From assembly GCA_965197475.1 (NCBI GenBank), contig CBDANF010000003.1:3328001-3392000 (forward strand): a DNA stretch of 64,000 nucleotides, read 5' to 3'. The notes below the pieces were generated by a model. It was not told where the DNA came from, ran no database searches, and saw only the letters and a program-made list of their open reading frames with translations. Position numbers and translations under genes: made by a program. This DNA comes from Candidatus Poribacteria bacterium (GTDB lineage: Bacteria > Poribacteria > WGA-4E > WGA-3G). Shown piece after piece: positions 1 to 64,000 of this stretch. Positions within the stretch are counted from its first letter, which is position 1. The number at the start of each line of letters is the position of its first letter.

Positions 1-125
1 TCCTGGAAATGCCATAAATATCCTCCAATTGTCTGAGACTATTAGATTTCTATGATTTTCAAAATCCTAATGGAAAAGAAACACAAATTGAAAGAATAGC
101 ATGGATAGCCGTGACCTGAAACTAT

Positions 126-956
126 CTATTTCTTTGCTAACTTCAGTGTATTTTCCAACAACATTGCCCGTGTTAACGGACCTACACCTCCTGGGACTGG
201 CGTAATAAAACCTGCAATCTCTTTAACTTCATCAAATTTGACATCACCGACAAGACGACCGTCAACGGAATTAATACCAACATCAATGACGGTTGTCCCT
301 GGTTTAACCATGTCCGCAGTTATCAATTCAGGCTTCCCAACAGCTGCTACAAGAATATCCGCTTGCTTTATCACTTCAGCGAGATTTTTGGTGCGTGAAT
401 GGCAGTAAGTGACGGTAGCGTTGCGGTTGAGAAGCATCACTCCCACTGGCTTCCCGATAAGATGGCTTCTACCTACACACACAGCGTGTTTACCTTCAAT
501 TGGTTTGCCTGTTAATTCAATGAGTCGAATAATCCCTGTGGGGGTGCAAGGGGTAACCGCTGCCCGATTGATAAATAGATTACCTAAATTGAAGGGTGTC
601 AAGCCATCTGCATCCTTATGAGGGACAATAGCATCTATAACTGCTTGTTCGTCAATTGTATCTGGCAGCGGCATTTGCACCAAAATACCGTGTATGTCTT
701 GACGATCATTTAATTCAGCAACTTGGTCAATGAGTGCTCGTTGCGTTATCTCAGCAGGTAGTCGGGTGACTTCTGAATGGAAGTGGACTTTTTCACAATC
801 GCGCTGTTTGTGTTTGATATAGAGGGTTGATGCGGGATCATCACCGACTTGAATAACAGCGAGTCCAGGAGTAAACGTGAGTTTTTTGACTTGCTTTCGG
901 ATTTTGCTACGAATGTGCTGCGCGAGGCGAGTGCCATTAAGGATTTCAGCTGACAA
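126..956 (-). CDS. folD: Bifunctional methylenetetrahydrofolate dehydrogenase/cyclohydrolase
   Basis: Motifs PGLAVIQVGDDPAS, HGILVQMPLP, KDADG, PCTPTGI, VGRSHLIGKP, DVGIN, ITPVPGGVGPLT. GTG/TTG-type start after GGAGG RBS. Confidence 0.97.
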   Translation of the reverse strand: MSAEILNGTRLAQHIRSKIRKQVKKLTFTPGLAVIQVGDDPASTLYIKHKQRDCEKVHFHSEVTRLPAEITQRALIDQVAELNDRQDIHGILVQMPLPDTIDEQAVIDAIVPHKDADGLTPFNLGNLFINRAAVTPCTPTGIIRLIELTGKPIEGKHAVCVGRSHLIGKPVGVMLLNRNATVTYCHSRTKNLAEVIKQADILVAAVGKPELITADMVKPGTTVIDVGINSVDGRLVGDVKFDEVKEIAGFITPVPGGVGPLTRAMLLENTLKLAKK

Positions 957-1271
957 ATGCCTTTTCCTCCAGTTTACAGGTGTTGAACGAATTTCACTAT
1001 GGGATTAGGTGCCTTGACGCATTTGTAAAACGGTGCCAAATCCCTTGTTTGGTATGACATTTATTATAACAGATTACATCGTTTTTGTCTATGGGTTACA
1101 GTGTAGTCCAAAATACTTATACATTTTTTGTGAGTTTGCTGCGTTTGTAGTCGCGCAATTCACGCGCCTCTTACATTCCGGGGAAGGTATTGGAATAGTC
1201 ATTGGACCAAAATGTCTCAATTAATTATACGCCTTATTATAAATTTGCATACACTTTTCTACTTGTGAACG

Positions 1272-3248
1272 CTACTCGGACTTAAGGCGTTTTTGACGAT
1301 CACTTAAGAAACTTAGGACAGTATCTGAACTTTGAAATCCGAGAGTGCCTGCTTCGTCTATGACCATCTGCATCTGGATAGGATTATTAGCAAGCATCAT
1401 CTCCGCTTTTTGGTAATAATCTGCTGCGGTATCCTTCTCTCCGCTTTCATGGTGCATAACTGCTAAGTAGATATGCGCGGCAGCGGACCGTGGCGATCCG
1501 GTACGGCTCTTGATAAACTCTTCAAAAGCGAAGCGCGCATCAGTATAACGTTGGTCTTCAAAATGAACCCTGCCGATACGAAATTGTGCTCTATCTGCAA
1601 AACTATCTTTATATCCGCCAGGAAGATAGAGTTCACGTTCAGGGTATCCGATTGTCGTCTGATAGGCTTCCAACGCCTCTTCAAATCGTTGGAGTTTCCT
1701 ATAGATTTCACCGACTTGGAAGGTTGCCATCATTGCTTGCAGGGTATTCGGATGGTGTGTGATTATTGCGTTGAAAGTTTGGAGTGCAGAATTCGGTTTT
1801 TCAAGTATATCTGCATAAATGATGCCGATGCGATAGCGTGCTTCAGCAGCATAAGGCGATTTAGGATGCTCCTTTACTACTTTTCTATATGCATCAACCG
1901 CTTTGGAATAATCAAGCAATTCGCGTTCATAGATAGTAGCAATCTGCAGTTGAGTTCTGACTTTTTCGGCAGTGTTTAATCGATTGTCCTGAATTTGTGT
2001 GCGTAGATTTTGAATTGTTGCACGATGTTTGATGGAACGTAGTTGCGATGCAGCACGTTTGGCAAATTGTGAATTCGTGGCGGTGATGATAAGGTTACGC
2101 GCAATTGTTAATGCCTTATCGTAGTGCCCATCTTCCACAGCCTTTTCAAGTTTTTCGAATTCGTGCTTTGGTATCAGTTGTGTTAACGTCTCAATTTTTG
2201 TGTGAAGCAGCTTGGTCACTTCTGCAACACTTTTATTATACATCGCAATCTGCCCAAGGTACACCGGATCAAGATTGGGAAGGTAAACTTTAAGAAATGT
2301 GGTAAAAGCACTAAGTGCTTCGGTATAGTTCTGAATTTTCTCATGGCAGATGCCTGACCAATAAAAAACCGCGTGCATATTCCAGAAGTTAGGGTATTGC
2401 TCAGCGATTGTATCGTATACAGTGAGTGCCAGTTGATATTCTTCCACTTCGCGATGGATACTTGCAATATGAAAGAGTGCTTCCGCAGCAAAATTGCTGG
2501 TTGGATAATTGTCTGCTACTCTCTTGTAGGCATCAACGGCTGACTGCGATTGATGAAACACTGTGTGCCTTAAATGCGCGATCCGCCATTGTGCTTCAGC
2601 AGCTAACTTGTCAGTAGGGTGTTTTTCAAGTAATACTTGATATGCTGCGATTGCTTGTTCAGGTTGATTGAGTTGAGAGTGAGTTCGATAGAGTTCAGCA
2701 ATCTGAAATTGGGCAACTGCCTCAAGCGGGGTGCCTTTGTAGGTACGTACAATCTCTTCCTGAATCTGTAGGTTTTTTAGTGCAGTTCGAATGTCTCGTA
2801 TTTTCTGTAATCCGATTTTATATACGAAATGTATTTCTGGTGCCGTGCCAACGAGCGTGCGGAAACTATGAATAGCCTTCTCATATTCTCCCATCCTACT
2901 GTACACATCACCAATCTTTATATACGAGAGAAAAATCTCAGCGATGGGCAACCCATCGGCTCTCATACTGAGAATTTTTTTATATGCCTTGAGTGCCTCT
3001 GGATATTGCTGTGTATAGTTGTAATAGATCTCGCCGAGTTGGTAGTAACACCAACTCTGGGTTTCAATATCTTTGGCAGATTCCGCGAGTTTTTTCAGCT
3101 TGGCGGTAGCTTCTGGATAGCGTCTTTCCTGAACTAAGGAGGTTACCTCATCACGCTGCGCGTGTGCAGTGGATAAAACCGCAAGCATCAATAGCAAGAT
3201 ACCTGAAACGCAAAAATAGATTAGAAAAGTAAACTTCAATTTTCCCAC
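1272..3248 (-). CDS. Secreted TPR-repeat protein (BamD/YfiO-like TPR), third gene of the ECF operon
   Basis: N-terminal signal peptide ending AHA; repeated AxxA(Q/R)(F/Y)xI(G/A)xIY...A...Y..L...YP motifs. Confidence 0.85.
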   Translation of the reverse strand: MGKLKFTFLIYFCVSGILLLMLAVLSTAHAQRDEVTSLVQERRYPEATAKLKKLAESAKDIETQSWCYYQLGEIYYNYTQQYPEALKAYKKILSMRADGLPIAEIFLSYIKIGDVYSRMGEYEKAIHSFRTLVGTAPEIHFVYKIGLQKIRDIRTALKNLQIQEEIVRTYKGTPLEAVAQFQIAELYRTHSQLNQPEQAIAAYQVLLEKHPTDKLAAEAQWRIAHLRHTVFHQSQSAVDAYKRVADNYPTSNFAAEALFHIASIHREVEEYQLALTVYDTIAEQYPNFWNMHAVFYWSGICHEKIQNYTEALSAFTTFLKVYLPNLDPVYLGQIAMYNKSVAEVTKLLHTKIETLTQLIPKHEFEKLEKAVEDGHYDKALTIARNLIITATNSQFAKRAASQLRSIKHRATIQNLRTQIQDNRLNTAEKVRTQLQIATIYERELLDYSKAVDAYRKVVKEHPKSPYAAEARYRIGIIYADILEKPNSALQTFNAIITHHPNTLQAMMATFQVGEIYRKLQRFEEALEAYQTTIGYPERELYLPGGYKDSFADRAQFRIGRVHFEDQRYTDARFAFEEFIKSRTGSPRSAAAHIYLAVMHHESGEKDTAADYYQKAEMMLANNPIQMQMVIDEAGTLGFQSSDTVLSFLSDRQKRLKSE

Positions 3249-3292
3249 GAAAAACCCTATTAATTTGAGAGATCGTCTAAGTATTCAGACGT

Positions 3293-3904
3293 TCAGAGTT
3301 TTGAATTAACACGTTTTAGGTGTTTGTTGGCAATAATTGCCAAATCGGTACCTTGGGCTCGGTCTTTGACGCGATTCAGTTGACTGACTGTATCCCAATC
3401 ATCTGAATTACGTAGATGCTTATTTCGCAGTACATCATCCAAGCTGCGTTGAATGCCCTGATGTCTGTACTGTTCAATACGCGCGGCCGCTGACTCGGGT
3501 TCATCCTTAGGTGGTCCGGGACGGAACGGATTTCCAACAAAAAATGCGACAGTAATTACCGCAACAGTGAAAAGACAGATGCTGGCCACTTTCTGTTCCT
3601 GCAAAACTAATAGGATATTTGACGAAAAATCTGATAAGCGCGAACGTAGTGAAGGCTTATCAGGTGGCACCGCAGCGAGTCGCTTGTACAGTTTCATCTG
3701 CAGGTTGTGTGGAGCAATCGCATGAGGAGCTAATTCTTCCTCTGCTTCATCCACAAGGTGAAGCACATATTTAAAAGCGGTGACCTGTCTAACGCAACGA
3801 TCACATGTCGTAAGATGCCGTTCAAAATCCACAACTTGTGATGCGTCTAACTCACCATATAAATAATCAATGGCTTGTGCTTCAGATCTATTACATTTAG
3901 GCAT
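3293..3904 (-). CDS. Zinc-binding anti-sigma factor (zf-HC2) with one TM helix
   Basis: DYLYGEL...FERHLTTCDRC (HxxxCxxC), hydrophobic VASICLFTVAVITVAFFV; directly downstream of the ECF sigma gene. Confidence 0.88.
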   Translation of the reverse strand: MPKCNRSEAQAIDYLYGELDASQVVDFERHLTTCDRCVRQVTAFKYVLHLVDEAEEELAPHAIAPHNLQMKLYKRLAAVPPDKPSLRSRLSDFSSNILLVLQEQKVASICLFTVAVITVAFFVGNPFRPGPPKDEPESAAARIEQYRHQGIQRSLDDVLRNKHLRNSDDWDTVSQLNRVKDRAQGTDLAIIANKHLKRVNSKL

Positions 3905-3915
3905 GAACGTACCTC

Positions 3916-4497
3916 CTATATTTCGTTATTTTCCCATAAGGGTCGTAGTATAGTTTGTAACTTTTTGATTGCGCGGTGAAGATGAATCTTTACTGTCCCT
4001 TCAGCCATTCCGAGTGTCGCGGCAACTTCCTTAATCTGTAGACCTTCATATCGTGTTAACATAAAAACTGCCTTCTGTTTTGAGGAGAGTTCGTCAACAG
4101 CTTCTCGGATGATGCGTCCACGTTCTTTATCTTCAAGTTGTTTTTCGGGGTTGCTTGAGATGTCTGTAGCCACGAGTCTCGTTTCAATGACATCTTCATC
4201 TTCAAACGTAAAAACAGGTTGTCGGGATTTAGAACGGTGATAATCAATAGATAGATTAGAGGCAATTGTGTATAGCCATGTGGAAAATTTTGCTTTTGGT
4301 TCCCATGAATTGAGCGCGCGATATGCCTTGAAAAAGACTTCAAGCGTTAACTCTTCGGCATCTTCGTAATTTCTAACAGAACGCAGAAGATACCCGAAGA
4401 TTCTACGTTCATAGCGTTTCATCAATTCATCAAAAGCCTTCTGGCTACCGGATTTGAACTGTGCAACAAGCATTTCATCGTCAATCAATTTGTCCAT
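3916..4497 (-). CDS. ECF-type RNA polymerase sigma factor
   Basis: AFDELMKRY, DAEELTLEVFFKAY, FSTWLYTIASN (region 2); GLQIKEVAATLGMAEGTVKIHLHRA (region 4). Confidence 0.95.
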   Translation of the reverse strand: MDKLIDDEMLVAQFKSGSQKAFDELMKRYERRIFGYLLRSVRNYEDAEELTLEVFFKAYRALNSWEPKAKFSTWLYTIASNLSIDYHRSKSRQPVFTFEDEDVIETRLVATDISSNPEKQLEDKERGRIIREAVDELSSKQKAVFMLTRYEGLQIKEVAATLGMAEGTVKIHLHRAIKKLQTILRPLWENNEI

Positions 4498-4542
4498 AAT
4501 TTCTGCCAGACTTTCGTTCAGTTTGTGACAACTTACTTCTTT

Positions 4543-4570
4543 AACGTAGATGTGTTTTATTAAGTTTACA
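4543..4570 (-). promoter_or_regulatory. Candidate autoregulatory ECF promoter
   Basis: Minus strand reads TGTAAAC-N17-CGTT about 45 nt upstream of the ECF start, matching the generic AAC/CGT ECF promoter pattern. Confidence 0.5.
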
Positions 4571-4829
4571 GAAATTTCGGTTTTGTGTCAAATTTTGTCA
4601 ATTTCATTCTCAGTAGGTGCAGTTTCCAAACCGCAACGTTTTTCTTAAATTGATATCTATAGTGTGGTTTCCTAACCGCACCCGGCATGATGGTTATGGA
4701 ATTACCCAATTATTTTTAATCTTCATACAGATTGTGTTATAAATAAAGTCAATAGATGCCAATTTAAGTGGATTTTTGAAGAAAATTAAGGTAAAATGAT
4801 AACAGTAAAAACCAACGGAGGTATTTTCA

Positions 4830-5861
4830 GTGGCACACGCACATTCTAATTCTCATACAACACCCTTAGTAATCCCAGCTTCAGAAACAGCAGAACGGAT
4901 GGCACAGGCAGCAGTGAATTTTCTGGACGTTTTGCCTCCTACTTTACGCGAAAAAGCGTGCCAACCATTTGATGGAAATGAACGGTTTCGATGGCACTAC
5001 ATTCCAATTGAAATGTGGGAACGGCAAGGTGTTTCACTCAAAGAACTAAATACGAAACAACAAGAAGCGGCGTTTGCACTGATGGAAAGTGGGTTAAGTG
5101 CTAATGGATATCAGAAAGCCCGTGCAATCATTAATTTAGAGACCACACTCGGCGAAATTGAGAATACAAACGGAGAAGGAAGACTCAAACGTGATCCTGA
5201 ATTCTACTTTTTCACCGTCTTTGGTGATCCAACAGGGAATAGTGCGTGGGGGTGGCGCACTGAAGGGCATCATGTCTCTCTTAACTTTACGGTTGTCAAT
5301 CGCGAGTTGATTTCTCCCAACCCTTTTTTCTTTGGTTCAAACCCTGCAGAAGTGCCACAAGGTGAAAAGAAGGGTTTAAGAGTCCTTTTCGCTGAGGAAG
5401 ATTTGGCACGTCAACTCTTAGCGAGTCTAACGCCGTATCAAAAAACTCACGCCCTCATCAATACGGAAGCACCGCCCGATATTCTGACGCGTAACGCCCC
5501 CAAAGTTGATTTTGAGGCAGTTGAAGGATTAGCAGTTGAAATGATGCAAACGTATCAACGCGAACTTCTGGTTCAATTGATTCATGAATATATTGATCGA
5601 CTTCCGGATGAGGTTGCAAAGATCGAACGCCGTAAACTACGTGACAGCAGTGTTAATGACATTCACTTTGCCTGGGCAGGTGGTGAAGAACGTAGGACAC
5701 CTCACTACTACCGAGTTCATGGACCACTATTCTTTGTAGAGTATGACAACACGCAGAACAATGCGAATCATATTCATTCTGTGTGGCGACATATTGAAGA
5801 TGATTTTGGTGTTGATCTGCTTCGGTTACACTACCATAAAACTGACCATCACGATCATTAA
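4830..5861 (+). CDS. DUF3500 domain protein
   Basis: RWHYIP, FGDP...WGWRTEGHHVSLN, HYYRVHGP, EYDNTQNNANHIHSVWR motifs; GGAGG RBS. Confidence 0.9.
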   Translation: MAHAHSNSHTTPLVIPASETAERMAQAAVNFLDVLPPTLREKACQPFDGNERFRWHYIPIEMWERQGVSLKELNTKQQEAAFALMESGLSANGYQKARAIINLETTLGEIENTNGEGRLKRDPEFYFFTVFGDPTGNSAWGWRTEGHHVSLNFTVVNRELISPNPFFFGSNPAEVPQGEKKGLRVLFAEEDLARQLLASLTPYQKTHALINTEAPPDILTRNAPKVDFEAVEGLAVEMMQTYQRELLVQLIHEYIDRLPDEVAKIERRKLRDSSVNDIHFAWAGGEERRTPHYYRVHGPLFFVEYDNTQNNANHIHSVWRHIEDDFGVDLLRLHYHKTDHHDH

Positions 5862-5940
5862 CCCAAGTTGCTGCGGACAAGATTTTAGACATGCATACAC
5901 CGTTTTAATCGAAAATAGTTCATTATATGCTAAGATTTCG

Positions 5941-6888
5941 GAGAGTATTGGTTAAATAATGATATTCATGTTTTCTATTCCGTCGAGTTTTAAAATGTCA
6001 AACACGTTGCCATTGACACGAAATCGTGCGAACAAAGCAATCGTCAAATCCACCATTTCTATGCTTTTGGAAACAATAATGGACTTGCGCTTGAAGCGTC
6101 CGAACCAGTGGCGCATCCGACCATTGTTGCGTTCAATGCGATGCGTCTCCGCTTTATCCTGAACATGTTTTACGGCAGGTAGGACCGACTCATAGACCTG
6201 CCATTTGTCTGTGTAATATATCTTAGCATTGAGGGTTGAGAGCCTTGCCGTGAGTTTTTCAAGGGTTTGTTTATCACGCCCACCACATTCCCAGTCAATG
6301 AGGTATCCTGTGTTTCTGTCAAGTGCCTTCCATATCCAGAGTTTGTTTTTCTTGTTCCCAATATAGTGCCACATCTCATCAAGTTCCAAGCAGACGGTGG
6401 TGCCGGGTGTGAGTGTTTGTTTCGGTGCCTGTTTTTTAGCAAAGGTGCGTATCCATTGAAGCACAGTTGTTACGTGGCATCCGACAAGTTTTGAGATAGC
6501 ATTCATTGAGATGCCGTGGCAATATAAGAGAACGGCGAGAGTTTTCTGTGCTTGTGGTTTCCCCCGGGGTGTTGTGCGCGTCCATTGATAACCGCAGTTT
6601 TTGCATTTATAGCGTTGTTTAGTTTTGACGAACCCGTTTTTGACGAAGTGAGTGTGTTGACATCTTGGGCAATTCTTCATGGTGTCCTCTATAGAGCAGC
6701 GAGTTTGTTTTCAATAAGGATATAGGTTTTAGATACATCTGTCAATCAAAATCAGTTTATTAGTTTGATTTTGATTGACAATTTTTGTCATAAGTGTTAT
6801 CATTAACTCTACTCTAATTGAAATGTGATGCAGAGCGGTTCAGAGGGTATCCCGCTAATTCTTGCATCATTATTTAACCAATACCCTC
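5941..6888 (-). mobile_element. IS1-family insertion sequence, copy 1
   Basis: Terminal inverted repeats GAG(A/G)GTATTGGTTAAATAATGAT at 5941-5963 and 6866-6888; homologous to the copy at 52752-53689. Confidence 0.88.
5952..6680 (-). CDS. IS1-family transposase (single ORF)
   Basis: N-terminal CPRC...KNG...QRYKCKNC zinc ribbon, HTH, ELDEMWHYIG, TDKW, IERNN..MRH; stop codon lies inside the IR. Confidence 0.93.
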   Translation of the reverse strand: MKNCPRCQHTHFVKNGFVKTKQRYKCKNCGYQWTRTTPRGKPQAQKTLAVLLYCHGISMNAISKLVGCHVTTVLQWIRTFAKKQAPKQTLTPGTTVCLELDEMWHYIGNKKNKLWIWKALDRNTGYLIDWECGGRDKQTLEKLTARLSTLNAKIYYTDKWQVYESVLPAVKHVQDKAETHRIERNNGRMRHWFGRFKRKSIIVSKSIEMVDLTIALFARFRVNGNVFDILKLDGIENMNIII

Positions 6889-6907
6889 TAAAAAAGGAGA
6901 TAAACTT

Positions 6908-7696
6908 ATGTTTTACCGTTTGTTTGCATGGTTCTGTATTTTGAACCTCGTTTTGAGCGTAATGGCTGTAGAAGCTGCTAAAATTGCTGTTGTTGATTTT
7001 GCTGACCCGTGGACAGAGGTTGATGCGTTGCGTCAGACACTGAATGAATTCAAAGTTGAGTACGATGATCTGACAGAGGCACTTGAAGGTGGGGAGCTAC
7101 CTCTCAAAGCGGAAAATAGAATTTTCTTAATCGGTAGCATGACAACTAACAATGCTGGATTGCACCAAAACCTTGACAAGAATGCAAAAGCGATTCAGGA
7201 TTTCGTCGTAAATGGTGGTGTCGTCTGGGAACCGACCCAAGCTGATCAGAACGAAGCGAATGTGGATTGGTTGCCGCCTGAATTGAGTTGTGTTCGGGGT
7301 GACTCTGATAGTGCATCTTTTAAAATATTAGACGCGGACCATCCGCTCTTTAACGAACCAAACCGTATGAGTGAGGATACGTTTAAAGACTGGGGATTAA
7401 AAGGCTGGCCTACTGTTTGGGAAGCCATCGCTTCTCAGACAGGATTTGACGTGCTGGGGGAAGTTGAAAATTCGGGACAACCTGTCATTATGGAAGCGGA
7501 ATACGGGAAAGGTAAGTTCCTGATGATGGCAATTGCACCTGATGCATACTATATTGCAGGTAAAGATGACCATACGAAAGACATGGCAAAGCTTTTCATG
7601 GAGAATTTGCTGAACTATGTTGAAGAATTTGTATTTGCTGCTGTTGAATCAGATGGGAAGCTCACAACGAGGTGGGCGAATCTGAAAATGCGATAA
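6908..7696 (+). CDS. Secreted protein with GATase/ThuA-like domain and C-terminal KLTTRWANLK motif
   Basis: Signal peptide, DFVVNGG, HPLFNEPN, YGKGKFL; C-terminus AVESDGKLTTRWANLKMR; AGGAG RBS. Fold assignment is inference. Confidence 0.75.
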   Translation: MFYRLFAWFCILNLVLSVMAVEAAKIAVVDFADPWTEVDALRQTLNEFKVEYDDLTEALEGGELPLKAENRIFLIGSMTTNNAGLHQNLDKNAKAIQDFVVNGGVVWEPTQADQNEANVDWLPPELSCVRGDSDSASFKILDADHPLFNEPNRMSEDTFKDWGLKGWPTVWEAIASQTGFDVLGEVENSGQPVIMEAEYGKGKFLMMAIAPDAYYIAGKDDHTKDMAKLFMENLLNYVEEFVFAAVESDGKLTTRWANLKMR

Positions 7697-7757
7697 ATGG
7701 AATATTGGGCATTATCTCCCGGTTTTCCTCTTCCTCTAATTTGATTGACAACATATC

Positions 7758-7799
7758 TTTTCCATTATAGTGGTCCGTATGAACCACTATAATGGAAAA
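7758..7799. terminator. Hairpin between convergent genes, probable bidirectional terminator
   Basis: TTTTCCATTATAGTGGT / ACCACTATAATGGAAAA perfect 17-bp inverted repeat. Confidence 0.65.
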
Positions 7800-7820
7800 A
7801 TATTGACAAATGCAAAACCA

Positions 7821-8672
7821 CTATCGGACAGACTTTAAGTTGCCCCAGGTAGTAGTTAATTTATCCGCTGGTTCAACGGCAGTTACAGCTTCACTGCTAA
7901 GGACAACAAGGCCGGTCTTTTCAGGATTTTTCCCGTGGACAATAGCATGCGGATACCATCCACTCCAACCTTTTTGACCAGGAGCGTCATTATCGCCATC
8001 ATTGACACAGATGCTTAACCCAAATTCAAGTCCTTCACTAAGTGTGATATCAAGACCGAAATTCGCAGGAACGAATTTAAATTCATAATAGGTTTTCTTG
8101 GCACTCTCGTCTCGGATAATAGCAACATCCTCACCAGCAACGAGTCCAGGGTTGTTGTGGGTCCTCTCATTCATGTTCTGTGTGATGATGTTCTCTGCAC
8201 CATTGTCTAACGCTCCATTATACAGGAACTGAGGTTGTTGTGATGCCCGCTCGCCACCAAGTGTAAAGGTGAGTTGTGCGCCATCTCCTTCCCATGGATT
8301 TGCTCCGCCGTGTTCATGTTCGTCATCGGTAACCTCAAGCGCAAGATAGACCGCATCGGCATTCCACACAATCATGAAACAGGTCTCATGGTCTTCGGGA
8401 CCGCTCCAAGTGCCCCCTAAGTCTTCCCAAACTTTAACTACACTATCCCTTCCTTCAAATTCAACACCGCAAAACGTGCTGCCGTCGGTGCCTGTAACTG
8501 AGTCCATCACACCTGCCCATTCGTCAAGATTTCCATCAATTGTAACGTCAATACCAGTAGGGGCATTGTAAACATCGTGTGTTTCGCTGCGCCACTGTGC
8601 ATCTGCGATATTAATTGCGAATAATGATACTGCTGCGAATAGCGCAGCCAGTACAAAAACATATTTTGTCAT
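7821..8672 (-). CDS. Secreted CBM9/DOMON-like sugar-binding protein with C-terminal KLTTTWGNLK motif
   Basis: Signal peptide (ADA), TIDGNLDEW, WNADAVYLALEVTDD, YYEFK, FGLSICVNDGD; C-terminus AVEPADKLTTTWGNLKSVR. Confidence 0.8.
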   Translation of the reverse strand: MTKYVFVLAALFAAVSLFAINIADAQWRSETHDVYNAPTGIDVTIDGNLDEWAGVMDSVTGTDGSTFCGVEFEGRDSVVKVWEDLGGTWSGPEDHETCFMIVWNADAVYLALEVTDDEHEHGGANPWEGDGAQLTFTLGGERASQQPQFLYNGALDNGAENIITQNMNERTHNNPGLVAGEDVAIIRDESAKKTYYEFKFVPANFGLDITLSEGLEFGLSICVNDGDNDAPGQKGWSGWYPHAIVHGKNPEKTGLVVLSSEAVTAVEPADKLTTTWGNLKSVR

Positions 8673-8797
8673 CTAATTTCCCTCTCTTTTTTAATATTAA
8701 TTGTTTCCACCTTGGTGGAACTTTCAATAATGCAACAACGTTGCTTAATTTGTTAGTAATTTTTGGGCAGGCATTTCTGCCCAAAAGTAACGTTTAT

Positions 8798-8917
8798 CAG
8801 GACTTACGCAGTTGGTTTAGAAGTCCCCTTGATAAGGGGGTTAGGGGGTTAAAAGCACCAAATTCTGCCTATTTAACCCCCTAACCCCCTTATCAAGGGG
8901 GGAATGCGTAAGTCCTG
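8798..8917. mobile_element. 120-bp MITE-like palindromic element, copy 1
   Basis: TIR CAGGACTTACGCA / TGCGTAAGTCCTG, internal CCCCTTGATAAGGGGG and CCCCCTAACCCCC palindromes, flanking direct repeat GTTTAT. Confidence 0.85.
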
Positions 8918-9024
8918 GTTTATAATAAAATAAAACACGAGTACACTTCCGCAAGCGCGCTTACAAAGCGCGCCTACTACAATTTTCCAAAACCACGGAT
9001 ATAGATTGAAGCATGTCAAAACCT

Positions 9025-9852
9025 TTATCGGACTGATTTTAACCTACCCCATGTTGTCGTTAACTTGTTTTTAGCTTCAACAGCGAGAGTTTCATCTGTG
9101 AGTTTGACGAGACCTGTTTTTTCAGAATTCTTTCCGTGGACAATAGAATGTGGATACCATCCACTCCAACCTTTTTGACCAGGAGCGTCTTTATCGCCAT
9201 CATTGACACAGATGCCAAGCCCGAATTCGAAACCCTCAGTGAATTTATCGCCCCCATTCAATTCATCAGCAGAGAATCTGATTTCATAATAAGTTTCTTT
9301 CTCATTTTCATTTCGGACGATGGCAAAATCCTCACCTGCAGTGAGACCATTTTTTGCGGGTATCTCATTACCGGTAATTAAATTTTCAGCTTTATCGTCT
9401 AAGGCAACGTTATAGTGCCACATGGCTAAATCGTCACCTCGTTTTCCAGTCATTTCAAAAATAAGTTGAGTACTATCACCCTTCCAAGCACCACCACCAG
9501 AATGTTGATGCTCGTCATCAGTAACGCCTAGTGCAATATAAACAGCATCGGCATCCCACACAATCATGAAACAGGTTTCGTGGTCATCTGCTCCGTTCCA
9601 CTTTCCACCCTGATTTTCAAAAGCACCAAGGTTTTCAAATTCAACACCACAGAATGGTTCACCATCGGTACCTGTAACTGTTTCAATAACACCTTCCCAT
9701 CCCTCTTCATTATCAAGTTCGCCATCAATGGTAATGTCAGCAGGTTTTTGAAGCGCATTGTAAACGTCATGCGTATCGCTACGCCACTGTGCATCTGCTG
9801 CAACGCTTGTTAAAAATAGCAATAGTGTAATTGCAATCAAAAACTTTTTCAT
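9025..9852 (-). CDS. Secreted CBM9/DOMON-like protein, tandem paralog of 7821-8672
   Basis: Shares QWRSxTHDVYNA, TGTDG, DHETCFMIVW, CVNDGD.DAPGQKGWSGWYPH.IVHGKN; C-terminus AVEAKNKLTTTWGRLKSVR. Confidence 0.82.
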   Translation of the reverse strand: MKKFLIAITLLLFLTSVAADAQWRSDTHDVYNALQKPADITIDGELDNEEGWEGVIETVTGTDGEPFCGVEFENLGAFENQGGKWNGADDHETCFMIVWDADAVYIALGVTDDEHQHSGGGAWKGDSTQLIFEMTGKRGDDLAMWHYNVALDDKAENLITGNEIPAKNGLTAGEDFAIVRNENEKETYYEIRFSADELNGGDKFTEGFEFGLGICVNDGDKDAPGQKGWSGWYPHSIVHGKNSEKTGLVKLTDETLAVEAKNKLTTTWGRLKSVR

Positions 9853-9978
9853 CTTATATTCTCCTTGTTAGAAGTTAAATTTTATTATCCGAAAACTCCG
9901 TGTACATAATTCACACTCAATGTATTTTAAGATAATTATAACAAAATTTCAAGGTAATTTTGTAAACTGACCAAATTG

Positions 9979-11514
9979 TTAACGATCACCAATAGTTTGA
10001 ACAGAATCTTTGCCACCCAAGCAGAAAATATATCTGTCACTTGAGCCGATATATAGTTTACCGTTTGCGATAGCTGGCGAAGAATACAATTTCAACCCAT
10101 ACTCAATATCTTGCGTACCATATTCCCATTGGATGCTACCATCTTCAATATTTAGTGCGTAGATGCTACCGGATCCCGTTGCAGCGTAAACTGTATCTTG
10201 TGTAACAGCAGGTGATGATACGACGACTCCCTTGAGATAAGTTTTCCAATGGAGTTCTCCATCCGCAGCCGCGAGTGTATAGACAAAACCGTCGCGAGAT
10301 CCGAACGTAACATAATTGTTGTGGACAGCAATCGCTGTGAGAACAGCATCCCCTGCTTCGTATTCCCACACCGTGTCGCCAGTTTCGGCGTTTACAGCGA
10401 TGGCTTTTCCTCTTGGAATAGACGCACTTTCAGAAAAATCTCCTGTACCTAAGCCGAAAAAGACCAAGTTTTCGTGCGCGCTTGGGCTTCCCCAAACAGG
10501 ATACGGCATCGGTTGAGACCAGATTTCCTCACCTGTTTGTGCATCCACAGCATATAATTTATGCTGACCGTAACCGGTCCCAAAGTAGACCTTACCGTCT
10601 TTGACTAATGGGGACATATCCGCATGCACAGCAGGAAAATGCCAAATCTGTTCACCTGCGAGTGCGTCAACACAGTAGACACCATCTGCCCCTGCAGTGA
10701 AGTAAAGTCTTCCTTGGGTAATAAACGGGGTTGACTCAACATGACTTGCAGTTTTGAAACTCCAGAAAGGTTCACCCGTCTTAGCGTCAAGGCATCTGAG
10801 CCTACAGCCACTATCTAAATGAAAACCTTCACCGATGTAAACTCTACCTGCGACAACGGCGGGTGAAGAAAAGATTGGTATTTCTGAGTTGTTCTCCCAG
10901 ATGACTTTCTGCGTATCTGTATCAATACAGTAAGTTGCACCGCTAACAGAAAAAACTGCACCGCGAGTAGCACCAATATAAAGACGATTACCAACGATAG
11001 TAGGTGATGAAAGGAATTGAACCGTTTTCATACCCTTAGCTTTGAAAACCCAGGAAGGCGTTCCGCTTGTTGGACCGGGTAAGTCATCAACATGACCAGT
11101 ACGGTTTGCATTACTTCGGAACGTTGTCCATGCCGTGAGATTTCTCACATTTTCCGTACCAGTTTGCTGAGTGCCTCCATCAATTGTAGGGGTGCTTTGA
11201 TTGATTCCCTTCCCGACAAATTGAAAGGTTAAAACCGCGAGACCAATTAGCACAACCAGGCTAACAACAGAGACAATAATTCTCCGGAAAGTAAGGAAGT
11301 CTTGCACTTTGTAAAAAAGCATCTTGGTTGTGTCACGTGCAAATACAAGTGAAGTGAGAATAGCAACACCTACAAATGCAAGAATTTGCGGGATAATGCT
11401 AAGCAGCGCAGTGAGAGGCCCAAGAAGCTGTGGTATAACTGCATGCGCAGCCGTTGTGAAACAGACAAAAACCGATATGAGACTTAAAGTCAGTGTCCAT
11501 GTGGTTTTTCTCAT
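9979..11514 (-). CDS. Membrane-anchored PQQ-like (BamB-type) beta-propeller protein
   Basis: WTTFRSNANRTG and repeated SSPAV..G.VY.G / LDA.TGE..W blades; signal peptide plus two hydrophobic segments. Confidence 0.85.
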   Translation of the reverse strand: MRKTTWTLTLSLISVFVCFTTAAHAVIPQLLGPLTALLSIIPQILAFVGVAILTSLVFARDTTKMLFYKVQDFLTFRRIIVSVVSLVVLIGLAVLTFQFVGKGINQSTPTIDGGTQQTGTENVRNLTAWTTFRSNANRTGHVDDLPGPTSGTPSWVFKAKGMKTVQFLSSPTIVGNRLYIGATRGAVFSVSGATYCIDTDTQKVIWENNSEIPIFSSPAVVAGRVYIGEGFHLDSGCRLRCLDAKTGEPFWSFKTASHVESTPFITQGRLYFTAGADGVYCVDALAGEQIWHFPAVHADMSPLVKDGKVYFGTGYGQHKLYAVDAQTGEEIWSQPMPYPVWGSPSAHENLVFFGLGTGDFSESASIPRGKAIAVNAETGDTVWEYEAGDAVLTAIAVHNNYVTFGSRDGFVYTLAAADGELHWKTYLKGVVVSSPAVTQDTVYAATGSGSIYALNIEDGSIQWEYGTQDIEYGLKLYSSPAIANGKLYIGSSDRYIFCLGGKDSVQTIGDR

Positions 11515-11531
11515 ACGTTGTAACTCCCGTA

Positions 11532-12710
11532 CTATTTGGATTTTTCCAAGAATTGGACGGCAAAATGCATAAGATTCTCAAGCATAGGGCCGTTTTGAGC
11601 TGTATTTTCTTTACTATCGTTGCGAAGGTTTGTGATGAGATACATACCTTTCCCATATCTCAATTTAGCAACAACAATTTCTTTGCCGCTATTGGTAGTC
11701 GCGAGCACCTCATACTTATCGTTCCATCCATTCCATGAGTCGTCAAGTGAAAGATGTCCTGAACGGATACGGTGCGGTGCTTTAAAGAGGTCACCTGCTT
11801 TTGAAGTGGGTTGAAAATCATTCCGGTGGTCGCTTTCTACACCTTTGAGTGGCTCAGGTAACCAACCGGAACCACAGGGGCGGTTTGGATCGCTGTCTTG
11901 CCCAGAAACAATGACAATCCCGCCCTCTTTCACAAAATCTTTAATCCGTTTCTCACGGTGCTGATTTAGGAGGTACCTGCCATCATCAATTGCGCGGTAG
12001 CCGAGCCATAATATGTCAGTTTTACTGAGTCCCGGTAGATCACGATCCGTTGTCTGCTTACAAGCGATCCAACGTTTTCCCGCCTTATTAATGTTGGAGA
12101 TAACAGGAAGTTCTTCTTGATAGTTCTTTCTGTTCAGAAGAAAGAGTCGGATTACACCTCCATCAAGTATTGCGCGTACCTCTTTCTGGAATTCGGGTGT
12201 TGAATCTCTTCTCGAAACCTTATCCTTATTGAGGTATTTCTCAAAGTGAGTAAAACCCCATCTACCCCAACCTCGTTCCGGATCTTTTGTGAGTTGTAGT
12301 TGAAACCATTTCCCTCTTGTGTGCGCGAGTGCGTCAATTCGTCCTTTTTCTTGTAGGTAACAAACCACGATCGGTTCGCCTTGTTTTAGAAATCGTGCGA
12401 TCTCTCCCCTATGGTCCTCATCGCCTTTAAAGATATCAAAACGAATTCTAATCACTTCAAATTCGCTTTTACCTTTGAGGTTTTTTTCTACCTTAATATT
12501 AGCGGTCTTTCGGTTAGTGTTGACTTCTGTGATAGTTCCAAAGACAATGTTAGTACTCTCATTGGCAATTTGTGGGATGGTATAACGTACAGAAATGTAG
12601 CCATGAGCACTCAACTGTGTCAATATAAAAATACTTGCAGCAAGTACCCCTATCAAGTTATAACGTTTGCGTTTTATATTTTGTTTATATACCGATTTTA
12701 GATTTTGCAC
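11532..12710 (-). CDS. Secreted two-domain hypothetical protein; C-terminal domain similar to 6908-7696
   Basis: Signal-like N-terminus; DFVKEGG, WLPEPL, YGKGMYL, MLENLMHF align by eye with the 6908 ORF. Confidence 0.7.
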   Translation of the reverse strand: MQNLKSVYKQNIKRKRYNLIGVLAASIFILTQLSAHGYISVRYTIPQIANESTNIVFGTITEVNTNRKTANIKVEKNLKGKSEFEVIRIRFDIFKGDEDHRGEIARFLKQGEPIVVCYLQEKGRIDALAHTRGKWFQLQLTKDPERGWGRWGFTHFEKYLNKDKVSRRDSTPEFQKEVRAILDGGVIRLFLLNRKNYQEELPVISNINKAGKRWIACKQTTDRDLPGLSKTDILWLGYRAIDDGRYLLNQHREKRIKDFVKEGGIVIVSGQDSDPNRPCGSGWLPEPLKGVESDHRNDFQPTSKAGDLFKAPHRIRSGHLSLDDSWNGWNDKYEVLATTNSGKEIVVAKLRYGKGMYLITNLRNDSKENTAQNGPMLENLMHFAVQFLEKSK

Positions 12711-12762
12711 TGAAATTCCCTCCTAAGAAATTCTGTTTTTAGTTGCGATTTTATGTTTGTTA

Positions 12763-12883
12763 CAGGACTTACGCATTCCCCCTTGATAAGGGGGTTAGGG
12801 GGGTTAAATAAGCAGAATTTTGGTATTTTAACCCCCCTAACCCCCTTATCAGGGGGACTTTAAGAGGAAATGCGTAAGTCCTG
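12763..12883. mobile_element. MITE-like palindromic element, copy 2
   Basis: Same TIR CAGGACTTACGCA / TGCGTAAGTCCTG, opposite orientation to copy 1, flanking direct repeat TGTTA. Confidence 0.85.
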
Positions 12884-12987
12884 TGTTATAGTAAACAATT
12901 GATTATAGGACTTACAAAATTTGGAGTGCATGCAAATTGTGCGTGCATTCAAAGAACCTGCGAAAGCAGCAGAGAGATAAGTCCAAT

Positions 12988-13307
12988 TTATTTAAGCTTA
13001 ACAGCAGTTCCGGTTGCTGTTACCATCAGCATGCCGTTACTGGCACAAGCACCTGATAGTCAATGTCAATACCGACGACAGCGTCTGCCCCTTGACGTTG
13101 CGCTATCTCCTGCATTTCTCGGATTGCGGTCTCACGTGCATCAGCAAGTTTACTTTCATAAGTTTTGGATCGTCCGCCAATCATATCTGTAATGCCAGCG
13201 AGAAAATCACGAAAGATATTCGCGCCCATAATCGCCTCACCTGTCACTAAACCAAGATATTGTCCGATTTGCCTGCCTTCAATCGTATTGGTCGTTGTTG
13301 TGATCAT
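12988..13307 (-). CDS. ybjQ: YbjQ/UPF0145 family protein with a 1-nt frameshift near the C-terminus
   Basis: [43 protein letters not shown]. The expected tail [18 protein letters not shown] continues in another frame to TAA at 12988. Start overlaps the upstream stop (TAATG). Confidence 0.85.
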
Positions 13308-14416
13308 TATTGTGCTCTCCCTCTTGCGGTAATTTCCCACACAGATTCGACAATGTCGTTTCGGAGGCCGTAATATTTGTCGTGAAGATTAACAGTTGTA
13401 CAACAGTGAGTAGGTAATATTTCCAGTTTCTCCCCCGGTATCAGAGGAATATTTGTATCGGTAGCCTGCATTTTGCCATGCTCTTCGGAAAGTCCGGTCA
13501 TTTCAAGACCTTGAATCCCAATCGGTTGCGGAATACCGAACTCCTTCGTAAGCACTTTCAGGCCTGCATCTACAATAATGCGGTTTTGTTCGGGACGACT
13601 GACGACGGTCGCCAAAACTGATAAGGCACAATTGAACTTCTCCCCAACACCTTCAACATTGCGATAAGTAGAATCCATAAAGACGTATGAACCTGCCTGC
13701 ACCTCTGTCATTTCGGGAATGCTCCCTGTAATATCAAAGGTCCCAGTGCCACCCCCGCTCATAATTGAAACTTCTATTCCATGCTTTTCAAGAAAATGTT
13801 TTGTTTCAATCAAGTGTTGCATTGATTCGCGTGTTGAAACCTCCCGCTCAGTTCGGTTTGGATTTGCGACGGTATGTCCCTCATATCCCATCAATCCTTC
13901 AAACTTCAAGTTTGGACTCTTGCACACTTGATGTGCCAACTCAAGTGTTGCTTTACCGGGTTCAACGCCACACCGCTTCATGCCGATGTTGACTTCCACT
14001 AAAATTCTTATCGTTACACCTTTTGCTAATGCGGCTTCGGAAATTGCTTGCACATTCTGTGCGTTATCCACAGCAACCATAATTTCCGAGTGCTTTGCGA
14101 GATTGATGAGGCGCGCTATTTTTTGTGTGCCAACAATCTGATTGGCAATTAGAACATCTCGGATGCCAGCATGAACGACTGCCTCTGCTTCCCCCAATTT
14201 TGCGCATGTAACGCCGATAGCACCTGCAGCAATCTGTTTATGCGCGATAATCGGTGTTTTATGTGTTTTGAGGTGAGGTCTCAAGTCCGCGTTGACAGAC
14301 GTGAAATAATCCGCCATCTTCCGGATATTGGCTTCCATTTTATCCAGATCAATTAACAACGCAGGCGTATCCAATTCCGTTTTGTGCCTACCGATATATG
14401 GCACACTGTTTTGCAT
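13307..14416 (-). CDS. DSD1-family PLP-dependent enzyme (D-threonine aldolase / D-serine dehydratase-like)
   Basis: [63 protein letters not shown]. Confidence 0.92.
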
Positions 14417-14445
14417 ACATCACCCCTCTGGCATACAACACCTCT

Positions 14446-15399
14446 TTAGAGTTGTTTCACAGGATTCAAAAGCGTACCGAAACCTTCAACTTCAATTTGC
14501 ACGACATCGTTCGGGGCAAGCGGCAAATCATTTGGAACGATAATTCCGGTACCAGTGGAAACGACAGTGCCAAACGGGATCGGGTTATCACGCATCAAAA
14601 ACTCAGTGAGTTGTTCAAACTTCCAGTTAATTTGGGACGTGTTTACTTCACCTACGTAAATCTCTTTTTCTTCACGAAGGATAGTACACTTCATCTGCAG
14701 ACTGTATGGATTATCTACTTCAGAAGTCGTTAGGAACATGGGACCGAGTGCACAACATCCATAATATATTTTTGATTGCGGCAGATAGAGTGGATTGTCG
14801 CTCTCAATATCCCAAGCAGACACATCGTTGCAGAGGGTGTATCCGATGATGTCACCGTCGGCACCAAGAATATAAGCGATCTCTGGTTCTGCTGCTGTCA
14901 GAACAGAATCACTGCGGATACCTATAAAACCGTTTGGCCCAACACAACGTGGTGGTGTCGCTTTGAAAAAGATTTCAGGTCTATCAGCGTAGTAAACACG
15001 GCTGTAAATATCTTGTTCGCTATCGTCGTCGCGCATATCCGCGCTGCGTTTGTAGGTAACTCCACATCCCCATACCTCAGGGGCATCTATTGGGACCAGT
15101 AAGTGCGGAATTTTTTCATCAGGTGAAACGTCCAATTTCTCTAAGGTCAATCCATTATCTTCGTCTGATGTTGGTTCAGCACCGTGGAGTGCGGTAAACC
15201 GCATCGGTGGTGGCGGTGATACCTTTTCTTGGATATCTGCCAAAAGCACGCCCAGAGTCACCCGTTCTTTATAGGCGAGTTCCAACACCTCTAATACACC
15301 GGGTGATTCGTCACTCGTCACGTCAATAACTTCGTTTTCACGGGTGACAATCCCGACTCGCTTACCTAAGTTAGGTAAGTGAAATTGGATCAGTTTCAT
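14446..15399 (-). CDS. Fumarylacetoacetate hydrolase family protein, 2-keto-3-deoxy-pentonate dehydratase-like
   Basis: EVWGCGVTYKRS, YSRVYYADRPEIFFKAT, EPE, NDVSAWDIESDNPLYLPQSK, STGTGIIVP. Confidence 0.88.
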   Translation of the reverse strand: MKLIQFHLPNLGKRVGIVTRENEVIDVTSDESPGVLEVLELAYKERVTLGVLLADIQEKVSPPPPMRFTALHGAEPTSDEDNGLTLEKLDVSPDEKIPHLLVPIDAPEVWGCGVTYKRSADMRDDDSEQDIYSRVYYADRPEIFFKATPPRCVGPNGFIGIRSDSVLTAAEPEIAYILGADGDIIGYTLCNDVSAWDIESDNPLYLPQSKIYYGCCALGPMFLTTSEVDNPYSLQMKCTILREEKEIYVGEVNTSQINWKFEQLTEFLMRDNPIPFGTVVSTGTGIIVPNDLPLAPNDVVQIEVEGFGTLLNPVKQL

Positions 15400-15477
15400 A
15401 ATTCTCCAAACATTTCCGATGATTTTTGCGAAGCAAGCGTGTCATTACATCAAGTGGCTTCGTAGATTTACTTAAGG

Positions 15478-16095
15478 TTAATTTTCCGATGGGACCAAAG
15501 CCGTTTTCTCAAGAAACCTAATAACCTTCAGTGCGGATTCAAAAACAGACAGTTCTGCAGTGTTCACAACAACCTCCGGCTTGTGAGGTGCTTCATAGGG
15601 AGCACTGATACCAGTAAATTCTTTAATTTCTCCAGAACGTGCTTTTTTGTATAGACCTTTCGGGTCGCGTTCTTCGCAAACATCAAGCGGACACTCAACA
15701 AAGACTTCAACGAACCTATTTTCAGCAATGAGACCTCTTGCTTGGTCACGGTCGGCGCGGTATGGCGAAATGAATGCTGTCATAACGATAGTGCCTGCAT
15801 CGACAAAAAGTTTTGCCACTTCACCGACTCGGCGAATATTTTCTTCACGGTCTTCCGGAGAGAAGCCTAAATTTTTGTTCAATCCATGGCGGACATTGTC
15901 GCCATCTAAGACATAAGTGTGATGCTTGCGCTCATGTAATAGGTGCGCCACTGCATTTGCCAATGTTGATTTTCCTGAACCGGAGAGGCCTGTAAACCAT
16001 ACGACACAACCTTTTTGGTTGAGGAGTTCTTCCCTGTCTTCCACTGTGACAGTAGTTTCATGCCACGTAATATTAGTTGCTTTCTGTTCTGGCAA
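15478..16095 (-). CDS. cysC: Adenylyl-sulfate kinase
   Basis: [54 protein letters not shown]. Confidence 0.97.
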
Positions 16096-16434
16096 TCGAT
16101 TGTTCCTCGTGATTTCGTGATAGTAAAAGGGTTATCAATTTTCCCAAAATGCTTTACGGGTATTGCCCTTGAATCATATTTTGTAAAAAGAATACACTTG
16201 CAGTATAGTATATCAGAAGTTGGTATGAAGTGCAAACTTTTATTGAGAGATTATGTTTCATTAATTATACGACCCCAAAATCGTGAATTGCAACAGTTTT
16301 TAAGGCATTTTCAAACCTTCTTGGATATAATTTGTAGAACAATTGCATAAATCGTAATAGAATGGTTTTTGGCAACTAGTTGTCTTCAGTTCTTCAGTAA
16401 AACTGTTGAGATAATCTTCAAAGAGAGGACATAA

Positions 16435-18285
16435 ATGTTTGACGATGATCCTAATTCTCATAACATAGAATCAGAATCTCGCACTTCTGCACTAAAGACA
16501 CTACGACGCTTTTTCTTCGTCGCTTGGAAGGTCAGCCCCGTTAGAACGATTGCACAAGTTCTTTTTTCACTCGTAGATGGGTGTTTTCCTATTGGCACGC
16601 TCTGGGCAAGCCGCGGGTTGGTGAATGTGATTGTTGCGATCCTCGCGAACGAGGCGGCACCGAGTCTACAGACAGCAGCACCTTGGGTCATCGCTTTAGT
16701 TGTTTTGGCACTCGCGCGAAGTCTTACGGGGACATGCGCGGGATACGTGACGTGGCAGTTGCAGCACAGAATTGAAAACTATCATCACCGTGTCTTAATT
16801 GAAGCCGCGACCCAGATTAATTTCGTTGTTTTTGATCAACCACAGACGTATGATTTGATACAACGCGCACGCAAAGCCTTTGAACACCGTCTCACCAATC
16901 TCCTGCTATTTCTAACGGAAATTGGCAAACTCTTTGCAACGCTTGTGGGGTACGGTGTGATTCTATGGATCGTGGACCCGATTCTTGTGTTGGTGGTGTT
17001 ACCGGCGATTCCATCCGCTTGGCTGAAAATTAGGGCTGCCCAAACGGGATATATCTACGATTATGACGCGACACCGATCCGTCGTATGATGCGGTACATA
17101 CTTGATCTTCTATTGGGTCCTGCTTCTGGACAAGAAGTCCGGCTATTCGGTCTTTTCGATCGACTTTGGGGACGATAGCGGACAAACCATCAAACGTGGC
17201 GGAAAGAGGAGTTTGGGAAGATATGGACAGAGATAAGGGCTTCTATCGGCACAACCGTTGCTGAACTCGCTGCCTACTCGGTTGCTATTTTTATTCTTGC
17301 GGCTCAAATTGTTGATGGGCAGTTAACGCTTGGAGATTATGTTGTTCTCACCGCTGCCGCAACAAGTTTTCAAGGTATTCTTGCGGGGTTGCTTCGGGAA
17401 ATAGAACACATTTTTCAGGATTTGCCGTTGCTTCGCGATTTGCATCTCTTTCTTGAAAGTGCCGAAAAGAATCGCTCACAGGCAGGGACTGAAAGGTTTC
17501 CTAAGCCACTACAAGAGGGTGTGACGGTGCGTAATCTCCGATTCCGATATCCGAAATCGGACGACGATGTGCTACAGGACATAAACTTTCATGTGCGTCC
17601 CGGTGAGATTATTAGCATCGTGGGAGCAAACGGTGCTGGGAAGTCAACGCTTATTAAACTATTGCTCGGTCTATATCAGCCAGATGATGGGGCGATCTGC
17701 TACGATGGGGTAGATGTCGTGTCTATTGCGCCCGATCAGTTTGCGCGCAACTGTGCAGCTGTTTTCCAAGATTTTACGCGGTTTCGGCATCCTGTGCGGG
17801 AGGAACTTGTCCCAGGTCCCCCGAACTTCCATATCAACGACGACGCGCTTTGGGATGTCGTGAATGCACTCGGGTTGGCGGATCGCTTTAAAACTTTCCC
17901 GCGCGGTTTAGATACATTCCTTGACCCTTCGCTCGGTGAAGAGGGTGATGGTGCTGAACTGTCTGGTGGGGAATGGCAAAAGATTGCACTCGCGCGGGCG
18001 TTGGTACGAAATCCGCAGGTACTTGTCCTCGATGAACCGACTGCCGCACTGGACCCTGAGGCTGAGGTCGAACTCTATCAGCAGTTCCTTCAACTCGTTG
18101 GGGGGCGGATGACGTTTCTTATTTCGCATCGGATTGGCTCTACCCGTCTTGCAGACCGTATCTTGATATTGGACGGTGGCAGGATTGTTGAAGATGGCAC
18201 ACATGAAGAATTGCTTGCTGAAAATGGACTCTATACGCGCTTTTTTAAGGCACAAGCACGTTGGTACCAGAAGGATTCTCGTTGA
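16435..18285 (+). pseudogene. ABC exporter (TMD+NBD) interrupted by an in-frame TAG
   Basis: ORFs 16435-17178 and 17389-18285 are in the same frame with a single TAG at 17176-17178, where the paralog has Trp. GANGAGKST, LSGGEWQKIALAR, LDEPT, SHR motifs. Confidence 0.85.
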
Positions 18286-18289
18286 TTTA

Positions 18290-18565
18290 AAGGTAGCAGG
18301 CACACGCCGTAGGTCTCCGTCCGTTTCTCTTGTAGGAGGTGTTTGCAACGCAGATTTCTTCTGTAGGCAATCTGTTAGATTGCGTTCAATTATGTTGGGT
18401 TTCGCATGCTCTACCAACCTACAGACTGCAATAGGGAGTCGTTTTCGCAAGATTACCGGAATATGCATTGACAGTACCGAGAAAGTCAACCGTCAACAAT
18501 CCTGAAAATCCTGAAAATCCTGGTTCAGACAAAAGAGGCGAGGCACAGAGACCCTGTCCTACAAT
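18290..18565. repeat. Cluster of REP-like short palindromes and ATCCTGAAA tandem repeats
   Basis: Several units starting GTAG or ending CTAC, e.g. GTTGGGTTTCGCATGCTCTACCAACCTAC, plus ATCCTGAAAATCCTGAAAATCCTGGTTCAGACAA. Confidence 0.6.
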
Positions 18566-18603
18566 GTTAACCGTATTCTGATAGTCATTCAAAAGGTATA
18601 ACA

Positions 18604-20475
18604 ATGCAAAAAGGAACAGAACAGACAGGAAAATGGTGGCGAGCTGCGAAGGAAGGGATACGCGCCTACGCACGCACTTTTGGTATCATTTGGAAGAGTG
18701 GTGCGCTAATCCTCTTGTTCCTGTTGATCATCACACTCATAATGGGGGTTCTGCCTGCTGGCGAGTTCTTCGTGATTGAGCATTTGGTCAATGCTATTAC
18801 CGACGCGATCGGTGATCCAAAATGGTGGCAACAAGTGGTCCCCTGGTTACTCGGAATGGTAGGTCTCCAACTTTTTAGACTTTTTGTGAGCCATTTAAAA
18901 GAACCACTGAGTACCCACCTCAGAGAAAAAATAGAAGTGATGATTAACGAAGGGATCGCCCGCAAAGCAGATGCTACTGAATTGGTGGAATTACAGACAG
19001 GAGAATTTCAGAACACGTTGGCACGTGCGCGTTCCATTTCGGGTCTCAATTTTGATGAAGTTCTATGGAATCTCGTTGAGAGCCTTCAAGACTTAATTAG
19101 TGTGGTGACACTTGGTATTGTGCTCTGGAATTATCATCCATTGCTGACGTTTCTGCCCGCGTTTTCGGGCATTGTTTCTTGGTGGAGTCGTTTGCGTTTT
19201 GCAGCAGATCATTACATTTTCATGGTCGGACATACGCCGCATGAGCGAGAACGGGGCGCATTGGAAGGGCTTCTGACGGATCGCGGTGCTGGCAAGGAAG
19301 TTCGGTTATACCAAACGCAGGAGATTTGGATTGCGCGGTGGCAAAAGTTGTGGGATATGTTGATACAAGGGAAAGGCGCAATTGAAAGGCGTAAGTTCTT
19401 CGCACATCTTTCCCTCGACATTCTACGAGGTGTTTTGTATGCGGGGTCCCTTATTTTTCTGTTGCAGCCTGTCTTCCGTGGAGGACTAACGCTCGGCACC
19501 TATATTGCCGCCGCCGCCGCTACGCTTCAATTGGAGGGTCTCTGGAACAGCATCGCCATGTATTTTAATTGGATAGCAGATGATATGCGCCGATTATCCG
19601 GTGATTTGTATCCATTTTTAGACAAAGAATTAGACACCGCGTCGCAGAAAGATGATTTATCAACATCAAAAGGGAAAGTTCCATCTGCTGTGGAACCTCA
19701 GTCTGACATTGCTTCAACACATTTTCCGGCAACACAAGGTATTGTGTTAGAGAATGTTTCGTTCTTCTATCCCAATGCCCGAGAATCGGCATTGAATAAC
19801 ATAACGTTGACATTCAAAGTCGGTGAACGCGTCGCACTCGTTGGACCTAACGGGGCAGGGAAAACTACATTAGCTCGATTATTGCTCGGGCTCTACCGTC
19901 CGCACACCGGCATCATTCGTATAGGAGATGTGCCATTAGATACAGAAAATCGTCCCGATTGGATGAAACATTGTAGTGCGGTGTTTCAGGATTTCACGAA
20001 GTATCATCTCACTGTAAACGAGAATATTGTCTTTGGGGATATAGAACATCCGGATCGGATGGAGGTGGCTGCTGCATCCGGTGGTGCTGTTTCGGTTATT
20101 GACGGGCTTTCGGATGGGTATGACACAATGCTCGGACCCACATTCGGTGGACGCGACCTTTCTGGTGGCGAATGGCAGCGGATCGCGACTGCCCGAAGTT
20201 TTATGCGGGAAACGCCGTGGATCGTCGTGCTTGATGAACCTACCGCCGCACTTGACCCGTTAGCGGAACAAGCGGTTTATGAACAATTTATTGAACGCGG
20301 TGTCGGGCGGGCATCGGTATTGATTTCGCACCGTTTATCTTCGGTACGCACCTGCGATCGGATTCTTGTGCTTGATAACGGCACCATTGTTGAGGATGGC
20401 AGCCATGTGACGTTATTGGAAAATGATGGGCTGTATGCCCGGCTTTTTAATGCGCAAGCACAATGGTACGTTTAA
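18604..20475 (+). CDS. ABC exporter (TMD+NBD), paralog of the upstream pseudogene
   Basis: GPNGAGKTT, LSGGEWQRIATAR, LDEPTAALDP, ISHRLS; hydrophobic N-terminal half. Confidence 0.93.
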   Translation: MQKGTEQTGKWWRAAKEGIRAYARTFGIIWKSGALILLFLLIITLIMGVLPAGEFFVIEHLVNAITDAIGDPKWWQQVVPWLLGMVGLQLFRLFVSHLKEPLSTHLREKIEVMINEGIARKADATELVELQTGEFQNTLARARSISGLNFDEVLWNLVESLQDLISVVTLGIVLWNYHPLLTFLPAFSGIVSWWSRLRFAADHYIFMVGHTPHERERGALEGLLTDRGAGKEVRLYQTQEIWIARWQKLWDMLIQGKGAIERRKFFAHLSLDILRGVLYAGSLIFLLQPVFRGGLTLGTYIAAAAATLQLEGLWNSIAMYFNWIADDMRRLSGDLYPFLDKELDTASQKDDLSTSKGKVPSAVEPQSDIASTHFPATQGIVLENVSFFYPNARESALNNITLTFKVGERVALVGPNGAGKTTLARLLLGLYRPHTGIIRIGDVPLDTENRPDWMKHCSAVFQDFTKYHLTVNENIVFGDIEHPDRMEVAAASGGAVSVIDGLSDGYDTMLGPTFGGRDLSGGEWQRIATARSFMRETPWIVVLDEPTAALDPLAEQAVYEQFIERGVGRASVLISHRLSSVRTCDRILVLDNGTIVEDGSHVTLLENDGLYARLFNAQAQWYV

Positions 20476-21038
20476 GGCATTGATTCACTGGTCACGACTG
20501 TATACACGCGCCTGTCTGAATCGCGGATTTCTTAAGAAGAACGCGTTTGTAGTCGCGCAATTCATTGCGCCTGTTTTTAACACTTTTTTAGGTATTTTCT
20601 TACGCATTTAGATTATGAAAACTGATAACTGAATGGTTTCTGGGAAAAGTAGGCTAATACCATTTCTAAGAGATTGTATTGCATTATTTCGTCCGTCGGG
20701 TAGAGCTTGCGATACCCTTATGCGTCAATTTTAGTGTTATGCGGTGGAAAAATGGACACCTGTCGCCCCTCTGGGGCTTGGTAAACACAGACATCAGCTG
20801 CTGGACACCTCATGCAGCATGCCATACGCGCATGCTGCATCTCCGAGGCTATAGTCAATCGTATCTGAGCACCAGCGGTGCGAAAGGTGTATGGTATAAA
20901 ACAAGCTATTATGATATGTTGTCAATTAGATATGGTATAACATTCGGAAAATGGTATAATTTCTTAGCCTTTAAAACCCTGAGCAGATAAAAGTTGAACA
21001 TCCAACCTAAACGCATTGTAAAAGGAGATAGCATTCAG

Positions 21039-21881
21039 ATGGCTAATAACCAAATTAAAGTCGCAGCGTGCCAACTGCTTACAAGTAAAGATGTCCATGC
21101 AAGCACTACAAAAGTACTACAGCAAATTGAAGCGTGTGCAGAAAACAATATCCAGATTGTAGCATTTCCTGAGGGATGTCTATTCGGTTACTGCTGTGAT
21201 ACTGATTATTGGGAACAGGTGTCGCCACAGGTATTTAAGGAGGCGGAGGCAAAAATCGCTGAAGCCGCACACCGCTACAAAATGGCAGTAATCATTGGTT
21301 CTGCACATCACGATGGCGAAAATTGGCACAACGACTTAGCCATATTTGATCAGCAAGGTAGCCTTAAATACCGTTATGGGAAGACGTTCCTTGCTGGGGA
21401 GAAGTGGTGTGCGAATAATCGCGGTAAACTGCCAATTGTGCAGTTAGCAGATGTTGCATGTTGCTTTATCATCTGCCACGATGTTCGCTATCCTGAACTC
21501 GTGAAACTGCCTGCTGCGATGGGGGCGCAAATCTGCTTCTTTTGCTCTTGTGAATCGGGATTGCTATCCGAACATAAACTCTCTGCCTATCGTGCTATGC
21601 CGATTTCGCGCGCAACGGAAAACGGGATTTATCTTGTGATGGCAAACACACCCGCGAATCCAGATGATCTAAAGGCTACAGGGTCGTCACATGGCAACTC
21701 CAAAATTGTTCATCCGAACGGTAATGTACTCAAAGAAGCAGGATTTTTCGGTGATGAAATCGTTTCAGCTACAATTGATCTTTCACAAGCAACAGGTTCG
21801 CAGGCAAAACGCACTTACAATGAAAATACGATTTTTCGGGAGTGGTTTCAGCAGGGATGTGGGTTTGTAGTAAAGGTCTAA
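21039..21881 (+). CDS. Carbon-nitrogen hydrolase (nitrilase superfamily)
   Basis: FPEG, YGK, ICHDVRYPE (E-K-C triad), SRATENG, GNSKIVHPNG; start moved to the ATG after AAGGAG. Confidence 0.9.
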   Translation: MANNQIKVAACQLLTSKDVHASTTKVLQQIEACAENNIQIVAFPEGCLFGYCCDTDYWEQVSPQVFKEAEAKIAEAAHRYKMAVIIGSAHHDGENWHNDLAIFDQQGSLKYRYGKTFLAGEKWCANNRGKLPIVQLADVACCFIICHDVRYPELVKLPAAMGAQICFFCSCESGLLSEHKLSAYRAMPISRATENGIYLVMANTPANPDDLKATGSSHGNSKIVHPNGNVLKEAGFFGDEIVSATIDLSQATGSQAKRTYNENTIFREWFQQGCGFVVKV

Positions 21882-21894
21882 AGACTTTTGAGAA

Positions 21895-23331
21895 CTACCG
21901 CTCTCTGTCAGACACAAGCAGATCATACGAATTGCTCTGCCATCCACCTTCTATAACGATATTATCTCTTGTTTCACGTAACCGTTTGACCATACGTTCT
22001 TTCATGCGGCGAAGTACGTGTTTGTATCCGAGATGTGTTGCGAGATTGTGAAGTTCATACGGGTCGCTCTGCATATCGTAGAGTTCGTCTTCACTGTATG
22101 GATTGTAGACGTATTTCCACGAATCGGTGCGTACCATTCGCACAGTTGCAAGCGTTGCTTCGTATCCATGAAATTCAGCAAAAACATCATTCGGCCAATC
22201 TGATACCGTTTCGCCTCTGAGTAGTGGCACAATAGACCTCCCATCAAGATTGTCAGGTATTGTTGCACGACCAATTTCCAAAAATGTCGGCATAAGGTCA
22301 ACAAGGTTCACAAATTCATTACAGGTCGTTCCAGGTGAAGTTACTCCAGGCCACCGAATCACAAGTGGAATGTGATGTGTCTCCTCGTACATGTGAAATC
22401 CCTTGTTGAAAAGTCGATGGCTACCGAGCATGTCACCGTGGTCAGTTGAAAAGATGAGGATAGTGTTTTCTGCCAAACCGTTTTCTTCAAGGCAACCAAT
22501 TATTCGTTGAACTTGGTCGTCAATGAAGGTGCAAAATCCCCAATACGCAGCAATAACTTTCTGCCAATCCTGCCATGTCAAATGACTGGAGTTCCATCGG
22601 AGCATCTCTTTTTGCTGGATAAGCGGTTTGTTGATGAACTGTTCATCAAAGTTGCCCCAACGTTCGACAGAATCTGGGTCGTACATCGTATCGTAAGGCT
22701 CTGGAACAGCATAAGGAAAATGTGGTCCGAAGAAATTGGCGGCAATCATAAACGGTTGATCAGAATTGGTATAGTTGTTGATTAATTCAATCGTTTTATC
22801 TGCTGTCCACGCCTCCATCGTTCGTTCAGCAGGGAGTGGAAGCCTCCCGTAGAAAGGTGCTTCTCCTCCCCATTCAAAAGGTTGCACCGCATCTCGGTCA
22901 ATCCTAAAATCAATCCCATCATTTCGCAGCCACTGATGCCATTCGCTATACGGATGCCATTTGTCGTAGCCCCAGAACTCGGTATCACCTTGTTTTGCAA
23001 GATGCCATTTTCCGACGCACGCCACGTTATATCCAGCGGCTTTCAGTAGTTGTGGATATGCGGGTTTGTTGAGAATCTGATCTGAGAATACCGCGTTGAA
23101 ATTCCCCATGTTTGAGAGTTGCCCATGGTTATGCGGATAGAGTCCAGTGAGTAAAGACCCGCGTGCAGGTGAGCAAAGTGCTATCGGTGTATACGCTTTT
23201 GTGAAACGCATGCCTGTTGCAGCGATGATGTCTACTGCAGACGTTTTGCAAACGGGGGCACCGTTGCAACCCAACGAATCAAAACGTTGCTGATCGGTAA
23301 GTAAAAATAAGATATTGGGTTGTTGTGACAT
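21895..23331 (-). CDS. Formylglycine-dependent sulfatase
   Basis: PNILFLLTDQQR, CSPARGSLLTG, GKWHL, PHFPY, TDHGDMLG.H, ELYD...DPYE. Confidence 0.95.
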   Translation of the reverse strand: MSQQPNILFLLTDQQRFDSLGCNGAPVCKTSAVDIIAATGMRFTKAYTPIALCSPARGSLLTGLYPHNHGQLSNMGNFNAVFSDQILNKPAYPQLLKAAGYNVACVGKWHLAKQGDTEFWGYDKWHPYSEWHQWLRNDGIDFRIDRDAVQPFEWGGEAPFYGRLPLPAERTMEAWTADKTIELINNYTNSDQPFMIAANFFGPHFPYAVPEPYDTMYDPDSVERWGNFDEQFINKPLIQQKEMLRWNSSHLTWQDWQKVIAAYWGFCTFIDDQVQRIIGCLEENGLAENTILIFSTDHGDMLGSHRLFNKGFHMYEETHHIPLVIRWPGVTSPGTTCNEFVNLVDLMPTFLEIGRATIPDNLDGRSIVPLLRGETVSDWPNDVFAEFHGYEATLATVRMVRTDSWKYVYNPYSEDELYDMQSDPYELHNLATHLGYKHVLRRMKERMVKRLRETRDNIVIEGGWQSNSYDLLVSDRER

Positions 23332-23343
23332 AGTGAATCCTTT

Positions 23344-23925
23344 TTATGTTGAGTGAGATGAATAATTTACCTGCATATTATCCGCTATTGATGTCCACCA
23401 TGTATCGTCTGCGTTGACGCGTAAGACATGCGTATTGCGCGGTGCATCATTCGCTCTTAAACTCTTTTCGATTATCTGTGTATCTGCATTATGTTCAAGG
23501 AATTCAGCAATTGTATATTCCAACCGTTCAGGAGAGCGAATTGCGATAATGTTGATTATCTCAGTTAATTCTAAATCCAACAAAAAATCGATGTTCCAGA
23601 ACAATTTTTTACCGCTTTTTGGTAGTGGGTCGGGCGGTCCCAAACCGCATTCAAGGAATTGTTTTACCATTTCTTCTCTGATAGCGTGTGGCGGTTTATC
23701 ACTGCTTCGCGTTGCGTGTCGAACAAGTCGGCGGGCGAGTGAGGTAGCACCTTTTTCTGAAAGCGCAGAACCTACATAAGTATAGTCGCCCGCGGGTAAT
23801 GAAATTAGTTTACCTTTCTTAAATCGTCCGAATTGTAATTCGGTATCTTCTTTAAGTCGAATTCGCAATATATATGTTCCTGCTTGTGAATTTTCTCCGA
23901 TAATAAAAATGTTTGGAATTTTCAC
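23344..23925 (-). CDS. DUF123 / GIY-YIG-like endonuclease family protein
   Basis: GTYILRI, GDYTYVGSA, LARRLVRH, KLFWNIDFLL; probable GTG start after GGAGG. Confidence 0.75.
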   Translation of the reverse strand: MKIPNIFIIGENSQAGTYILRIRLKEDTELQFGRFKKGKLISLPAGDYTYVGSALSEKGATSLARRLVRHATRSSDKPPHAIREEMVKQFLECGLGPPDPLPKSGKKLFWNIDFLLDLELTEIINIIAIRSPERLEYTIAEFLEHNADTQIIEKSLRANDAPRNTHVLRVNADDTWWTSIADNMQVNYSSHST

Positions 23926-24347
23926 TGTCCCTCCAATACGCTTCTGTGTAAGTTTAATCTCATGTAATACATTTTTGATCCACTGTGAGTATAACGTTTC
24001 TAGGGTGTGTAAAGTTTTTGGCATAAAAATGAATTGAGTGGGCCTTGCGAAGTATTTATAAAAATGGTATCCTCACCTAATAAACTATATACTCATATAG
24101 GAGGATACCAATGTTTAGTATATCATCAAAAAGTTGTGAAGTCAATGAACATAAAGAACAGGCAGGGCTATTTAGTTCTCCGAATATTTAGATTTTCAAT
24201 TTAAGACTTTCCGCTGTCCGAGCGATCTCCGAATCGCGACTTTTCGGATAAACTGGACAAAAAGTCTAAAACTAAACGGAATAAGTAGTTTCGGACATTA
24301 GATTTCTCATTTTTTTCTCCACTTTTTTCAAAATTCCCACCTTTAAC

Positions 24348-24377
24348 TTGACATTCCCCTTCTTAAAATTGTAGAAT
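24348..24377 (+). promoter_or_regulatory. Sigma70-type promoter
   Basis: TTGACA-N18-TAGAAT upstream of a structured leader and the 24532 ORF. Confidence 0.6.
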
Positions 24378-24531
24378 TCTTAACAGACCAAACTATAACA
24401 CCATTGGACTATGGGTATCCCATATCTAATGTAAGTTAGGTGTTATGGTTTGGTCACCAGGGATGCCCACTTCTTTTGTGGAGAAGTTGGGATTTACTGG
24501 ATGACCAAACCTACAATTTAAGGGGTACAAT

Positions 24532-24819
24532 ATGATAATTTTCAGTGTCTTTGTTATCATCGTAGTATTTTTTATGGTAACACATCTTCGAGCTGACAAA
24601 GAAAAGATGGATCAATCAAGCGATGAACATACTAAAAAGATGTGGAAAATGTATGTTAATGCTATTGAAAACGAACATTTCCTGTATCCACTCACTTCAG
24701 ATTTAAGAAATTGGGTTCTTTCCAATCAAGAATTCGGGTGGACTACCCTCGACACTTCAATGCCAAAAGAAATCCGACATCAGTTTGGCGTGTTTATAAT
24801 CGAACATGCCAACAAATAG
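24532..24819 (+). CDS. Hypothetical membrane-anchored protein
   Basis: 95-aa ORF with hydrophobic N-terminus and AAGGGG RBS. Confidence 0.55.
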   Translation: MIIFSVFVIIVVFFMVTHLRADKEKMDQSSDEHTKKMWKMYVNAIENEHFLYPLTSDLRNWVLSNQEFGWTTLDTSMPKEIRHQFGVFIIEHANK

Positions 24820-24830
24820 GGAAGAAAACC

Positions 24831-25115
24831 ATGAAATCCACCAGACAAGCAGCTGAGTTAATCCGACTTAGCCTCAATGAATTCAGAACAGGTAATTTTG
24901 TTGATGCCCTCGCTTATGTAGAAACAGCATTAGAAATTAACCCCAAAGATGTCCGTGCCTTACAGATTCGACCACTTTGTAAATGCTGTTTGATCGTTGA
25001 AAGCGGTGCAATTCCACCAAATCTCCAAACTGATATACAAAATATCATCTCAGATTTAAAAGTATCAATAGAAACTTTAGACGATATGATTAGGGTTGCT
25101 CGGACGAACACTTAA
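24831..25115 (+). CDS. Small single-TPR hypothetical protein
   Basis: GNFVDALAYVETALEINPKDVRAL TPR-like motif; ATG 11 nt after the previous stop. Confidence 0.6.
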   Translation: MKSTRQAAELIRLSLNEFRTGNFVDALAYVETALEINPKDVRALQIRPLCKCCLIVESGAIPPNLQTDIQNIISDLKVSIETLDDMIRVARTNT

Positions 25116-25257
25116 TTTTTTCGGATATATTCCCTAAATCTTCCATTCCATATTGCTTTAATTGGTTCAATAGGTCTACCATCTGTTTTTTTTTACAGGT
25201 AGGCGGGCCTTTTTGTTTCCACATTCTTGGCAGACTTGTTTTTCTTTAGTCATTTTT

Positions 25258-26139
25258 TCACCTCATACTTTCATTAACAAATTTCCAGAATATGCTATCC
25301 ACATTCCGGTAGTTATATTTATAGCAAGCCTCAGCCACATATAGCGGGATATACCCAGTAGAGTAGTGGTGATGCTGTCCATACCATGCGCGTTTCAACA
25401 ACGCCCAAAAACCTTCAATAGTGTTCGTGTGGGTATCCCCATCAGCGAACTGTTCTTTGTGATTGATAACCCGATGTTTTATCTGCTTTCCGATCTCATT
25501 GTAAGCAGCATATTCATCGGTTATCAGTTCGGATTCATCTATTTTGACAGCATCCCGAATAAACGCCAGGATACCCCTTCCCGTTAAATCATCAGCAAGT
25601 TTAGCTACTACCTTACCTCCACGCTCAACTGCGCCAAGAATAGCGGATTTTGATGTTCCCCTTCCTCTTTTGGCGGGTTCATCGTCCTCGCGCTTGTTCT
25701 TTTTCCGAGGTTTGCCTCCTATATAAGTCTCATCTGCCTCAATAATACCCTTCAGCAGAGTTTGACCTTTAGTAGCCATTTCAGCACGAATGCGTTGCAT
25801 CATAAACCAAGCCGTCTTCTGATTCAGGTCTAAATCACGACTCAACTGATAACTGGACAAGCTCTTCTTTGCGTTTCCCATTAGTGAAATAGCCAGAAAC
25901 CACTTTTGAAGTGCGATCTTAGCCCCGTGAAACACTGTGCCTTGAGTAACCTTGAAGGTTGCCTTACAACCATTACAATTCCAACGACCAATCCGACCAG
26001 TTGCCGTCTCATTACGCCTGAAAACATCGGTAATCCCACAATGTGGGCAATGAGGCTTACCTTTCCATCGTATCTTCTCAAGATACTCAATACAGGATGA
26101 CTGGTCTGGGAATCTCTCCATAACCTTGATTAAATCCAT
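25258..26139 (-). CDS. IS1595-family (ISXO2-like) transposase
   Basis: CIEYLEKIRW, CPHCG, CNGC, EADETYIGG, KRGRGT, GAVERGG, ITDE, INH, HTNTIEGFWALLKR; start after TAGGAG. Confidence 0.93.
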   Translation of the reverse strand: MDLIKVMERFPDQSSCIEYLEKIRWKGKPHCPHCGITDVFRRNETATGRIGRWNCNGCKATFKVTQGTVFHGAKIALQKWFLAISLMGNAKKSLSSYQLSRDLDLNQKTAWFMMQRIRAEMATKGQTLLKGIIEADETYIGGKPRKKNKREDDEPAKRGRGTSKSAILGAVERGGKVVAKLADDLTGRGILAFIRDAVKIDESELITDEYAAYNEIGKQIKHRVINHKEQFADGDTHTNTIEGFWALLKRAWYGQHHHYSTGYIPLYVAEACYKYNYRNVDSIFWKFVNESMR

Positions 26140-26166
26140 CAGAATACTCCTATATGTCAAAAGGAG

Positions 26167-26196
26167 TTGCTTTATTCTGAAAGATTGTGCTATACT
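26167..26196 (+). promoter_or_regulatory. Candidate sigma70 promoter (extended -10) pointing into the IS3 element
   Basis: TTGCTT-N18-TATACT with TG before the -10. Confidence 0.45.
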
Positions 26197-26262
26197 ATCT
26201 TAATATGATATAGATAAGATAGATGAAGTGCTACCGTTTATTCAGACCAAAATTTAGCAAAG

Positions 26263-27093
26263 TTAAGACAAGTTTTTTTGCTCAAATTCCACAGGTGTCA
26301 AATACCCTAACGCAGAGTGAGGGCGTTTGTGATTATACACTTGTGTAATAAAATGCCCAATGCGGGTTCTTGCTTCGTGGATGTCCTCATAGTCATTGAG
26401 ATGAACTTCTTCTTCCTTGAGCGTGTGGATAAGTCTTTCAGCATATCCGTTCTCCCAAGGACACCCTCTCCGGGCGACTGAAATCTCAATCCCATGATGC
26501 CTAAGCAGTGAGATGGACGCATTTGAAAGATATTGAACGCCTTGATCAGAATGATGGATCTCTGGGACACTTTGACATAATGCTGTCTCCAAGGGTTTCA
26601 ACGTCAGAGATTGCGTCAAGTGTTGACTGATATGCCACCCTCTGATCATGCGAGTGAAGACATCCATGAGCAGACAAACATAGATAAAGTGTCCTTTGAG
26701 GCGGACGTAGGTAATATCGCCCACCCAGACCTGATTACATCGGGAGACATCAAGGTTTTCAAGGCGATTGCTCCAGGGACGCACACCCGCAACGGATGTC
26801 GTGGTTTGACAGACACGCTTGACAGAAACCGAGAGGTTGGCGGACTTCATCAATCGGGCAACACGTTTATACCCGATGGTGTATCCGCTACGCACCAACA
26901 ACTGTGTGGGACGCCTATATCCGTATGTTGGATATAGCAAAGATAACGTCTCTATTTCATCCTGGAGGCCCGCTTCACACGGGGCCTGCTTGGAGTGATA
27001 ATAGAGGTTGCTTCGGTTGAAACCGAGTGTCTCACATATCTGCCGAACCGAAAAGTCTGTCCGTAATGCCGTAACCATTTCTCGCTGCTCCAT
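26263..27093 (-). CDS. IS3-family transposase OrfB (DDE)
   Basis: YGYRR, WVGDITY, DVFTR, HHSDQGVQY, ENGYAER...LKEE, YNHKRPHSALGYLTP; in the -1 frame relative to OrfA. Confidence 0.93.
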   Translation of the reverse strand: MEQREMVTALRTDFSVRQICETLGFNRSNLYYHSKQAPCEAGLQDEIETLSLLYPTYGYRRPTQLLVRSGYTIGYKRVARLMKSANLSVSVKRVCQTTTSVAGVRPWSNRLENLDVSRCNQVWVGDITYVRLKGHFIYVCLLMDVFTRMIRGWHISQHLTQSLTLKPLETALCQSVPEIHHSDQGVQYLSNASISLLRHHGIEISVARRGCPWENGYAERLIHTLKEEEVHLNDYEDIHEARTRIGHFITQVYNHKRPHSALGYLTPVEFEQKNLS

Positions 27094-27098
27094 CGAGG

Positions 27099-27389
27099 CT
27101 AACTCAAGTAAGTTGAGGCTTTTTTTTGGATGTCAAGTGCCAAGGTCAACCGCCCAACGAGTTGCTCAAGTTGGGCGATCCGCTCCGCAGAGGCATCAGA
27201 CTGTTTATCAGCGGGTTCAAAGAGGGTCGCCGCTTTTTCAAGAAGCTGTCGCTTCCACTTTGAAAGTTGTTCATCGCTGAGGTTATGTCGCCGACACACT
27301 TCTGCTTGGGAACTTTCAACGCTGAGAACCTCAAGAACAACTTCGGCTTTAAACTCGGGGGTGAAGTTTCTTCGTTTTCGTTTCGCCAT
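27099..27389 (-). CDS. IS3-family transposase OrfA (HTH)
   Basis: RRNFTPEFKAEVV...VCRRH...KWK...RIAQLEQLVGRL...KKA. Confidence 0.92.
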   Translation of the reverse strand: MAKRKRRNFTPEFKAEVVLEVLSVESSQAEVCRRHNLSDEQLSKWKRQLLEKAATLFEPADKQSDASAERIAQLEQLVGRLTLALDIQKKASTYLS

Positions 27390-27505
27390 CGGATACTCCT
27401 TTCAAGGAGATGGATATTATACCATAATCTTGTCTTAGAGAGTGGCCCGAATTTCCGGTGGCAGTACATTTCCTCTTTTAACTCAAATAAAAGGAGGTGA
27501 TAGTT

Positions 27506-27628
27506 ATGTATAACCAAAATAATCAGTTCCTGCTCAACGAAATAAAAGCAGGACAAAACGTGATAGAATCGCGTTTAATTATGATGATTATTGAAAATTA
27601 TCTACTTAAGATTAAACACAATCTATAA
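27506..27628 (+). CDS. 40-aa small ORF (MYNQNNQFLL...KHNL)
   Basis: Ideal AAGGAGGTGA RBS just before the ATG; below the ORF-track size cutoff. Confidence 0.5.
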   Translation: MYNQNNQFLLNEIKAGQNVIESRLIMMIIENYLLKIKHNL

Positions 27629-27740
27629 CCAATTCCCATCAAAAGAAATGGTCTAACAATTATCTTCCTCGTCAGGAAGCCCTTACGATGTCAGTCTATG
27701 TCTGATTTTATGCTGTTTTTCTTATGTCCAAAACTACTTA

Positions 27741-27980
27741 TTCCGTAAATATATAGGCATTGACAGAAGCGATGCTTATATAAAAATGACGTGTGACAGA
27801 TTAGATAATCCTCGCAGTGAAATGCCTAAAATCCAAGAGGAACTCGCGTTGCATGTGGTGGATACATCCTTTAAGGAACGGAAAGCAAAAGGCAAGAATG
27901 TAGGGAAATTTCGCCCCACAGATGAAAATGACATTGAACAACTGCAACTACTAGAAACCCAAAATAAGAATAACGAATGA
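27741..27980 (+). pseudogene. 3' remnant of an N4/N6 DNA methyltransferase gene
   Basis: Frame reads FRKYIGIDRSDAYIKMTCDRL, resembling the R.FIGIE...Y......RL C-terminal motif of beta-class MTases; the N-terminal part is absent. Confidence 0.55.
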
Positions 27981-28184
27981 ACCACCCACATCTCGGTGCC
28001 CTGGTTAAGTCACTTCTACTCAATTCATCATGCTGTTGAATTTGTTCGCAGCACGACCTAAAACTAATCAAAATATACAAAACTTTTTAGCTAATTGATA
28101 TACCATGTTAGTATTGTCTGTAGGTGCCCTAATGAATGAGGTGCCTGTTCACTCTCTCCACTATTCCTACATGGAGGTCTTTTA

Positions 28185-31100
28185 ATGTTCGGACGAGGAA
28201 GAAGTTTAATTGTCGTTTGTTTGTTGTATCTTTTTGTCTCCACGCTATTTCTTTCCGCACTCGCCTTTGCCCAAGATGAAGCGAACGATCAAAAAATCAT
28301 TGAACGTTATAAGCTTATGCTTAGCCGTAAACCGAAAGAAGGAAGTACATTTGACCGAGTCTATCAATTTTATCTTGAAGGTGCTGGGTTAGACGCAATG
28401 CTCAGCGATTATCAGACTGAGGCGAAAGCCAAACCCAACGATTCTAACCTCCAACTTATTTTAGGACACATATACAAACGTCTTGGTAAAGACGCTGAAG
28501 CAATCACTGCATATCAACGCGCAGTTGAACTCGCTCCGAACAATTATTATTCCCATTTTGCTTTGGGACAGATGCATGGGGCTTTGCGTCAACATGAGGA
28601 AGCAATCCAAAAGTTGACAAAAGCTGCAACATTGTCGGAACAATCACAGGATGTGCCACCGGAAGAGTTAACGGCAATCTATAAGGCACTCGGCAACGCT
28701 CATTTCCGTCGTGACAGAGTGGACGAAGCAATTCAGGCATGGAGAAAAATATCTGAATTTGATCCGCAGGACATCTTTGCACGTATTGAACTTGCAGACC
28801 TTTTCCGTGAGCAGGAACTATACGAACAGGCAATCGCACAACACAAGGCGATTATTGAACTGAAAAAGGACGACCCGTATCGGATCTGTTTGAGTCATAG
28901 GGAAATTGGCAATATCCATGAATCGAAAGGCAACTATGAGAATGCGATCCAAAGTTACGATACGGCACTTGCGCTAACAGCTCCGGGCAACTGGCTGCGT
29001 AAAGACCTTCAACACCGTATTATCGGTATCTTCGCGGCTGACAGCAATTGGGAAGGCTTAATCGAATACTACCAAGGTAAACTTGAAGCAACACCAAATG
29101 AACCGGAACTTCTCGGTTTGCTTGCTGCCGCATATATTGAGAATCAGCAGCTTGAAGAAGGTATCAGCACGTATCGAAAAGGATTAGAACTTGCCCCAAC
29201 CGATGCAAACCTACGTTTAAATCTTATCGCGTCCCTCCGCAATGTGGAAAAGTTTGAAGATGCTGCTGCGGAATACGAAGTACTTAGTCAACAAGATCCT
29301 GACGATTTTGGTATCTACCGCGAACTCGGTGAGTTGTATCTACAGCTTGGAAATCAGGACAAAGCTAAAACGGTATATCAGAAAATGATTGACCGTGATC
29401 CAAACAACGCTGGCACACATCTCATTCTTGCTGAAATTTACGCTGGACATGAATGGGTGGACGATGCTGCTGCACAATATGAAAAAGCAATCTCGCTTGC
29501 ACCTAATAATTTTGAGTATATTGAATATTTTGGTGAATTTTACTTACGGCAAGGAAATCGTGATAAGGCTATAGAAACCTGGAATCGAATGGTCGCTGAC
29601 GATAAAGCGATCGCTGCGAATTATGATCGACTGGCCCAACTGTTCAAGGCAAAAAATTTCAAAACTGAGGCTGTTGCTGCAATCCGAAAAGCCGTTGAAT
29701 TAATGCCCGATGAATATCGCTATCGCGAAGCATTGGCTAAGCACCTCATGGAGAACAGAGATTATGATGCGGCACTCACGGAATACACAGCGGCGATGAA
29801 ACTTGCGCCGAATGCGTTTTTTGCCGAGAAAATGGATGATAAAAGGATTGAACTCTACCGTAGACAAGGCACCCTTTTAGATAAAATCGAACTGCTGGAA
29901 ACTGAACTTGACAAACCTGGGTTAGCAGCTGCGGAGGTATTTTCACACCAAAAACAACTTGCCAAAATGTATCTCAAGTTGGGCAATATTACTTATGCAT
30001 TGGAAGTTCTTTTGAAAGCCAAACAACTCAAGTCTAATGACGTGGGTGTGAATCGGTGGCTCGCGGAGGTATACACCCGGCAAGGTAGACGCGATGAGGC
30101 AAATGCCATCTACATATTTCTAATTGAGATAGACAGCGCAAATGCTCGTGAATACCACGCGAACATCGCAAAGTCGTACCTGAACGTGATGGATTTTGAG
30201 GCGGCCACAGCATCCGCAAAGCGCGTTATTGCGCATAGTCCACGCAATCCTGAGGGACATCAACTGCTTGCACAAATTGCGAAACAATCCAAAAACTATG
30301 ATACCGCTATAGACAGTCTAAAACAGGCGATTCGTCTGCGACCCGAAGCGATTGACACACGCGCTGAATTGGCAGCTGTTTATAAACTTTCAGGAAAACT
30401 TCAACAAGCACTCGCTCAGTATTGGCGGTGTTGGAACTTGATCGATAATGTTAGTGATAAACTCACTTTTGTCAAACCCCTCTCTGAAGTATATTATGAC
30501 CTCGGCAGACGTGGGGAGTTTGAAGAAAAATTAAAGCAGCTGGCAAAATCAAATACCTCTTGGGTGGCACCTGTTCTTGCGCTTGCCGAACTCCACCGGA
30601 TGGAGGGGGACCTGCCGAGTGCTCGCTTCCAATTGGCACAGGCATTAAACAAACAGCGCGAAAATCCAGAACTCTTGGACCACCTAGTACGAATCAGTGT
30701 GGAACTTGGAGATATACAGGATGCTCTTACTTATCAACAACGGCTTGTCAAAGCAGACCCTGATCCGACTCACCAACAGAAACTTGGAGAATTGTTGTTT
30801 GATGTCGGACGTGAACAGGAAGCAATTCAAGCATGGACAAAACTGCTTCATGCTAAAAATCAGACACTTGAGGCGGAAGTTAAACTTGCAGCCTTACTGC
30901 TTCGGCACGGGTTGTCTGAAGAAGCATTTTTTGTGCTTGAACGCGCATCTGAGAAAATCGCTGGAACTGATGCACACCTCCCACTTTATCGGTTGGGATC
31001 TATGTTGGTTGGAATGAATGAAGCAGAACGTGCTCGGGTCTATTTCCGTCGGATTCTTGACATGTCTGAACCCCCTGGAAATATGGCAAAGCGCGGGACT

Positions 31101-34100
31101 ACAAAATCAACAATTTTTGCTTATTCTGCCATCCCCGGAATTGATATAAACAAATTTGAGATTTCGCGTGGAAGCATCGGACAGATCCAAAGTAAACCAA
31201 CATTTGCGGGTGGTAGTATGCCATGGATGCCGAAAACTTTTGAAGAGGCACAAGCTGGTGCTCTTGTCCATTTGACCACAATCGCGCAGCAGCAGGGAAA
31301 ACTTACTGAATTCGTTACACAATTTGAGGAAGATGCCGAAGTTAATCCTACAGATGTCAAGACACTTGAAACCTTGGCGAGGCTCTATACTTTGATCCAA
31401 TACAACGAAAAGGCTAAAGAAGTTTTTGACAAGTTGATTGAAATTTCACCCAATGATTTGGCATACCAACCGATACGATTGCAACGCGTAATGCAGGAAA
31501 ACGGCAATTATGAAACGTTGAAAAAATTACTTGAGGGTATACCTGGGTTGGCTCCCGAGGCGCGGGTCAGATATATTGCGGAATACGCCGAATTACTTTA
31601 TTATGAGGACAAAAAAGAGGATGCGACAAAACTTTTAAGTGAAATTGAAGATGTAAATGTCACTGATATTGATACCGGTTTTAAGTTAGTTTCTGCTTTC
31701 CATCTGGTTGAAAAGACAGATATTGCGGAAAGAATCCTTGTTAATCTACCTCTCCCTCCGCAAGCGAAGCAGCGGGAGTATAGATATCTGTTTCAGGACC
31801 TCACAGACACGTACATTCGTCAAGGAGAACCCGATAAAGCGGTTGCGCTTTTCTGGACTTTCTGTGAGCGCACAAAACCCGATTCTGCGAATCCAAGGCG
31901 TATTACTGCACTTACACAGTCATCATACTCTTACGGAGGCTATAGACCTGTCCATGCCAGTTATCCTACAGCAACAGCATACTTCAATCAAGAGCGTTTA
32001 AACTATCTCAGATTGATTTTCCGCGAGTTTTGGTTGCGGAATTTACAGGAAACGTTATATATCAAATTCCAAAAAGAGTTAAACGCAGAAAAAGGTAGGA
32101 ACCGTATCTATCCAAGTTTGGCACTCAGTTACTGCTATTGGTGGGATGGAAAACGCGACAAAGCACAAGAGGTCCTCTCCACCCTGCAAAAAGAATTTCC
32201 GGATGACCTTACGCTTAAACTCAACACAGCGTTTGTCTCTATTCAGACAGGGAAATTTAGGGAGGCTCTAATTATAGTTGAGGAGATTGCTGAGTCAGAG
32301 CCAAGAAACCGTCGCCAATATAACGATCTATTACTGCAGCTTGCCATTCAGACAGGTGATACTGTCACTTTACGTGAGTTGATAGCAAAACTCTTGAATT
32401 CACCGACTAGTGCACAAGAACTTTATGAGTTCTCGTACAACCTTCAAGATGCAGGCTTCACACAGTACGCGATTGCTACAGCCCAAAAAGCGATGGCATT
32501 AGCGATGACACAACGTAGTCCGAATTTCCTGATGGATTTGGGGGAACATCTGGAAGGGCTCGGTAGAGGACAAGATGCAGCACGGCTTGCGGAACGTGCC
32601 CTACGTTTCGCCTACCACCCTGACCGCTACGGACGAACGATGTACGCATCGAATTTCCAACAAGCGACTAATTTAGTCCGTCGCTCCCAAAATATAAAGA
32701 GTCAGGAAAATTCGTATATCGCGGAGGTCGAAAAAAAACCGGAGTCCTTCCAAGCTCAACTCAAACTTGCAATGTTCTATGAGAGCTCTGATCAGATTAA
32801 CAAAGCTGCAGAAGCATTTAAGGCGGCACTGGCACTACGACCTAAGGACAGGAACACTCGCCTCAGATACGTTCAGATGTTAGAGCAAAGTGGAAAAGTA
32901 AAAGAAGCTGTACCACAATATGAGATACTTCTAAAAAACGACTCATCCGCACTCGGCTACGATTATGAAGGGGCGATAGATGCCTTTATTGCTACTGGCA
33001 AATTTGATGAACTGATTTCTCTCACAAAAGATATAATTCTTCCTGTTGGACAATACGCAGGTAACGATTTCACGCAGAAAGTCGCACGGCGGTGTCTGAC
33101 CGAAAATAGACCTAAAGATGCTGTTGAGATATTCGAAAAGATTCTTGAAGTTCATCCGGGATGGAACTACGTTTACCAAGAATTAGCATCAGCTTATGTT
33201 GCTGCTGGCGGCCCTGAAAAAGCAATTCAGTACTTAACTGAGAAACAGGAACTTGGTGTAACATCTCTCTCACAAGTGGAGTTTGTATTAAAAATTGCTG
33301 AATTCCATGAGGTAGCTGGTGGACGTGAGAGAGCGATCAAATTCCTGCAAGAAAAATCTGAAACTGCTGATTTAGCAAACGCCCAGGTGTCCTACGTATT
33401 AAAACTCTCCGAATTCTATAAGGAAAGTGGTGAATTAGAAAAGTTCATCGCAGAATATGAGGCAAAACTCGCTGAAGAGCCTACGGACGCTAAACTATTA
33501 TATCTTGTAGCATCTATGAAGATTAAAGCAGAGGATATTGAAGGCGCGAACCTGCATGTTACGACATTGATTGATAATGCACTCATGTCTGTCCAAACGC
33601 AATGGCTCTTCAACCTCGCCAGTACTTGTGAAAAAGCTGGTGGTAATGATCTCCAATTCCGTCTACTTGAGGCCGCCGCTGAGAAACTTGAACGTGAGAA
33701 TTCATGGGAACTTGCAACATGTTACCGGAAATTGGGAGCGGCATACGCTAAGAAAGGTAAGAAGGAAAAGGCACAAAACGCATTTCGTAAAATGGGCAAT
33801 ATCCAGACTATGCAAAATAGTGGCGGCAGCATATATGATAAAAGGAGACTTGCCTCAACATACATGCAACACGAAATGTGGAACGATGCGGAAACAGTCT
33901 ATACCGAAATCACCAACGATATGTCAGCTTCATCCTATTACCGTGAAGATGCACAAGAACAACTCATTGAAATCTATAAACAACGTGGAGAACTTGAAAC
34001 GACCGATCAACTTACGGAAAAGACAAAAGAATTGGACATCGGAATGCAGCGTTTGATGGCGAAAGAATATGAGCGGTCAAACGATCTCTCCAAAGCTGTT

Positions 34101-37100
34101 CAGATTTACGAACATATTGCCAATTCAGTGCCGGAGGATTTTGAATCTCGCGCGCAACTTGCAAACGTCTACACCCGCATTAATGAGCATGAAAAGGCAT
34201 CAGAAACATGGACGGCACTGCTTGATGCAGACCCAGAAAATACCAAGTATCAAGATGGACTTGTCAACAGTTTTCAAGAAGCAGGCAAGCTAAACGAGGC
34301 ATTTGATCTTGCCCAGAAATACATTGAAGATGATCCACAAACTGGTGCCCATTATGTGCGAATGGCAAAGCTATATGTTAACGATGCCCGACTTGAAGAT
34401 GCTGTCACTGCTTATGAAAAAGCCGTTGAACTCATTCCGGGAAATCAGCAACTCTGGCAAGTATTAGCGGGTCTATATACTTACATAGGTGATGCCGATT
34501 CCGCCGGCCATGCGTTCAAAGAAGCGATTCAATATACCGCAAGAGACTATGATCGTGAGAGAATTGAACAAAAACTGATAGGTTTATACCGCCAAATCGG
34601 TAAATTAGATGAGATGCTACTCAAAGCGGAAAGTGAGAATACGATTAGCCCCGAAATGCAAAAGACGCTTGCGCAACGTTTTCGGAATACAGGAAATCTG
34701 GAAAAAGCAACTGTCGCATATAACAAAGCACTTGACATGACTCAGTATGATTATGATCGGAATGGGATCTCTAACGATTTGATTGACTTATACGTCAAAC
34801 TCGGCAAGACAGATGCTGCGTTAGAAATCTACGAAAAAATTGTTAATTCTGGTTCTTCCAATAGGACAATCCGTTACACTTCTTCCGGTATAATACTTGA
34901 TTACTATAGTGATCGTACACGCGAGGCTTTGATGAATGTTTACAGAGGTCAGAATCAGCTAAAACAGTTAGAGGCTTTCTTTGAAGCCAAGCTTGACAAG
35001 GATCCAGAGAATCCTACCACCCTTGAAATGCTTGCTAAGATTTATAACGATGCGAAAAATTACAAAAAAGCTGCTGATACCTACATCGCGCTTTCTAAAG
35101 CTGACCCAATCAATGTCCGTAGTTTCTTTAAGGCTGCGATGCTTGTAAATCAAATGGGGCAGCCTGAATTGGCGAAAAAACTGATTGCCCAAGGCGAAAA
35201 GGCACTCTCATCAAGCAGCAAAAAGGATGATCGGTGGGTTCTCGCTGAACTCGCAACTATCTGTTATGATAATAAAATGTACACTTGGGCTATTAAATTC
35301 GGAAATTCTGTACTTGCTGATAGTAGTAGTTACAGAGGTAGTTCCATCTATGAAACTATATACAAAATTCTTGGTAATAGTCATATAGCTGAAAAACAGT
35401 ATGAAGAAGCTTACAATGTGTACAAGCAGATGGAGCGTGATGTAACATGGAGTAGTGCCAGAGCAGATGCAAGATCCGGTATGCACAAGGCAGCAAAAGA
35501 CGGGAAACTATACGAAAAGTGGATACCAGAACAATTAAAGAAGGTTGAACAAAACCCTGATGATCCAAATGCCCTTTCTGAACTTGCACAAAGTTACGAA
35601 TCGAGCAACAAAATCAAAGAGGCAGTTGAGCAATATGAAAAACTCAATAAACTTCAACCTGACAACTCACAGTGGTACAAAAAACTTGGTTCCCTTTATC
35701 AAAATCTGCCACTGGAGAAACGTGAGACAGGTGAAGTGACTGAAGGCATTGCGCTTACGCTTGGCGGAAATGGGAGTTTCGTTGAAATCGGTGACAGTGA
35801 GTCTTTAGACAACATTACTGAACAAGTGACGGTGTCTGCGTGGATAAAACCAACCAGTTACCCAGACAGATATGTACGCATTATCTTGAGAAGTGATGAG
35901 CAAAAACAAAATTATAGGCAACGAAGTTACATCCTTGTTATTAGATCGGATGGGAAACTCAAAATTTCTTCCTCACCTCAAGATGGAGGGTACGCCTCCC
36001 TTTATTCTCCACCGGATCTCATAAAATTAAACACATGGACTCACATTGCTGGTGTTATCAATGCAAAGAAGGATTACATGAAGATTTTCGTTAATGGGTA
36101 TGAAGTTGGACATAGACATTATAATGGAGAAGATAGTTTCGTTAAATGTCGTCTTCCATTACGCATAGGTGCTACACATAGAATAGACCAGGAGGCACAA
36201 TCCTCTTTTGTAGGACAAATTGATGAGGTGCGTGTATGGAACGTTGCGCGTACTGTAGATGAGATTCGTTCGGATATGAACACACAACTCAACGGGGATG
36301 AACAGGGTTTAGTTGGATATTGGAAATTTGACAAAGAGACGGAAGGCAGAATATTCGATTCTTCACCTAACAAAAATGATGGCAAACTAATTGGAAATAC
36401 CAAACTGGAGTCTTACACGCGTCCAATTTTTGAGATTTTAAAATCTGATGACTTTGAAAAGACAATTGCTATTTACGAAAAAGCAATTGAACAGCAGCCT
36501 AATTCGTATGAATTCTACAACTTGTTGGCACAAATCTATAAGAAAAAGGAGGATACGTCACAAGTAGAAGCAATGTATCGTCGAGCATTGAAAGCCCCCC
36601 TTACGCAGCGCGAGTATGAGAGTGCAATTAATGCCATCCAGAGTCTTTATGCTGACGAAGATCAAACGGAAAAATGGATTGCGATCCTTGAAGAGATGCA
36701 ACCGAAATTAGAAGAGAGTGCTGTCCTACACGAACTGTTAGGCGATGCCTATAAGAAAACGGGAGATGTTGAAAAATCTGAACTTGCTTACGCCAAATGG
36801 TTAAAGATTCGAAAAAAAGAGTTGAACCGACAAAACTATTATCGTTACTATAGAGATTTTGCAGAGAAACTGCTTGATAGAGACATGTTTCCAGGAACAG
36901 CCTTAAATTTCGCAAAACGTGCATCATTAAGTGTAACAGGATCAATCGATTATCTCACTACCTTAGGTACCGCTTATATCGTAAATGGTAATTATGATGA
37001 CGCACTTGAACAGTTCAAAATGTGTGTTAACATGGTCTCCTCAGATTATTCATCGGACCAGTTTTGGGAAAAAATTATCAAAGCAAGTAATAAAGCTAAC

Positions 37101-38405
37101 GACAAGGAACGACACATTCAAATGCTTGATACATTAATAAACACCATTCCATCGGGAAATGCCAGTGCCCGCGCAAATGCACACCGTATGATTGCACAAT
37201 TCTATAGTCAGAAAGGAATGCCTAAAACTGCAGAAAGTTATGTTTTGAAGGGGGGCTTTATTCCTGAAACGCGTTGGATAACGCTCGGACCGTTTAAGAA
37301 TATAGATTCAAGTGGTGTTTTATATGCCTATATCCATGAGGAAACCACACAAATTGACACAACCGCAAAATATTTCGGGAGAGATAAGGATAAGCTCATC
37401 AGTTGGGAAAAGTCGAGCGATAATAAATTAGATGGACGTTACGATTTCGGTAACGACGACGGTATCAATGATTGGAGCGCAGCTTATGTATGGGCGGTTG
37501 TTATTTCGCCAGATGAACGTGACATTACATTCCGATTTGACAGCGATGACCAAGGGATTATCTGGTTAAACGGGAAGAGGGTCTTTGAACATTCCAGAGC
37601 TAGTATTGGTGGTGGTGGTGTACAAATTGATCGTCATACCATTCCAGTTACATTGAAACAGGGAGAGAACACTATCCTTATCAAAGTCTGCAATTCATCG
37701 CAAACTTGGGATTTGTATATGCGGCTTACTGACGCTGACGGCAATTCGTTTGAGGATTTGAAATTCAAAACTGCCGATGCGTTGCTGAACGCGCCGCCTC
37801 CCGAACCAACATTCCACCTAAATGTCAACCTCGGCTTGGCTGAATACTATAGCAAAAACAACATGCCCGATAAGGCAATGGAACAAATGCGGCAAACGGG
37901 CATCATTCATGAAAATGCGTGGTTGATTCTAGGCCCGTTTGACAATACTGCAGGAGTCGGATACAATACTGTGTACATTCCCGAAGACATAACGCAGATT
38001 GATAAGACTGCAAAATATGAAGGCGTAGGTGAACAGATAAGTTGGAAAAAGTTTACAGATGATGTTTTCGATGGGTTTATTGATTTCGGGAAGGACATTA
38101 ATTGGCGTGTTTCCTACGCATGGGCAACCGTTACTTCACCTGACGAGCGAGAAGTGCAATTCCGATTTGATAGCGACGACCAAAGCAAAATCTGGTTAAA
38201 TGGCAATGAAGTATTTGCCAATACGCAAGCACATGCAGCAATAGTTGACCGCTACACTATTCCCGTAAAGTTGAAAGTAGGCAAAAACAGTATCCTTGTC
38301 AAAGTTTGCAATGAAGAAGGCGGATGGGGATATTATCTGCGAATTACCGATGCTGATGGAAAACCCTTTGAAGATTTGCAAATTAACGATGCACAAGACA
38401 ATTAG
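28185..38405 (+). CDS. Giant 3406-aa secreted TPR solenoid with an inserted LamG domain and two C-terminal beta-rich repeats
   Basis: Signal peptide (AFA); dozens of TPR motifs; LamG (TVSAWIKP, WTHIAGV, GQIDEVRVWNVART, GLVGYWKFD); two W..LGPF...SDDQ..IWLNG...N.IL.KVCN...R.TDADG domains. Confidence 0.92.
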   Translation: MFGRGRSLIVVCLLYLFVSTLFLSALAFAQDEANDQKIIERYKLMLSRKPKEGSTFDRVYQFYLEGAGLDAMLSDYQTEAKAKPNDSNLQLILGHIYKRLGKDAEAITAYQRAVELAPNNYYSHFALGQMHGALRQHEEAIQKLTKAATLSEQSQDVPPEELTAIYKALGNAHFRRDRVDEAIQAWRKISEFDPQDIFARIELADLFREQELYEQAIAQHKAIIELKKDDPYRICLSHREIGNIHESKGNYENAIQSYDTALALTAPGNWLRKDLQHRIIGIFAADSNWEGLIEYYQGKLEATPNEPELLGLLAAAYIENQQLEEGISTYRKGLELAPTDANLRLNLIASLRNVEKFEDAAAEYEVLSQQDPDDFGIYRELGELYLQLGNQDKAKTVYQKMIDRDPNNAGTHLILAEIYAGHEWVDDAAAQYEKAISLAPNNFEYIEYFGEFYLRQGNRDKAIETWNRMVADDKAIAANYDRLAQLFKAKNFKTEAVAAIRKAVELMPDEYRYREALAKHLMENRDYDAALTEYTAAMKLAPNAFFAEKMDDKRIELYRRQGTLLDKIELLETELDKPGLAAAEVFSHQKQLAKMYLKLGNITYALEVLLKAKQLKSNDVGVNRWLAEVYTRQGRRDEANAIYIFLIEIDSANAREYHANIAKSYLNVMDFEAATASAKRVIAHSPRNPEGHQLLAQIAKQSKNYDTAIDSLKQAIRLRPEAIDTRAELAAVYKLSGKLQQALAQYWRCWNLIDNVSDKLTFVKPLSEVYYDLGRRGEFEEKLKQLAKSNTSWVAPVLALAELHRMEGDLPSARFQLAQALNKQRENPELLDHLVRISVELGDIQDALTYQQRLVKADPDPTHQQKLGELLFDVGREQEAIQAWTKLLHAKNQTLEAEVKLAALLLRHGLSEEAFFVLERASEKIAGTDAHLPLYRLGSMLVGMNEAERARVYFRRILDMSEPPGNMAKRGTTKSTIFAYSAIPGIDINKFEISRGSIGQIQSKPTFAGGSMPWMPKTFEEAQAGALVHLTTIAQQQGKLTEFVTQFEEDAEVNPTDVKTLETLARLYTLIQYNEKAKEVFDKLIEISPNDLAYQPIRLQRVMQENGNYETLKKLLEGIPGLAPEARVRYIAEYAELLYYEDKKEDATKLLSEIEDVNVTDIDTGFKLVSAFHLVEKTDIAERILVNLPLPPQAKQREYRYLFQDLTDTYIRQGEPDKAVALFWTFCERTKPDSANPRRITALTQSSYSYGGYRPVHASYPTATAYFNQERLNYLRLIFREFWLRNLQETLYIKFQKELNAEKGRNRIYPSLALSYCYWWDGKRDKAQEVLSTLQKEFPDDLTLKLNTAFVSIQTGKFREALIIVEEIAESEPRNRRQYNDLLLQLAIQTGDTVTLRELIAKLLNSPTSAQELYEFSYNLQDAGFTQYAIATAQKAMALAMTQRSPNFLMDLGEHLEGLGRGQDAARLAERALRFAYHPDRYGRTMYASNFQQATNLVRRSQNIKSQENSYIAEVEKKPESFQAQLKLAMFYESSDQINKAAEAFKAALALRPKDRNTRLRYVQMLEQSGKVKEAVPQYEILLKNDSSALGYDYEGAIDAFIATGKFDELISLTKDIILPVGQYAGNDFTQKVARRCLTENRPKDAVEIFEKILEVHPGWNYVYQELASAYVAAGGPEKAIQYLTEKQELGVTSLSQVEFVLKIAEFHEVAGGRERAIKFLQEKSETADLANAQVSYVLKLSEFYKESGELEKFIAEYEAKLAEEPTDAKLLYLVASMKIKAEDIEGANLHVTTLIDNALMSVQTQWLFNLASTCEKAGGNDLQFRLLEAAAEKLERENSWELATCYRKLGAAYAKKGKKEKAQNAFRKMGNIQTMQNSGGSIYDKRRLASTYMQHEMWNDAETVYTEITNDMSASSYYREDAQEQLIEIYKQRGELETTDQLTEKTKELDIGMQRLMAKEYERSNDLSKAVQIYEHIANSVPEDFESRAQLANVYTRINEHEKASETWTALLDADPENTKYQDGLVNSFQEAGKLNEAFDLAQKYIEDDPQTGAHYVRMAKLYVNDARLEDAVTAYEKAVELIPGNQQLWQVLAGLYTYIGDADSAGHAFKEAIQYTARDYDRERIEQKLIGLYRQIGKLDEMLLKAESENTISPEMQKTLAQRFRNTGNLEKATVAYNKALDMTQYDYDRNGISNDLIDLYVKLGKTDAALEIYEKIVNSGSSNRTIRYTSSGIILDYYSDRTREALMNVYRGQNQLKQLEAFFEAKLDKDPENPTTLEMLAKIYNDAKNYKKAADTYIALSKADPINVRSFFKAAMLVNQMGQPELAKKLIAQGEKALSSSSKKDDRWVLAELATICYDNKMYTWAIKFGNSVLADSSSYRGSSIYETIYKILGNSHIAEKQYEEAYNVYKQMERDVTWSSARADARSGMHKAAKDGKLYEKWIPEQLKKVEQNPDDPNALSELAQSYESSNKIKEAVEQYEKLNKLQPDNSQWYKKLGSLYQNLPLEKRETGEVTEGIALTLGGNGSFVEIGDSESLDNITEQVTVSAWIKPTSYPDRYVRIILRSDEQKQNYRQRSYILVIRSDGKLKISSSPQDGGYASLYSPPDLIKLNTWTHIAGVINAKKDYMKIFVNGYEVGHRHYNGEDSFVKCRLPLRIGATHRIDQEAQSSFVGQIDEVRVWNVARTVDEIRSDMNTQLNGDEQGLVGYWKFDKETEGRIFDSSPNKNDGKLIGNTKLESYTRPIFEILKSDDFEKTIAIYEKAIEQQPNSYEFYNLLAQIYKKKEDTSQVEAMYRRALKAPLTQREYESAINAIQSLYADEDQTEKWIAILEEMQPKLEESAVLHELLGDAYKKTGDVEKSELAYAKWLKIRKKELNRQNYYRYYRDFAEKLLDRDMFPGTALNFAKRASLSVTGSIDYLTTLGTAYIVNGNYDDALEQFKMCVNMVSSDYSSDQFWEKIIKASNKANDKERHIQMLDTLINTIPSGNASARANAHRMIAQFYSQKGMPKTAESYVLKGGFIPETRWITLGPFKNIDSSGVLYAYIHEETTQIDTTAKYFGRDKDKLISWEKSSDNKLDGRYDFGNDDGINDWSAAYVWAVVISPDERDITFRFDSDDQGIIWLNGKRVFEHSRASIGGGGVQIDRHTIPVTLKQGENTILIKVCNSSQTWDLYMRLTDADGNSFEDLKFKTADALLNAPPPEPTFHLNVNLGLAEYYSKNNMPDKAMEQMRQTGIIHENAWLILGPFDNTAGVGYNTVYIPEDITQIDKTAKYEGVGEQISWKKFTDDVFDGFIDFGKDINWRVSYAWATVTSPDEREVQFRFDSDDQSKIWLNGNEVFANTQAHAAIVDRYTIPVKLKVGKNSILVKVCNEEGGWGYYLRITDADGKPFEDLQINDAQDN

Positions 38406-38638
38406 AGAAAATTCGACAGTTCTTAGCATCTACACTACATTTGTGGAACAGAATTCAGATAACCCAATTTCACCGATTGTCTCCAAAATATGAGACATAA
38501 ATTTGTCTTGATTTTAAATTTGAGTCGCTATAATATATTTCTATAACATGGTAACATCCGCGTTATACGAGTTTAGGTCCGCAGTAGCAGCGGGAAGAGG
38601 TATAAAGTTTAATTGTAACGTTAATAGGAGGTATTCCA

Positions 38639-39427
38639 ATGGTACGATCAATAATGTTTTCCTTCTTAGCCATACTAATGTTAATCACAGTCAGTAGTCT
38701 TATGGCAGGACTTGAAGACGATCTTGTCGTCTACTTCACGTTTGACGTTGTTGAAGACAAAACGATTCATGATAGTTCTCCTAATGGATTAGATGCAAAC
38801 ATCGTTGCTAATGCTGAAATTGTCACAGGCAAAAATGGCAATGCGATCAAGATCACCGCTAAAGGCGCGGATTGTGTGAACGTTCCCGCTCACGAAAAAC
38901 TGAAAATCAGCGGTGAAATTACCATGGCCTCCTGGATCTATCGAGAAGCGTGGAATAGTGATGGACAGTGGTTTGATAAAAACTGCCATAACGGAGGTGA
39001 GCATACCTCCTACGGTATGGGTGCTTTTGAAGGTGGCAAGAATATGAATGTGATGTTAGGAAGTGGTAATGCCCGTCCCAGATTGGACAAACCGCACTCG
39101 CTAAAAGCACAAACGTGGCACTATGTCGTCGGAACCTTCAATGGTGAAACGATGAAAGTCTATGTTGATGGTGAATTAGCACTTGAACATGCCGAGGCGT
39201 TTAATTTTACCGGCACTAACGATCAAGACCTGCGGATCGGATGCGCTAAGGACCGTGCAAACTACGGGTTCAATAACGGTATGATTGACGATGCCGCAAT
39301 ATGGAGTCGCGCACTCAGCGAAGATGAAATCAACGAGTCAATGGGCGGTGGTCTTCTCGCTGTTACACCGAAAAATAAAGCCGCGACAACCTGGGGCAAT
39401 ATTAAGCAAAGAACTATTGCCTACTAA
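38639..39427 (+). CDS. Secreted LamG/concanavalin-like protein with C-terminal TTWGNIK motif
   Basis: LVVYFTFD, ITMASWI, WHYVVGTF, VYVDG, GMIDDAAIWSRALS; C-terminus AVTPKNKAATTWGNIKQRTIAY. Confidence 0.9.
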   Translation: MVRSIMFSFLAILMLITVSSLMAGLEDDLVVYFTFDVVEDKTIHDSSPNGLDANIVANAEIVTGKNGNAIKITAKGADCVNVPAHEKLKISGEITMASWIYREAWNSDGQWFDKNCHNGGEHTSYGMGAFEGGKNMNVMLGSGNARPRLDKPHSLKAQTWHYVVGTFNGETMKVYVDGELALEHAEAFNFTGTNDQDLRIGCAKDRANYGFNNGMIDDAAIWSRALSEDEINESMGGGLLAVTPKNKAATTWGNIKQRTIAY

Positions 39428-39514
39428 CCGCTGGCTTTCACTAATTTTAAACGGCACAGGTGTCCTTATAAGATCAGACATCTGTGCCTTCTTCTATAGA
39501 ATAAGGATAAAAAA

Positions 39515-40564
39515 ATGATAAAAATCGGAATTGTTGGCATCGGATTTATGGGGATGATTCACTACTATGGTATTCAACGAGGAACGGGGGCAGAAGTAGT
39601 TGCTATCTGTACGCGTGATCCGAAAAAACTCAATGGTGATTGGACAGGTATTCAAGGTAATTTTGGACCCCGTGGTGGAATGGAAGACCTCTCTAACATC
39701 CGAAAATACAGTGATATTGACGAACTACTTGCCGATGAAGACATTGATCTGGTTGATATATGTTTACCTACACATCTTCATAAATCTGTTAGCATTGCAT
39801 CTCTTAAGGCGGGAAAGCATACTCTCGTTGAAAAACCGATCTCTATTGACATTGACGATGCAAACGAAATTGTTGAACTTTCTGAACAAACAGACAAAGA
39901 ATTTATGGTGGCGCATGTGCTGCCTTTCTTTGCTGAATATGCGTATGCAAAAAAACTTGTTGAAAGCGGGGAATATGGTGCACTTCTCGGCGCACATTTT
40001 AAGCGTGTTATCTCTAAACCGAGTTGGTCAAGAGACATTGCCGACATTGAAAAAAGTGGCGGTCCTGGCATCGATTTGCATATTCACGATACACATTTTA
40101 TTCAACTGCTCTGTGGTGTTCCCGATGCTGTTTTTTCACAAGGTAAGTTGGTAGGTGGTAATTTCGTGGACTATTTGACGACACAATATATCTACAATGA
40201 TAAGGAACTAACGGTGAGTTGTTCATCAGGCGCGATCTCACAAAAGGGTAGAGCCTTTTCACACGGGTTTGAACTCTATCTTGAAAAAGCGACACTTTTG
40301 TTTGATTTCTCGACGCTTGCAGGTGAGCCTTCTACTGCAGTGCCGCTGACACTCATCACCGAGGATGGCAACGTTGAACAAGTGGATTTAGGCGAAGTTG
40401 ACCCGATTGATGCATTTACCGCTGAGATCCAATACGCTGTTGATGCACTTGATTGGGAGGAGGCACCGACAGCACTGTCGGGTGTAGGTGCAAGAGACGC
40501 ACTTCTTCTCTGCTACAAAGAAGCGGAATCAGTAAAAACTGGGGAGATTGTGGCAATCCGCTAA
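39515..40564 (+). CDS. Gfo/Idh/MocA oxidoreductase
   Basis: IGIVGIGFMG, DICLPTHLH, GKHTLVEKP, DLHIHD. Confidence 0.93.
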   Translation: MIKIGIVGIGFMGMIHYYGIQRGTGAEVVAICTRDPKKLNGDWTGIQGNFGPRGGMEDLSNIRKYSDIDELLADEDIDLVDICLPTHLHKSVSIASLKAGKHTLVEKPISIDIDDANEIVELSEQTDKEFMVAHVLPFFAEYAYAKKLVESGEYGALLGAHFKRVISKPSWSRDIADIEKSGGPGIDLHIHDTHFIQLLCGVPDAVFSQGKLVGGNFVDYLTTQYIYNDKELTVSCSSGAISQKGRAFSHGFELYLEKATLLFDFSTLAGEPSTAVPLTLITEDGNVEQVDLGEVDPIDAFTAEIQYAVDALDWEEAPTALSGVGARDALLLCYKEAESVKTGEIVAIR

Positions 40565-40579
40565 ACCCTCCCACACAAA

Positions 40580-41713
40580 ATGAACACATTTTATTCCGTT
40601 AGTCATATTGGAGAACTTTATGTCCCTACTGAATGTCGGGAAGCAGTCTTTGCACGGGGAAGCGTAAAGTTGTTTGCTCATCAAGAGTTAGAACATCTCG
40701 GGCGTATTTTTACACATATTCAACGGGGTGGCGTTGCTGTTGTTGAAGGGGAATGGGAACAAATTACCACCGTAATGGACTATATCCAGCGACACAAAAA
40801 GGAATTATCAACGTCAAATACCGATCAGTTTAAAAAAGGAAAGTCGCGTGGGAAACGCAACAATCCGAAACAGGCTCGAGATGCGGTGCTATCGAATTTG
40901 ATGTGTTGGGCGGATAAGGATGGCATACTTCAGGTTGAACCTGCTCCCGTGTTGCCGCATTTACTGGAATTGATTGGTGAACTGCCAGACGCTAATCAAG
41001 ATTGTCCGTTTCTCATGCCTATCGTTAAAATTCAACGTATTCGACACGCGCTTGAAGAGATTTATCCTATCAATGCCTTAGGTGAATCCCTTGTTGCGTC
41101 CGAAAACGTGCTTGCACCGCGTTCTCAGGAAACAATTGAATGTTTTCAAGAGGCACTACAAAGTGTCCGAAGTGAAAACTTGCACAGCACCCCCATAATT
41201 GCGGATGTCGGTAGTGGCAGTGGGTGCTTGACACTGCTCGCTCGGCAGGAATTCGGGGAGGGGGCGGAAGTATACGCATCAGATTTACTTCCAGAAGCAG
41301 TAGCAACAACGAAATTGAATGTTCAGCGGGTGTTATCAAATTCAGAGAATTTGCACGTCATGCCACCTGGAGACTTGTTTGATCCGTTTCCGTCAGTCCA
41401 ATTCGACATTATTATTTTCAATGCGCCGTGGGTGGTTGCGCGAGTGCGAAACAGAGCGGAATTGGCAATCCATGACGAAAAACAGCAAACATTGAAACGT
41501 TTTTTTGAACAGGTGCCGAATTACTTAAAACCTGATGGAACGCTACTTTTAGGGTATGCGGATGCATCCGGACCAAAAGCAATAGCGAACCTTGAAGCAA
41601 TAATAGGTGAGTCAGGTTTTGTCTGTAGAAACCTCTTTAAAAGGCGAGTCGCAACGCATCGGTCTAAACGGAAATGGGAACAGATTCAAGTGTATGTTTT
41701 AAGTAGGAAGTAG
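40580..41713 (+). CDS. Class I SAM-dependent methyltransferase (MTS/HemK-like)
   Basis: ADVGSGSGCL, ASD, GDLF, FDIIIFNAPW, LKPDG. Confidence 0.85.
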   Translation: MNTFYSVSHIGELYVPTECREAVFARGSVKLFAHQELEHLGRIFTHIQRGGVAVVEGEWEQITTVMDYIQRHKKELSTSNTDQFKKGKSRGKRNNPKQARDAVLSNLMCWADKDGILQVEPAPVLPHLLELIGELPDANQDCPFLMPIVKIQRIRHALEEIYPINALGESLVASENVLAPRSQETIECFQEALQSVRSENLHSTPIIADVGSGSGCLTLLARQEFGEGAEVYASDLLPEAVATTKLNVQRVLSNSENLHVMPPGDLFDPFPSVQFDIIIFNAPWVVARVRNRAELAIHDEKQQTLKRFFEQVPNYLKPDGTLLLGYADASGPKAIANLEAIIGESGFVCRNLFKRRVATHRSKRKWEQIQVYVLSRK

Positions 41714-41723
41714 TCAGATATAG

Positions 41724-43316
41724 TTAATCGCGCACAACTGAAACTGAAACCCCATTTTTAAGCAGATGCTGATCATCAACAATCACTCGTGTTGTCTGTG
41801 CAAGGCGCGAGGTAACCTCTATTTCGCTCCCGTATATTCCTTCCACGTTCACCTGTTTTAGGCGTGCCACATTTTCCTCAACGACAAAAATGTTACCTTT
41901 TCCGTTCTGAATCTGCAGAACAGCACGACGTGGAAGCAACAACACGTTTTTCCGCTCACCCGTTTTGATAGAGATGGTAATGGATGTGCCCGGTTTCAAC
42001 CTGCTATTATCAGTGGAAGCAGAGGAATCGGTCTCATCATTATTCATGTCAGTTGAATTACGCAGCGTAGCGTGAACCACGACTGTATTCTCTCCCTGTT
42101 TGACAATTGGACTGATGAAATCAATTGTCCCTATAATGTTTTGAATGCCGGAAGCTGCAGAGATTAACACCATATTTCCATTCTTAATTTGGCTTATATC
42201 ACTAACAGGCACCGTCCAAACGGCTTTGAGTACATCAATTGCAACAACCGTAAACACCGGTTGCCCCGGCGAAGCAGCGGATTTAGCATAGTCCCCTACC
42301 TCAAGGTGACGCTGAGAAATAACGCCATCAATTGGAGAAATAATAGCTGCTTGATTCACCTGTTCCCGAGCAAGTTTCATCTGTTCTTCTGCTTCACTGA
42401 CAGCAGATTGCGCGATTGCTATTTCGCGTTCCCATGCTTTGGCATCCACGAGTTTTTGAGCGGTCACAAGGTTGGCTTTTGCTTGTGTGACCTTTGATTC
42501 AGCAGCGGCGATTTCACGCTCCCAACCGCGGCTCTCCACTATTTTCCTCGCAACTGCCAATTCTGCTTTTGCCTTTTCCACTGCGACTTGCGCTGTGCCA
42601 TCCTCATACTGGCTTGATGCAGCTACAGCTTCTTCATGTCGGCTTTGCACCAGTTTGTAACGCGTTTCTGATGATTCAAAATCACTGTCACTGATAAGCT
42701 CTTTTTTGTGAAGTTCTTTATCCCGTTCAAAATCGGAAGTAGCTTTGGTATACTCCGCTTTCGCACGTTCCAACCCCTGTTTCGCGCTTACCTTTGAACG
42801 TTCAAAGTTTGACTCGGCAGCTTTGTAGGCAGATTCCGCCTGTATCAACTGATTTCGTACACGCATTTCGGCAAGTGATTTTGTCTCCTCAAGCTTCGCC
42901 TCTGCTTCTGCAACCGCCTCTTTTGCTGTCACAAGCTGCGTTTCTACACGCGCCTGCGCGTTTGCCTCTGTTGTTGTTAGCTGCGATTTCGCCACGCTCA
43001 ACACCACCTCAGTCTTTATTGCATCAATGCTCGCTTGGCGCGCACTGCTCTGCGCTAACATATCTCCTTTTGCCACGGTCTGTCCAGCTTCTGCATTTAG
43101 GCTTATGATTTTTCCCTGAATGTTGGCATACACCTTAACTTCTGCACGCGGTTGTAAAAGCCCATTATAAGTCTTTTCTGAAACGATTGTAACACGCCGC
43201 GGCGATTCTACTTTCACAGATGTCGGTGGTTCCGCGTCTTGTGCAATCACATTGTTCGTGATGAAACAAAGTGAAAGTGCAGCAGTCAATATAACACCAA
43301 TAAAATTCGGTTTCAA
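41724..43316 (-). CDS. Efflux periplasmic adaptor (HlyD/RND MFP) with a long coiled coil
   Basis: GKII...GQTVAKGD, long helical hairpin, IISPIDGVI, LKPG, LLLPRRAV; TTG start after GGAGG. Confidence 0.85.
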   Translation of the reverse strand: MKPNFIGVILTAALSLCFITNNVIAQDAEPPTSVKVESPRRVTIVSEKTYNGLLQPRAEVKVYANIQGKIISLNAEAGQTVAKGDMLAQSSARQASIDAIKTEVVLSVAKSQLTTTEANAQARVETQLVTAKEAVAEAEAKLEETKSLAEMRVRNQLIQAESAYKAAESNFERSKVSAKQGLERAKAEYTKATSDFERDKELHKKELISDSDFESSETRYKLVQSRHEEAVAASSQYEDGTAQVAVEKAKAELAVARKIVESRGWEREIAAAESKVTQAKANLVTAQKLVDAKAWEREIAIAQSAVSEAEEQMKLAREQVNQAAIISPIDGVISQRHLEVGDYAKSAASPGQPVFTVVAIDVLKAVWTVPVSDISQIKNGNMVLISAASGIQNIIGTIDFISPIVKQGENTVVVHATLRNSTDMNNDETDSSASTDNSRLKPGTSITISIKTGERKNVLLLPRRAVLQIQNGKGNIFVVEENVARLKQVNVEGIYGSEIEVTSRLAQTTRVIVDDQHLLKNGVSVSVVRD

Positions 43317-43407
43317 TACTCTTACCTCCCAACTAAAAAAATAAAAGGGTCTCTCAATACAAGGAAGTGGACTCACACAGCCATCTTCCAGCATTTAAGA
43401 GAGTACC

Positions 43408-43947
43408 CTATTTAGATTTGAGCTTATCATTAAAATCTTTTGTGAACTTATTCATCTTCGGATGAATCACGAGTTGACAATACGGTTGCCTCGGATTCAA
43501 TTGGAAATAGTTTTGGTGATAGTCTTCAGCAGGATAGAAGACATCAACCTCTGTGATCTCCGTGACAATCGGGTCATCCCATATATCAGATTTATCCATC
43601 TCTGCTTTAGATTCTTCAGCAATAGAACGCTGTGTTTCAGAATGGTAGAAAATGGCAGAACGATACTGTGTGCCGACATCGTTCCCTTGCCGATTTAACG
43701 TTGTCGGATCGTGTGTTTGCCAGAAAACTTCCAACAGTTCTTCGTAAGCAATAACATCAGGATCAAACTGTATCTGAATAACCTCTGCGTGTCCTGTCAT
43801 CCCCATACATACAGCACGATAATTGGGATTGACTGTCGTGCCACCCGTGTAACCTGAAACGACCTTATGAACGCCTTCTACTTGCTGAAAAACTGCCTCA
43901 ACACACCAAAAACAACCCGCACCAAACGTCGCAGTTTCTAATTGCAT
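43408..43947 (-). CDS. msrA: Peptide-methionine (S)-S-oxide reductase
   Basis: GAGCFWCVE, SGYTGG, TGHAE, HDPTTLNRQGNDVGTQYRS, AEDYHQNY. Confidence 0.97.
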   Translation of the reverse strand: MQLETATFGAGCFWCVEAVFQQVEGVHKVVSGYTGGTTVNPNYRAVCMGMTGHAEVIQIQFDPDVIAYEELLEVFWQTHDPTTLNRQGNDVGTQYRSAIFYHSETQRSIAEESKAEMDKSDIWDDPIVTEITEVDVFYPAEDYHQNYFQLNPRQPYCQLVIHPKMNKFTKDFNDKLKSK

Positions 43948-44137
43948 CTTTTCTATACGGCTTCCACACGTTGGCGAACACCGCAATATCCTACAATCCG
44001 GAAATTCTTACTTTATGTGAAAGTATGATACCACAAATTTACGTGATATGCAACCTACTTAGCGTAAGTTCAATAAAGGATTCAAGTGTAGGTTGGGTTC
44101 AACAACCAAAATTGGATTTGTCAAATGTTATTCTTTC

Positions 44138-44168
44138 TTGTGGGAGGGTTTACAAAACCCTCCCACAA
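44138..44168. repeat. REP-like palindrome; half copy at 49629-49651
   Basis: TTGTGGGAGGGTTTACAAAACCCTCCCACAA, 14-bp perfect stem. Confidence 0.7.
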
Positions 44169-44208
44169 GGGGAGAGGTTAGGTTAAACTAAACACTGAGG
44201 GAAGCGCA

Positions 44209-45159
44209 TCACAGCAATATCCCTGTATTGGTATCGGGATCAACCATCTCTTTTAGACATGCATCCCAGTACGCCACAGTATACTGTTTTACCACATCAG
44301 ATTGATTATCCTGCTCAAGATAGTTTTCAATCCAATCAAGCAGACGTTGGCAAGGTGCAGAACGAATCTCACCACTGCTTTCATCATAGATGATGTCTCG
44401 AAAATCGGAAAGCGTGTCGGCTTCTAACTGCAAATCAGGCTCATAATACAACGTTAAATTTGCCATCAAACTGAGTGTTAACGTTTGAATTGGGTCAATA
44501 GCGATGCTGAGTGGTGGGTCAATCGTAAAAATATCGTCTAGTGGCAATGTTTGGACATAATTCCACCGAGCCTCAATATAATCTAACTGTTGGCGGATAA
44601 TCTCCATATCAGACAGATTTGTAAAGGCTCGAGGCGGATGGTTATTTCTTATTGTTACTTGGGCAGTGGAAATCGTAGTGTGGTATGCAGGTAGGGCGTT
44701 TAAAAATTCCGCTTCGGCATGGTTATAGATACGAACGTTGTCAATATCAAGATGGGTAAGGGATTCAGGCGGTTGAATCACCGCGTGTTCAAGAATATGG
44801 CTTGCCTTTTTCAGTAATTTATCTGTGAGCGTATTACCAATTTGGAAAAATTTGAAGATAGGGTTTGCAAGCAGCACTTGCACTGCTTTGTCCAAATTTC
44901 CACTGCTTCCGTATTCTAAGCCTAAACTCGTCAAAGCAAAGGAGGTTTGAATCTGTGCACGGAGTGCTGCTTCATCGGAAAGGTCATCAACCTTCATAGT
45001 AATAAGTTTATGTGCAAGTGCAGCGATATCCTCAGATAGCACCTCCGCTTTATCGGCATCAATTCTGCCGAGGGTATCGCCATGCACTAAGGTACGAGCC
45101 AAGAAAGATTGCCCATCAAGGGCTGCGTCTGTTACGAGGGAAAATTTACTCGTCCGCAT
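44209..45159 (-). CDS. DUF6178-like protein, C-terminal half
   Basis: SLGLEY...AVQVL...FFQIGNTL motif recalled from DUF6178; ATG overlaps the end of the upstream gene. Confidence 0.6.
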   Translation of the reverse strand: MRTSKFSLVTDAALDGQSFLARTLVHGDTLGRIDADKAEVLSEDIAALAHKLITMKVDDLSDEAALRAQIQTSFALTSLGLEYGSSGNLDKAVQVLLANPIFKFFQIGNTLTDKLLKKASHILEHAVIQPPESLTHLDIDNVRIYNHAEAEFLNALPAYHTTISTAQVTIRNNHPPRAFTNLSDMEIIRQQLDYIEARWNYVQTLPLDDIFTIDPPLSIAIDPIQTLTLSLMANLTLYYEPDLQLEADTLSDFRDIIYDESSGEIRSAPCQRLLDWIENYLEQDNQSDVVKQYTVAYWDACLKEMVDPDTNTGILL

Positions 45160-45952
45160 TATCCTCTTCATCCTCGGCAAGTTCAAGCGAATCCAAGTCA
45201 ACATGCTGCTGCAAGTCAGATTCAGTGACTTTGATTCCGGCTTTTTCATCGCGTGCTTTGACACGTTCAGCTCTTTCTGCGCTTGCCTTTTCTAATGCGG
45301 AGACTAATTCGGTTTCTACATCAACCTCTCTGTCAAGGACAAACATTTCTCGTAAGAGTTGCGTGAAGAGGTCGCCATCTGCCTCCCATATTGCATTGAG
45401 AATTGCTTTGGCTTGTTCATCTTTACAGTCAATTGAGGGTGAACTCGGATCAATGATACCTTCATCTACCATCATCGCACTGAGAGCACCTTTCAACCTA
45501 ACACGATTCTTAAGGAGCCCAGCAAGAATGCGCAAATCTATTTGTCTGAGGAACCGACTAAGGTCATCTCTCTCACATTCAGATAATTCAAACAGCCACA
45601 GATTCAGCGAATTTTCATCTAACTTTCCGTCGTGCCAAATAGCAATATCAATGATCTCTTCAAATTGTTCGTTGGACAAACATGGTAATAGACCGCAAGC
45701 GAGGCCGGTTCCAAGGAGTGTGTCTAACACCTGTAGAACATCTTCAGTAGGACTCTCCTGAATTAATTCTGTGCAATCTGGAACGAGATAATACAATTCT
45801 TCTCGTTGTTTGGGGTTGCGGGTGGCACGGATAATCTCAAGTTGCTGATCTTTTTCATAACTCCGAAAAAGTTGTTCTGCTTCGCGTGTTGGGAGCGATA
45901 ATAGTTTCTTAACTTCTGGTTGTGGGATAACCAATTTTGTTGAATTGCTCAT
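45146..45952 (-). CDS. DUF6178-like protein, N-terminal half
   Basis: EQF..IIDIAIW..G.LD....LWL motif recalled from DUF6178; acidic tail; GGGAGG RBS. Confidence 0.6.
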   Translation of the reverse strand: MSNSTKLVIPQPEVKKLLSLPTREAEQLFRSYEKDQQLEIIRATRNPKQREELYYLVPDCTELIQESPTEDVLQVLDTLLGTGLACGLLPCLSNEQFEEIIDIAIWHDGKLDENSLNLWLFELSECERDDLSRFLRQIDLRILAGLLKNRVRLKGALSAMMVDEGIIDPSSPSIDCKDEQAKAILNAIWEADGDLFTQLLREMFVLDREVDVETELVSALEKASAERAERVKARDEKAGIKVTESDLQQHVDLDSLELAEDEEDNADE

Positions 45953-46090
45953 TCCAACCCTCCCGTTGGGCAGTGCGAGGTATCGCGTCTTTTTGTAAAT
46001 AAATGATTATTTCTCAATGTCTTTTCTCTTGGACTACTCGGTTTTCTGTAGGATAATTAAAAATCGTCCTACAGCCACAATCTATCAAGT

Positions 46091-46855
46091 TCAAAAGTTG
46101 TTCCTGACAAAGTTTAGGTTCTTTGCTGCTGACGCGATCGGGTCGTCTTTCCCTGGTGTTTCCAAGACAAACCAACTATCGTAGCCAATCGCATGTGCCG
46201 ACTCAAAAACTGCGGGGAAGTCAACATCACCTTCACCAGCGTGGTTACCGCCCGTGTCTTTAATATGCATTTGTACGATTGAACTGCCTAAACTCCGAAT
46301 TTCTGAAGGTGAGTCGTAGCCGAAATTTGTCGCATTTCCCATATCATAATATACGCCAACATTTTTTGAACTGACTTGGTCAATAATTTGTTGGTGTTGG
46401 TCCGCACTTAATGTGGATTCAATTGCGAGAAAAACGTTCTGTTTTTCAGCAGTTTCTGCGGCAGCCTTTAACCCATCAAGGAAACGAGACGCGGTGATAT
46501 GCTCATCCGCAATTTGACCGCCACTAAAAAACGGCACAAGAATTACATTCACTCCTAATTTCGGGCATGTTTCCGCGAGATACTGCAACTTCGCAATGCC
46601 TTCTGACCGCACACTATCCGTTGGATGCATAAAAGAAAATGCCGTAAAACCACCCGGTGACAACGATGATACTTCAATGCCCGCTTCTTCAGCAAGGCTA
46701 TTTACTGTGTCAATCCCACCTTCTTTCCAAAGCGTGTGCTGCCGATAATTTACACCCATGCAGACTTCTATTCCATCAAAACCAATCTCTTTTGCTTTCT
46801 TAAACGATTCTTCAAACGGAACGCGTAGCATCCCGTCTCTAATACCTACTTTCAT
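46091..46855 (-). CDS. Sugar phosphate isomerase/epimerase (xylose isomerase-like TIM barrel)
   Basis: GFDGIE, ILVPFF, LAIES, YYDMGN, MHIKD, GEGDVDF, WFVLET; start after AGGAGGG. Confidence 0.9.
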   Translation of the reverse strand: MKVGIRDGMLRVPFEESFKKAKEIGFDGIEVCMGVNYRQHTLWKEGGIDTVNSLAEEAGIEVSSLSPGGFTAFSFMHPTDSVRSEGIAKLQYLAETCPKLGVNVILVPFFSGGQIADEHITASRFLDGLKAAAETAEKQNVFLAIESTLSADQHQQIIDQVSSKNVGVYYDMGNATNFGYDSPSEIRSLGSSIVQMHIKDTGGNHAGEGDVDFPAVFESAHAIGYDSWFVLETPGKDDPIASAAKNLNFVRNNF

Positions 46856-47109
46856 ATTTCCCTCCTGTTGATTTTGAATTTTAACATAATCTTGGGCAGA
46901 TTTCAAATCGATTTTCATTTTTAGATGTGTAACATATTTGTCAAAAGTATGTATGGCGAAATGTTGCGAGGTCTATCGAAAAATAGCACCCTTCCTAAAA
47001 CCATTTTTTGTTGATAGGAACGGATACCAATGCTTAGTATACCATTAAAAAGTTGTGGGGTCAAAGAGAAACACGCTAACAACCTCTTGGTTTTACAGGA
47101 TGTCAAGCT

Positions 47110-47699
47110 GGCATTTGGTACTGCCGAGACAAAACACGCATCCAACGCCAGTTCAACCAGACGCACATCAGGGCGTGATGCGCTCGCCATCAGAACACCC
47201 ACAGGTCCCCCACGCTTTTCTGTAATCGCTACAAGTTTTGCCCCTTTACCACACTTCGTCTTACCGACACAAGCACCCCCTTTTTCCGCTGCAATGAACT
47301 TCGCATCAATGTAGCACTCACTCAGATTTAGTTGATGCCGTTTGTGAAGTTTATCTGCTACAGCTTTAAGCACTTTTTCCAGCGTTCCATCAGTAGACCA
47401 TTTCTGGAAACGACGATGGCACGTTTGATACGGCGGATACTTCTTCGGTAAATCACGCCACGGTGCTCCTGTCCGCAACACCCAAAGTATCGCATCTAAC
47501 ACTTCTCTATTTCCACGCCAAGGTCTCCCACGCTGTCCAGTCGACAGTTCAAGCAACAGTGGCTCAACGATTTTCCACGCTTTATCACTCAGTTCCATAC
47601 AAACCATCTCCTAACTTTCAGACATGCTCAAAAGTTTAACAGAGGTGAGTACTTATTAAAAGACTTTTTAGATTATTTGATTATTTATGAGATACGCTC
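47110..47699 (-). mobile_element. Truncated IS5-family element (IS427/IS1031-like)
   Basis: ELSDKAW..VEPLL, GRP, ILWVLRTGAPWRDLP..YPPYQTCHRRFQKW, ID, GKTKCGKG. Left end GAGCGTATCTCATAAAT next to TA. Homology stops near 47110 before the remaining catalytic residues; right boundary approximate. Confidence 0.82.
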
Positions 47700-47911
47700 T
47701 AATAAACTGAATATTTATAAAACTAAATAACCCTGAGCATGAGTGTGTGTAAAAATTTTGTCGTTAAGCGCGGTCTGTCTATTGTCAAAATCGCGATTCA
47801 GACAGCAAAATATTTACATGCTTAAAAATAGGTTGCCAAATGCTCACAAAAATTGGGTATAATATATAAGACTTATCCGAAATGTCGATTGTTTAGAACT
47901 CATTCCGTTTT

Positions 47912-48775
47912 ATGAAAGGGAAACAGGTGGCAGCACCAATCTACGGATTAACCGTCCGCGGTGTTACGAAACATTTTCACCGACCCAAAAAGTCGGACGA
48001 AAAACTACGTTTTCATCAGAAGATTCGCCAGTTGTTCAAGCGCGAAAAAGAGACAATTCGCGCAGTTGATGGTGTCTCTTTAGATGTCAACATCGGTGAA
48101 ATTTATGGCATCTTGGGTGTGAACGGTTCAGGGAAATCTACCTTAATTCGTCTCATCTCAACGCTTCTCTTGCCAGATGCGGGGAGCATTCACGTCTTTG
48201 GAGATGATGTCGTAACAAATAGTATGAAGGTGAGACGTGTCATGAACCGCGTCTCTGTTGAGGCATCCTTTTTTAAACGTCTTTCTTCCGCAGAAAATCT
48301 GATTTATGCCGCACGGCTCTACGGCATCTCAGCTGCGGAAGCTACCAAGAAGGCACGCGACATTTTGGAAAGACTCGGTTTTGATGTGAAGCGGATGGAT
48401 GCAGAAATGGAACAACTCTCGCGTGGCATGCAACAGAAGGTCGCTATTGCACGCGCCTTGTTAACTACACCGATGCTTCTGTTACTTGATGAACCGACAA
48501 CAGGCCTTGATCCGAAATCCAAACGCGATGTGCAAGCCTTCATTGAGGATATCCGAAACGAACGCAACGCTGTTATCGTGCTTACGACACATGATATGGT
48601 AGAGGCAGAGAGGTTGTGCGACAGGATCGCTATTATTGATAACGGCAAGTTTATTGCTGAAGGCACTGTTAAGGAATTGATCGCCAAGGTCTCATCGAAA
48701 GACAGTGCGCCGGTGACATTAGAAGATGTCTTCATCGCGCTGACAGGAAAAGCGATAGAGGAGGGAGAAGAATAA
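47912..48775 (+). CDS. ABC-2 type transporter ATP-binding protein
   Basis: GVNGSGKST, LSRGMQQKVAIARAL, LDEPTTGLDP, TTHDM, LEDVFIALTG. The start may be the GTG at 47927. Confidence 0.93.
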   Translation: MKGKQVAAPIYGLTVRGVTKHFHRPKKSDEKLRFHQKIRQLFKREKETIRAVDGVSLDVNIGEIYGILGVNGSGKSTLIRLISTLLLPDAGSIHVFGDDVVTNSMKVRRVMNRVSVEASFFKRLSSAENLIYAARLYGISAAEATKKARDILERLGFDVKRMDAEMEQLSRGMQQKVAIARALLTTPMLLLLDEPTTGLDPKSKRDVQAFIEDIRNERNAVIVLTTHDMVEAERLCDRIAIIDNGKFIAEGTVKELIAKVSSKDSAPVTLEDVFIALTGKAIEEGEE

Positions 48776-48779
48776 GACA

Positions 48780-49586
48780 ATGCTGAATCTCAGGCGAGAA
48801 ACTGTTATCTCTTACGCTTTTATTGAGAGAAATTTTAATCTGCTAAAGCGGTATCTGAATTGGGAGATTCTATTTTTCAGTTACTCTATTGTCAACGCGT
48901 TAACTATTGGTTTAATTATGGTTGGACGTGGGAGTAGCGAAGACGTGCTTTACCTTGTGATTGGCGCACTGATTTGGGGTTTTCTTTCTATTATGATGCG
49001 TGAGGTTAGCGATGCAATTACATGGGAACGGTGGGAAGGCACAATTGAATATACTTTCATGGCACCGATTTACCGCATCACACATCTTGTGGGTTCATGC
49101 CTCTTCGCGATTCTATATGGGCTATTACGAACTGGGTTAGTTTTGGCGATAATGCCCTTCTTTTTCGGTGAACACATCAACTTAGGGAATGCAAATTGGA
49201 TCACAATGGGAGTAACCGTTGCTGTTTCGAGTCTATCCTTTATCGGTATCGGTTTGATGGCTGCTATTTTTCCACTGCTCTCACCAGAAAAAGGACAAGC
49301 TGCGACGGGTATTCTTCAATCAGTGTTGTTATTAGTATCCGGCATCTATTATGAAATCGAGGTATTGCCGGACTGGCTTCAACCGCTCTCACAAATTTCA
49401 CCGGCGACTTACACGCTCCGATCCATACGTGCAGCAATGTTGGAAAATGCTTCAATTGAAAGCCAAGCAGGAAATCTGTTGCTATTGCTAATTATCGGTA
49501 TGGTCCTTATACCATTTGGGTTTTGGGTTTTTCATCTTGCCGAAAGATATGCGAAACGCGTGGGGAGGTTAAAACGGAGTGGATAG
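48780..49586 (+). CDS. ABC-2 type transporter permease
   Basis: WERWEGTIE, SGIYY....LPDWLQ, SPATY; multiple TM segments. Confidence 0.92.
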   Translation: MLNLRRETVISYAFIERNFNLLKRYLNWEILFFSYSIVNALTIGLIMVGRGSSEDVLYLVIGALIWGFLSIMMREVSDAITWERWEGTIEYTFMAPIYRITHLVGSCLFAILYGLLRTGLVLAIMPFFFGEHINLGNANWITMGVTVAVSSLSFIGIGLMAAIFPLLSPEKGQAATGILQSVLLLVSGIYYEIEVLPDWLQPLSQISPATYTLRSIRAAMLENASIESQAGNLLLLLIIGMVLIPFGFWVFHLAERYAKRVGRLKRSG

Positions 49587-49690
49587 GGTTAAACGAAAAC
49601 AATGGTTTATCCAATCATCAAATATATCGGGTTTACAAAACCCTCCCACAATGAGTTGCACAACTACAAACGTTGTTTGCGCTGAACTCT

Positions 49691-50470
49691 CTACCACGTA
49701 TCGCGTACACTCACACCTTCATCCGATAGATAGGTTTTGATGCTTTCAATCGTGAATTCGCCATAGTGGGTGATAGAAGCGACAATCGCCGCATCGGCAT
49801 TGCTTTCGACAAAAACATCACGTAGATGTTGCGGATTTCCCGCACCTCCAGAAGCAATTACAGGGACTGGTACCAAATCCGCGATAGCACCCGTTAATGC
49901 CAATTCATACCCTGCCTTAGTGCCATCCGCATCAATACTATTAACTACAATTTCACCCGCGCCCAAGTCAACACCACGGGCTGACCATTCCAATGCATCC
50001 CAACCGACCGGTTTCCGTCCACCATCAATATAGATTTCATATCCGCTTGGAATCTGTTCACTTTTGGCGACCTTTTTTACCTGCATACTCAATACGACAC
50101 ACTGACTGCCGAACGCTCGCGCCCCCTCAGAAATAATATCAGGGTTGCGCACTGCACCGGAATCTATACTGACCTTTTCTGCGCCAGCAAGTAGGACGCG
50201 CCGCATATCCTCAAGCGTGCGCAATCCACCGCCGACAGAAAACGGAATGAAGATCTCTGATGCGACAGCTGAAACGACATCAATCATGATATCGCGCCGT
50301 TCATTGCTTGCCGTGATGTCGTAAAAAACGAGTTCGTCAGCACCACCTTCGTAATAAAATCGCGCCATTTCCACTGGATCGCCAACATCAACATTGCCTT
50401 CAAAAGCGATGCCTTTGGTAACTTTTCCTGCACGTACGTCTAAACATGGTATTATTCGTTTTGTTAGCAT
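49691..50470 (-). CDS. hisF: Imidazole glycerol phosphate synthase subunit HisF
   Basis: [51 protein letters not shown]. Confidence 0.97.
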
Positions 50471-50554
50471 ATTTCCTTTATCTAAATTCTACTGTAAGAG
50501 CAAGTCCTTCGAAAAGTGTAAAATCTATAAGTTAGGTGGTACTCTCAAAATAAT

Positions 50555-51640
50555 TCATGGAGACGCATACTTTTCATTTTCGATGGATGTCTCAACACCA
50601 TATAACGCTTTTATATTTCCCCACTGCATGGGCAACTTTCCCTGCGGAGACACAGGCAAAGGTCCCTCTATCCAATCCGGATAATAGTCAAAACTCGGTT
50701 CCCGTGTCAATCGCCTGAGTCTACGTGTCGCAATCTCATACTTGTAGATGTCATGATCCGGGTCCTTTTCGGGAACATCTGTCCGTTTTGCTGAGAAAAG
50801 AATAGTGCGCCCGTTGTCCATCCAACTCAACCCGCCACCTGCCCACTCTCCACCGATCTTCTCATCAATATCAATTTCCTTTTTCCTACCGGTTTTAGAC
50901 AGAATAACGAATCGGTTGACAGGGTGTTCCCACTGTCCTATTGATTCAATAAAGAGAATCTGTTTTCCATCTGTTGACCAACGTGGGTAGAACCTGAAAA
51001 CGAATCCATCTTCTCCATCCGGATCTGGCACGAATGGTCGCTGGTTCTGTCCATCCGTGGACATGATCCAGACGGTTTTATGACTGATCCCTTTACCGCT
51101 TGGGACAAACTTTCCATAGACAATCTCTTCGCCGTTCGGGGACCAATCAGGACTGTATGAACCTGAGCCTTTTTTACCTTTAGCATCCGTTAACTGTTTT
51201 ACCTCTCGACTTTCCAAATCCATCACATAAATTTCCCGATGTCCACTTCTGTTGCTCTTAAATGCCAAATATCTTCCGTCTGGTGACCATGCAGAAGCTC
51301 CGTTTATATCGCCTTCAACGCTGTGGGTGAGCTGCTGTTGGTTAGTGCCGTCTGCGTTCATGATAAAAAGTTGATACTTTTGTGTGTCCTTCTCAAGGTT
51401 CCTATCAAAAGCGATACGCGTTCCATCCGGTGACCACCGCGGTCTGAGCTCCCAAAACTGATTGTCTGTTAACCTACGTCTGCCACTGCCATCATCGTTC
51501 ATGACGTAGATACTGCCGTACGCGTTATAGGCGATTTTGGCATTGGCAACGTAAGGAACAAACAACAAGAGGAGACAACAAGATATTAAAATTTGTGTAA
51601 CGTGTAGGATTAAAAGTTTCTTAAAGTTAGCAAGTTTCAT
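50555..51640 (-). CDS. Secreted TolB-like (PD40) beta-propeller with C-terminal KLPMQWGNIK motif
   Basis: Signal peptide (ANA), repeated WSPDG..IAF, IYVMN.DG; near the C-terminus PVSPQGKLPMQWGNIKALY. Confidence 0.88.
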   Translation of the reverse strand: MKLANFKKLLILHVTQILISCCLLLLFVPYVANAKIAYNAYGSIYVMNDDGSGRRRLTDNQFWELRPRWSPDGTRIAFDRNLEKDTQKYQLFIMNADGTNQQQLTHSVEGDINGASAWSPDGRYLAFKSNRSGHREIYVMDLESREVKQLTDAKGKKGSGSYSPDWSPNGEEIVYGKFVPSGKGISHKTVWIMSTDGQNQRPFVPDPDGEDGFVFRFYPRWSTDGKQILFIESIGQWEHPVNRFVILSKTGRKKEIDIDEKIGGEWAGGGLSWMDNGRTILFSAKRTDVPEKDPDHDIYKYEIATRRLRRLTREPSFDYYPDWIEGPLPVSPQGKLPMQWGNIKALYGVETSIENEKYASP

Positions 51641-51737
51641 CACTTTTCTCCTATGATTAGGGCGGACGCAAGATATACATCCGCGCCCGCCATTAAGAAC
51701 GCAGTAGTGGTAGACATCCGCATTCAGTTTGAAGGGG

Positions 51738-52367
51738 TTACTGCCCATCCCAATTCCAATCGTCTATGCCCAGAGGCTGGTGGACAAGTTCAATAACCAG
51801 TTCGTCATCTACCTCCCATATATCTATCTCTCTAATCCCATCACCATTAAGATCCTTCTTTGCTGTTAAGGTAGACTCTGCAGTAAGCGTGTATCTGCCC
51901 GCATGTTTAGTACCCAGATTGTATTCCTTAAGATGCTCGTCGTCCACCCACCAGTAGCCAAGATCATCGGGATTATTTGCCCAATACGAACCTAAAAAGC
52001 CGTGGTGGCTCCAAACATCGTCATCCGCATAACTAAGAGGTCCTTCAATCCTGCTGACGAAGTCAACGTAGAATCGAAGATCGTTAATCTGATCCGGCCA
52101 GTCAGGGAGACCTCCCGAATAATTATTGATGTATGCTGAATGAACGCTGTGAGCTATTGGGTATTCATACCCCGTCCATACTACAACGCGTCCGTATACA
52201 AAAGTTAGGATCTGATGTTTTCCGCCGAATCCCTCAACGCGCTCTGATTCTGACCATGGATGTGCAATCTCACCATCGTCCGTATAGACGTGCGCGTGAA
52301 GATGCGTTGAAACAAAACAGGTCAATCCTATTAGCCCGATGAGGGCTATCATTGCTAAATTTTTCAC
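51738..52367 (-). CDS. Secreted hypothetical protein (acidic, Trp/Tyr-rich)
   Basis: Signal peptide, AAGGAG RBS, no recognised domain. Confidence 0.7.
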   Translation of the reverse strand: MKNLAMIALIGLIGLTCFVSTHLHAHVYTDDGEIAHPWSESERVEGFGGKHQILTFVYGRVVVWTGYEYPIAHSVHSAYINNYSGGLPDWPDQINDLRFYVDFVSRIEGPLSYADDDVWSHHGFLGSYWANNPDDLGYWWVDDEHLKEYNLGTKHAGRYTLTAESTLTAKKDLNGDGIREIDIWEVDDELVIELVHQPLGIDDWNWDGQ

Positions 52368-52751
52368 AATTTTCTCCTTATTGTTAGTTATACCAAGGAG
52401 ACGTATCTATTTTAGCACGTCTCCGTTTTTGTGTAAATAAAATAAACAAATTGTAAGTAGTTGCACCTATTCTGTTTTGATGTGCGTTGTGCGCGAATAG
52501 AATAGGGATAACAAGCATTGCGGTGTCCGCGATGCAACAACAAAAGCCCGCGGCGAAACACTTCATAGAAACGAAGTGCACGTGCGGGCGCGAAAATACT
52601 GCAGCTTCTAACGTCTGCAATACGACCTTGTCCACTGAAATAATTAACAAATGTGAAGTGGGGGTAGTAACTAACAGTTAAAACGAAACCACCAGGTATT
52701 GTGTCAGAACAACCCTGTTCAGATAGCAAACATCTGAAATGTTCATTTTTG

Positions 52752-53689
52752 GAGGGTATTGGTTAAATAATGATGCAAGAATTAGCGGGATACCCTCTGA
52801 ACCGCGCTGCATCATATTTCAGTTGCGGTAATGATAACACTTATAACGAGAGTTGTCAATGAAAAAATCAGACTGATTTTCATTGACTTATATGCCTAAA
52901 ACTTGTATCCTCATTGAAAACAACTCATTTCTACTCACAGGAGGATACCATGAAAGCGTGTCCAAGATGTCAACATATTCACTTCGTCAAAAACGGGTTC
53001 GTCAACGCAAAACAACGTTATAAATGTCCAAGTTGCCACTATCAATTCACACGCAAAACACCACGAGGTAAACCCCAGACACATAAAACCCTCGCTCTGC
53101 TCTTGGACTGCCACGGTATTTCAATGAATGCTATCTCAAAACTCTTCAACATTCATGTAACAACTGTTCTCAAATGGGGACGCTCCTATGCGAAAAAACA
53201 CGCCCCGAAACGGACATTTTCACCCGGATCCACCGTAGTTTTGGAGCTTGATGAAATGTGGCATTATATCGGAAAGAAGAAAAACAAACTTTGGATATGG
53301 AAAGCACTTGACAGGAACACAGGATACCTCATAGATTGGCAATGCGGCGGACGCAACACAGAAACCCTTGAAAAACTGACGCATCGCCTCAAAGCCTTGA
53401 ATGTCAAAATGTCCTACACCGACAAGTGGCAGGTGGACGAATCCATCCTACCTGCTTCAAAACATGTTCAAACGAAGGCGGAGACACATCGCATTGAACG
53501 CAACAATTGCTTGATGCGGCACTGGTTCGGCCGGTTCAAACGTCCGTCCATTATTGTTTCAAAAAGTGTGGAGATGGTGAACCTAACGATTGCCTTGTTC
53601 GCACGATTTCGTGTTAATGGAGACGTGTTTGACATTTTAAAACTTGGCGGAATGGAAACCATGAATATCATTAGTTAGGCAATACCCTC
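52752..53689 (+). mobile_element. IS1-family insertion sequence, copy 2
   Basis: Left IR GAGGGTATTGGTTAAATAATGAT, right IR ATCATTAGTTAGGCAATACCCTC; leader homologous to the end of copy 1. Confidence 0.88.
52950..53678 (+). CDS. IS1-family transposase
   Basis: Colinear homolog of 5952-6680; ATG after AGGAGG. Confidence 0.92.
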   Translation: MKACPRCQHIHFVKNGFVNAKQRYKCPSCHYQFTRKTPRGKPQTHKTLALLLDCHGISMNAISKLFNIHVTTVLKWGRSYAKKHAPKRTFSPGSTVVLELDEMWHYIGKKKNKLWIWKALDRNTGYLIDWQCGGRNTETLEKLTHRLKALNVKMSYTDKWQVDESILPASKHVQTKAETHRIERNNCLMRHWFGRFKRPSIIVSKSVEMVNLTIALFARFRVNGDVFDILKLGGMETMNIIS

Positions 53690-53690
53690 G

Positions 53691-55510
53691 AAAAATTTAC
53701 TGATTGTTCCCTTATTGTTAGTCTTGATTCTGTTTTCTCTAAACGTATGTGCTCAGGACTATATGAAATGGGGACTTCCTGAAAATGCTACGCTTCGTCT
53801 TGGGAAAGGGCAAATTTACGACCTAAAGCATTCACCAAATGGCGACCTGATTGCAGTAGCAAGTTCCATCGGAGTTTGGTTGTATGACGCTCATTCTGGT
53901 AAAGAAATTAGGTTGCTGCAAAAACACAGCTATCCGGTTAATTCATTGGCGTTCTCATCAAATAGCAAAATGTTAGCAAGTGGTGGTTCAGATGGTATCC
54001 ATCTGTGGGAACCTCACACTGGGCAGCATCTATTTACGCTCACAGAATCAGCGGCTAACAATTTGGTTTTTTTCCTGATGGACGAACGCTGGTAAGTACA
54101 AGTGATAAAATAATTAGGTTTTGGGATGTGGCGAACAGGACTATTTCTAAAACCCTTACAGGACATACATGGCAAATTTTGTCTCTCGCGGTTTCACCAA
54201 ATGGAAAAACTATAGTTAGTGGTTCTCATGTTAATGATGAACTGAAACAAAGTAATGGACTGCGTTGGTGGGATGTTGAAACTGGAAGAATGTTGTTTTT
54301 TTCAACAGCCATGGATTCAGCGGTTACTGCTCTAGCGTTTTCCCCTAATGGAAAAATACTAGCTTGTGCAAATAGTTTCAGCAGGTCGGAGAATCGAAAC
54401 ATCTATTTATTTGATGGTGTTAGTGGTGAAATATTAAGGACGCTGCCCGAACTGCACGGTAAAACCATAAGCTTAGAATTTTCTCCTGATGGCAAAACGC
54501 TAGCCAGTACTGGATGGGATGGTACAATCCGCCTTTGGGATCCACACACTGGGCACCATATCCATACGTTTAGAGGATACGTGGGGTGGTTATCGTTTTC
54601 GCCTGATGGTAAAACCCTTGTGAGTGGTGGAGATGGGGTAATTCGGTTTTGGGATACATCAACGAAACAACAGCGTTTTAGTGTTTCTGGTCACTGGAAT
54701 AGTATAGGTGCGTTGACGTTTTCATCCGATAGTAAAACGCTAATCAGCGGTGGTTATGAAACTCCCATAATTCATAAATGGGATGTATCTACGGGCCAAC
54801 TCATGTCTACCTTAACACTAACGTCTGCTGATGCAGAACAAATTTGGGCTTTTAATGCGAAACGCGGTTTATGTGCTAGTACAAGTAGGGAACAATCTTC
54901 CTATAAAATTTGTATCCGTGACATTGATACCGGTCAACTTCACGCTTCAATGGACTATCAGTTTCTCTTACCACTAATTTCAGAATTTTCACCATTAACA
55001 TTTTCACACAATGGAGAGACAATAATTGTTTTGAACGAACAAGAAATTGGTAGTAAAAAAGTGTTGGAATTTGAATTTTGGGATTCATGGCTTCATTCCG
55101 TTAAATTTAAGTTTATGCCACATAAAAATGAAATTTTTAAATATTCTACACATACTGACGTTACGGCTCTCACATCTTCACCAGATAACACGCTTCTCGC
55201 TACTGCTGTAGGAGGTCGGGTTGCCCTTTGGAAGTTTGGCACCGACGAACTTATTCTGTCCTATCCTGAATTTGATCGCCTTAGTTGCTACGCGTTGGCA
55301 TTTTCTAATGATAGCAAAATTCTTGCTATCGGAGACTCTCTGGATATCTGTCTAATTGAAGTGGATACCGGAAATCTTATAACAACCTTGTCTAAACATA
55401 ACAACTGGGTTAAAGCGTTGGCATTTTCCGCTGATGGCAAAATGCTTGCAAGTGGAAGTAAAGACGGCACAATTTTGATTTGGGACTTAGATAAAATTAT
55501 GAAGAATTAG
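53691..55510 (+). pseudogene. Secreted WD40-repeat protein, start clipped by IS1 and split by a frameshift
   Basis: KNLLIVPLLLVLILFS signal begins at the IS end; QDYMKWGLPENATLRLGKG; repeated FSPDGKTLAS...IRLWD; frame change at the T-run near 54067-54073. Confidence 0.8.
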
Positions 55511-55513
55511 TTT

Positions 55514-55699
55514 TTAGTTTGGACTCAGATTTTTCTTGCATCTTCTTGCGATAAGGAGAAAAATCAGTATATTTCGCCCCTGCTTTATACGCTGTTCCCG
55601 GCGTTTTTTCAAAAAATCCATCAGAGAATCCACATCACCGAACAACACGGCAAGTCGTTCCTTCGCTTGTTGACATTCTTTCAAAATTTCATCATTCAT
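55514..55699 (-). CDS. Small hypothetical protein, putative antitoxin-like partner of a PIN toxin remnant
   Basis: MNDEILKECQQAKERL. The upstream overlapping frame ends PLYVVSPKAIIEELS* (ATGA overlap), resembling PIN-toxin C-termini. Confidence 0.45.
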   Translation of the reverse strand: MNDEILKECQQAKERLAVLFGDVDSLMDFLKKRREQRIKQGRNILIFLLIARRCKKNLSPN

Positions 55700-55897
55700 G
55701 AGAGTTCCTCAATTATCGCTTTTGGAGATACGACGTAAAGTGGGAATTAACCTGTCTCACGGTAGGTTGACTGATGACTCAAACTAATATTTAGTATAAA
55801 AGGAAATGTACTCAAGAATTACATTATAGAATTTGGAGGATTCAGCCTCTGAATATCCTAGTTGTAAAATACAGTTGTTACAAGCATAGAAACCTGA

Positions 55898-56332
55898 TTA
55901 AGTGCTCCTCAGGTGTGAAGGGAAAATTTCATGGTTAGAATCCCACCATAATAGAAAAGCCTCTGTTTCCGATCGAATTGCCCAAAGGCGTTTTCTGCCA
56001 CTTATACGAAATGAAACCAATTCCTCTTGATCATCATGTTTTAGTTCTCGTAGCCGTTCTTGGGCAGGTTTTATGATGTCACTGACAGGTATCATGTGGT
56101 GACTTCTACCTAATATTTGACCCCATGTCATAGTTTCAAAGTTACGCATCTTGCCCCATATATTCCTGAGGAAATCAGGACAAGATATATTATTCCAACC
56201 CCATTGACCTTCATCGTCAATTTTTGAAACTTTCCACACAAGTTGCTTATTTTGAGTGCTCGGGGTACGAGCAGATGTGGCTTTCTTTCTTCCTTTCGGG
56301 TCACGGCCTCGACGAGGATTTTTCCTACTCAT
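55898..56332 (-). CDS. Putative RelE-like toxin partner of the Panacea antitoxin
   Basis: Overlaps the Panacea gene stop; FETMTW..I...HH.I, AQERL, LVSFRISGRKRLW, LLWWD..HEI.PS. Toxin role is inferred from context. Confidence 0.6.
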   Translation of the reverse strand: MSRKNPRRGRDPKGRKKATSARTPSTQNKQLVWKVSKIDDEGQWGWNNISCPDFLRNIWGKMRNFETMTWGQILGRSHHMIPVSDIIKPAQERLRELKHDDQEELVSFRISGRKRLWAIRSETEAFLLWWDSNHEIFPSHLRST

Positions 56333-56959
56333 CAAGATCTTCCTCAACTGGCAAGGAACTATAATAATCTGCCATCGCGTCTAATGGTATAACCTTATCT
56401 CCACGCTCCAGTGGGGGCAGACCCTCTCTTGCCAGGATCCAAGGGTCTTCAAGGTGTGTAAGTTCAATTAGCCATTGGGCGGATTTATCCCCATAGTAAT
56501 CAAGCACCGCATCAACGGTATTTGCTGTTCCTGATCTAACAAACGCGGGTTGCCAATTTCTACGGTTTCTATTTAGTATCTTCCGCGATGATAATAAAAT
56601 AAATCTCTTACAACGGGACCATTTGCCCAAGCCTCAATGTTTTCCTCAAATAAAGGTTTCTCATCCCACACCATTGACCATGCTTGACTATAATATACCA
56701 GTTTCTGAAGTTTCATGGTACTCATTATCCCTTTTTTCTCTAAAATGTACGCGGCAACATCAAAAACACGGATTTCAGGTGTCCGAAAATTATCGTCTTG
56801 AACTTTTCTCCAGGTTACATCTTTTTCTAACTCTTGAAATTTGGTGTCTAGATCAATTTCTGAATTAAAAGTTTTTATAGACGTTTTATCGTAGGATATA
56901 TCTTTTGATAAAGTATCTTCTTCTTCAGGAGTGATACTTGTATCATTCCATTTATTCAT
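56325..56959 (-). pseudogene. Panacea (DUF4065/SocA) antitoxin with a nonsense codon and a frameshift
   Basis: VFDVAAYIL, MKLQKLVYYSQAW, LF...IEAWANGPV, VLDYYG..SA.WL..LTH.E.PW; TAA at 56573-56575 and a 1-nt shift near 56525. Confidence 0.85.
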
Positions 56960-57653
56960 TCAGTTTCCCCTTTCAATTCCGAACGATAGATTTCAGAGAT
57001 AAATTTTGCTGCCTTTTCCTTCAATTCAAGTATGGAAGTTTCAGATATTTTCGTCTTGAATTGGGTTAAATCGCGAATCTCGAAATGAAAATTTAATTTA
57101 AAAGTATAACCTTCTCATTTTTGACGAAATGAAAATTTAATTTAAAAATAACCTTCTCATTTTTGACTTCAATCGTAAAATTAAGGATTCTGCCATCCAA
57201 TTCCAAATTACGTGTATATTGTTGTCCGATTAATAATGCACCAAACTTCTCAATTTTACCAAGATCTTTTGGACGAATAATACTTTCGATATCTTCACTA
57301 ATTTTGTTGTCAATGAAAACAAAATTGACACCGAATCCTGAAACAGGGGTATGTGGCAAATAACCTGTGAGTAACAATGCAATTTCTTCTATACGTCTAA
57401 AGTTTTCATCTTTGCTTTCTACTAGACTAATACTTAATTTATTACCTTGCAATTGAATTCTAATTTCTTTAGACGATACTCGTTGTGAAGCAAATTGTGG
57501 GTTAAAACCGTGGAGTAGTTCTGCCAGGATATCAACCTTTAATTTCTCTTTTTTCCCATCAAAAAGATATCTTCTAATCCAATTTGGATTAAATATATGT
57601 GCGTTCCAACCGCCTACGATAACTAACGCGCAAGAAGAATGGTCTAATTTCAT
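56956..57653 (-). pseudogene. Hypothetical protein disrupted by an imperfect tandem duplication
   Basis: VIVGGWN..IFNPNW, LPHTPVSGFGVNF, LNFHF. The natural tail EIRDLTQF...KGETE* ends in an ATGA overlap with the Panacea start but is out of frame. Confidence 0.7.
57082..57167. repeat. Tandem duplication, 44 + 42 bp
   Basis: GAAATGAAAATTTAATTTAAAA(GT)ATAACCTTCTCATTTTTGAC twice in a row. Confidence 0.9.
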
Positions 57654-58272
57654 AAGCAATACCTTTCAAGAGTTTCGCGGGAGTGTTTATACAACATCGG
57701 GCGTAGCAGATGTCTAATACGGGAATCGTATACCGATTGATTGGTCCAGAAGTGCTATCATAGTAAACCTGCAATTACATAGACACCATTGACAGCGCGC
57801 TCATAAAGCACCTGCTGGAAATGTTCACATATTTCAATTTCACTACAAGTAATAAATTACTTGTTTTAATTAACGTTAACATAATTATAACATATTTTAA
57901 CTCAAAGATCAACAACTTTTGTTGATATAGGTGAACTCGGGACCGAGAGCAAAACAAGAAATCAACTATCATTTTAATAAATAAACAGATTTTAAACAAT
58001 CATGTTGTTCCTTCTAATGACATGCTCTTCGGTTTTGTGCTATTTTTTCTATAGGTAAATAATAGCATCTTTTGCCGAAAAATGCAATATTTTTAGAAGC
58101 ACTAAGCAGCGTTGATTTGACAGCAGGTCCCCAAAATCCTCGGAATTTGTGTAATCTGCCTAATCCCATGGTTCAGACAAAAAGCAATAATAATGTTCAG
58201 ACAAATTGATTTGCAATCAAAACAAGCGTGTGCTAAAATAAATTTAATCGTAGCGTTGCATATAGAGGAGAT

Positions 58273-61200
58273 ATGATGAATTACGCAGAACTGCCACTCC
58301 CACAACGTCAGAGAGAAGAAATTCATCGGATTTTATCAGACGTATCCGATAGAGACGGAGGCGTGGACAGCGAATCTATATTGCGAGGCATACAAGAACT
58401 CGCCACAGAAGATACAGACACCCGATCCTATTTTGCAGATATCGTTATTCCGTTGTTAGAAACCTGCCTTGACTCTCCCAATCCCGAAGCAGCATTAACT
58501 AATTTTTCCCGTTTTACAGTCGTAGCATTTAATCGGAAATGGGTCTATCAACTGTTGCGGGATGCACCGTTTCTGATGCAAACGGTGATGCTCATTTTTG
58601 GTGCGTCCTCATATCTGTCAGAAATACTGATTCGTAATCCCATCTATTTTTACGACATCATTGATGCCAATGTGATGGACGCGTTGAAAACACCTGACAG
58701 CATGTATAACGAACTTTCTACGGCAATCGGCAGATATCGAGACGTTGATCAGAAGCTTCATATCATTCGGCGATATAAACAGCGCGAAAGTCTTCGTATA
58801 GCACTGCGTGACTTGCTTCATGCTGCAGATGTTGAGACAACGACATTGGAGATGACCAATTTGGCAGAAGCTGCACTGCAGCACTGCTATGAAATCGGGC
58901 GTGACCAGATGATGAAATCGAAGTTCGGTACTCCGCTCAATGAAGATGGCACAGCACCCTGTCGCTTTGCTGTTATCGGAATGGGGAAACTTGGCGGCTT
59001 TGAACTCAACTTTAGTTCTGATATTGACTTGATCTTTGTTTATTCAGACGAAGGACAAACCGATGAAGGTGTTGATAATAGCGAATACTATTCCCGGTTG
59101 TGTGAGTTTATAATTAAAGCGATGAGTGAGGTAACGGTAGAAGGATATGTGTTTCGTGTGGATATCCGTTTGCGGCCGGAAAGCAGCGCAGGGGTCATCA
59201 TCCGTTCTATGGAAAGCTACGAAAGTTATTATGAAGGGTGGGGTGATTTATGGGAACGTCAGGCATTAATTAAAGCACGTCCTGTCGCGGGGGATATGGC
59301 GTTTGGCGATGAGTTTATCCGTATGATACAGCCGTTTGTATATCAACGCTACTTAGACGGTGTAACGCTCAATGAAATTAAGGTAGATATTCACAATACT
59401 AAAATGCGTATAGAGGAACGACTCGTAGGTGAAAGGGCAGACCTTGAAAAGCATGTGAAACTCGGTCCGGGTGCTATTCGGGATATTGAGTTTACCGTCC
59501 AGTGCCTTCAGATGATTCATGGTGGAAAGCGAAAGTCACTCTGTTCCCAGAATACTTTGGAGACTATCGCGGCGTTGAAGGCTAACGAACAACTGGATGC
59601 ACAGGACGCAGACGCGCTATCGGAAGCTTATCGGTATTTAAGAAGGGTTGAAAACTGCATTCAAATTGAGGCGGACCAACAACGTTACGCAGTTCCAGTC
59701 AAAGAAGAAGAGGAAATCCAACTTGCCAGACGGTTAGGTTACCGTGCTGCTGCGCTTGAAACATTTCGCCAAGATTACCGAACCCACAAAACGCGTGTCC
59801 GTGAAATTTTTGAGAAAGTCATGAACGTCCATGAACCGGATCGGTTAGATGTACCAGTTCTGCTTAGCCAAGATAACCCCGAAGAGATTCAGATGCAATT
59901 GGGCAAGTTCGGTTTTGAGAATGCGCGCGAAGCACATCGTTTACTAAGGCAACTTGCTAACGGCACGGATGGACAGCAGTTCTCACCTGCAGTTAGACGA
60001 ACTTTTTTCAAACTCGCCCCGGTCCTTCTGAAATGTTTAAGTGAATCCCCCGATCCGGACATGGCACTTCGTTACTTTGATGCGTTTGCCGCTAAGGTCG
60101 GCGCGCGGAGCAGCTACTACACCATGTTCATGGAAAGACAAGGGGCACTTGAAGCACTCACAAGTGTTTGTGGTTCCAGCCTTTACTTGGCGGATTTACT
60201 GATTGCAAGTCCAGAACTGTTTGACCTATTGACAGTGCCGACTTTTACCGAATACCCTAAAACACTTGCCAAAAAACAAGAAGAGGTTTTACAAATTCTT
60301 GCGAATACACCTGATGCTCACTTACTGAGAGCACTCAGGCGTTACAAGAACGATGAGATTTGGCGTATTGCCTTACGAAATATCCTCGGCAACGCTGACC
60401 TGCCTACGACGACCGAAGAACTATCCGATTTAGCCGAAGCAATACTGCAAGGTATTTATCCGCAAATTGACGCGCAGCTGCGTGAAGAACACGGCACTCC
60501 GCTGATCAATGACCGAACACCTGTTACGTTCGCCATCATAGCAATGGGCAAGTTTGGCGGTCGAGAACTCAACTTCAGCTCAGATTTAGATGTCATGTAT
60601 GTCTATACAGCAGATGGCGAAACAACACAAGGTATGCCAAATTCGGAATACTTCTCAATCCTCGGTTTGGAGTTGGTAAACCAGCTTGGCGGGAATCACG
60701 ACATGAGTATTTATGAACTTGATCTACGGCTCCGTCCTTACGGCACGGGTGGCGCGATTGCATTGCCGCTCAAAGGGTATCAGAATTACTACGATCATAC
60801 CGCAGAAATTTGGGAACGTCAAGCACTCACACGCGCGCGCGTCGTAGCAGGAGATGTGGAGGGCGTAGGAAACCAATTTATGGAGATGGCTCATGCCTTT
60901 AGTTATCGGCAGCCACTTACTTCTGAAGATATTGCTGAAATTGTGCGGACACGCCAACGAAAGGAAGCACAAGCCACCCGAAAAACTAAACCAAGACGTA
61001 GACGAAGCGGAAAAGTGCAAAAACCCACTGCTAACGTGAAGTCGGGATATGGCGGACTTGTTGACATTGAATTCGCTGTGCAAACCCTTCAACTTATCCA
61101 CGGCACGGATACGACTTCTGTCCGGGTGCCAAATACGCTCCTCGCAATTGACAGATTGCACGCTATTGGTGTGCTTACAGAAGAACAGCGCACCGGATTA

Positions 61201-61425
61201 TCAGAAGCGTATCAATATCTTAGGTGCGTCGAAAACGCATTGCGGATTGTGCATGATCGCGCATTAGATGCGTTGCCTACAAACCGATCAGAATTGACAC
61301 AATTAGCACGGCGGCTTGGATACACGGAAACTGATAATACATCTATCGTAGAGGCGTTTTTGCAGGATTACGGAAAATGGACTGAAAAGACTCGTTCATT
61401 ATTCAATGAGATTCTTGTTAATTGA
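58273..61425 (+). CDS. glnE: Bifunctional glutamine synthetase adenylyltransferase/adenylyl-removing enzyme
   Basis: Two nucleotidyltransferase domains with MGK(L/F)GG.ELNFSSD.D, D.RLRP, WERQAL..AR, VK.G.G...DIEF.VQ.LQ. Confidence 0.97.
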   Translation: MMNYAELPLPQRQREEIHRILSDVSDRDGGVDSESILRGIQELATEDTDTRSYFADIVIPLLETCLDSPNPEAALTNFSRFTVVAFNRKWVYQLLRDAPFLMQTVMLIFGASSYLSEILIRNPIYFYDIIDANVMDALKTPDSMYNELSTAIGRYRDVDQKLHIIRRYKQRESLRIALRDLLHAADVETTTLEMTNLAEAALQHCYEIGRDQMMKSKFGTPLNEDGTAPCRFAVIGMGKLGGFELNFSSDIDLIFVYSDEGQTDEGVDNSEYYSRLCEFIIKAMSEVTVEGYVFRVDIRLRPESSAGVIIRSMESYESYYEGWGDLWERQALIKARPVAGDMAFGDEFIRMIQPFVYQRYLDGVTLNEIKVDIHNTKMRIEERLVGERADLEKHVKLGPGAIRDIEFTVQCLQMIHGGKRKSLCSQNTLETIAALKANEQLDAQDADALSEAYRYLRRVENCIQIEADQQRYAVPVKEEEEIQLARRLGYRAAALETFRQDYRTHKTRVREIFEKVMNVHEPDRLDVPVLLSQDNPEEIQMQLGKFGFENAREAHRLLRQLANGTDGQQFSPAVRRTFFKLAPVLLKCLSESPDPDMALRYFDAFAAKVGARSSYYTMFMERQGALEALTSVCGSSLYLADLLIASPELFDLLTVPTFTEYPKTLAKKQEEVLQILANTPDAHLLRALRRYKNDEIWRIALRNILGNADLPTTTEELSDLAEAILQGIYPQIDAQLREEHGTPLINDRTPVTFAIIAMGKFGGRELNFSSDLDVMYVYTADGETTQGMPNSEYFSILGLELVNQLGGNHDMSIYELDLRLRPYGTGGAIALPLKGYQNYYDHTAEIWERQALTRARVVAGDVEGVGNQFMEMAHAFSYRQPLTSEDIAEIVRTRQRKEAQATRKTKPRRRRSGKVQKPTANVKSGYGGLVDIEFAVQTLQLIHGTDTTSVRVPNTLLAIDRLHAIGVLTEEQRTGLSEAYQYLRCVENALRIVHDRALDALPTNRSELTQLARRLGYTETDNTSIVEAFLQDYGKWTEKTRSLFNEILVN

Positions 61426-61558
61426 TCAGAAGATTTCTAATCAAGTTAGTTGGTATAAAAAGTTATAGGTGGCAACTTGGGTTATTAAATATGCCCATTT
61501 TGTGCAGCTTTTTCTCAATATTTTGTAGAAAACCCTGTCAGTACAGTCCTTTCCAGAT

Positions 61559-61574
61559 TGGCACGGAATTTGCG
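61559..61574 (+). promoter_or_regulatory. Sigma54 (-24/-12) promoter
   Basis: TGGCACGGAATTTGCG is an exact TGGCAC-N5-TTGC match, intergenic, about 120 nt upstream of ATG 61696. Confidence 0.75.
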
Positions 61575-61695
61575 TGACGTAGCCAGGGTGTCCCAATCCT
61601 TTATTCAACGTGTAGAAGGTCTACCGAAAAGGATAGGGAACCTGATAAATAACCGATATGCTACAAAAGCATGTCACCTTAAAAGGAGCTATAAA

Positions 61696-62601
61696 ATGCG
61701 GATATTAAGATCAATCGGCATTGCAGCGGCGATGCTATGTTCTCTATTGCTAATTGGGATAAATAGCAGCGATGCTTATGAAATTGTGGAATTCCCGTCT
61801 GATACCGAAGTTCAGACGTATGGTGATTACACATACCACATGGCGCATCTAAAAACCGACGTGCCATATCTTTGGATAGAATGGTATGTTGACGATAAGC
61901 TCGTAGATATAGACCGGGGCGATGGTGTCAAAACTAAATCCTATTTCTCCCCCTACGGTAAAATACCCGGTGCCGTTCAAGGGGAAAAACATACGATAGA
62001 GGCATTTGCTGCTTTCACGTATGTGGAGGATCTGGAGAATGTGGATTGGGACAGGATATGGGACTGGGTGTATGCTTGGAGGATATTGATTTTCATGGAT
62101 TCCGATTCCTACAAGGTGAGATCCTTTGAATCCGTCCCCAGTTTTGCTAATGGCATCCTACAGACATCCTGGGAAAAACCCCGTGTCACCGGTGTCGCTG
62201 GCTACGCGTATGTCACACGCCACTATTTCAACGGAACCGCTTTCGTTATGGAGGCTTATGTCTATGCCTACAACGGCACCGAGCACGACTTCGCGGTCGC
62301 ATCCTGGTTCCGACAGCAGAAGTACACCGCAGACGGGGGCGTGGAGTGGGGAAAACGAGATCCGCCTTTTAACACACCCATTGTTTCCGTTCCGCTTCCG
62401 GCCGGACAATCGTATTCTGATTCCGCCAATTCTGGGGTGATCGAATATCCATTCGAAGGACCGATCGGACGTAATGAAACGCTTTATTTTGATGCACATA
62501 CGCACCTCCAAGTGCATGGTGTAGTACAGGGTAAGACTATCGTAGACGACTGGGAAGCGGATACAACTGTTCTGGAGTTTACGGAAGAACACAATCCATA
62601 A
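61696..62601 (+). CDS. Secreted hypothetical protein (acidic, aromatic-rich)
   Basis: AAGGAG RBS, signal peptide ending SDA, no recognised domain. Confidence 0.75.
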   Translation: MRILRSIGIAAAMLCSLLLIGINSSDAYEIVEFPSDTEVQTYGDYTYHMAHLKTDVPYLWIEWYVDDKLVDIDRGDGVKTKSYFSPYGKIPGAVQGEKHTIEAFAAFTYVEDLENVDWDRIWDWVYAWRILIFMDSDSYKVRSFESVPSFANGILQTSWEKPRVTGVAGYAYVTRHYFNGTAFVMEAYVYAYNGTEHDFAVASWFRQQKYTADGGVEWGKRDPPFNTPIVSVPLPAGQSYSDSANSGVIEYPFEGPIGRNETLYFDAHTHLQVHGVVQGKTIVDDWEADTTVLEFTEEHNP

Positions 62602-62609
62602 ATCCACTA

Positions 62610-62642
62610 TAACGGCAGGGGACACGTTCCCCTGCCATTTCT
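62610..62642 (+). repeat. 33-bp direct repeat with hairpin, copy 1
   Basis: TAACGGCAGGGGACACGTTCCCCTGCCATTTCT, identical at 63710-63742. Confidence 0.9.
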
Positions 62643-62658
62643 CACAAGGAGAATAGCC

Positions 62659-63695
62659 ATGCGTTTACACAAAGTCGTTTTGCTCAGTCTCTTGCTACTA
62701 CTTTTATCAACTGGAGCGTCTGCCAAAATCGTTTTTGGCTCCGTACGCGACGGTGTGGAGGGTATCTACGTTATGGACGATGACGGTAGCAACCAGACGC
62801 TTATCACCGAAGACAAAGAGTTGCAGCCATACCCCACTTCCTGGTCACCAGACGGTAAACAGATTCTATTTAAGAGACGCGCGCGGATAAACGGAAATGG
62901 TGTTCTTTTCTTGATGAATGCGGACGGCACGAATGTTCGGCAACTCACAGAAGACGATGATAGTTATATCAATACGGGTAGATTTTCACCGGATGGTAAA
63001 TCTATCGTTTTTCGAAGGTCAGTTCGGATAAACAACACGTCCAAATATAGCATCGTCGTGCTAAACATAAAGACAGGGAAGATGAAACAAATATCAGATA
63101 GCTGGGGTATCCAATGCGATTGGTCGCCAGATGGCAAGCATATTGTATTTGCACATCCACGCGGGGGCAATGGTAGCACGATTTGGATTATGGGTTCGGA
63201 TGGTCAAAACCCGCGCGAACTTCTCCCGCACCGCGTTGGTGGAGAATTCACGAATTACCGATCGAGACCGCGCTGGTCACCTAACGGTAAACAGATTGTT
63301 TTTCAACAAATAGAGTATAAATACGTGTTCATACCGAATGAGGGGAACTTTCTTTTCTACAAGGCGTTTCAGTATATGATTTGTGATCAGAACGGAGAGA
63401 ACGTTAGAAAACTACGAATACCGAGTAACTGGAAAGGGTATGGTATGGATTGGATGGATGACGGTAAATCAATCGTTTTCAGTGCGTATGTCAGCATACC
63501 TGTGAACAAACTGCTACCGCGCGGGTTTGTGTCTCCACCGAGCAATATCTATAAGTATCATATCCAGACGCACGAGATCACACGGCTAACAGACATCCGG
63601 GCACAGATGGGACACTGGATTGGATCAGCGATGATGCACATGCTGTGACCGCAGTCGGCAAAAAAAAAGTAACGTGGGGAACGTTGAAAAAATAA
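62659..63695 (+). CDS. Secreted TolB-like (PD40) beta-propeller with a 1-nt frameshift near the C-terminus
   Basis: Signal peptide (ASA), WSPDGK repeats. After a shift near 63595 the frame reads PGTDGTLDWISDDAHAVTAVGKKKVTWGTLKK* ending at 63695. Confidence 0.85.
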
Positions 63696-63709
63696 AGCCC
63701 TAACCATTG

Positions 63710-63742
63710 TAACGGCAGGGGACACGTTCCCCTGCCATTTCT
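63710..63742 (+). repeat. 33-bp direct repeat with hairpin, copy 2
   Basis: Identical to 62610-62642. Confidence 0.9.
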
Positions 63743-63756
63743 TTATTTTATAAGGA

Positions 63757-63878
63757 CAGGACGGACGCATTCCCCCTTGATAAGGGGGGTTAGGGGGGTT
63801 AAAAGTCCTTATTTGGGTGTTTTAAACCCCCTAATCCCCCTTATCAGTGGGACTTTAAGAAAAAATGCGTCCGTCCTG
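63757..63878. mobile_element. MITE-like palindromic element, copy 3 (variant TIR)
   Basis: TIR CAGGACGGACGCA / TGCGTCCGTCCTG with the same internal palindromes; no clean target duplication. Confidence 0.82.
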
Positions 63879-64000
63879 ATAATTATTATGTATCGGGGAC
63901 GGGATAGGTTTTGAAGCAGTCAAAGCCGCGAGTTACTATGCAGCGGGTGAAACAGGTCACAGCAGACCACGAAACGGGTGGATTGCGGGTGCAAAAAAGC

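Follow-up and report, generated by a model that had tools for sequence, protein, structure and literature searches.

A short "TWG" C-terminal tag on exported proteins of Poribacteria and its likeness to the T9SS passenger/CTD junction

Poribacteria are dominant, still uncultured sponge symbionts. In the window considered here, i.e., the whole 64-kb stretch of poribacterial DNA that was analysed, six genes for exported proteins carry nearly the same tail of ~18 residues, which we call the poribacterial "TWG" C-terminal protein tag. This raises the question of what kind of signal the tail might be, and which machinery could read it. Judged from its sequence, the tag would most simply be a detached part of a T9SS sorting signal.

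A six-frame regex scan with the strict motif gave exactly six matches in the whole window and none in any other frame, and these are the peptides quoted in the original prediction, which had described six signal-peptide proteins sharing a tail at or near the C-terminus. Its coordinates denote gene starts or ends and not motif positions. An exported 262-aa protein (6908..7696, forward strand) carries AVESDGKLTTRWANLK at 7640-7687, with only MR before the stop. Two exported CBM9-like paralogs lie on the reverse strand, one of 283 aa (7821..8672, AVEPADKLTTTWGNLK at 7880-7833) and one of 275 aa (9025..9852, AVEAKNKLTTTWGRLK at 9084-9037), and both end in SVR after the tail. Further downstream, an exported 262-aa LamG (Laminin_G_3) protein (38639..39427, forward strand) has AVTPKNKAATTWGNIK at 39359-39406, then QRTIAY and the stop. 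The last two are PD40 propeller genes, namely a 397-aa ORF on the reverse strand (50555..51748, PVSPQGKLPMQWGNIK at 50656-50609, then 17 more residues) and a forward-strand gene with a frameshift near 63594 (62659..63692), whose tail AVTAVGKKKVTWGTLK lies in the other frame at 63642-63689, followed by K and the stop. The stop thus falls 1-6 residues past the motif in five of the six, and the 50555 gene extends by 17 residues. The proposed frameshift is real, as the paralog L014 aligns in two frames, residues 1-314 with 62659-63594 in one (64% identity) and residues 315-347 with 63594-63692 in the second (79% identity). All six proteins have a signal-peptide-like N-terminus, which in the 50555 gene comes after an internal Met. 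As to the four cargo kinds named originally, Pfam found CBM9_1 in two proteins, Laminin_G_3 in one and a PD40 propeller in two, whereas "GATase-like" is weakly supported for the 6908 protein, which has no firm Pfam domain and a weak match to Glyco_hydro_42M only (E 0.038). In searches of Pfam (E up to 0.1) and NCBIfam (E up to 1), the tail itself matched no model, and neither a CTD model nor the NCBIfam PEP-CTERM models matched the six proteins.

Genome-wide, the consensus reads h-L-A-V-E-P-x-G-K-L-A-T-T-W-[G/A]-x-[L/I]-K, after which come 1-4 residues, basic or polar for the most part, before the stop. A scan with a tail HMM, as had been suggested for examining the C-terminal position, gave 127 matches of at least 10 bits, and 118 of these end within 12 residues of the stop. 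A core regex matched 121 times in ORFs of at least 60 aa (109 within 25 residues of the stop), and 130 times in ORFs of at least 30 aa vs. 27 times on reversed proteins as control; the tail pattern far exceeds chance. With a regex leaving the Trp position free, Trp was found in 73 of 73 terminal tails. Moreover, 1-4 residues separate motif and stop in 97/108 tails, in agreement with the earlier description of a tail that lacks a TM helix and does not approach the length of a T9SS CTD. The families do decay, since 25 of the 118 tail ORFs stay below 150 aa, among them 10 copies with a frameshift. In an alignment of 22 LamG paralogs, with 18-29% identity to its first sequence (the LamG protein of the window), three of the four invariant columns fall within the tail.

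The original placing of such tails in Poribacteria holds throughout the phylum, as the strict DNA pattern is present in 174 of 176 phylum genomes (reversed-pattern control: 0). The two genomes without a strict match retain a variant tail, with 9 and 16 loose matches where the control gave 2 and 3; their CTDs number 27 and 53. Among the matches listed, named records with the pattern are nearly all Candidatus Poribacteria and, in public species genomes, 120 of 127 have a stop within six codons downstream. Viral contigs gave 21 pattern matches, mostly chance, of which three stand at the ends of ~312-aa ORFs (L243, L245, L256). No account of this tail was found in the literature searched. The proposed profiling for co-occurring peptidase or translocon genes proved uninformative inside the phylum: there is no tail-free lineage, and co-occurrence and shared descent are inseparable because every phylum genome has both the tag and CTDs.

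The proteins carrying the tag are diverse and exported, consistent with the original description of a domain-independent tail on signal-peptide proteins. BLAST separated 90 of them into 24 groups, which makes at least 24 unrelated kinds of cargo. Pfam assigned LamG, LTD, cadherin, LRR and NPCBM domains among 35 representatives and, below its cut-off, M10/M12B peptidases, PD40, YWTD, CBM9, DUF1080-type, F5/8C, CBM4_9, beta-helix and Kelch; 10 of the 35 had no family. The suggested check for signal-peptide co-occurrence was positive, with 70/93 tail ORFs of at least 150 aa passing a crude signal-peptide test vs. 1136/3558 background ORFs, and the N-termini are type-I Sec signals and not those of lipoproteins. 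Tail proteins have a median length of 264 aa (n = 90) vs. 877.5 aa for CTD ORFs (n = 40), and CTD-bearing relatives exist for 16 of the 90 tail cargos. In sum, tag carriers are mostly small lectin-, propeller- or adhesin-like Sec-exported proteins.

A link to the T9SS comes from CTD proteins, in which the same segment directly precedes N[YF]PNPF in 6 of 41 CTD ORFs of this genome. This junction pattern is present in 53 of 61 phylum genomes (control: 0), and all 16 junctions sampled from 15 further genomes have T-T-h-G-x-I-K after V-x-P in their upstream part, for which the pattern did not select, with V-E-S replacing V-x-P in one. The tail HMM scored these sampled junctions at 1.2-19.5 bits, and CTD ORFs of this genome lacking the segment at -0.2 bits or less, or not at all. 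Querying the 40-residue junction region in a word-based protein search returned four orthologs only, and such a search is unsuited to counting the tag. A second junction type has a helical [RKQH]-G-[IL]-x-x-[LIV]-[EQ] element before the CTD in 24 ORFs; it was terminal in 0/29 matches, so tails do not arise from all junctions. The original prediction of a dedicated system is hence upheld with regard to a domain-independent tail on exported proteins, but not as a wholly separate one, as the same segment forms the T9SS passenger/CTD junction.

The two contexts differ in detail. Terminal tails have an invariant Trp and an invariant Lys. At junctions, the Trp position is mostly taken by L, I or F, with W kept in one of the 16 sampled elsewhere and in two of the six of this genome, and the preceding Lys is often lost, which indicates constraints on the terminal tails beyond a shared cleavage motif. 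This difference could suggest a new and specific binding role, with the tag acting in an independent sorting or docking system, either as a non-covalent plug into an envelope or surface receptor, as in dockerin-cohesin pairs, or via an undescribed enzyme, and the CTD-junction likeness reflecting only its origin. Scaffold display of ~100 small binding-type proteins per genome would fit, as would a tail predicted to be unfolded and short-linear-motif-like. However, the surroundings of the tail genes offered no candidate receptor or enzyme: no gene family within four genes of 117 tail genes was convincingly enriched (the top matches belonged to very large repeat families or were parts of the broken tail genes themselves), and genes with an outer-membrane C-terminal signature within three genes were not enriched either (4 observed vs. 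4.9 expected). The genome likewise lacks matches to sortase (PF04203; the control matched in three genomes) and exosortase (PF09721; the control matched in one genome), and we consider such an independent system rather doubtful.

Structure predictions are of low confidence for the segment in both contexts. In AF2 models, tail residues 242-262 of the LamG protein of the window have pLDDT <50 after a confident LamG domain, and in a junction copy residues 26-56 have pLDDT <50, adjoining the CTD at 83-97. That the segment might extend the CTD fold was unsupported by AF2, in a model built on an alignment of 18 sequences only. The residue after Trp, left unconstrained in 92 tails, is G in 60, A in 27, S in 3 and E in 2, i.e., G/A/S in 90 of 92. 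Excerpts of Ye et al., 2025 (PMC11969387) describe a cleavage-site motif in the coil ahead of the CTD, with G, S or A usually favored at +1. The residues following Trp match this published PorU preference, and a cut at this position may be inferred.

Homology to a linker region and predicted disorder, together with the decay of the families, would also suit a tail without any sorting role, be it the leftover linker of lost CTDs, a stabilising cap, or a site of periplasmic proteolysis or quality control. Yet a relic would neither remain invariant beside cargo that has diverged to 18-29% identity, nor hold the stop 1-4 residues past the motif in 97/108 tails, nor last in 174/176 genomes, and we regard this explanation as very improbable.

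Which machinery could read the tag? TIGR04183 found 51 CTD matches above cut-off in this genome, and five genes of the PorV family were above theirs; a PorV ortholog occurs in 40 of 41 phylum genomes. Other components were matched below cut-off: three PorU-like ORFs scored 279 bits or less (cut-off 420), a SprA-like ORF scored 65.8 bits (cut-off 200), and GldK matches were partial, covering the C-terminal half of the model and, in some ORFs, a short piece of the N-terminal part as well, with 117 bits or less (cut-off 350). GldM had no match here, but its control likewise matched in no genome. The T9SS core thus looks incomplete in these searches. Excerpts of an earlier study mention CTDs in Poribacteria and report no Por machinery (Kamke et al., 2014; PMC3909097).

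Given that this genome has CTD cargo along with genes of the PorV family and an ORF resembling SprA, the tail could also be a minimal T9SS export signal, i.e., a much-reduced CTD bound by PorV or the SprA-like translocon, which would carry small folded proteins across the outer membrane. The small tail proteins and large CTD ORFs would suit two grades of one signal and, as excerpted, Ye et al., 2025 (PMC11969387) describe three-strand "short" CTDs and cite the last 22 residues of Hbp35 as sufficing for secretion and attachment of GFP. Against this, the tail resembles the pre-CTD segment and not the last two strands with motifs D and E, both TIGR04183 and PF18962 fail to match the tails, and tandem placement before a full CTD (53/61 genomes) would be redundant; we judge this explanation unlikely.

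We tentatively favor, as possible though somewhat short of probable, a reading in which the tag represents the part of the T9SS signal that forms the junction or cleavage site, acting without a CTD and read by PorU/PorV-type surface machinery. Here, the tag would work as a short linear motif, unfolded until bound, and its reader would be the surface attachment part of the T9SS, comprising a PorU-type sortase and a PorV-family partner. The cut would fall between the invariant Trp and the following small residue, the short stub past the motif standing in for the CTD as leaving group, and the new C-terminus would then become attached to a glycan of the surface or be retained on the cell by other means. 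To our knowledge, a tail lacking the CTD has no path through the T9SS translocon, which counts against this reading; one secretin gene is present in the genome. Also against it speaks the description, in the abstract of PMC4804311, of P. gingivalis PorU cleavage as sequence-independent. Further points against it are the Trp and Lys constraints on terminal tails, the incomplete look of the T9SS core, the lack of gene enrichment beside tail genes, and the inseparability of co-occurrence from shared descent. A complex prediction of canonical PorV (residues 23-310) with the last 30 residues of the LamG protein scored 0.00 and carries no weight either way.

A variant, which we hold to be somewhat unlikely, would let the CTD-less ~18-residue motif act as an autonomous sorting signal: a dedicated paralog of the PorU-type sortase would read it, cut after Trp and fix more than 100 small lectin-like proteins per cell to the surface. 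Deep PorU-like paralogs, two to three per genome, occur in 41/41 phylum genomes, and in the family richest in tails 22 of 23 genomes have three, against two in every remaining family but one; as the genomes are related, this pattern amounts to one or two evolutionary events only, and the three-paralog families are a lead only toward such a dedicated enzyme. If true, the Gram-negative PorU family would gain its first known short sortase-type motif, one that works apart from T9SS translocation.

As ~100 exported binding proteins carry it in each genome, the tag probably determines a large part of the host-facing cell surface of these symbionts, and a model of it would help annotators with thousands of "hypothetical" proteins. 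The link to the T9SS junction makes it testable, e.g., by C-terminal peptides in metaproteomes or by PorU-like domains acting on synthetic tails. If the favored reading were confirmed, part of the T9SS signal could function alone.

Among known systems, LPXTG/sortase, PEP-CTERM/exosortase and GlyGly-CTERM/rhombosortase combine a signal peptide with a short C-terminal motif and a basic end on many unrelated cargos, and in each a hydrophobic or transmembrane helix follows the motif and a dedicated enzyme gene exists. The TWG tail shares with these tripartite signals the signal peptide, the short C-terminal motif, the unrelated cargos and the basic end, but has no hydrophobic helix and only 1-4 residues past the motif. 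This leaves no room for the helix of an LPXTG signal and, together with the missing PF04203 and PF09721 matches, sets the tag apart from LPXTG/sortase and PEP-CTERM/exosortase, and the missing helix speaks against membership in GlyGly-CTERM/rhombosortase, too. The type-A CTD of the T9SS (TIGR04183/PF18962 Por_Secre_tail; PF13860-type) is, like the tag, C-terminal on unrelated Sec-exported passengers; it is a beta-sandwich of 60-100 aa with motifs D and E, whereas terminal tails have ~18 residues, neither motif and no beta-sandwich, and match none of the CTD family models. In excerpts of PMC11969387, V-x-P-x-G-K-L-x-T-T-W is not reported for Bacteroidota CTD junctions, and T9SS signals are described that work although much shortened, namely three-strand CTDs in Prevotella intermedia and the 22-residue signal of Hbp35. 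These short signals retain motifs B, D and E, or else the final two strands, whereas the TWG tail corresponds to the pre-CTD region. It is the T9SS cleavage-site region that the tag resembles in its setting, as its segment likewise lies in a low-confidence coil between folded passenger and CTD, where PorU sites are located according to the same excerpts (PMC11969387).

The six proteins on which the original prediction was based share a C-terminal peptide of about 18 residues (h-L-A-V-E-P-x-G-K-L-A-T-T-W-[G/A]-x-[L/I]-K; hereafter the tail or tag). A six-frame scan of the window with the predicted motif [AP]V-x3-[GDN]K-x3-4-W[GA]x[LI]K gave exactly six matches, at 7640-7687(+), 7880-7833(-), 9084-9037(-), 39359-39406(+), 50656-50609(-) and 63642-63689(+), and none elsewhere. 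A stop codon follows one to six residues past the motif in five of the six, and the gene at 50555 encodes 17 further residues beyond it. The sixth tail lies out of frame with its own ORF (62659-63648); since a paralog aligns to this gene in one frame over 62659-63594 and in another over 63594-63692, the frameshift that had been assumed here is real. The N-termini of all six proteins are signal-peptide-like, as had been proposed. Pfam assigned CBM9_1 to two of them, PD40 to two and Laminin_G_3 to one, the protein encoded at 6908 giving a weak match only, and no Pfam or NCBIfam model covers the tail region of the six.

An ECF-type sigma factor gene (3916-4497, -) precedes an ORF of 203 aa without a Pfam match (3293-3904, -), and a 658-aa TPR protein is encoded next (1272-3248); the sigma factor gene and the 203-aa ORF may form a sigma/anti-sigma unit located a few kb from the tail genes at 6908, 7821 and 9025. 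The 64 kb also contain five transposase-type ORFs (5952-6680, 25258-26160, 26263-27093, 46921-47607 and 52914-53678), namely two IS1, one IS1595, one rve integrase and one IS4/5 DUF4096.

On the scale of the genome to which the window belongs (G000; 5.70 Mb, three contigs, 43% G+C; the window is C3:3328001-3392000), a core regular expression matched 121 times in ORFs of at least 60 aa, with 109 matches located within 25 residues of the stop; in the control, on ORFs of at least 30 aa, 130 forward matches compared with 27 on reversed proteins. An HMM trained on 101 tails placed 118 of its 127 matches (≥10 bits) no more than 12 residues from the stop, and 93 of these 118 terminal-tail ORFs are at least 150 aa long. 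A crude signal-peptide test was passed by 70 of the 93, compared with 1136 of 3558 background ORFs, and several of the failing ORFs are plain start-codon miscalls. The N-termini represent type-I Sec signals, and a lipobox is absent. Among the 25 tail ORFs shorter than 150 aa, ten correspond to frameshifted copies of full-length ones, and some others are seemingly stop-truncated. Within the window, the overlapping ORFs 44209-45264 and 45146-45952 (-) match DUF6178 in its C-terminal and its N-terminal portion; as with the sixth tail gene, a frameshift probably divides a single gene here. Such frameshifts, in the DUF6178 gene and the ten short tail ORFs, could reflect either many pseudogenes or indel errors of the assembly. 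A local tag duplication was observed in the region C3:2062920-2064500 (contig C3 of G000), where a 148-aa ORF carries a tandem tail core (...G-K-L-A-T-R-W-A-H-I-K-H-S-E-G-K-L-A-T-R-W-A-H-I-K-H-S...).

With the tail removed, 90 tail proteins fell into 24 BLAST groups, including 34 LamG proteins, 21 in an LRR/LTD/cadherin/NPCBM group, seven PD40 proteins and many singletons. Pfam searches with 35 cargo representatives identified Laminin_G_3, LTD, Cadherin with Dockerin, LRR and NPCBM, and, as weak matches below the cut-off, M10/M12B peptidases, PD40, Ldl_recept_b, CBM9, 3keto-disac_hyd, F5_F8_type_C, CBM_4_9, Beta_helix and Kelch; ten of the 35 matched no Pfam family. This variety of cargo bears out the proposal that the tail is independent of the preceding domain. 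Across 22 aligned LamG paralogs, each only 18–29% identical to the first sequence, the LamG protein of the window, no more than four columns are invariant; the Lys, Trp and Lys of the tail account for three of them. Trp was found in 73 of 73 terminal tails when its position was left free in the regular expression. The following residue, likewise left free, was G in 60, A in 27, S in three and E in two of 92 tails (reversed control: 0). Past the last Lys, 97 of 108 tails continue for one to four residues, which are enriched in R (20%), K (12%) and Q (10%).

Beyond G000, a degenerate DNA pattern for K-[LF]-x-T-T-W-[GA]-x-[LIM]-K was searched in one genome per species and gave at least 127 matches; among the 80 listed, nearly all records are titled Candidatus Poribacteria. 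A stop follows within six codons in 120 of 127 matches and after 7–12 codons in four. Matches in Synechococcus, Thiotrichaceae and Erysipelotrichaceae were rejected as chance matches. One contig labelled Pseudomonadota (L114, L115) carries two genuine terminal tails about 1 kb apart, and this MAG contig may be a misbinned poribacterial one. In the phylum, 174 of 176 genomes contain the pattern, typically in 20–80 copies, and the reversed pattern was found in none. In the two negative genomes, both of one genus, a looser pattern matched 9 and 16 times versus 2 and 3 in the control; of 16 sites inspected in one of these genomes, about ten proved to be real tails in which the T-T is relaxed. As far as sampled, the whole phylum thus carries the tag, which leaves no tail-free lineage for phylogenetic profiling. 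Of 21 pattern matches on viral-classified contigs of IMG/VR, three (L243, L245, L256) lie in ORFs of about 312 aa whose C-termini are genuine-looking tails (...K-L-x-T-T-W-G-x-[LM]-K, then two or three residues); the remaining 18 are apparently chance matches. No description of the tail came up in literature searches.

The tag is best interpreted as the junction portion of a type IX secretion (T9SS) signal, i.e., the segment between the passenger domain and the type-A C-terminal domain (CTD), which now stands alone at the C-terminus of more than 100 small exported binding proteins. G000 contains 51 type-A CTD matches, mostly ending large ORFs (median 877.5 aa, n = 40, versus 264 aa for tail proteins, n = 90). 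In six of 41 CTD ORFs, the tail segment directly precedes the N[YF]PNPF opening the CTD, with Trp in two and Leu or Ile in four at the Trp position. The pattern G-x-I-K plus six residues plus N[YF]PNPF occurs in 53 of 61 phylum genomes (control: 0), with up to 20 copies in one genus. In 16 of 16 sampled junctions from 15 other genomes, the upstream part, which the pattern had not selected, reads T-T-h-G-x-I-K, preceded by V-x-P except for V-E-S in one; Trp is present in one of the 16. The tail HMM scored 1.2–19.5 bits on these junctions and at most -0.2 bits, or no match, on G000 CTD ORFs lacking the segment, a contrast that partly follows from how the junctions were selected. Moreover, 16 of the 90 tail cargos have CTD-bearing relatives (E 1e-8), so the same cargo families occur with either ending. 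A second, helical-looking junction (D-D-G-S-x-x-F-x-R-G-I-x-x-L-E-x-L-L ... P-x-K-T-A-L-L) precedes the CTD in 24 ORFs (e.g., C2:964577-965026), and none of its 29 matches is a terminal tail.

AlphaFold2 models of both settings were built from shallow alignments. For the last 150 residues of a protein carrying tail and CTD (18 aligned sequences), pLDDT was 83–97 in the CTD and below 50 for residues 26–56, which contain the segment; for the LamG protein of the window (22 paralogs), the LamG domain was confident and residues 242–262 were below 50. Based on these low values in both models, the segment appears to behave as an unfolded linear motif, terminal as well as pre-CTD.

Candidate machinery was found in part. 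The PorV family is expanded in G000, with about nine paralogs (14 matched pieces, five above the cut-off; e.g., C3:1413526-1414401, C3:3991278-3992201 and C2:1206430-1207353), and an ortholog of its best member is present in 40 of 41 phylum genomes. Several PorV-family genes immediately follow giant CTD ORFs (2196–5213 aa), which looks like an arrangement of dedicated barrel-and-cargo pairs. Three PorU-like ORFs of 1749–2196 aa (C3:63668-68764, C2:1200210-1205780 and C3:3901215-3905594), each with its own CTD, cover most of the PorU sortase model at scores under the cut-off, and the PorV-family gene C2:1206430-1207353 comes after one of them. Using the catalytic region of one ORF as query, two to three deeply diverged paralogs were detected in 41 of 41 genomes; three paralogs are present in 22 of the 23 genomes that belong to the same family as the window, and most of the other genomes have two. 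G000 further encodes a SprA-like ORF of 2194 aa (under the cut-off), GldK matches that are partial along the model and under the cut-off, and one secretin. GldM had no match in G000, with a control that likewise matched nowhere, and no sortase or exosortase was matched in G000. Neighbours of tail genes in G000 showed enrichment neither of gene families nor of outer-membrane genes. Within the window, a giant ORF of 3406 aa (28185-38405, +), which lacks a CTD, combines a signal-peptide-like N-terminus with long TPR arrays and a single Laminin_G_3 domain (residues 2528–2694). The tail-bearing LamG gene lies downstream of it on the same strand, at a distance of 233 bases. As TPR arrays can bind peptide ends, the product of the giant ORF is conceivable as a candidate tail receptor.

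Regarding published work on T9SS, Kamke et al. (2014; PMC3909097) noted CTDs in Poribacteria and reported having found no Por structural genes. According to Ye et al. (2025; PMC11969387), T9SS cargo is cleaved in the coil separating the folded passenger from the CTD, a cleavage-site motif is reported for Prevotella intermedia, and the +1 position of the cut usually shows a preference for G, S or A. The poribacterial segment resembles this region in its position in the same coil and the small residue after Trp, and on these grounds a PorU-type enzyme would cut the tail between Trp and G/A/S. PorU cleavage is called sequence-independent in the abstract of PMC4804311, which counts against a strict motif. 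Ye et al. (2025) also describe short three-strand CTDs as functional and cite earlier work in which the last 22 residues of Hbp35 were enough for GFP secretion and attachment. Reading of the tag by a PorU/PorV-type attachment machinery is a tentative proposal, to which we give somewhat less than an even chance. In contrast to full T9SS cargo, the tail proteins carry no CTD, and their terminal tails feature an invariant Trp and Lys which the junction copies do not need.
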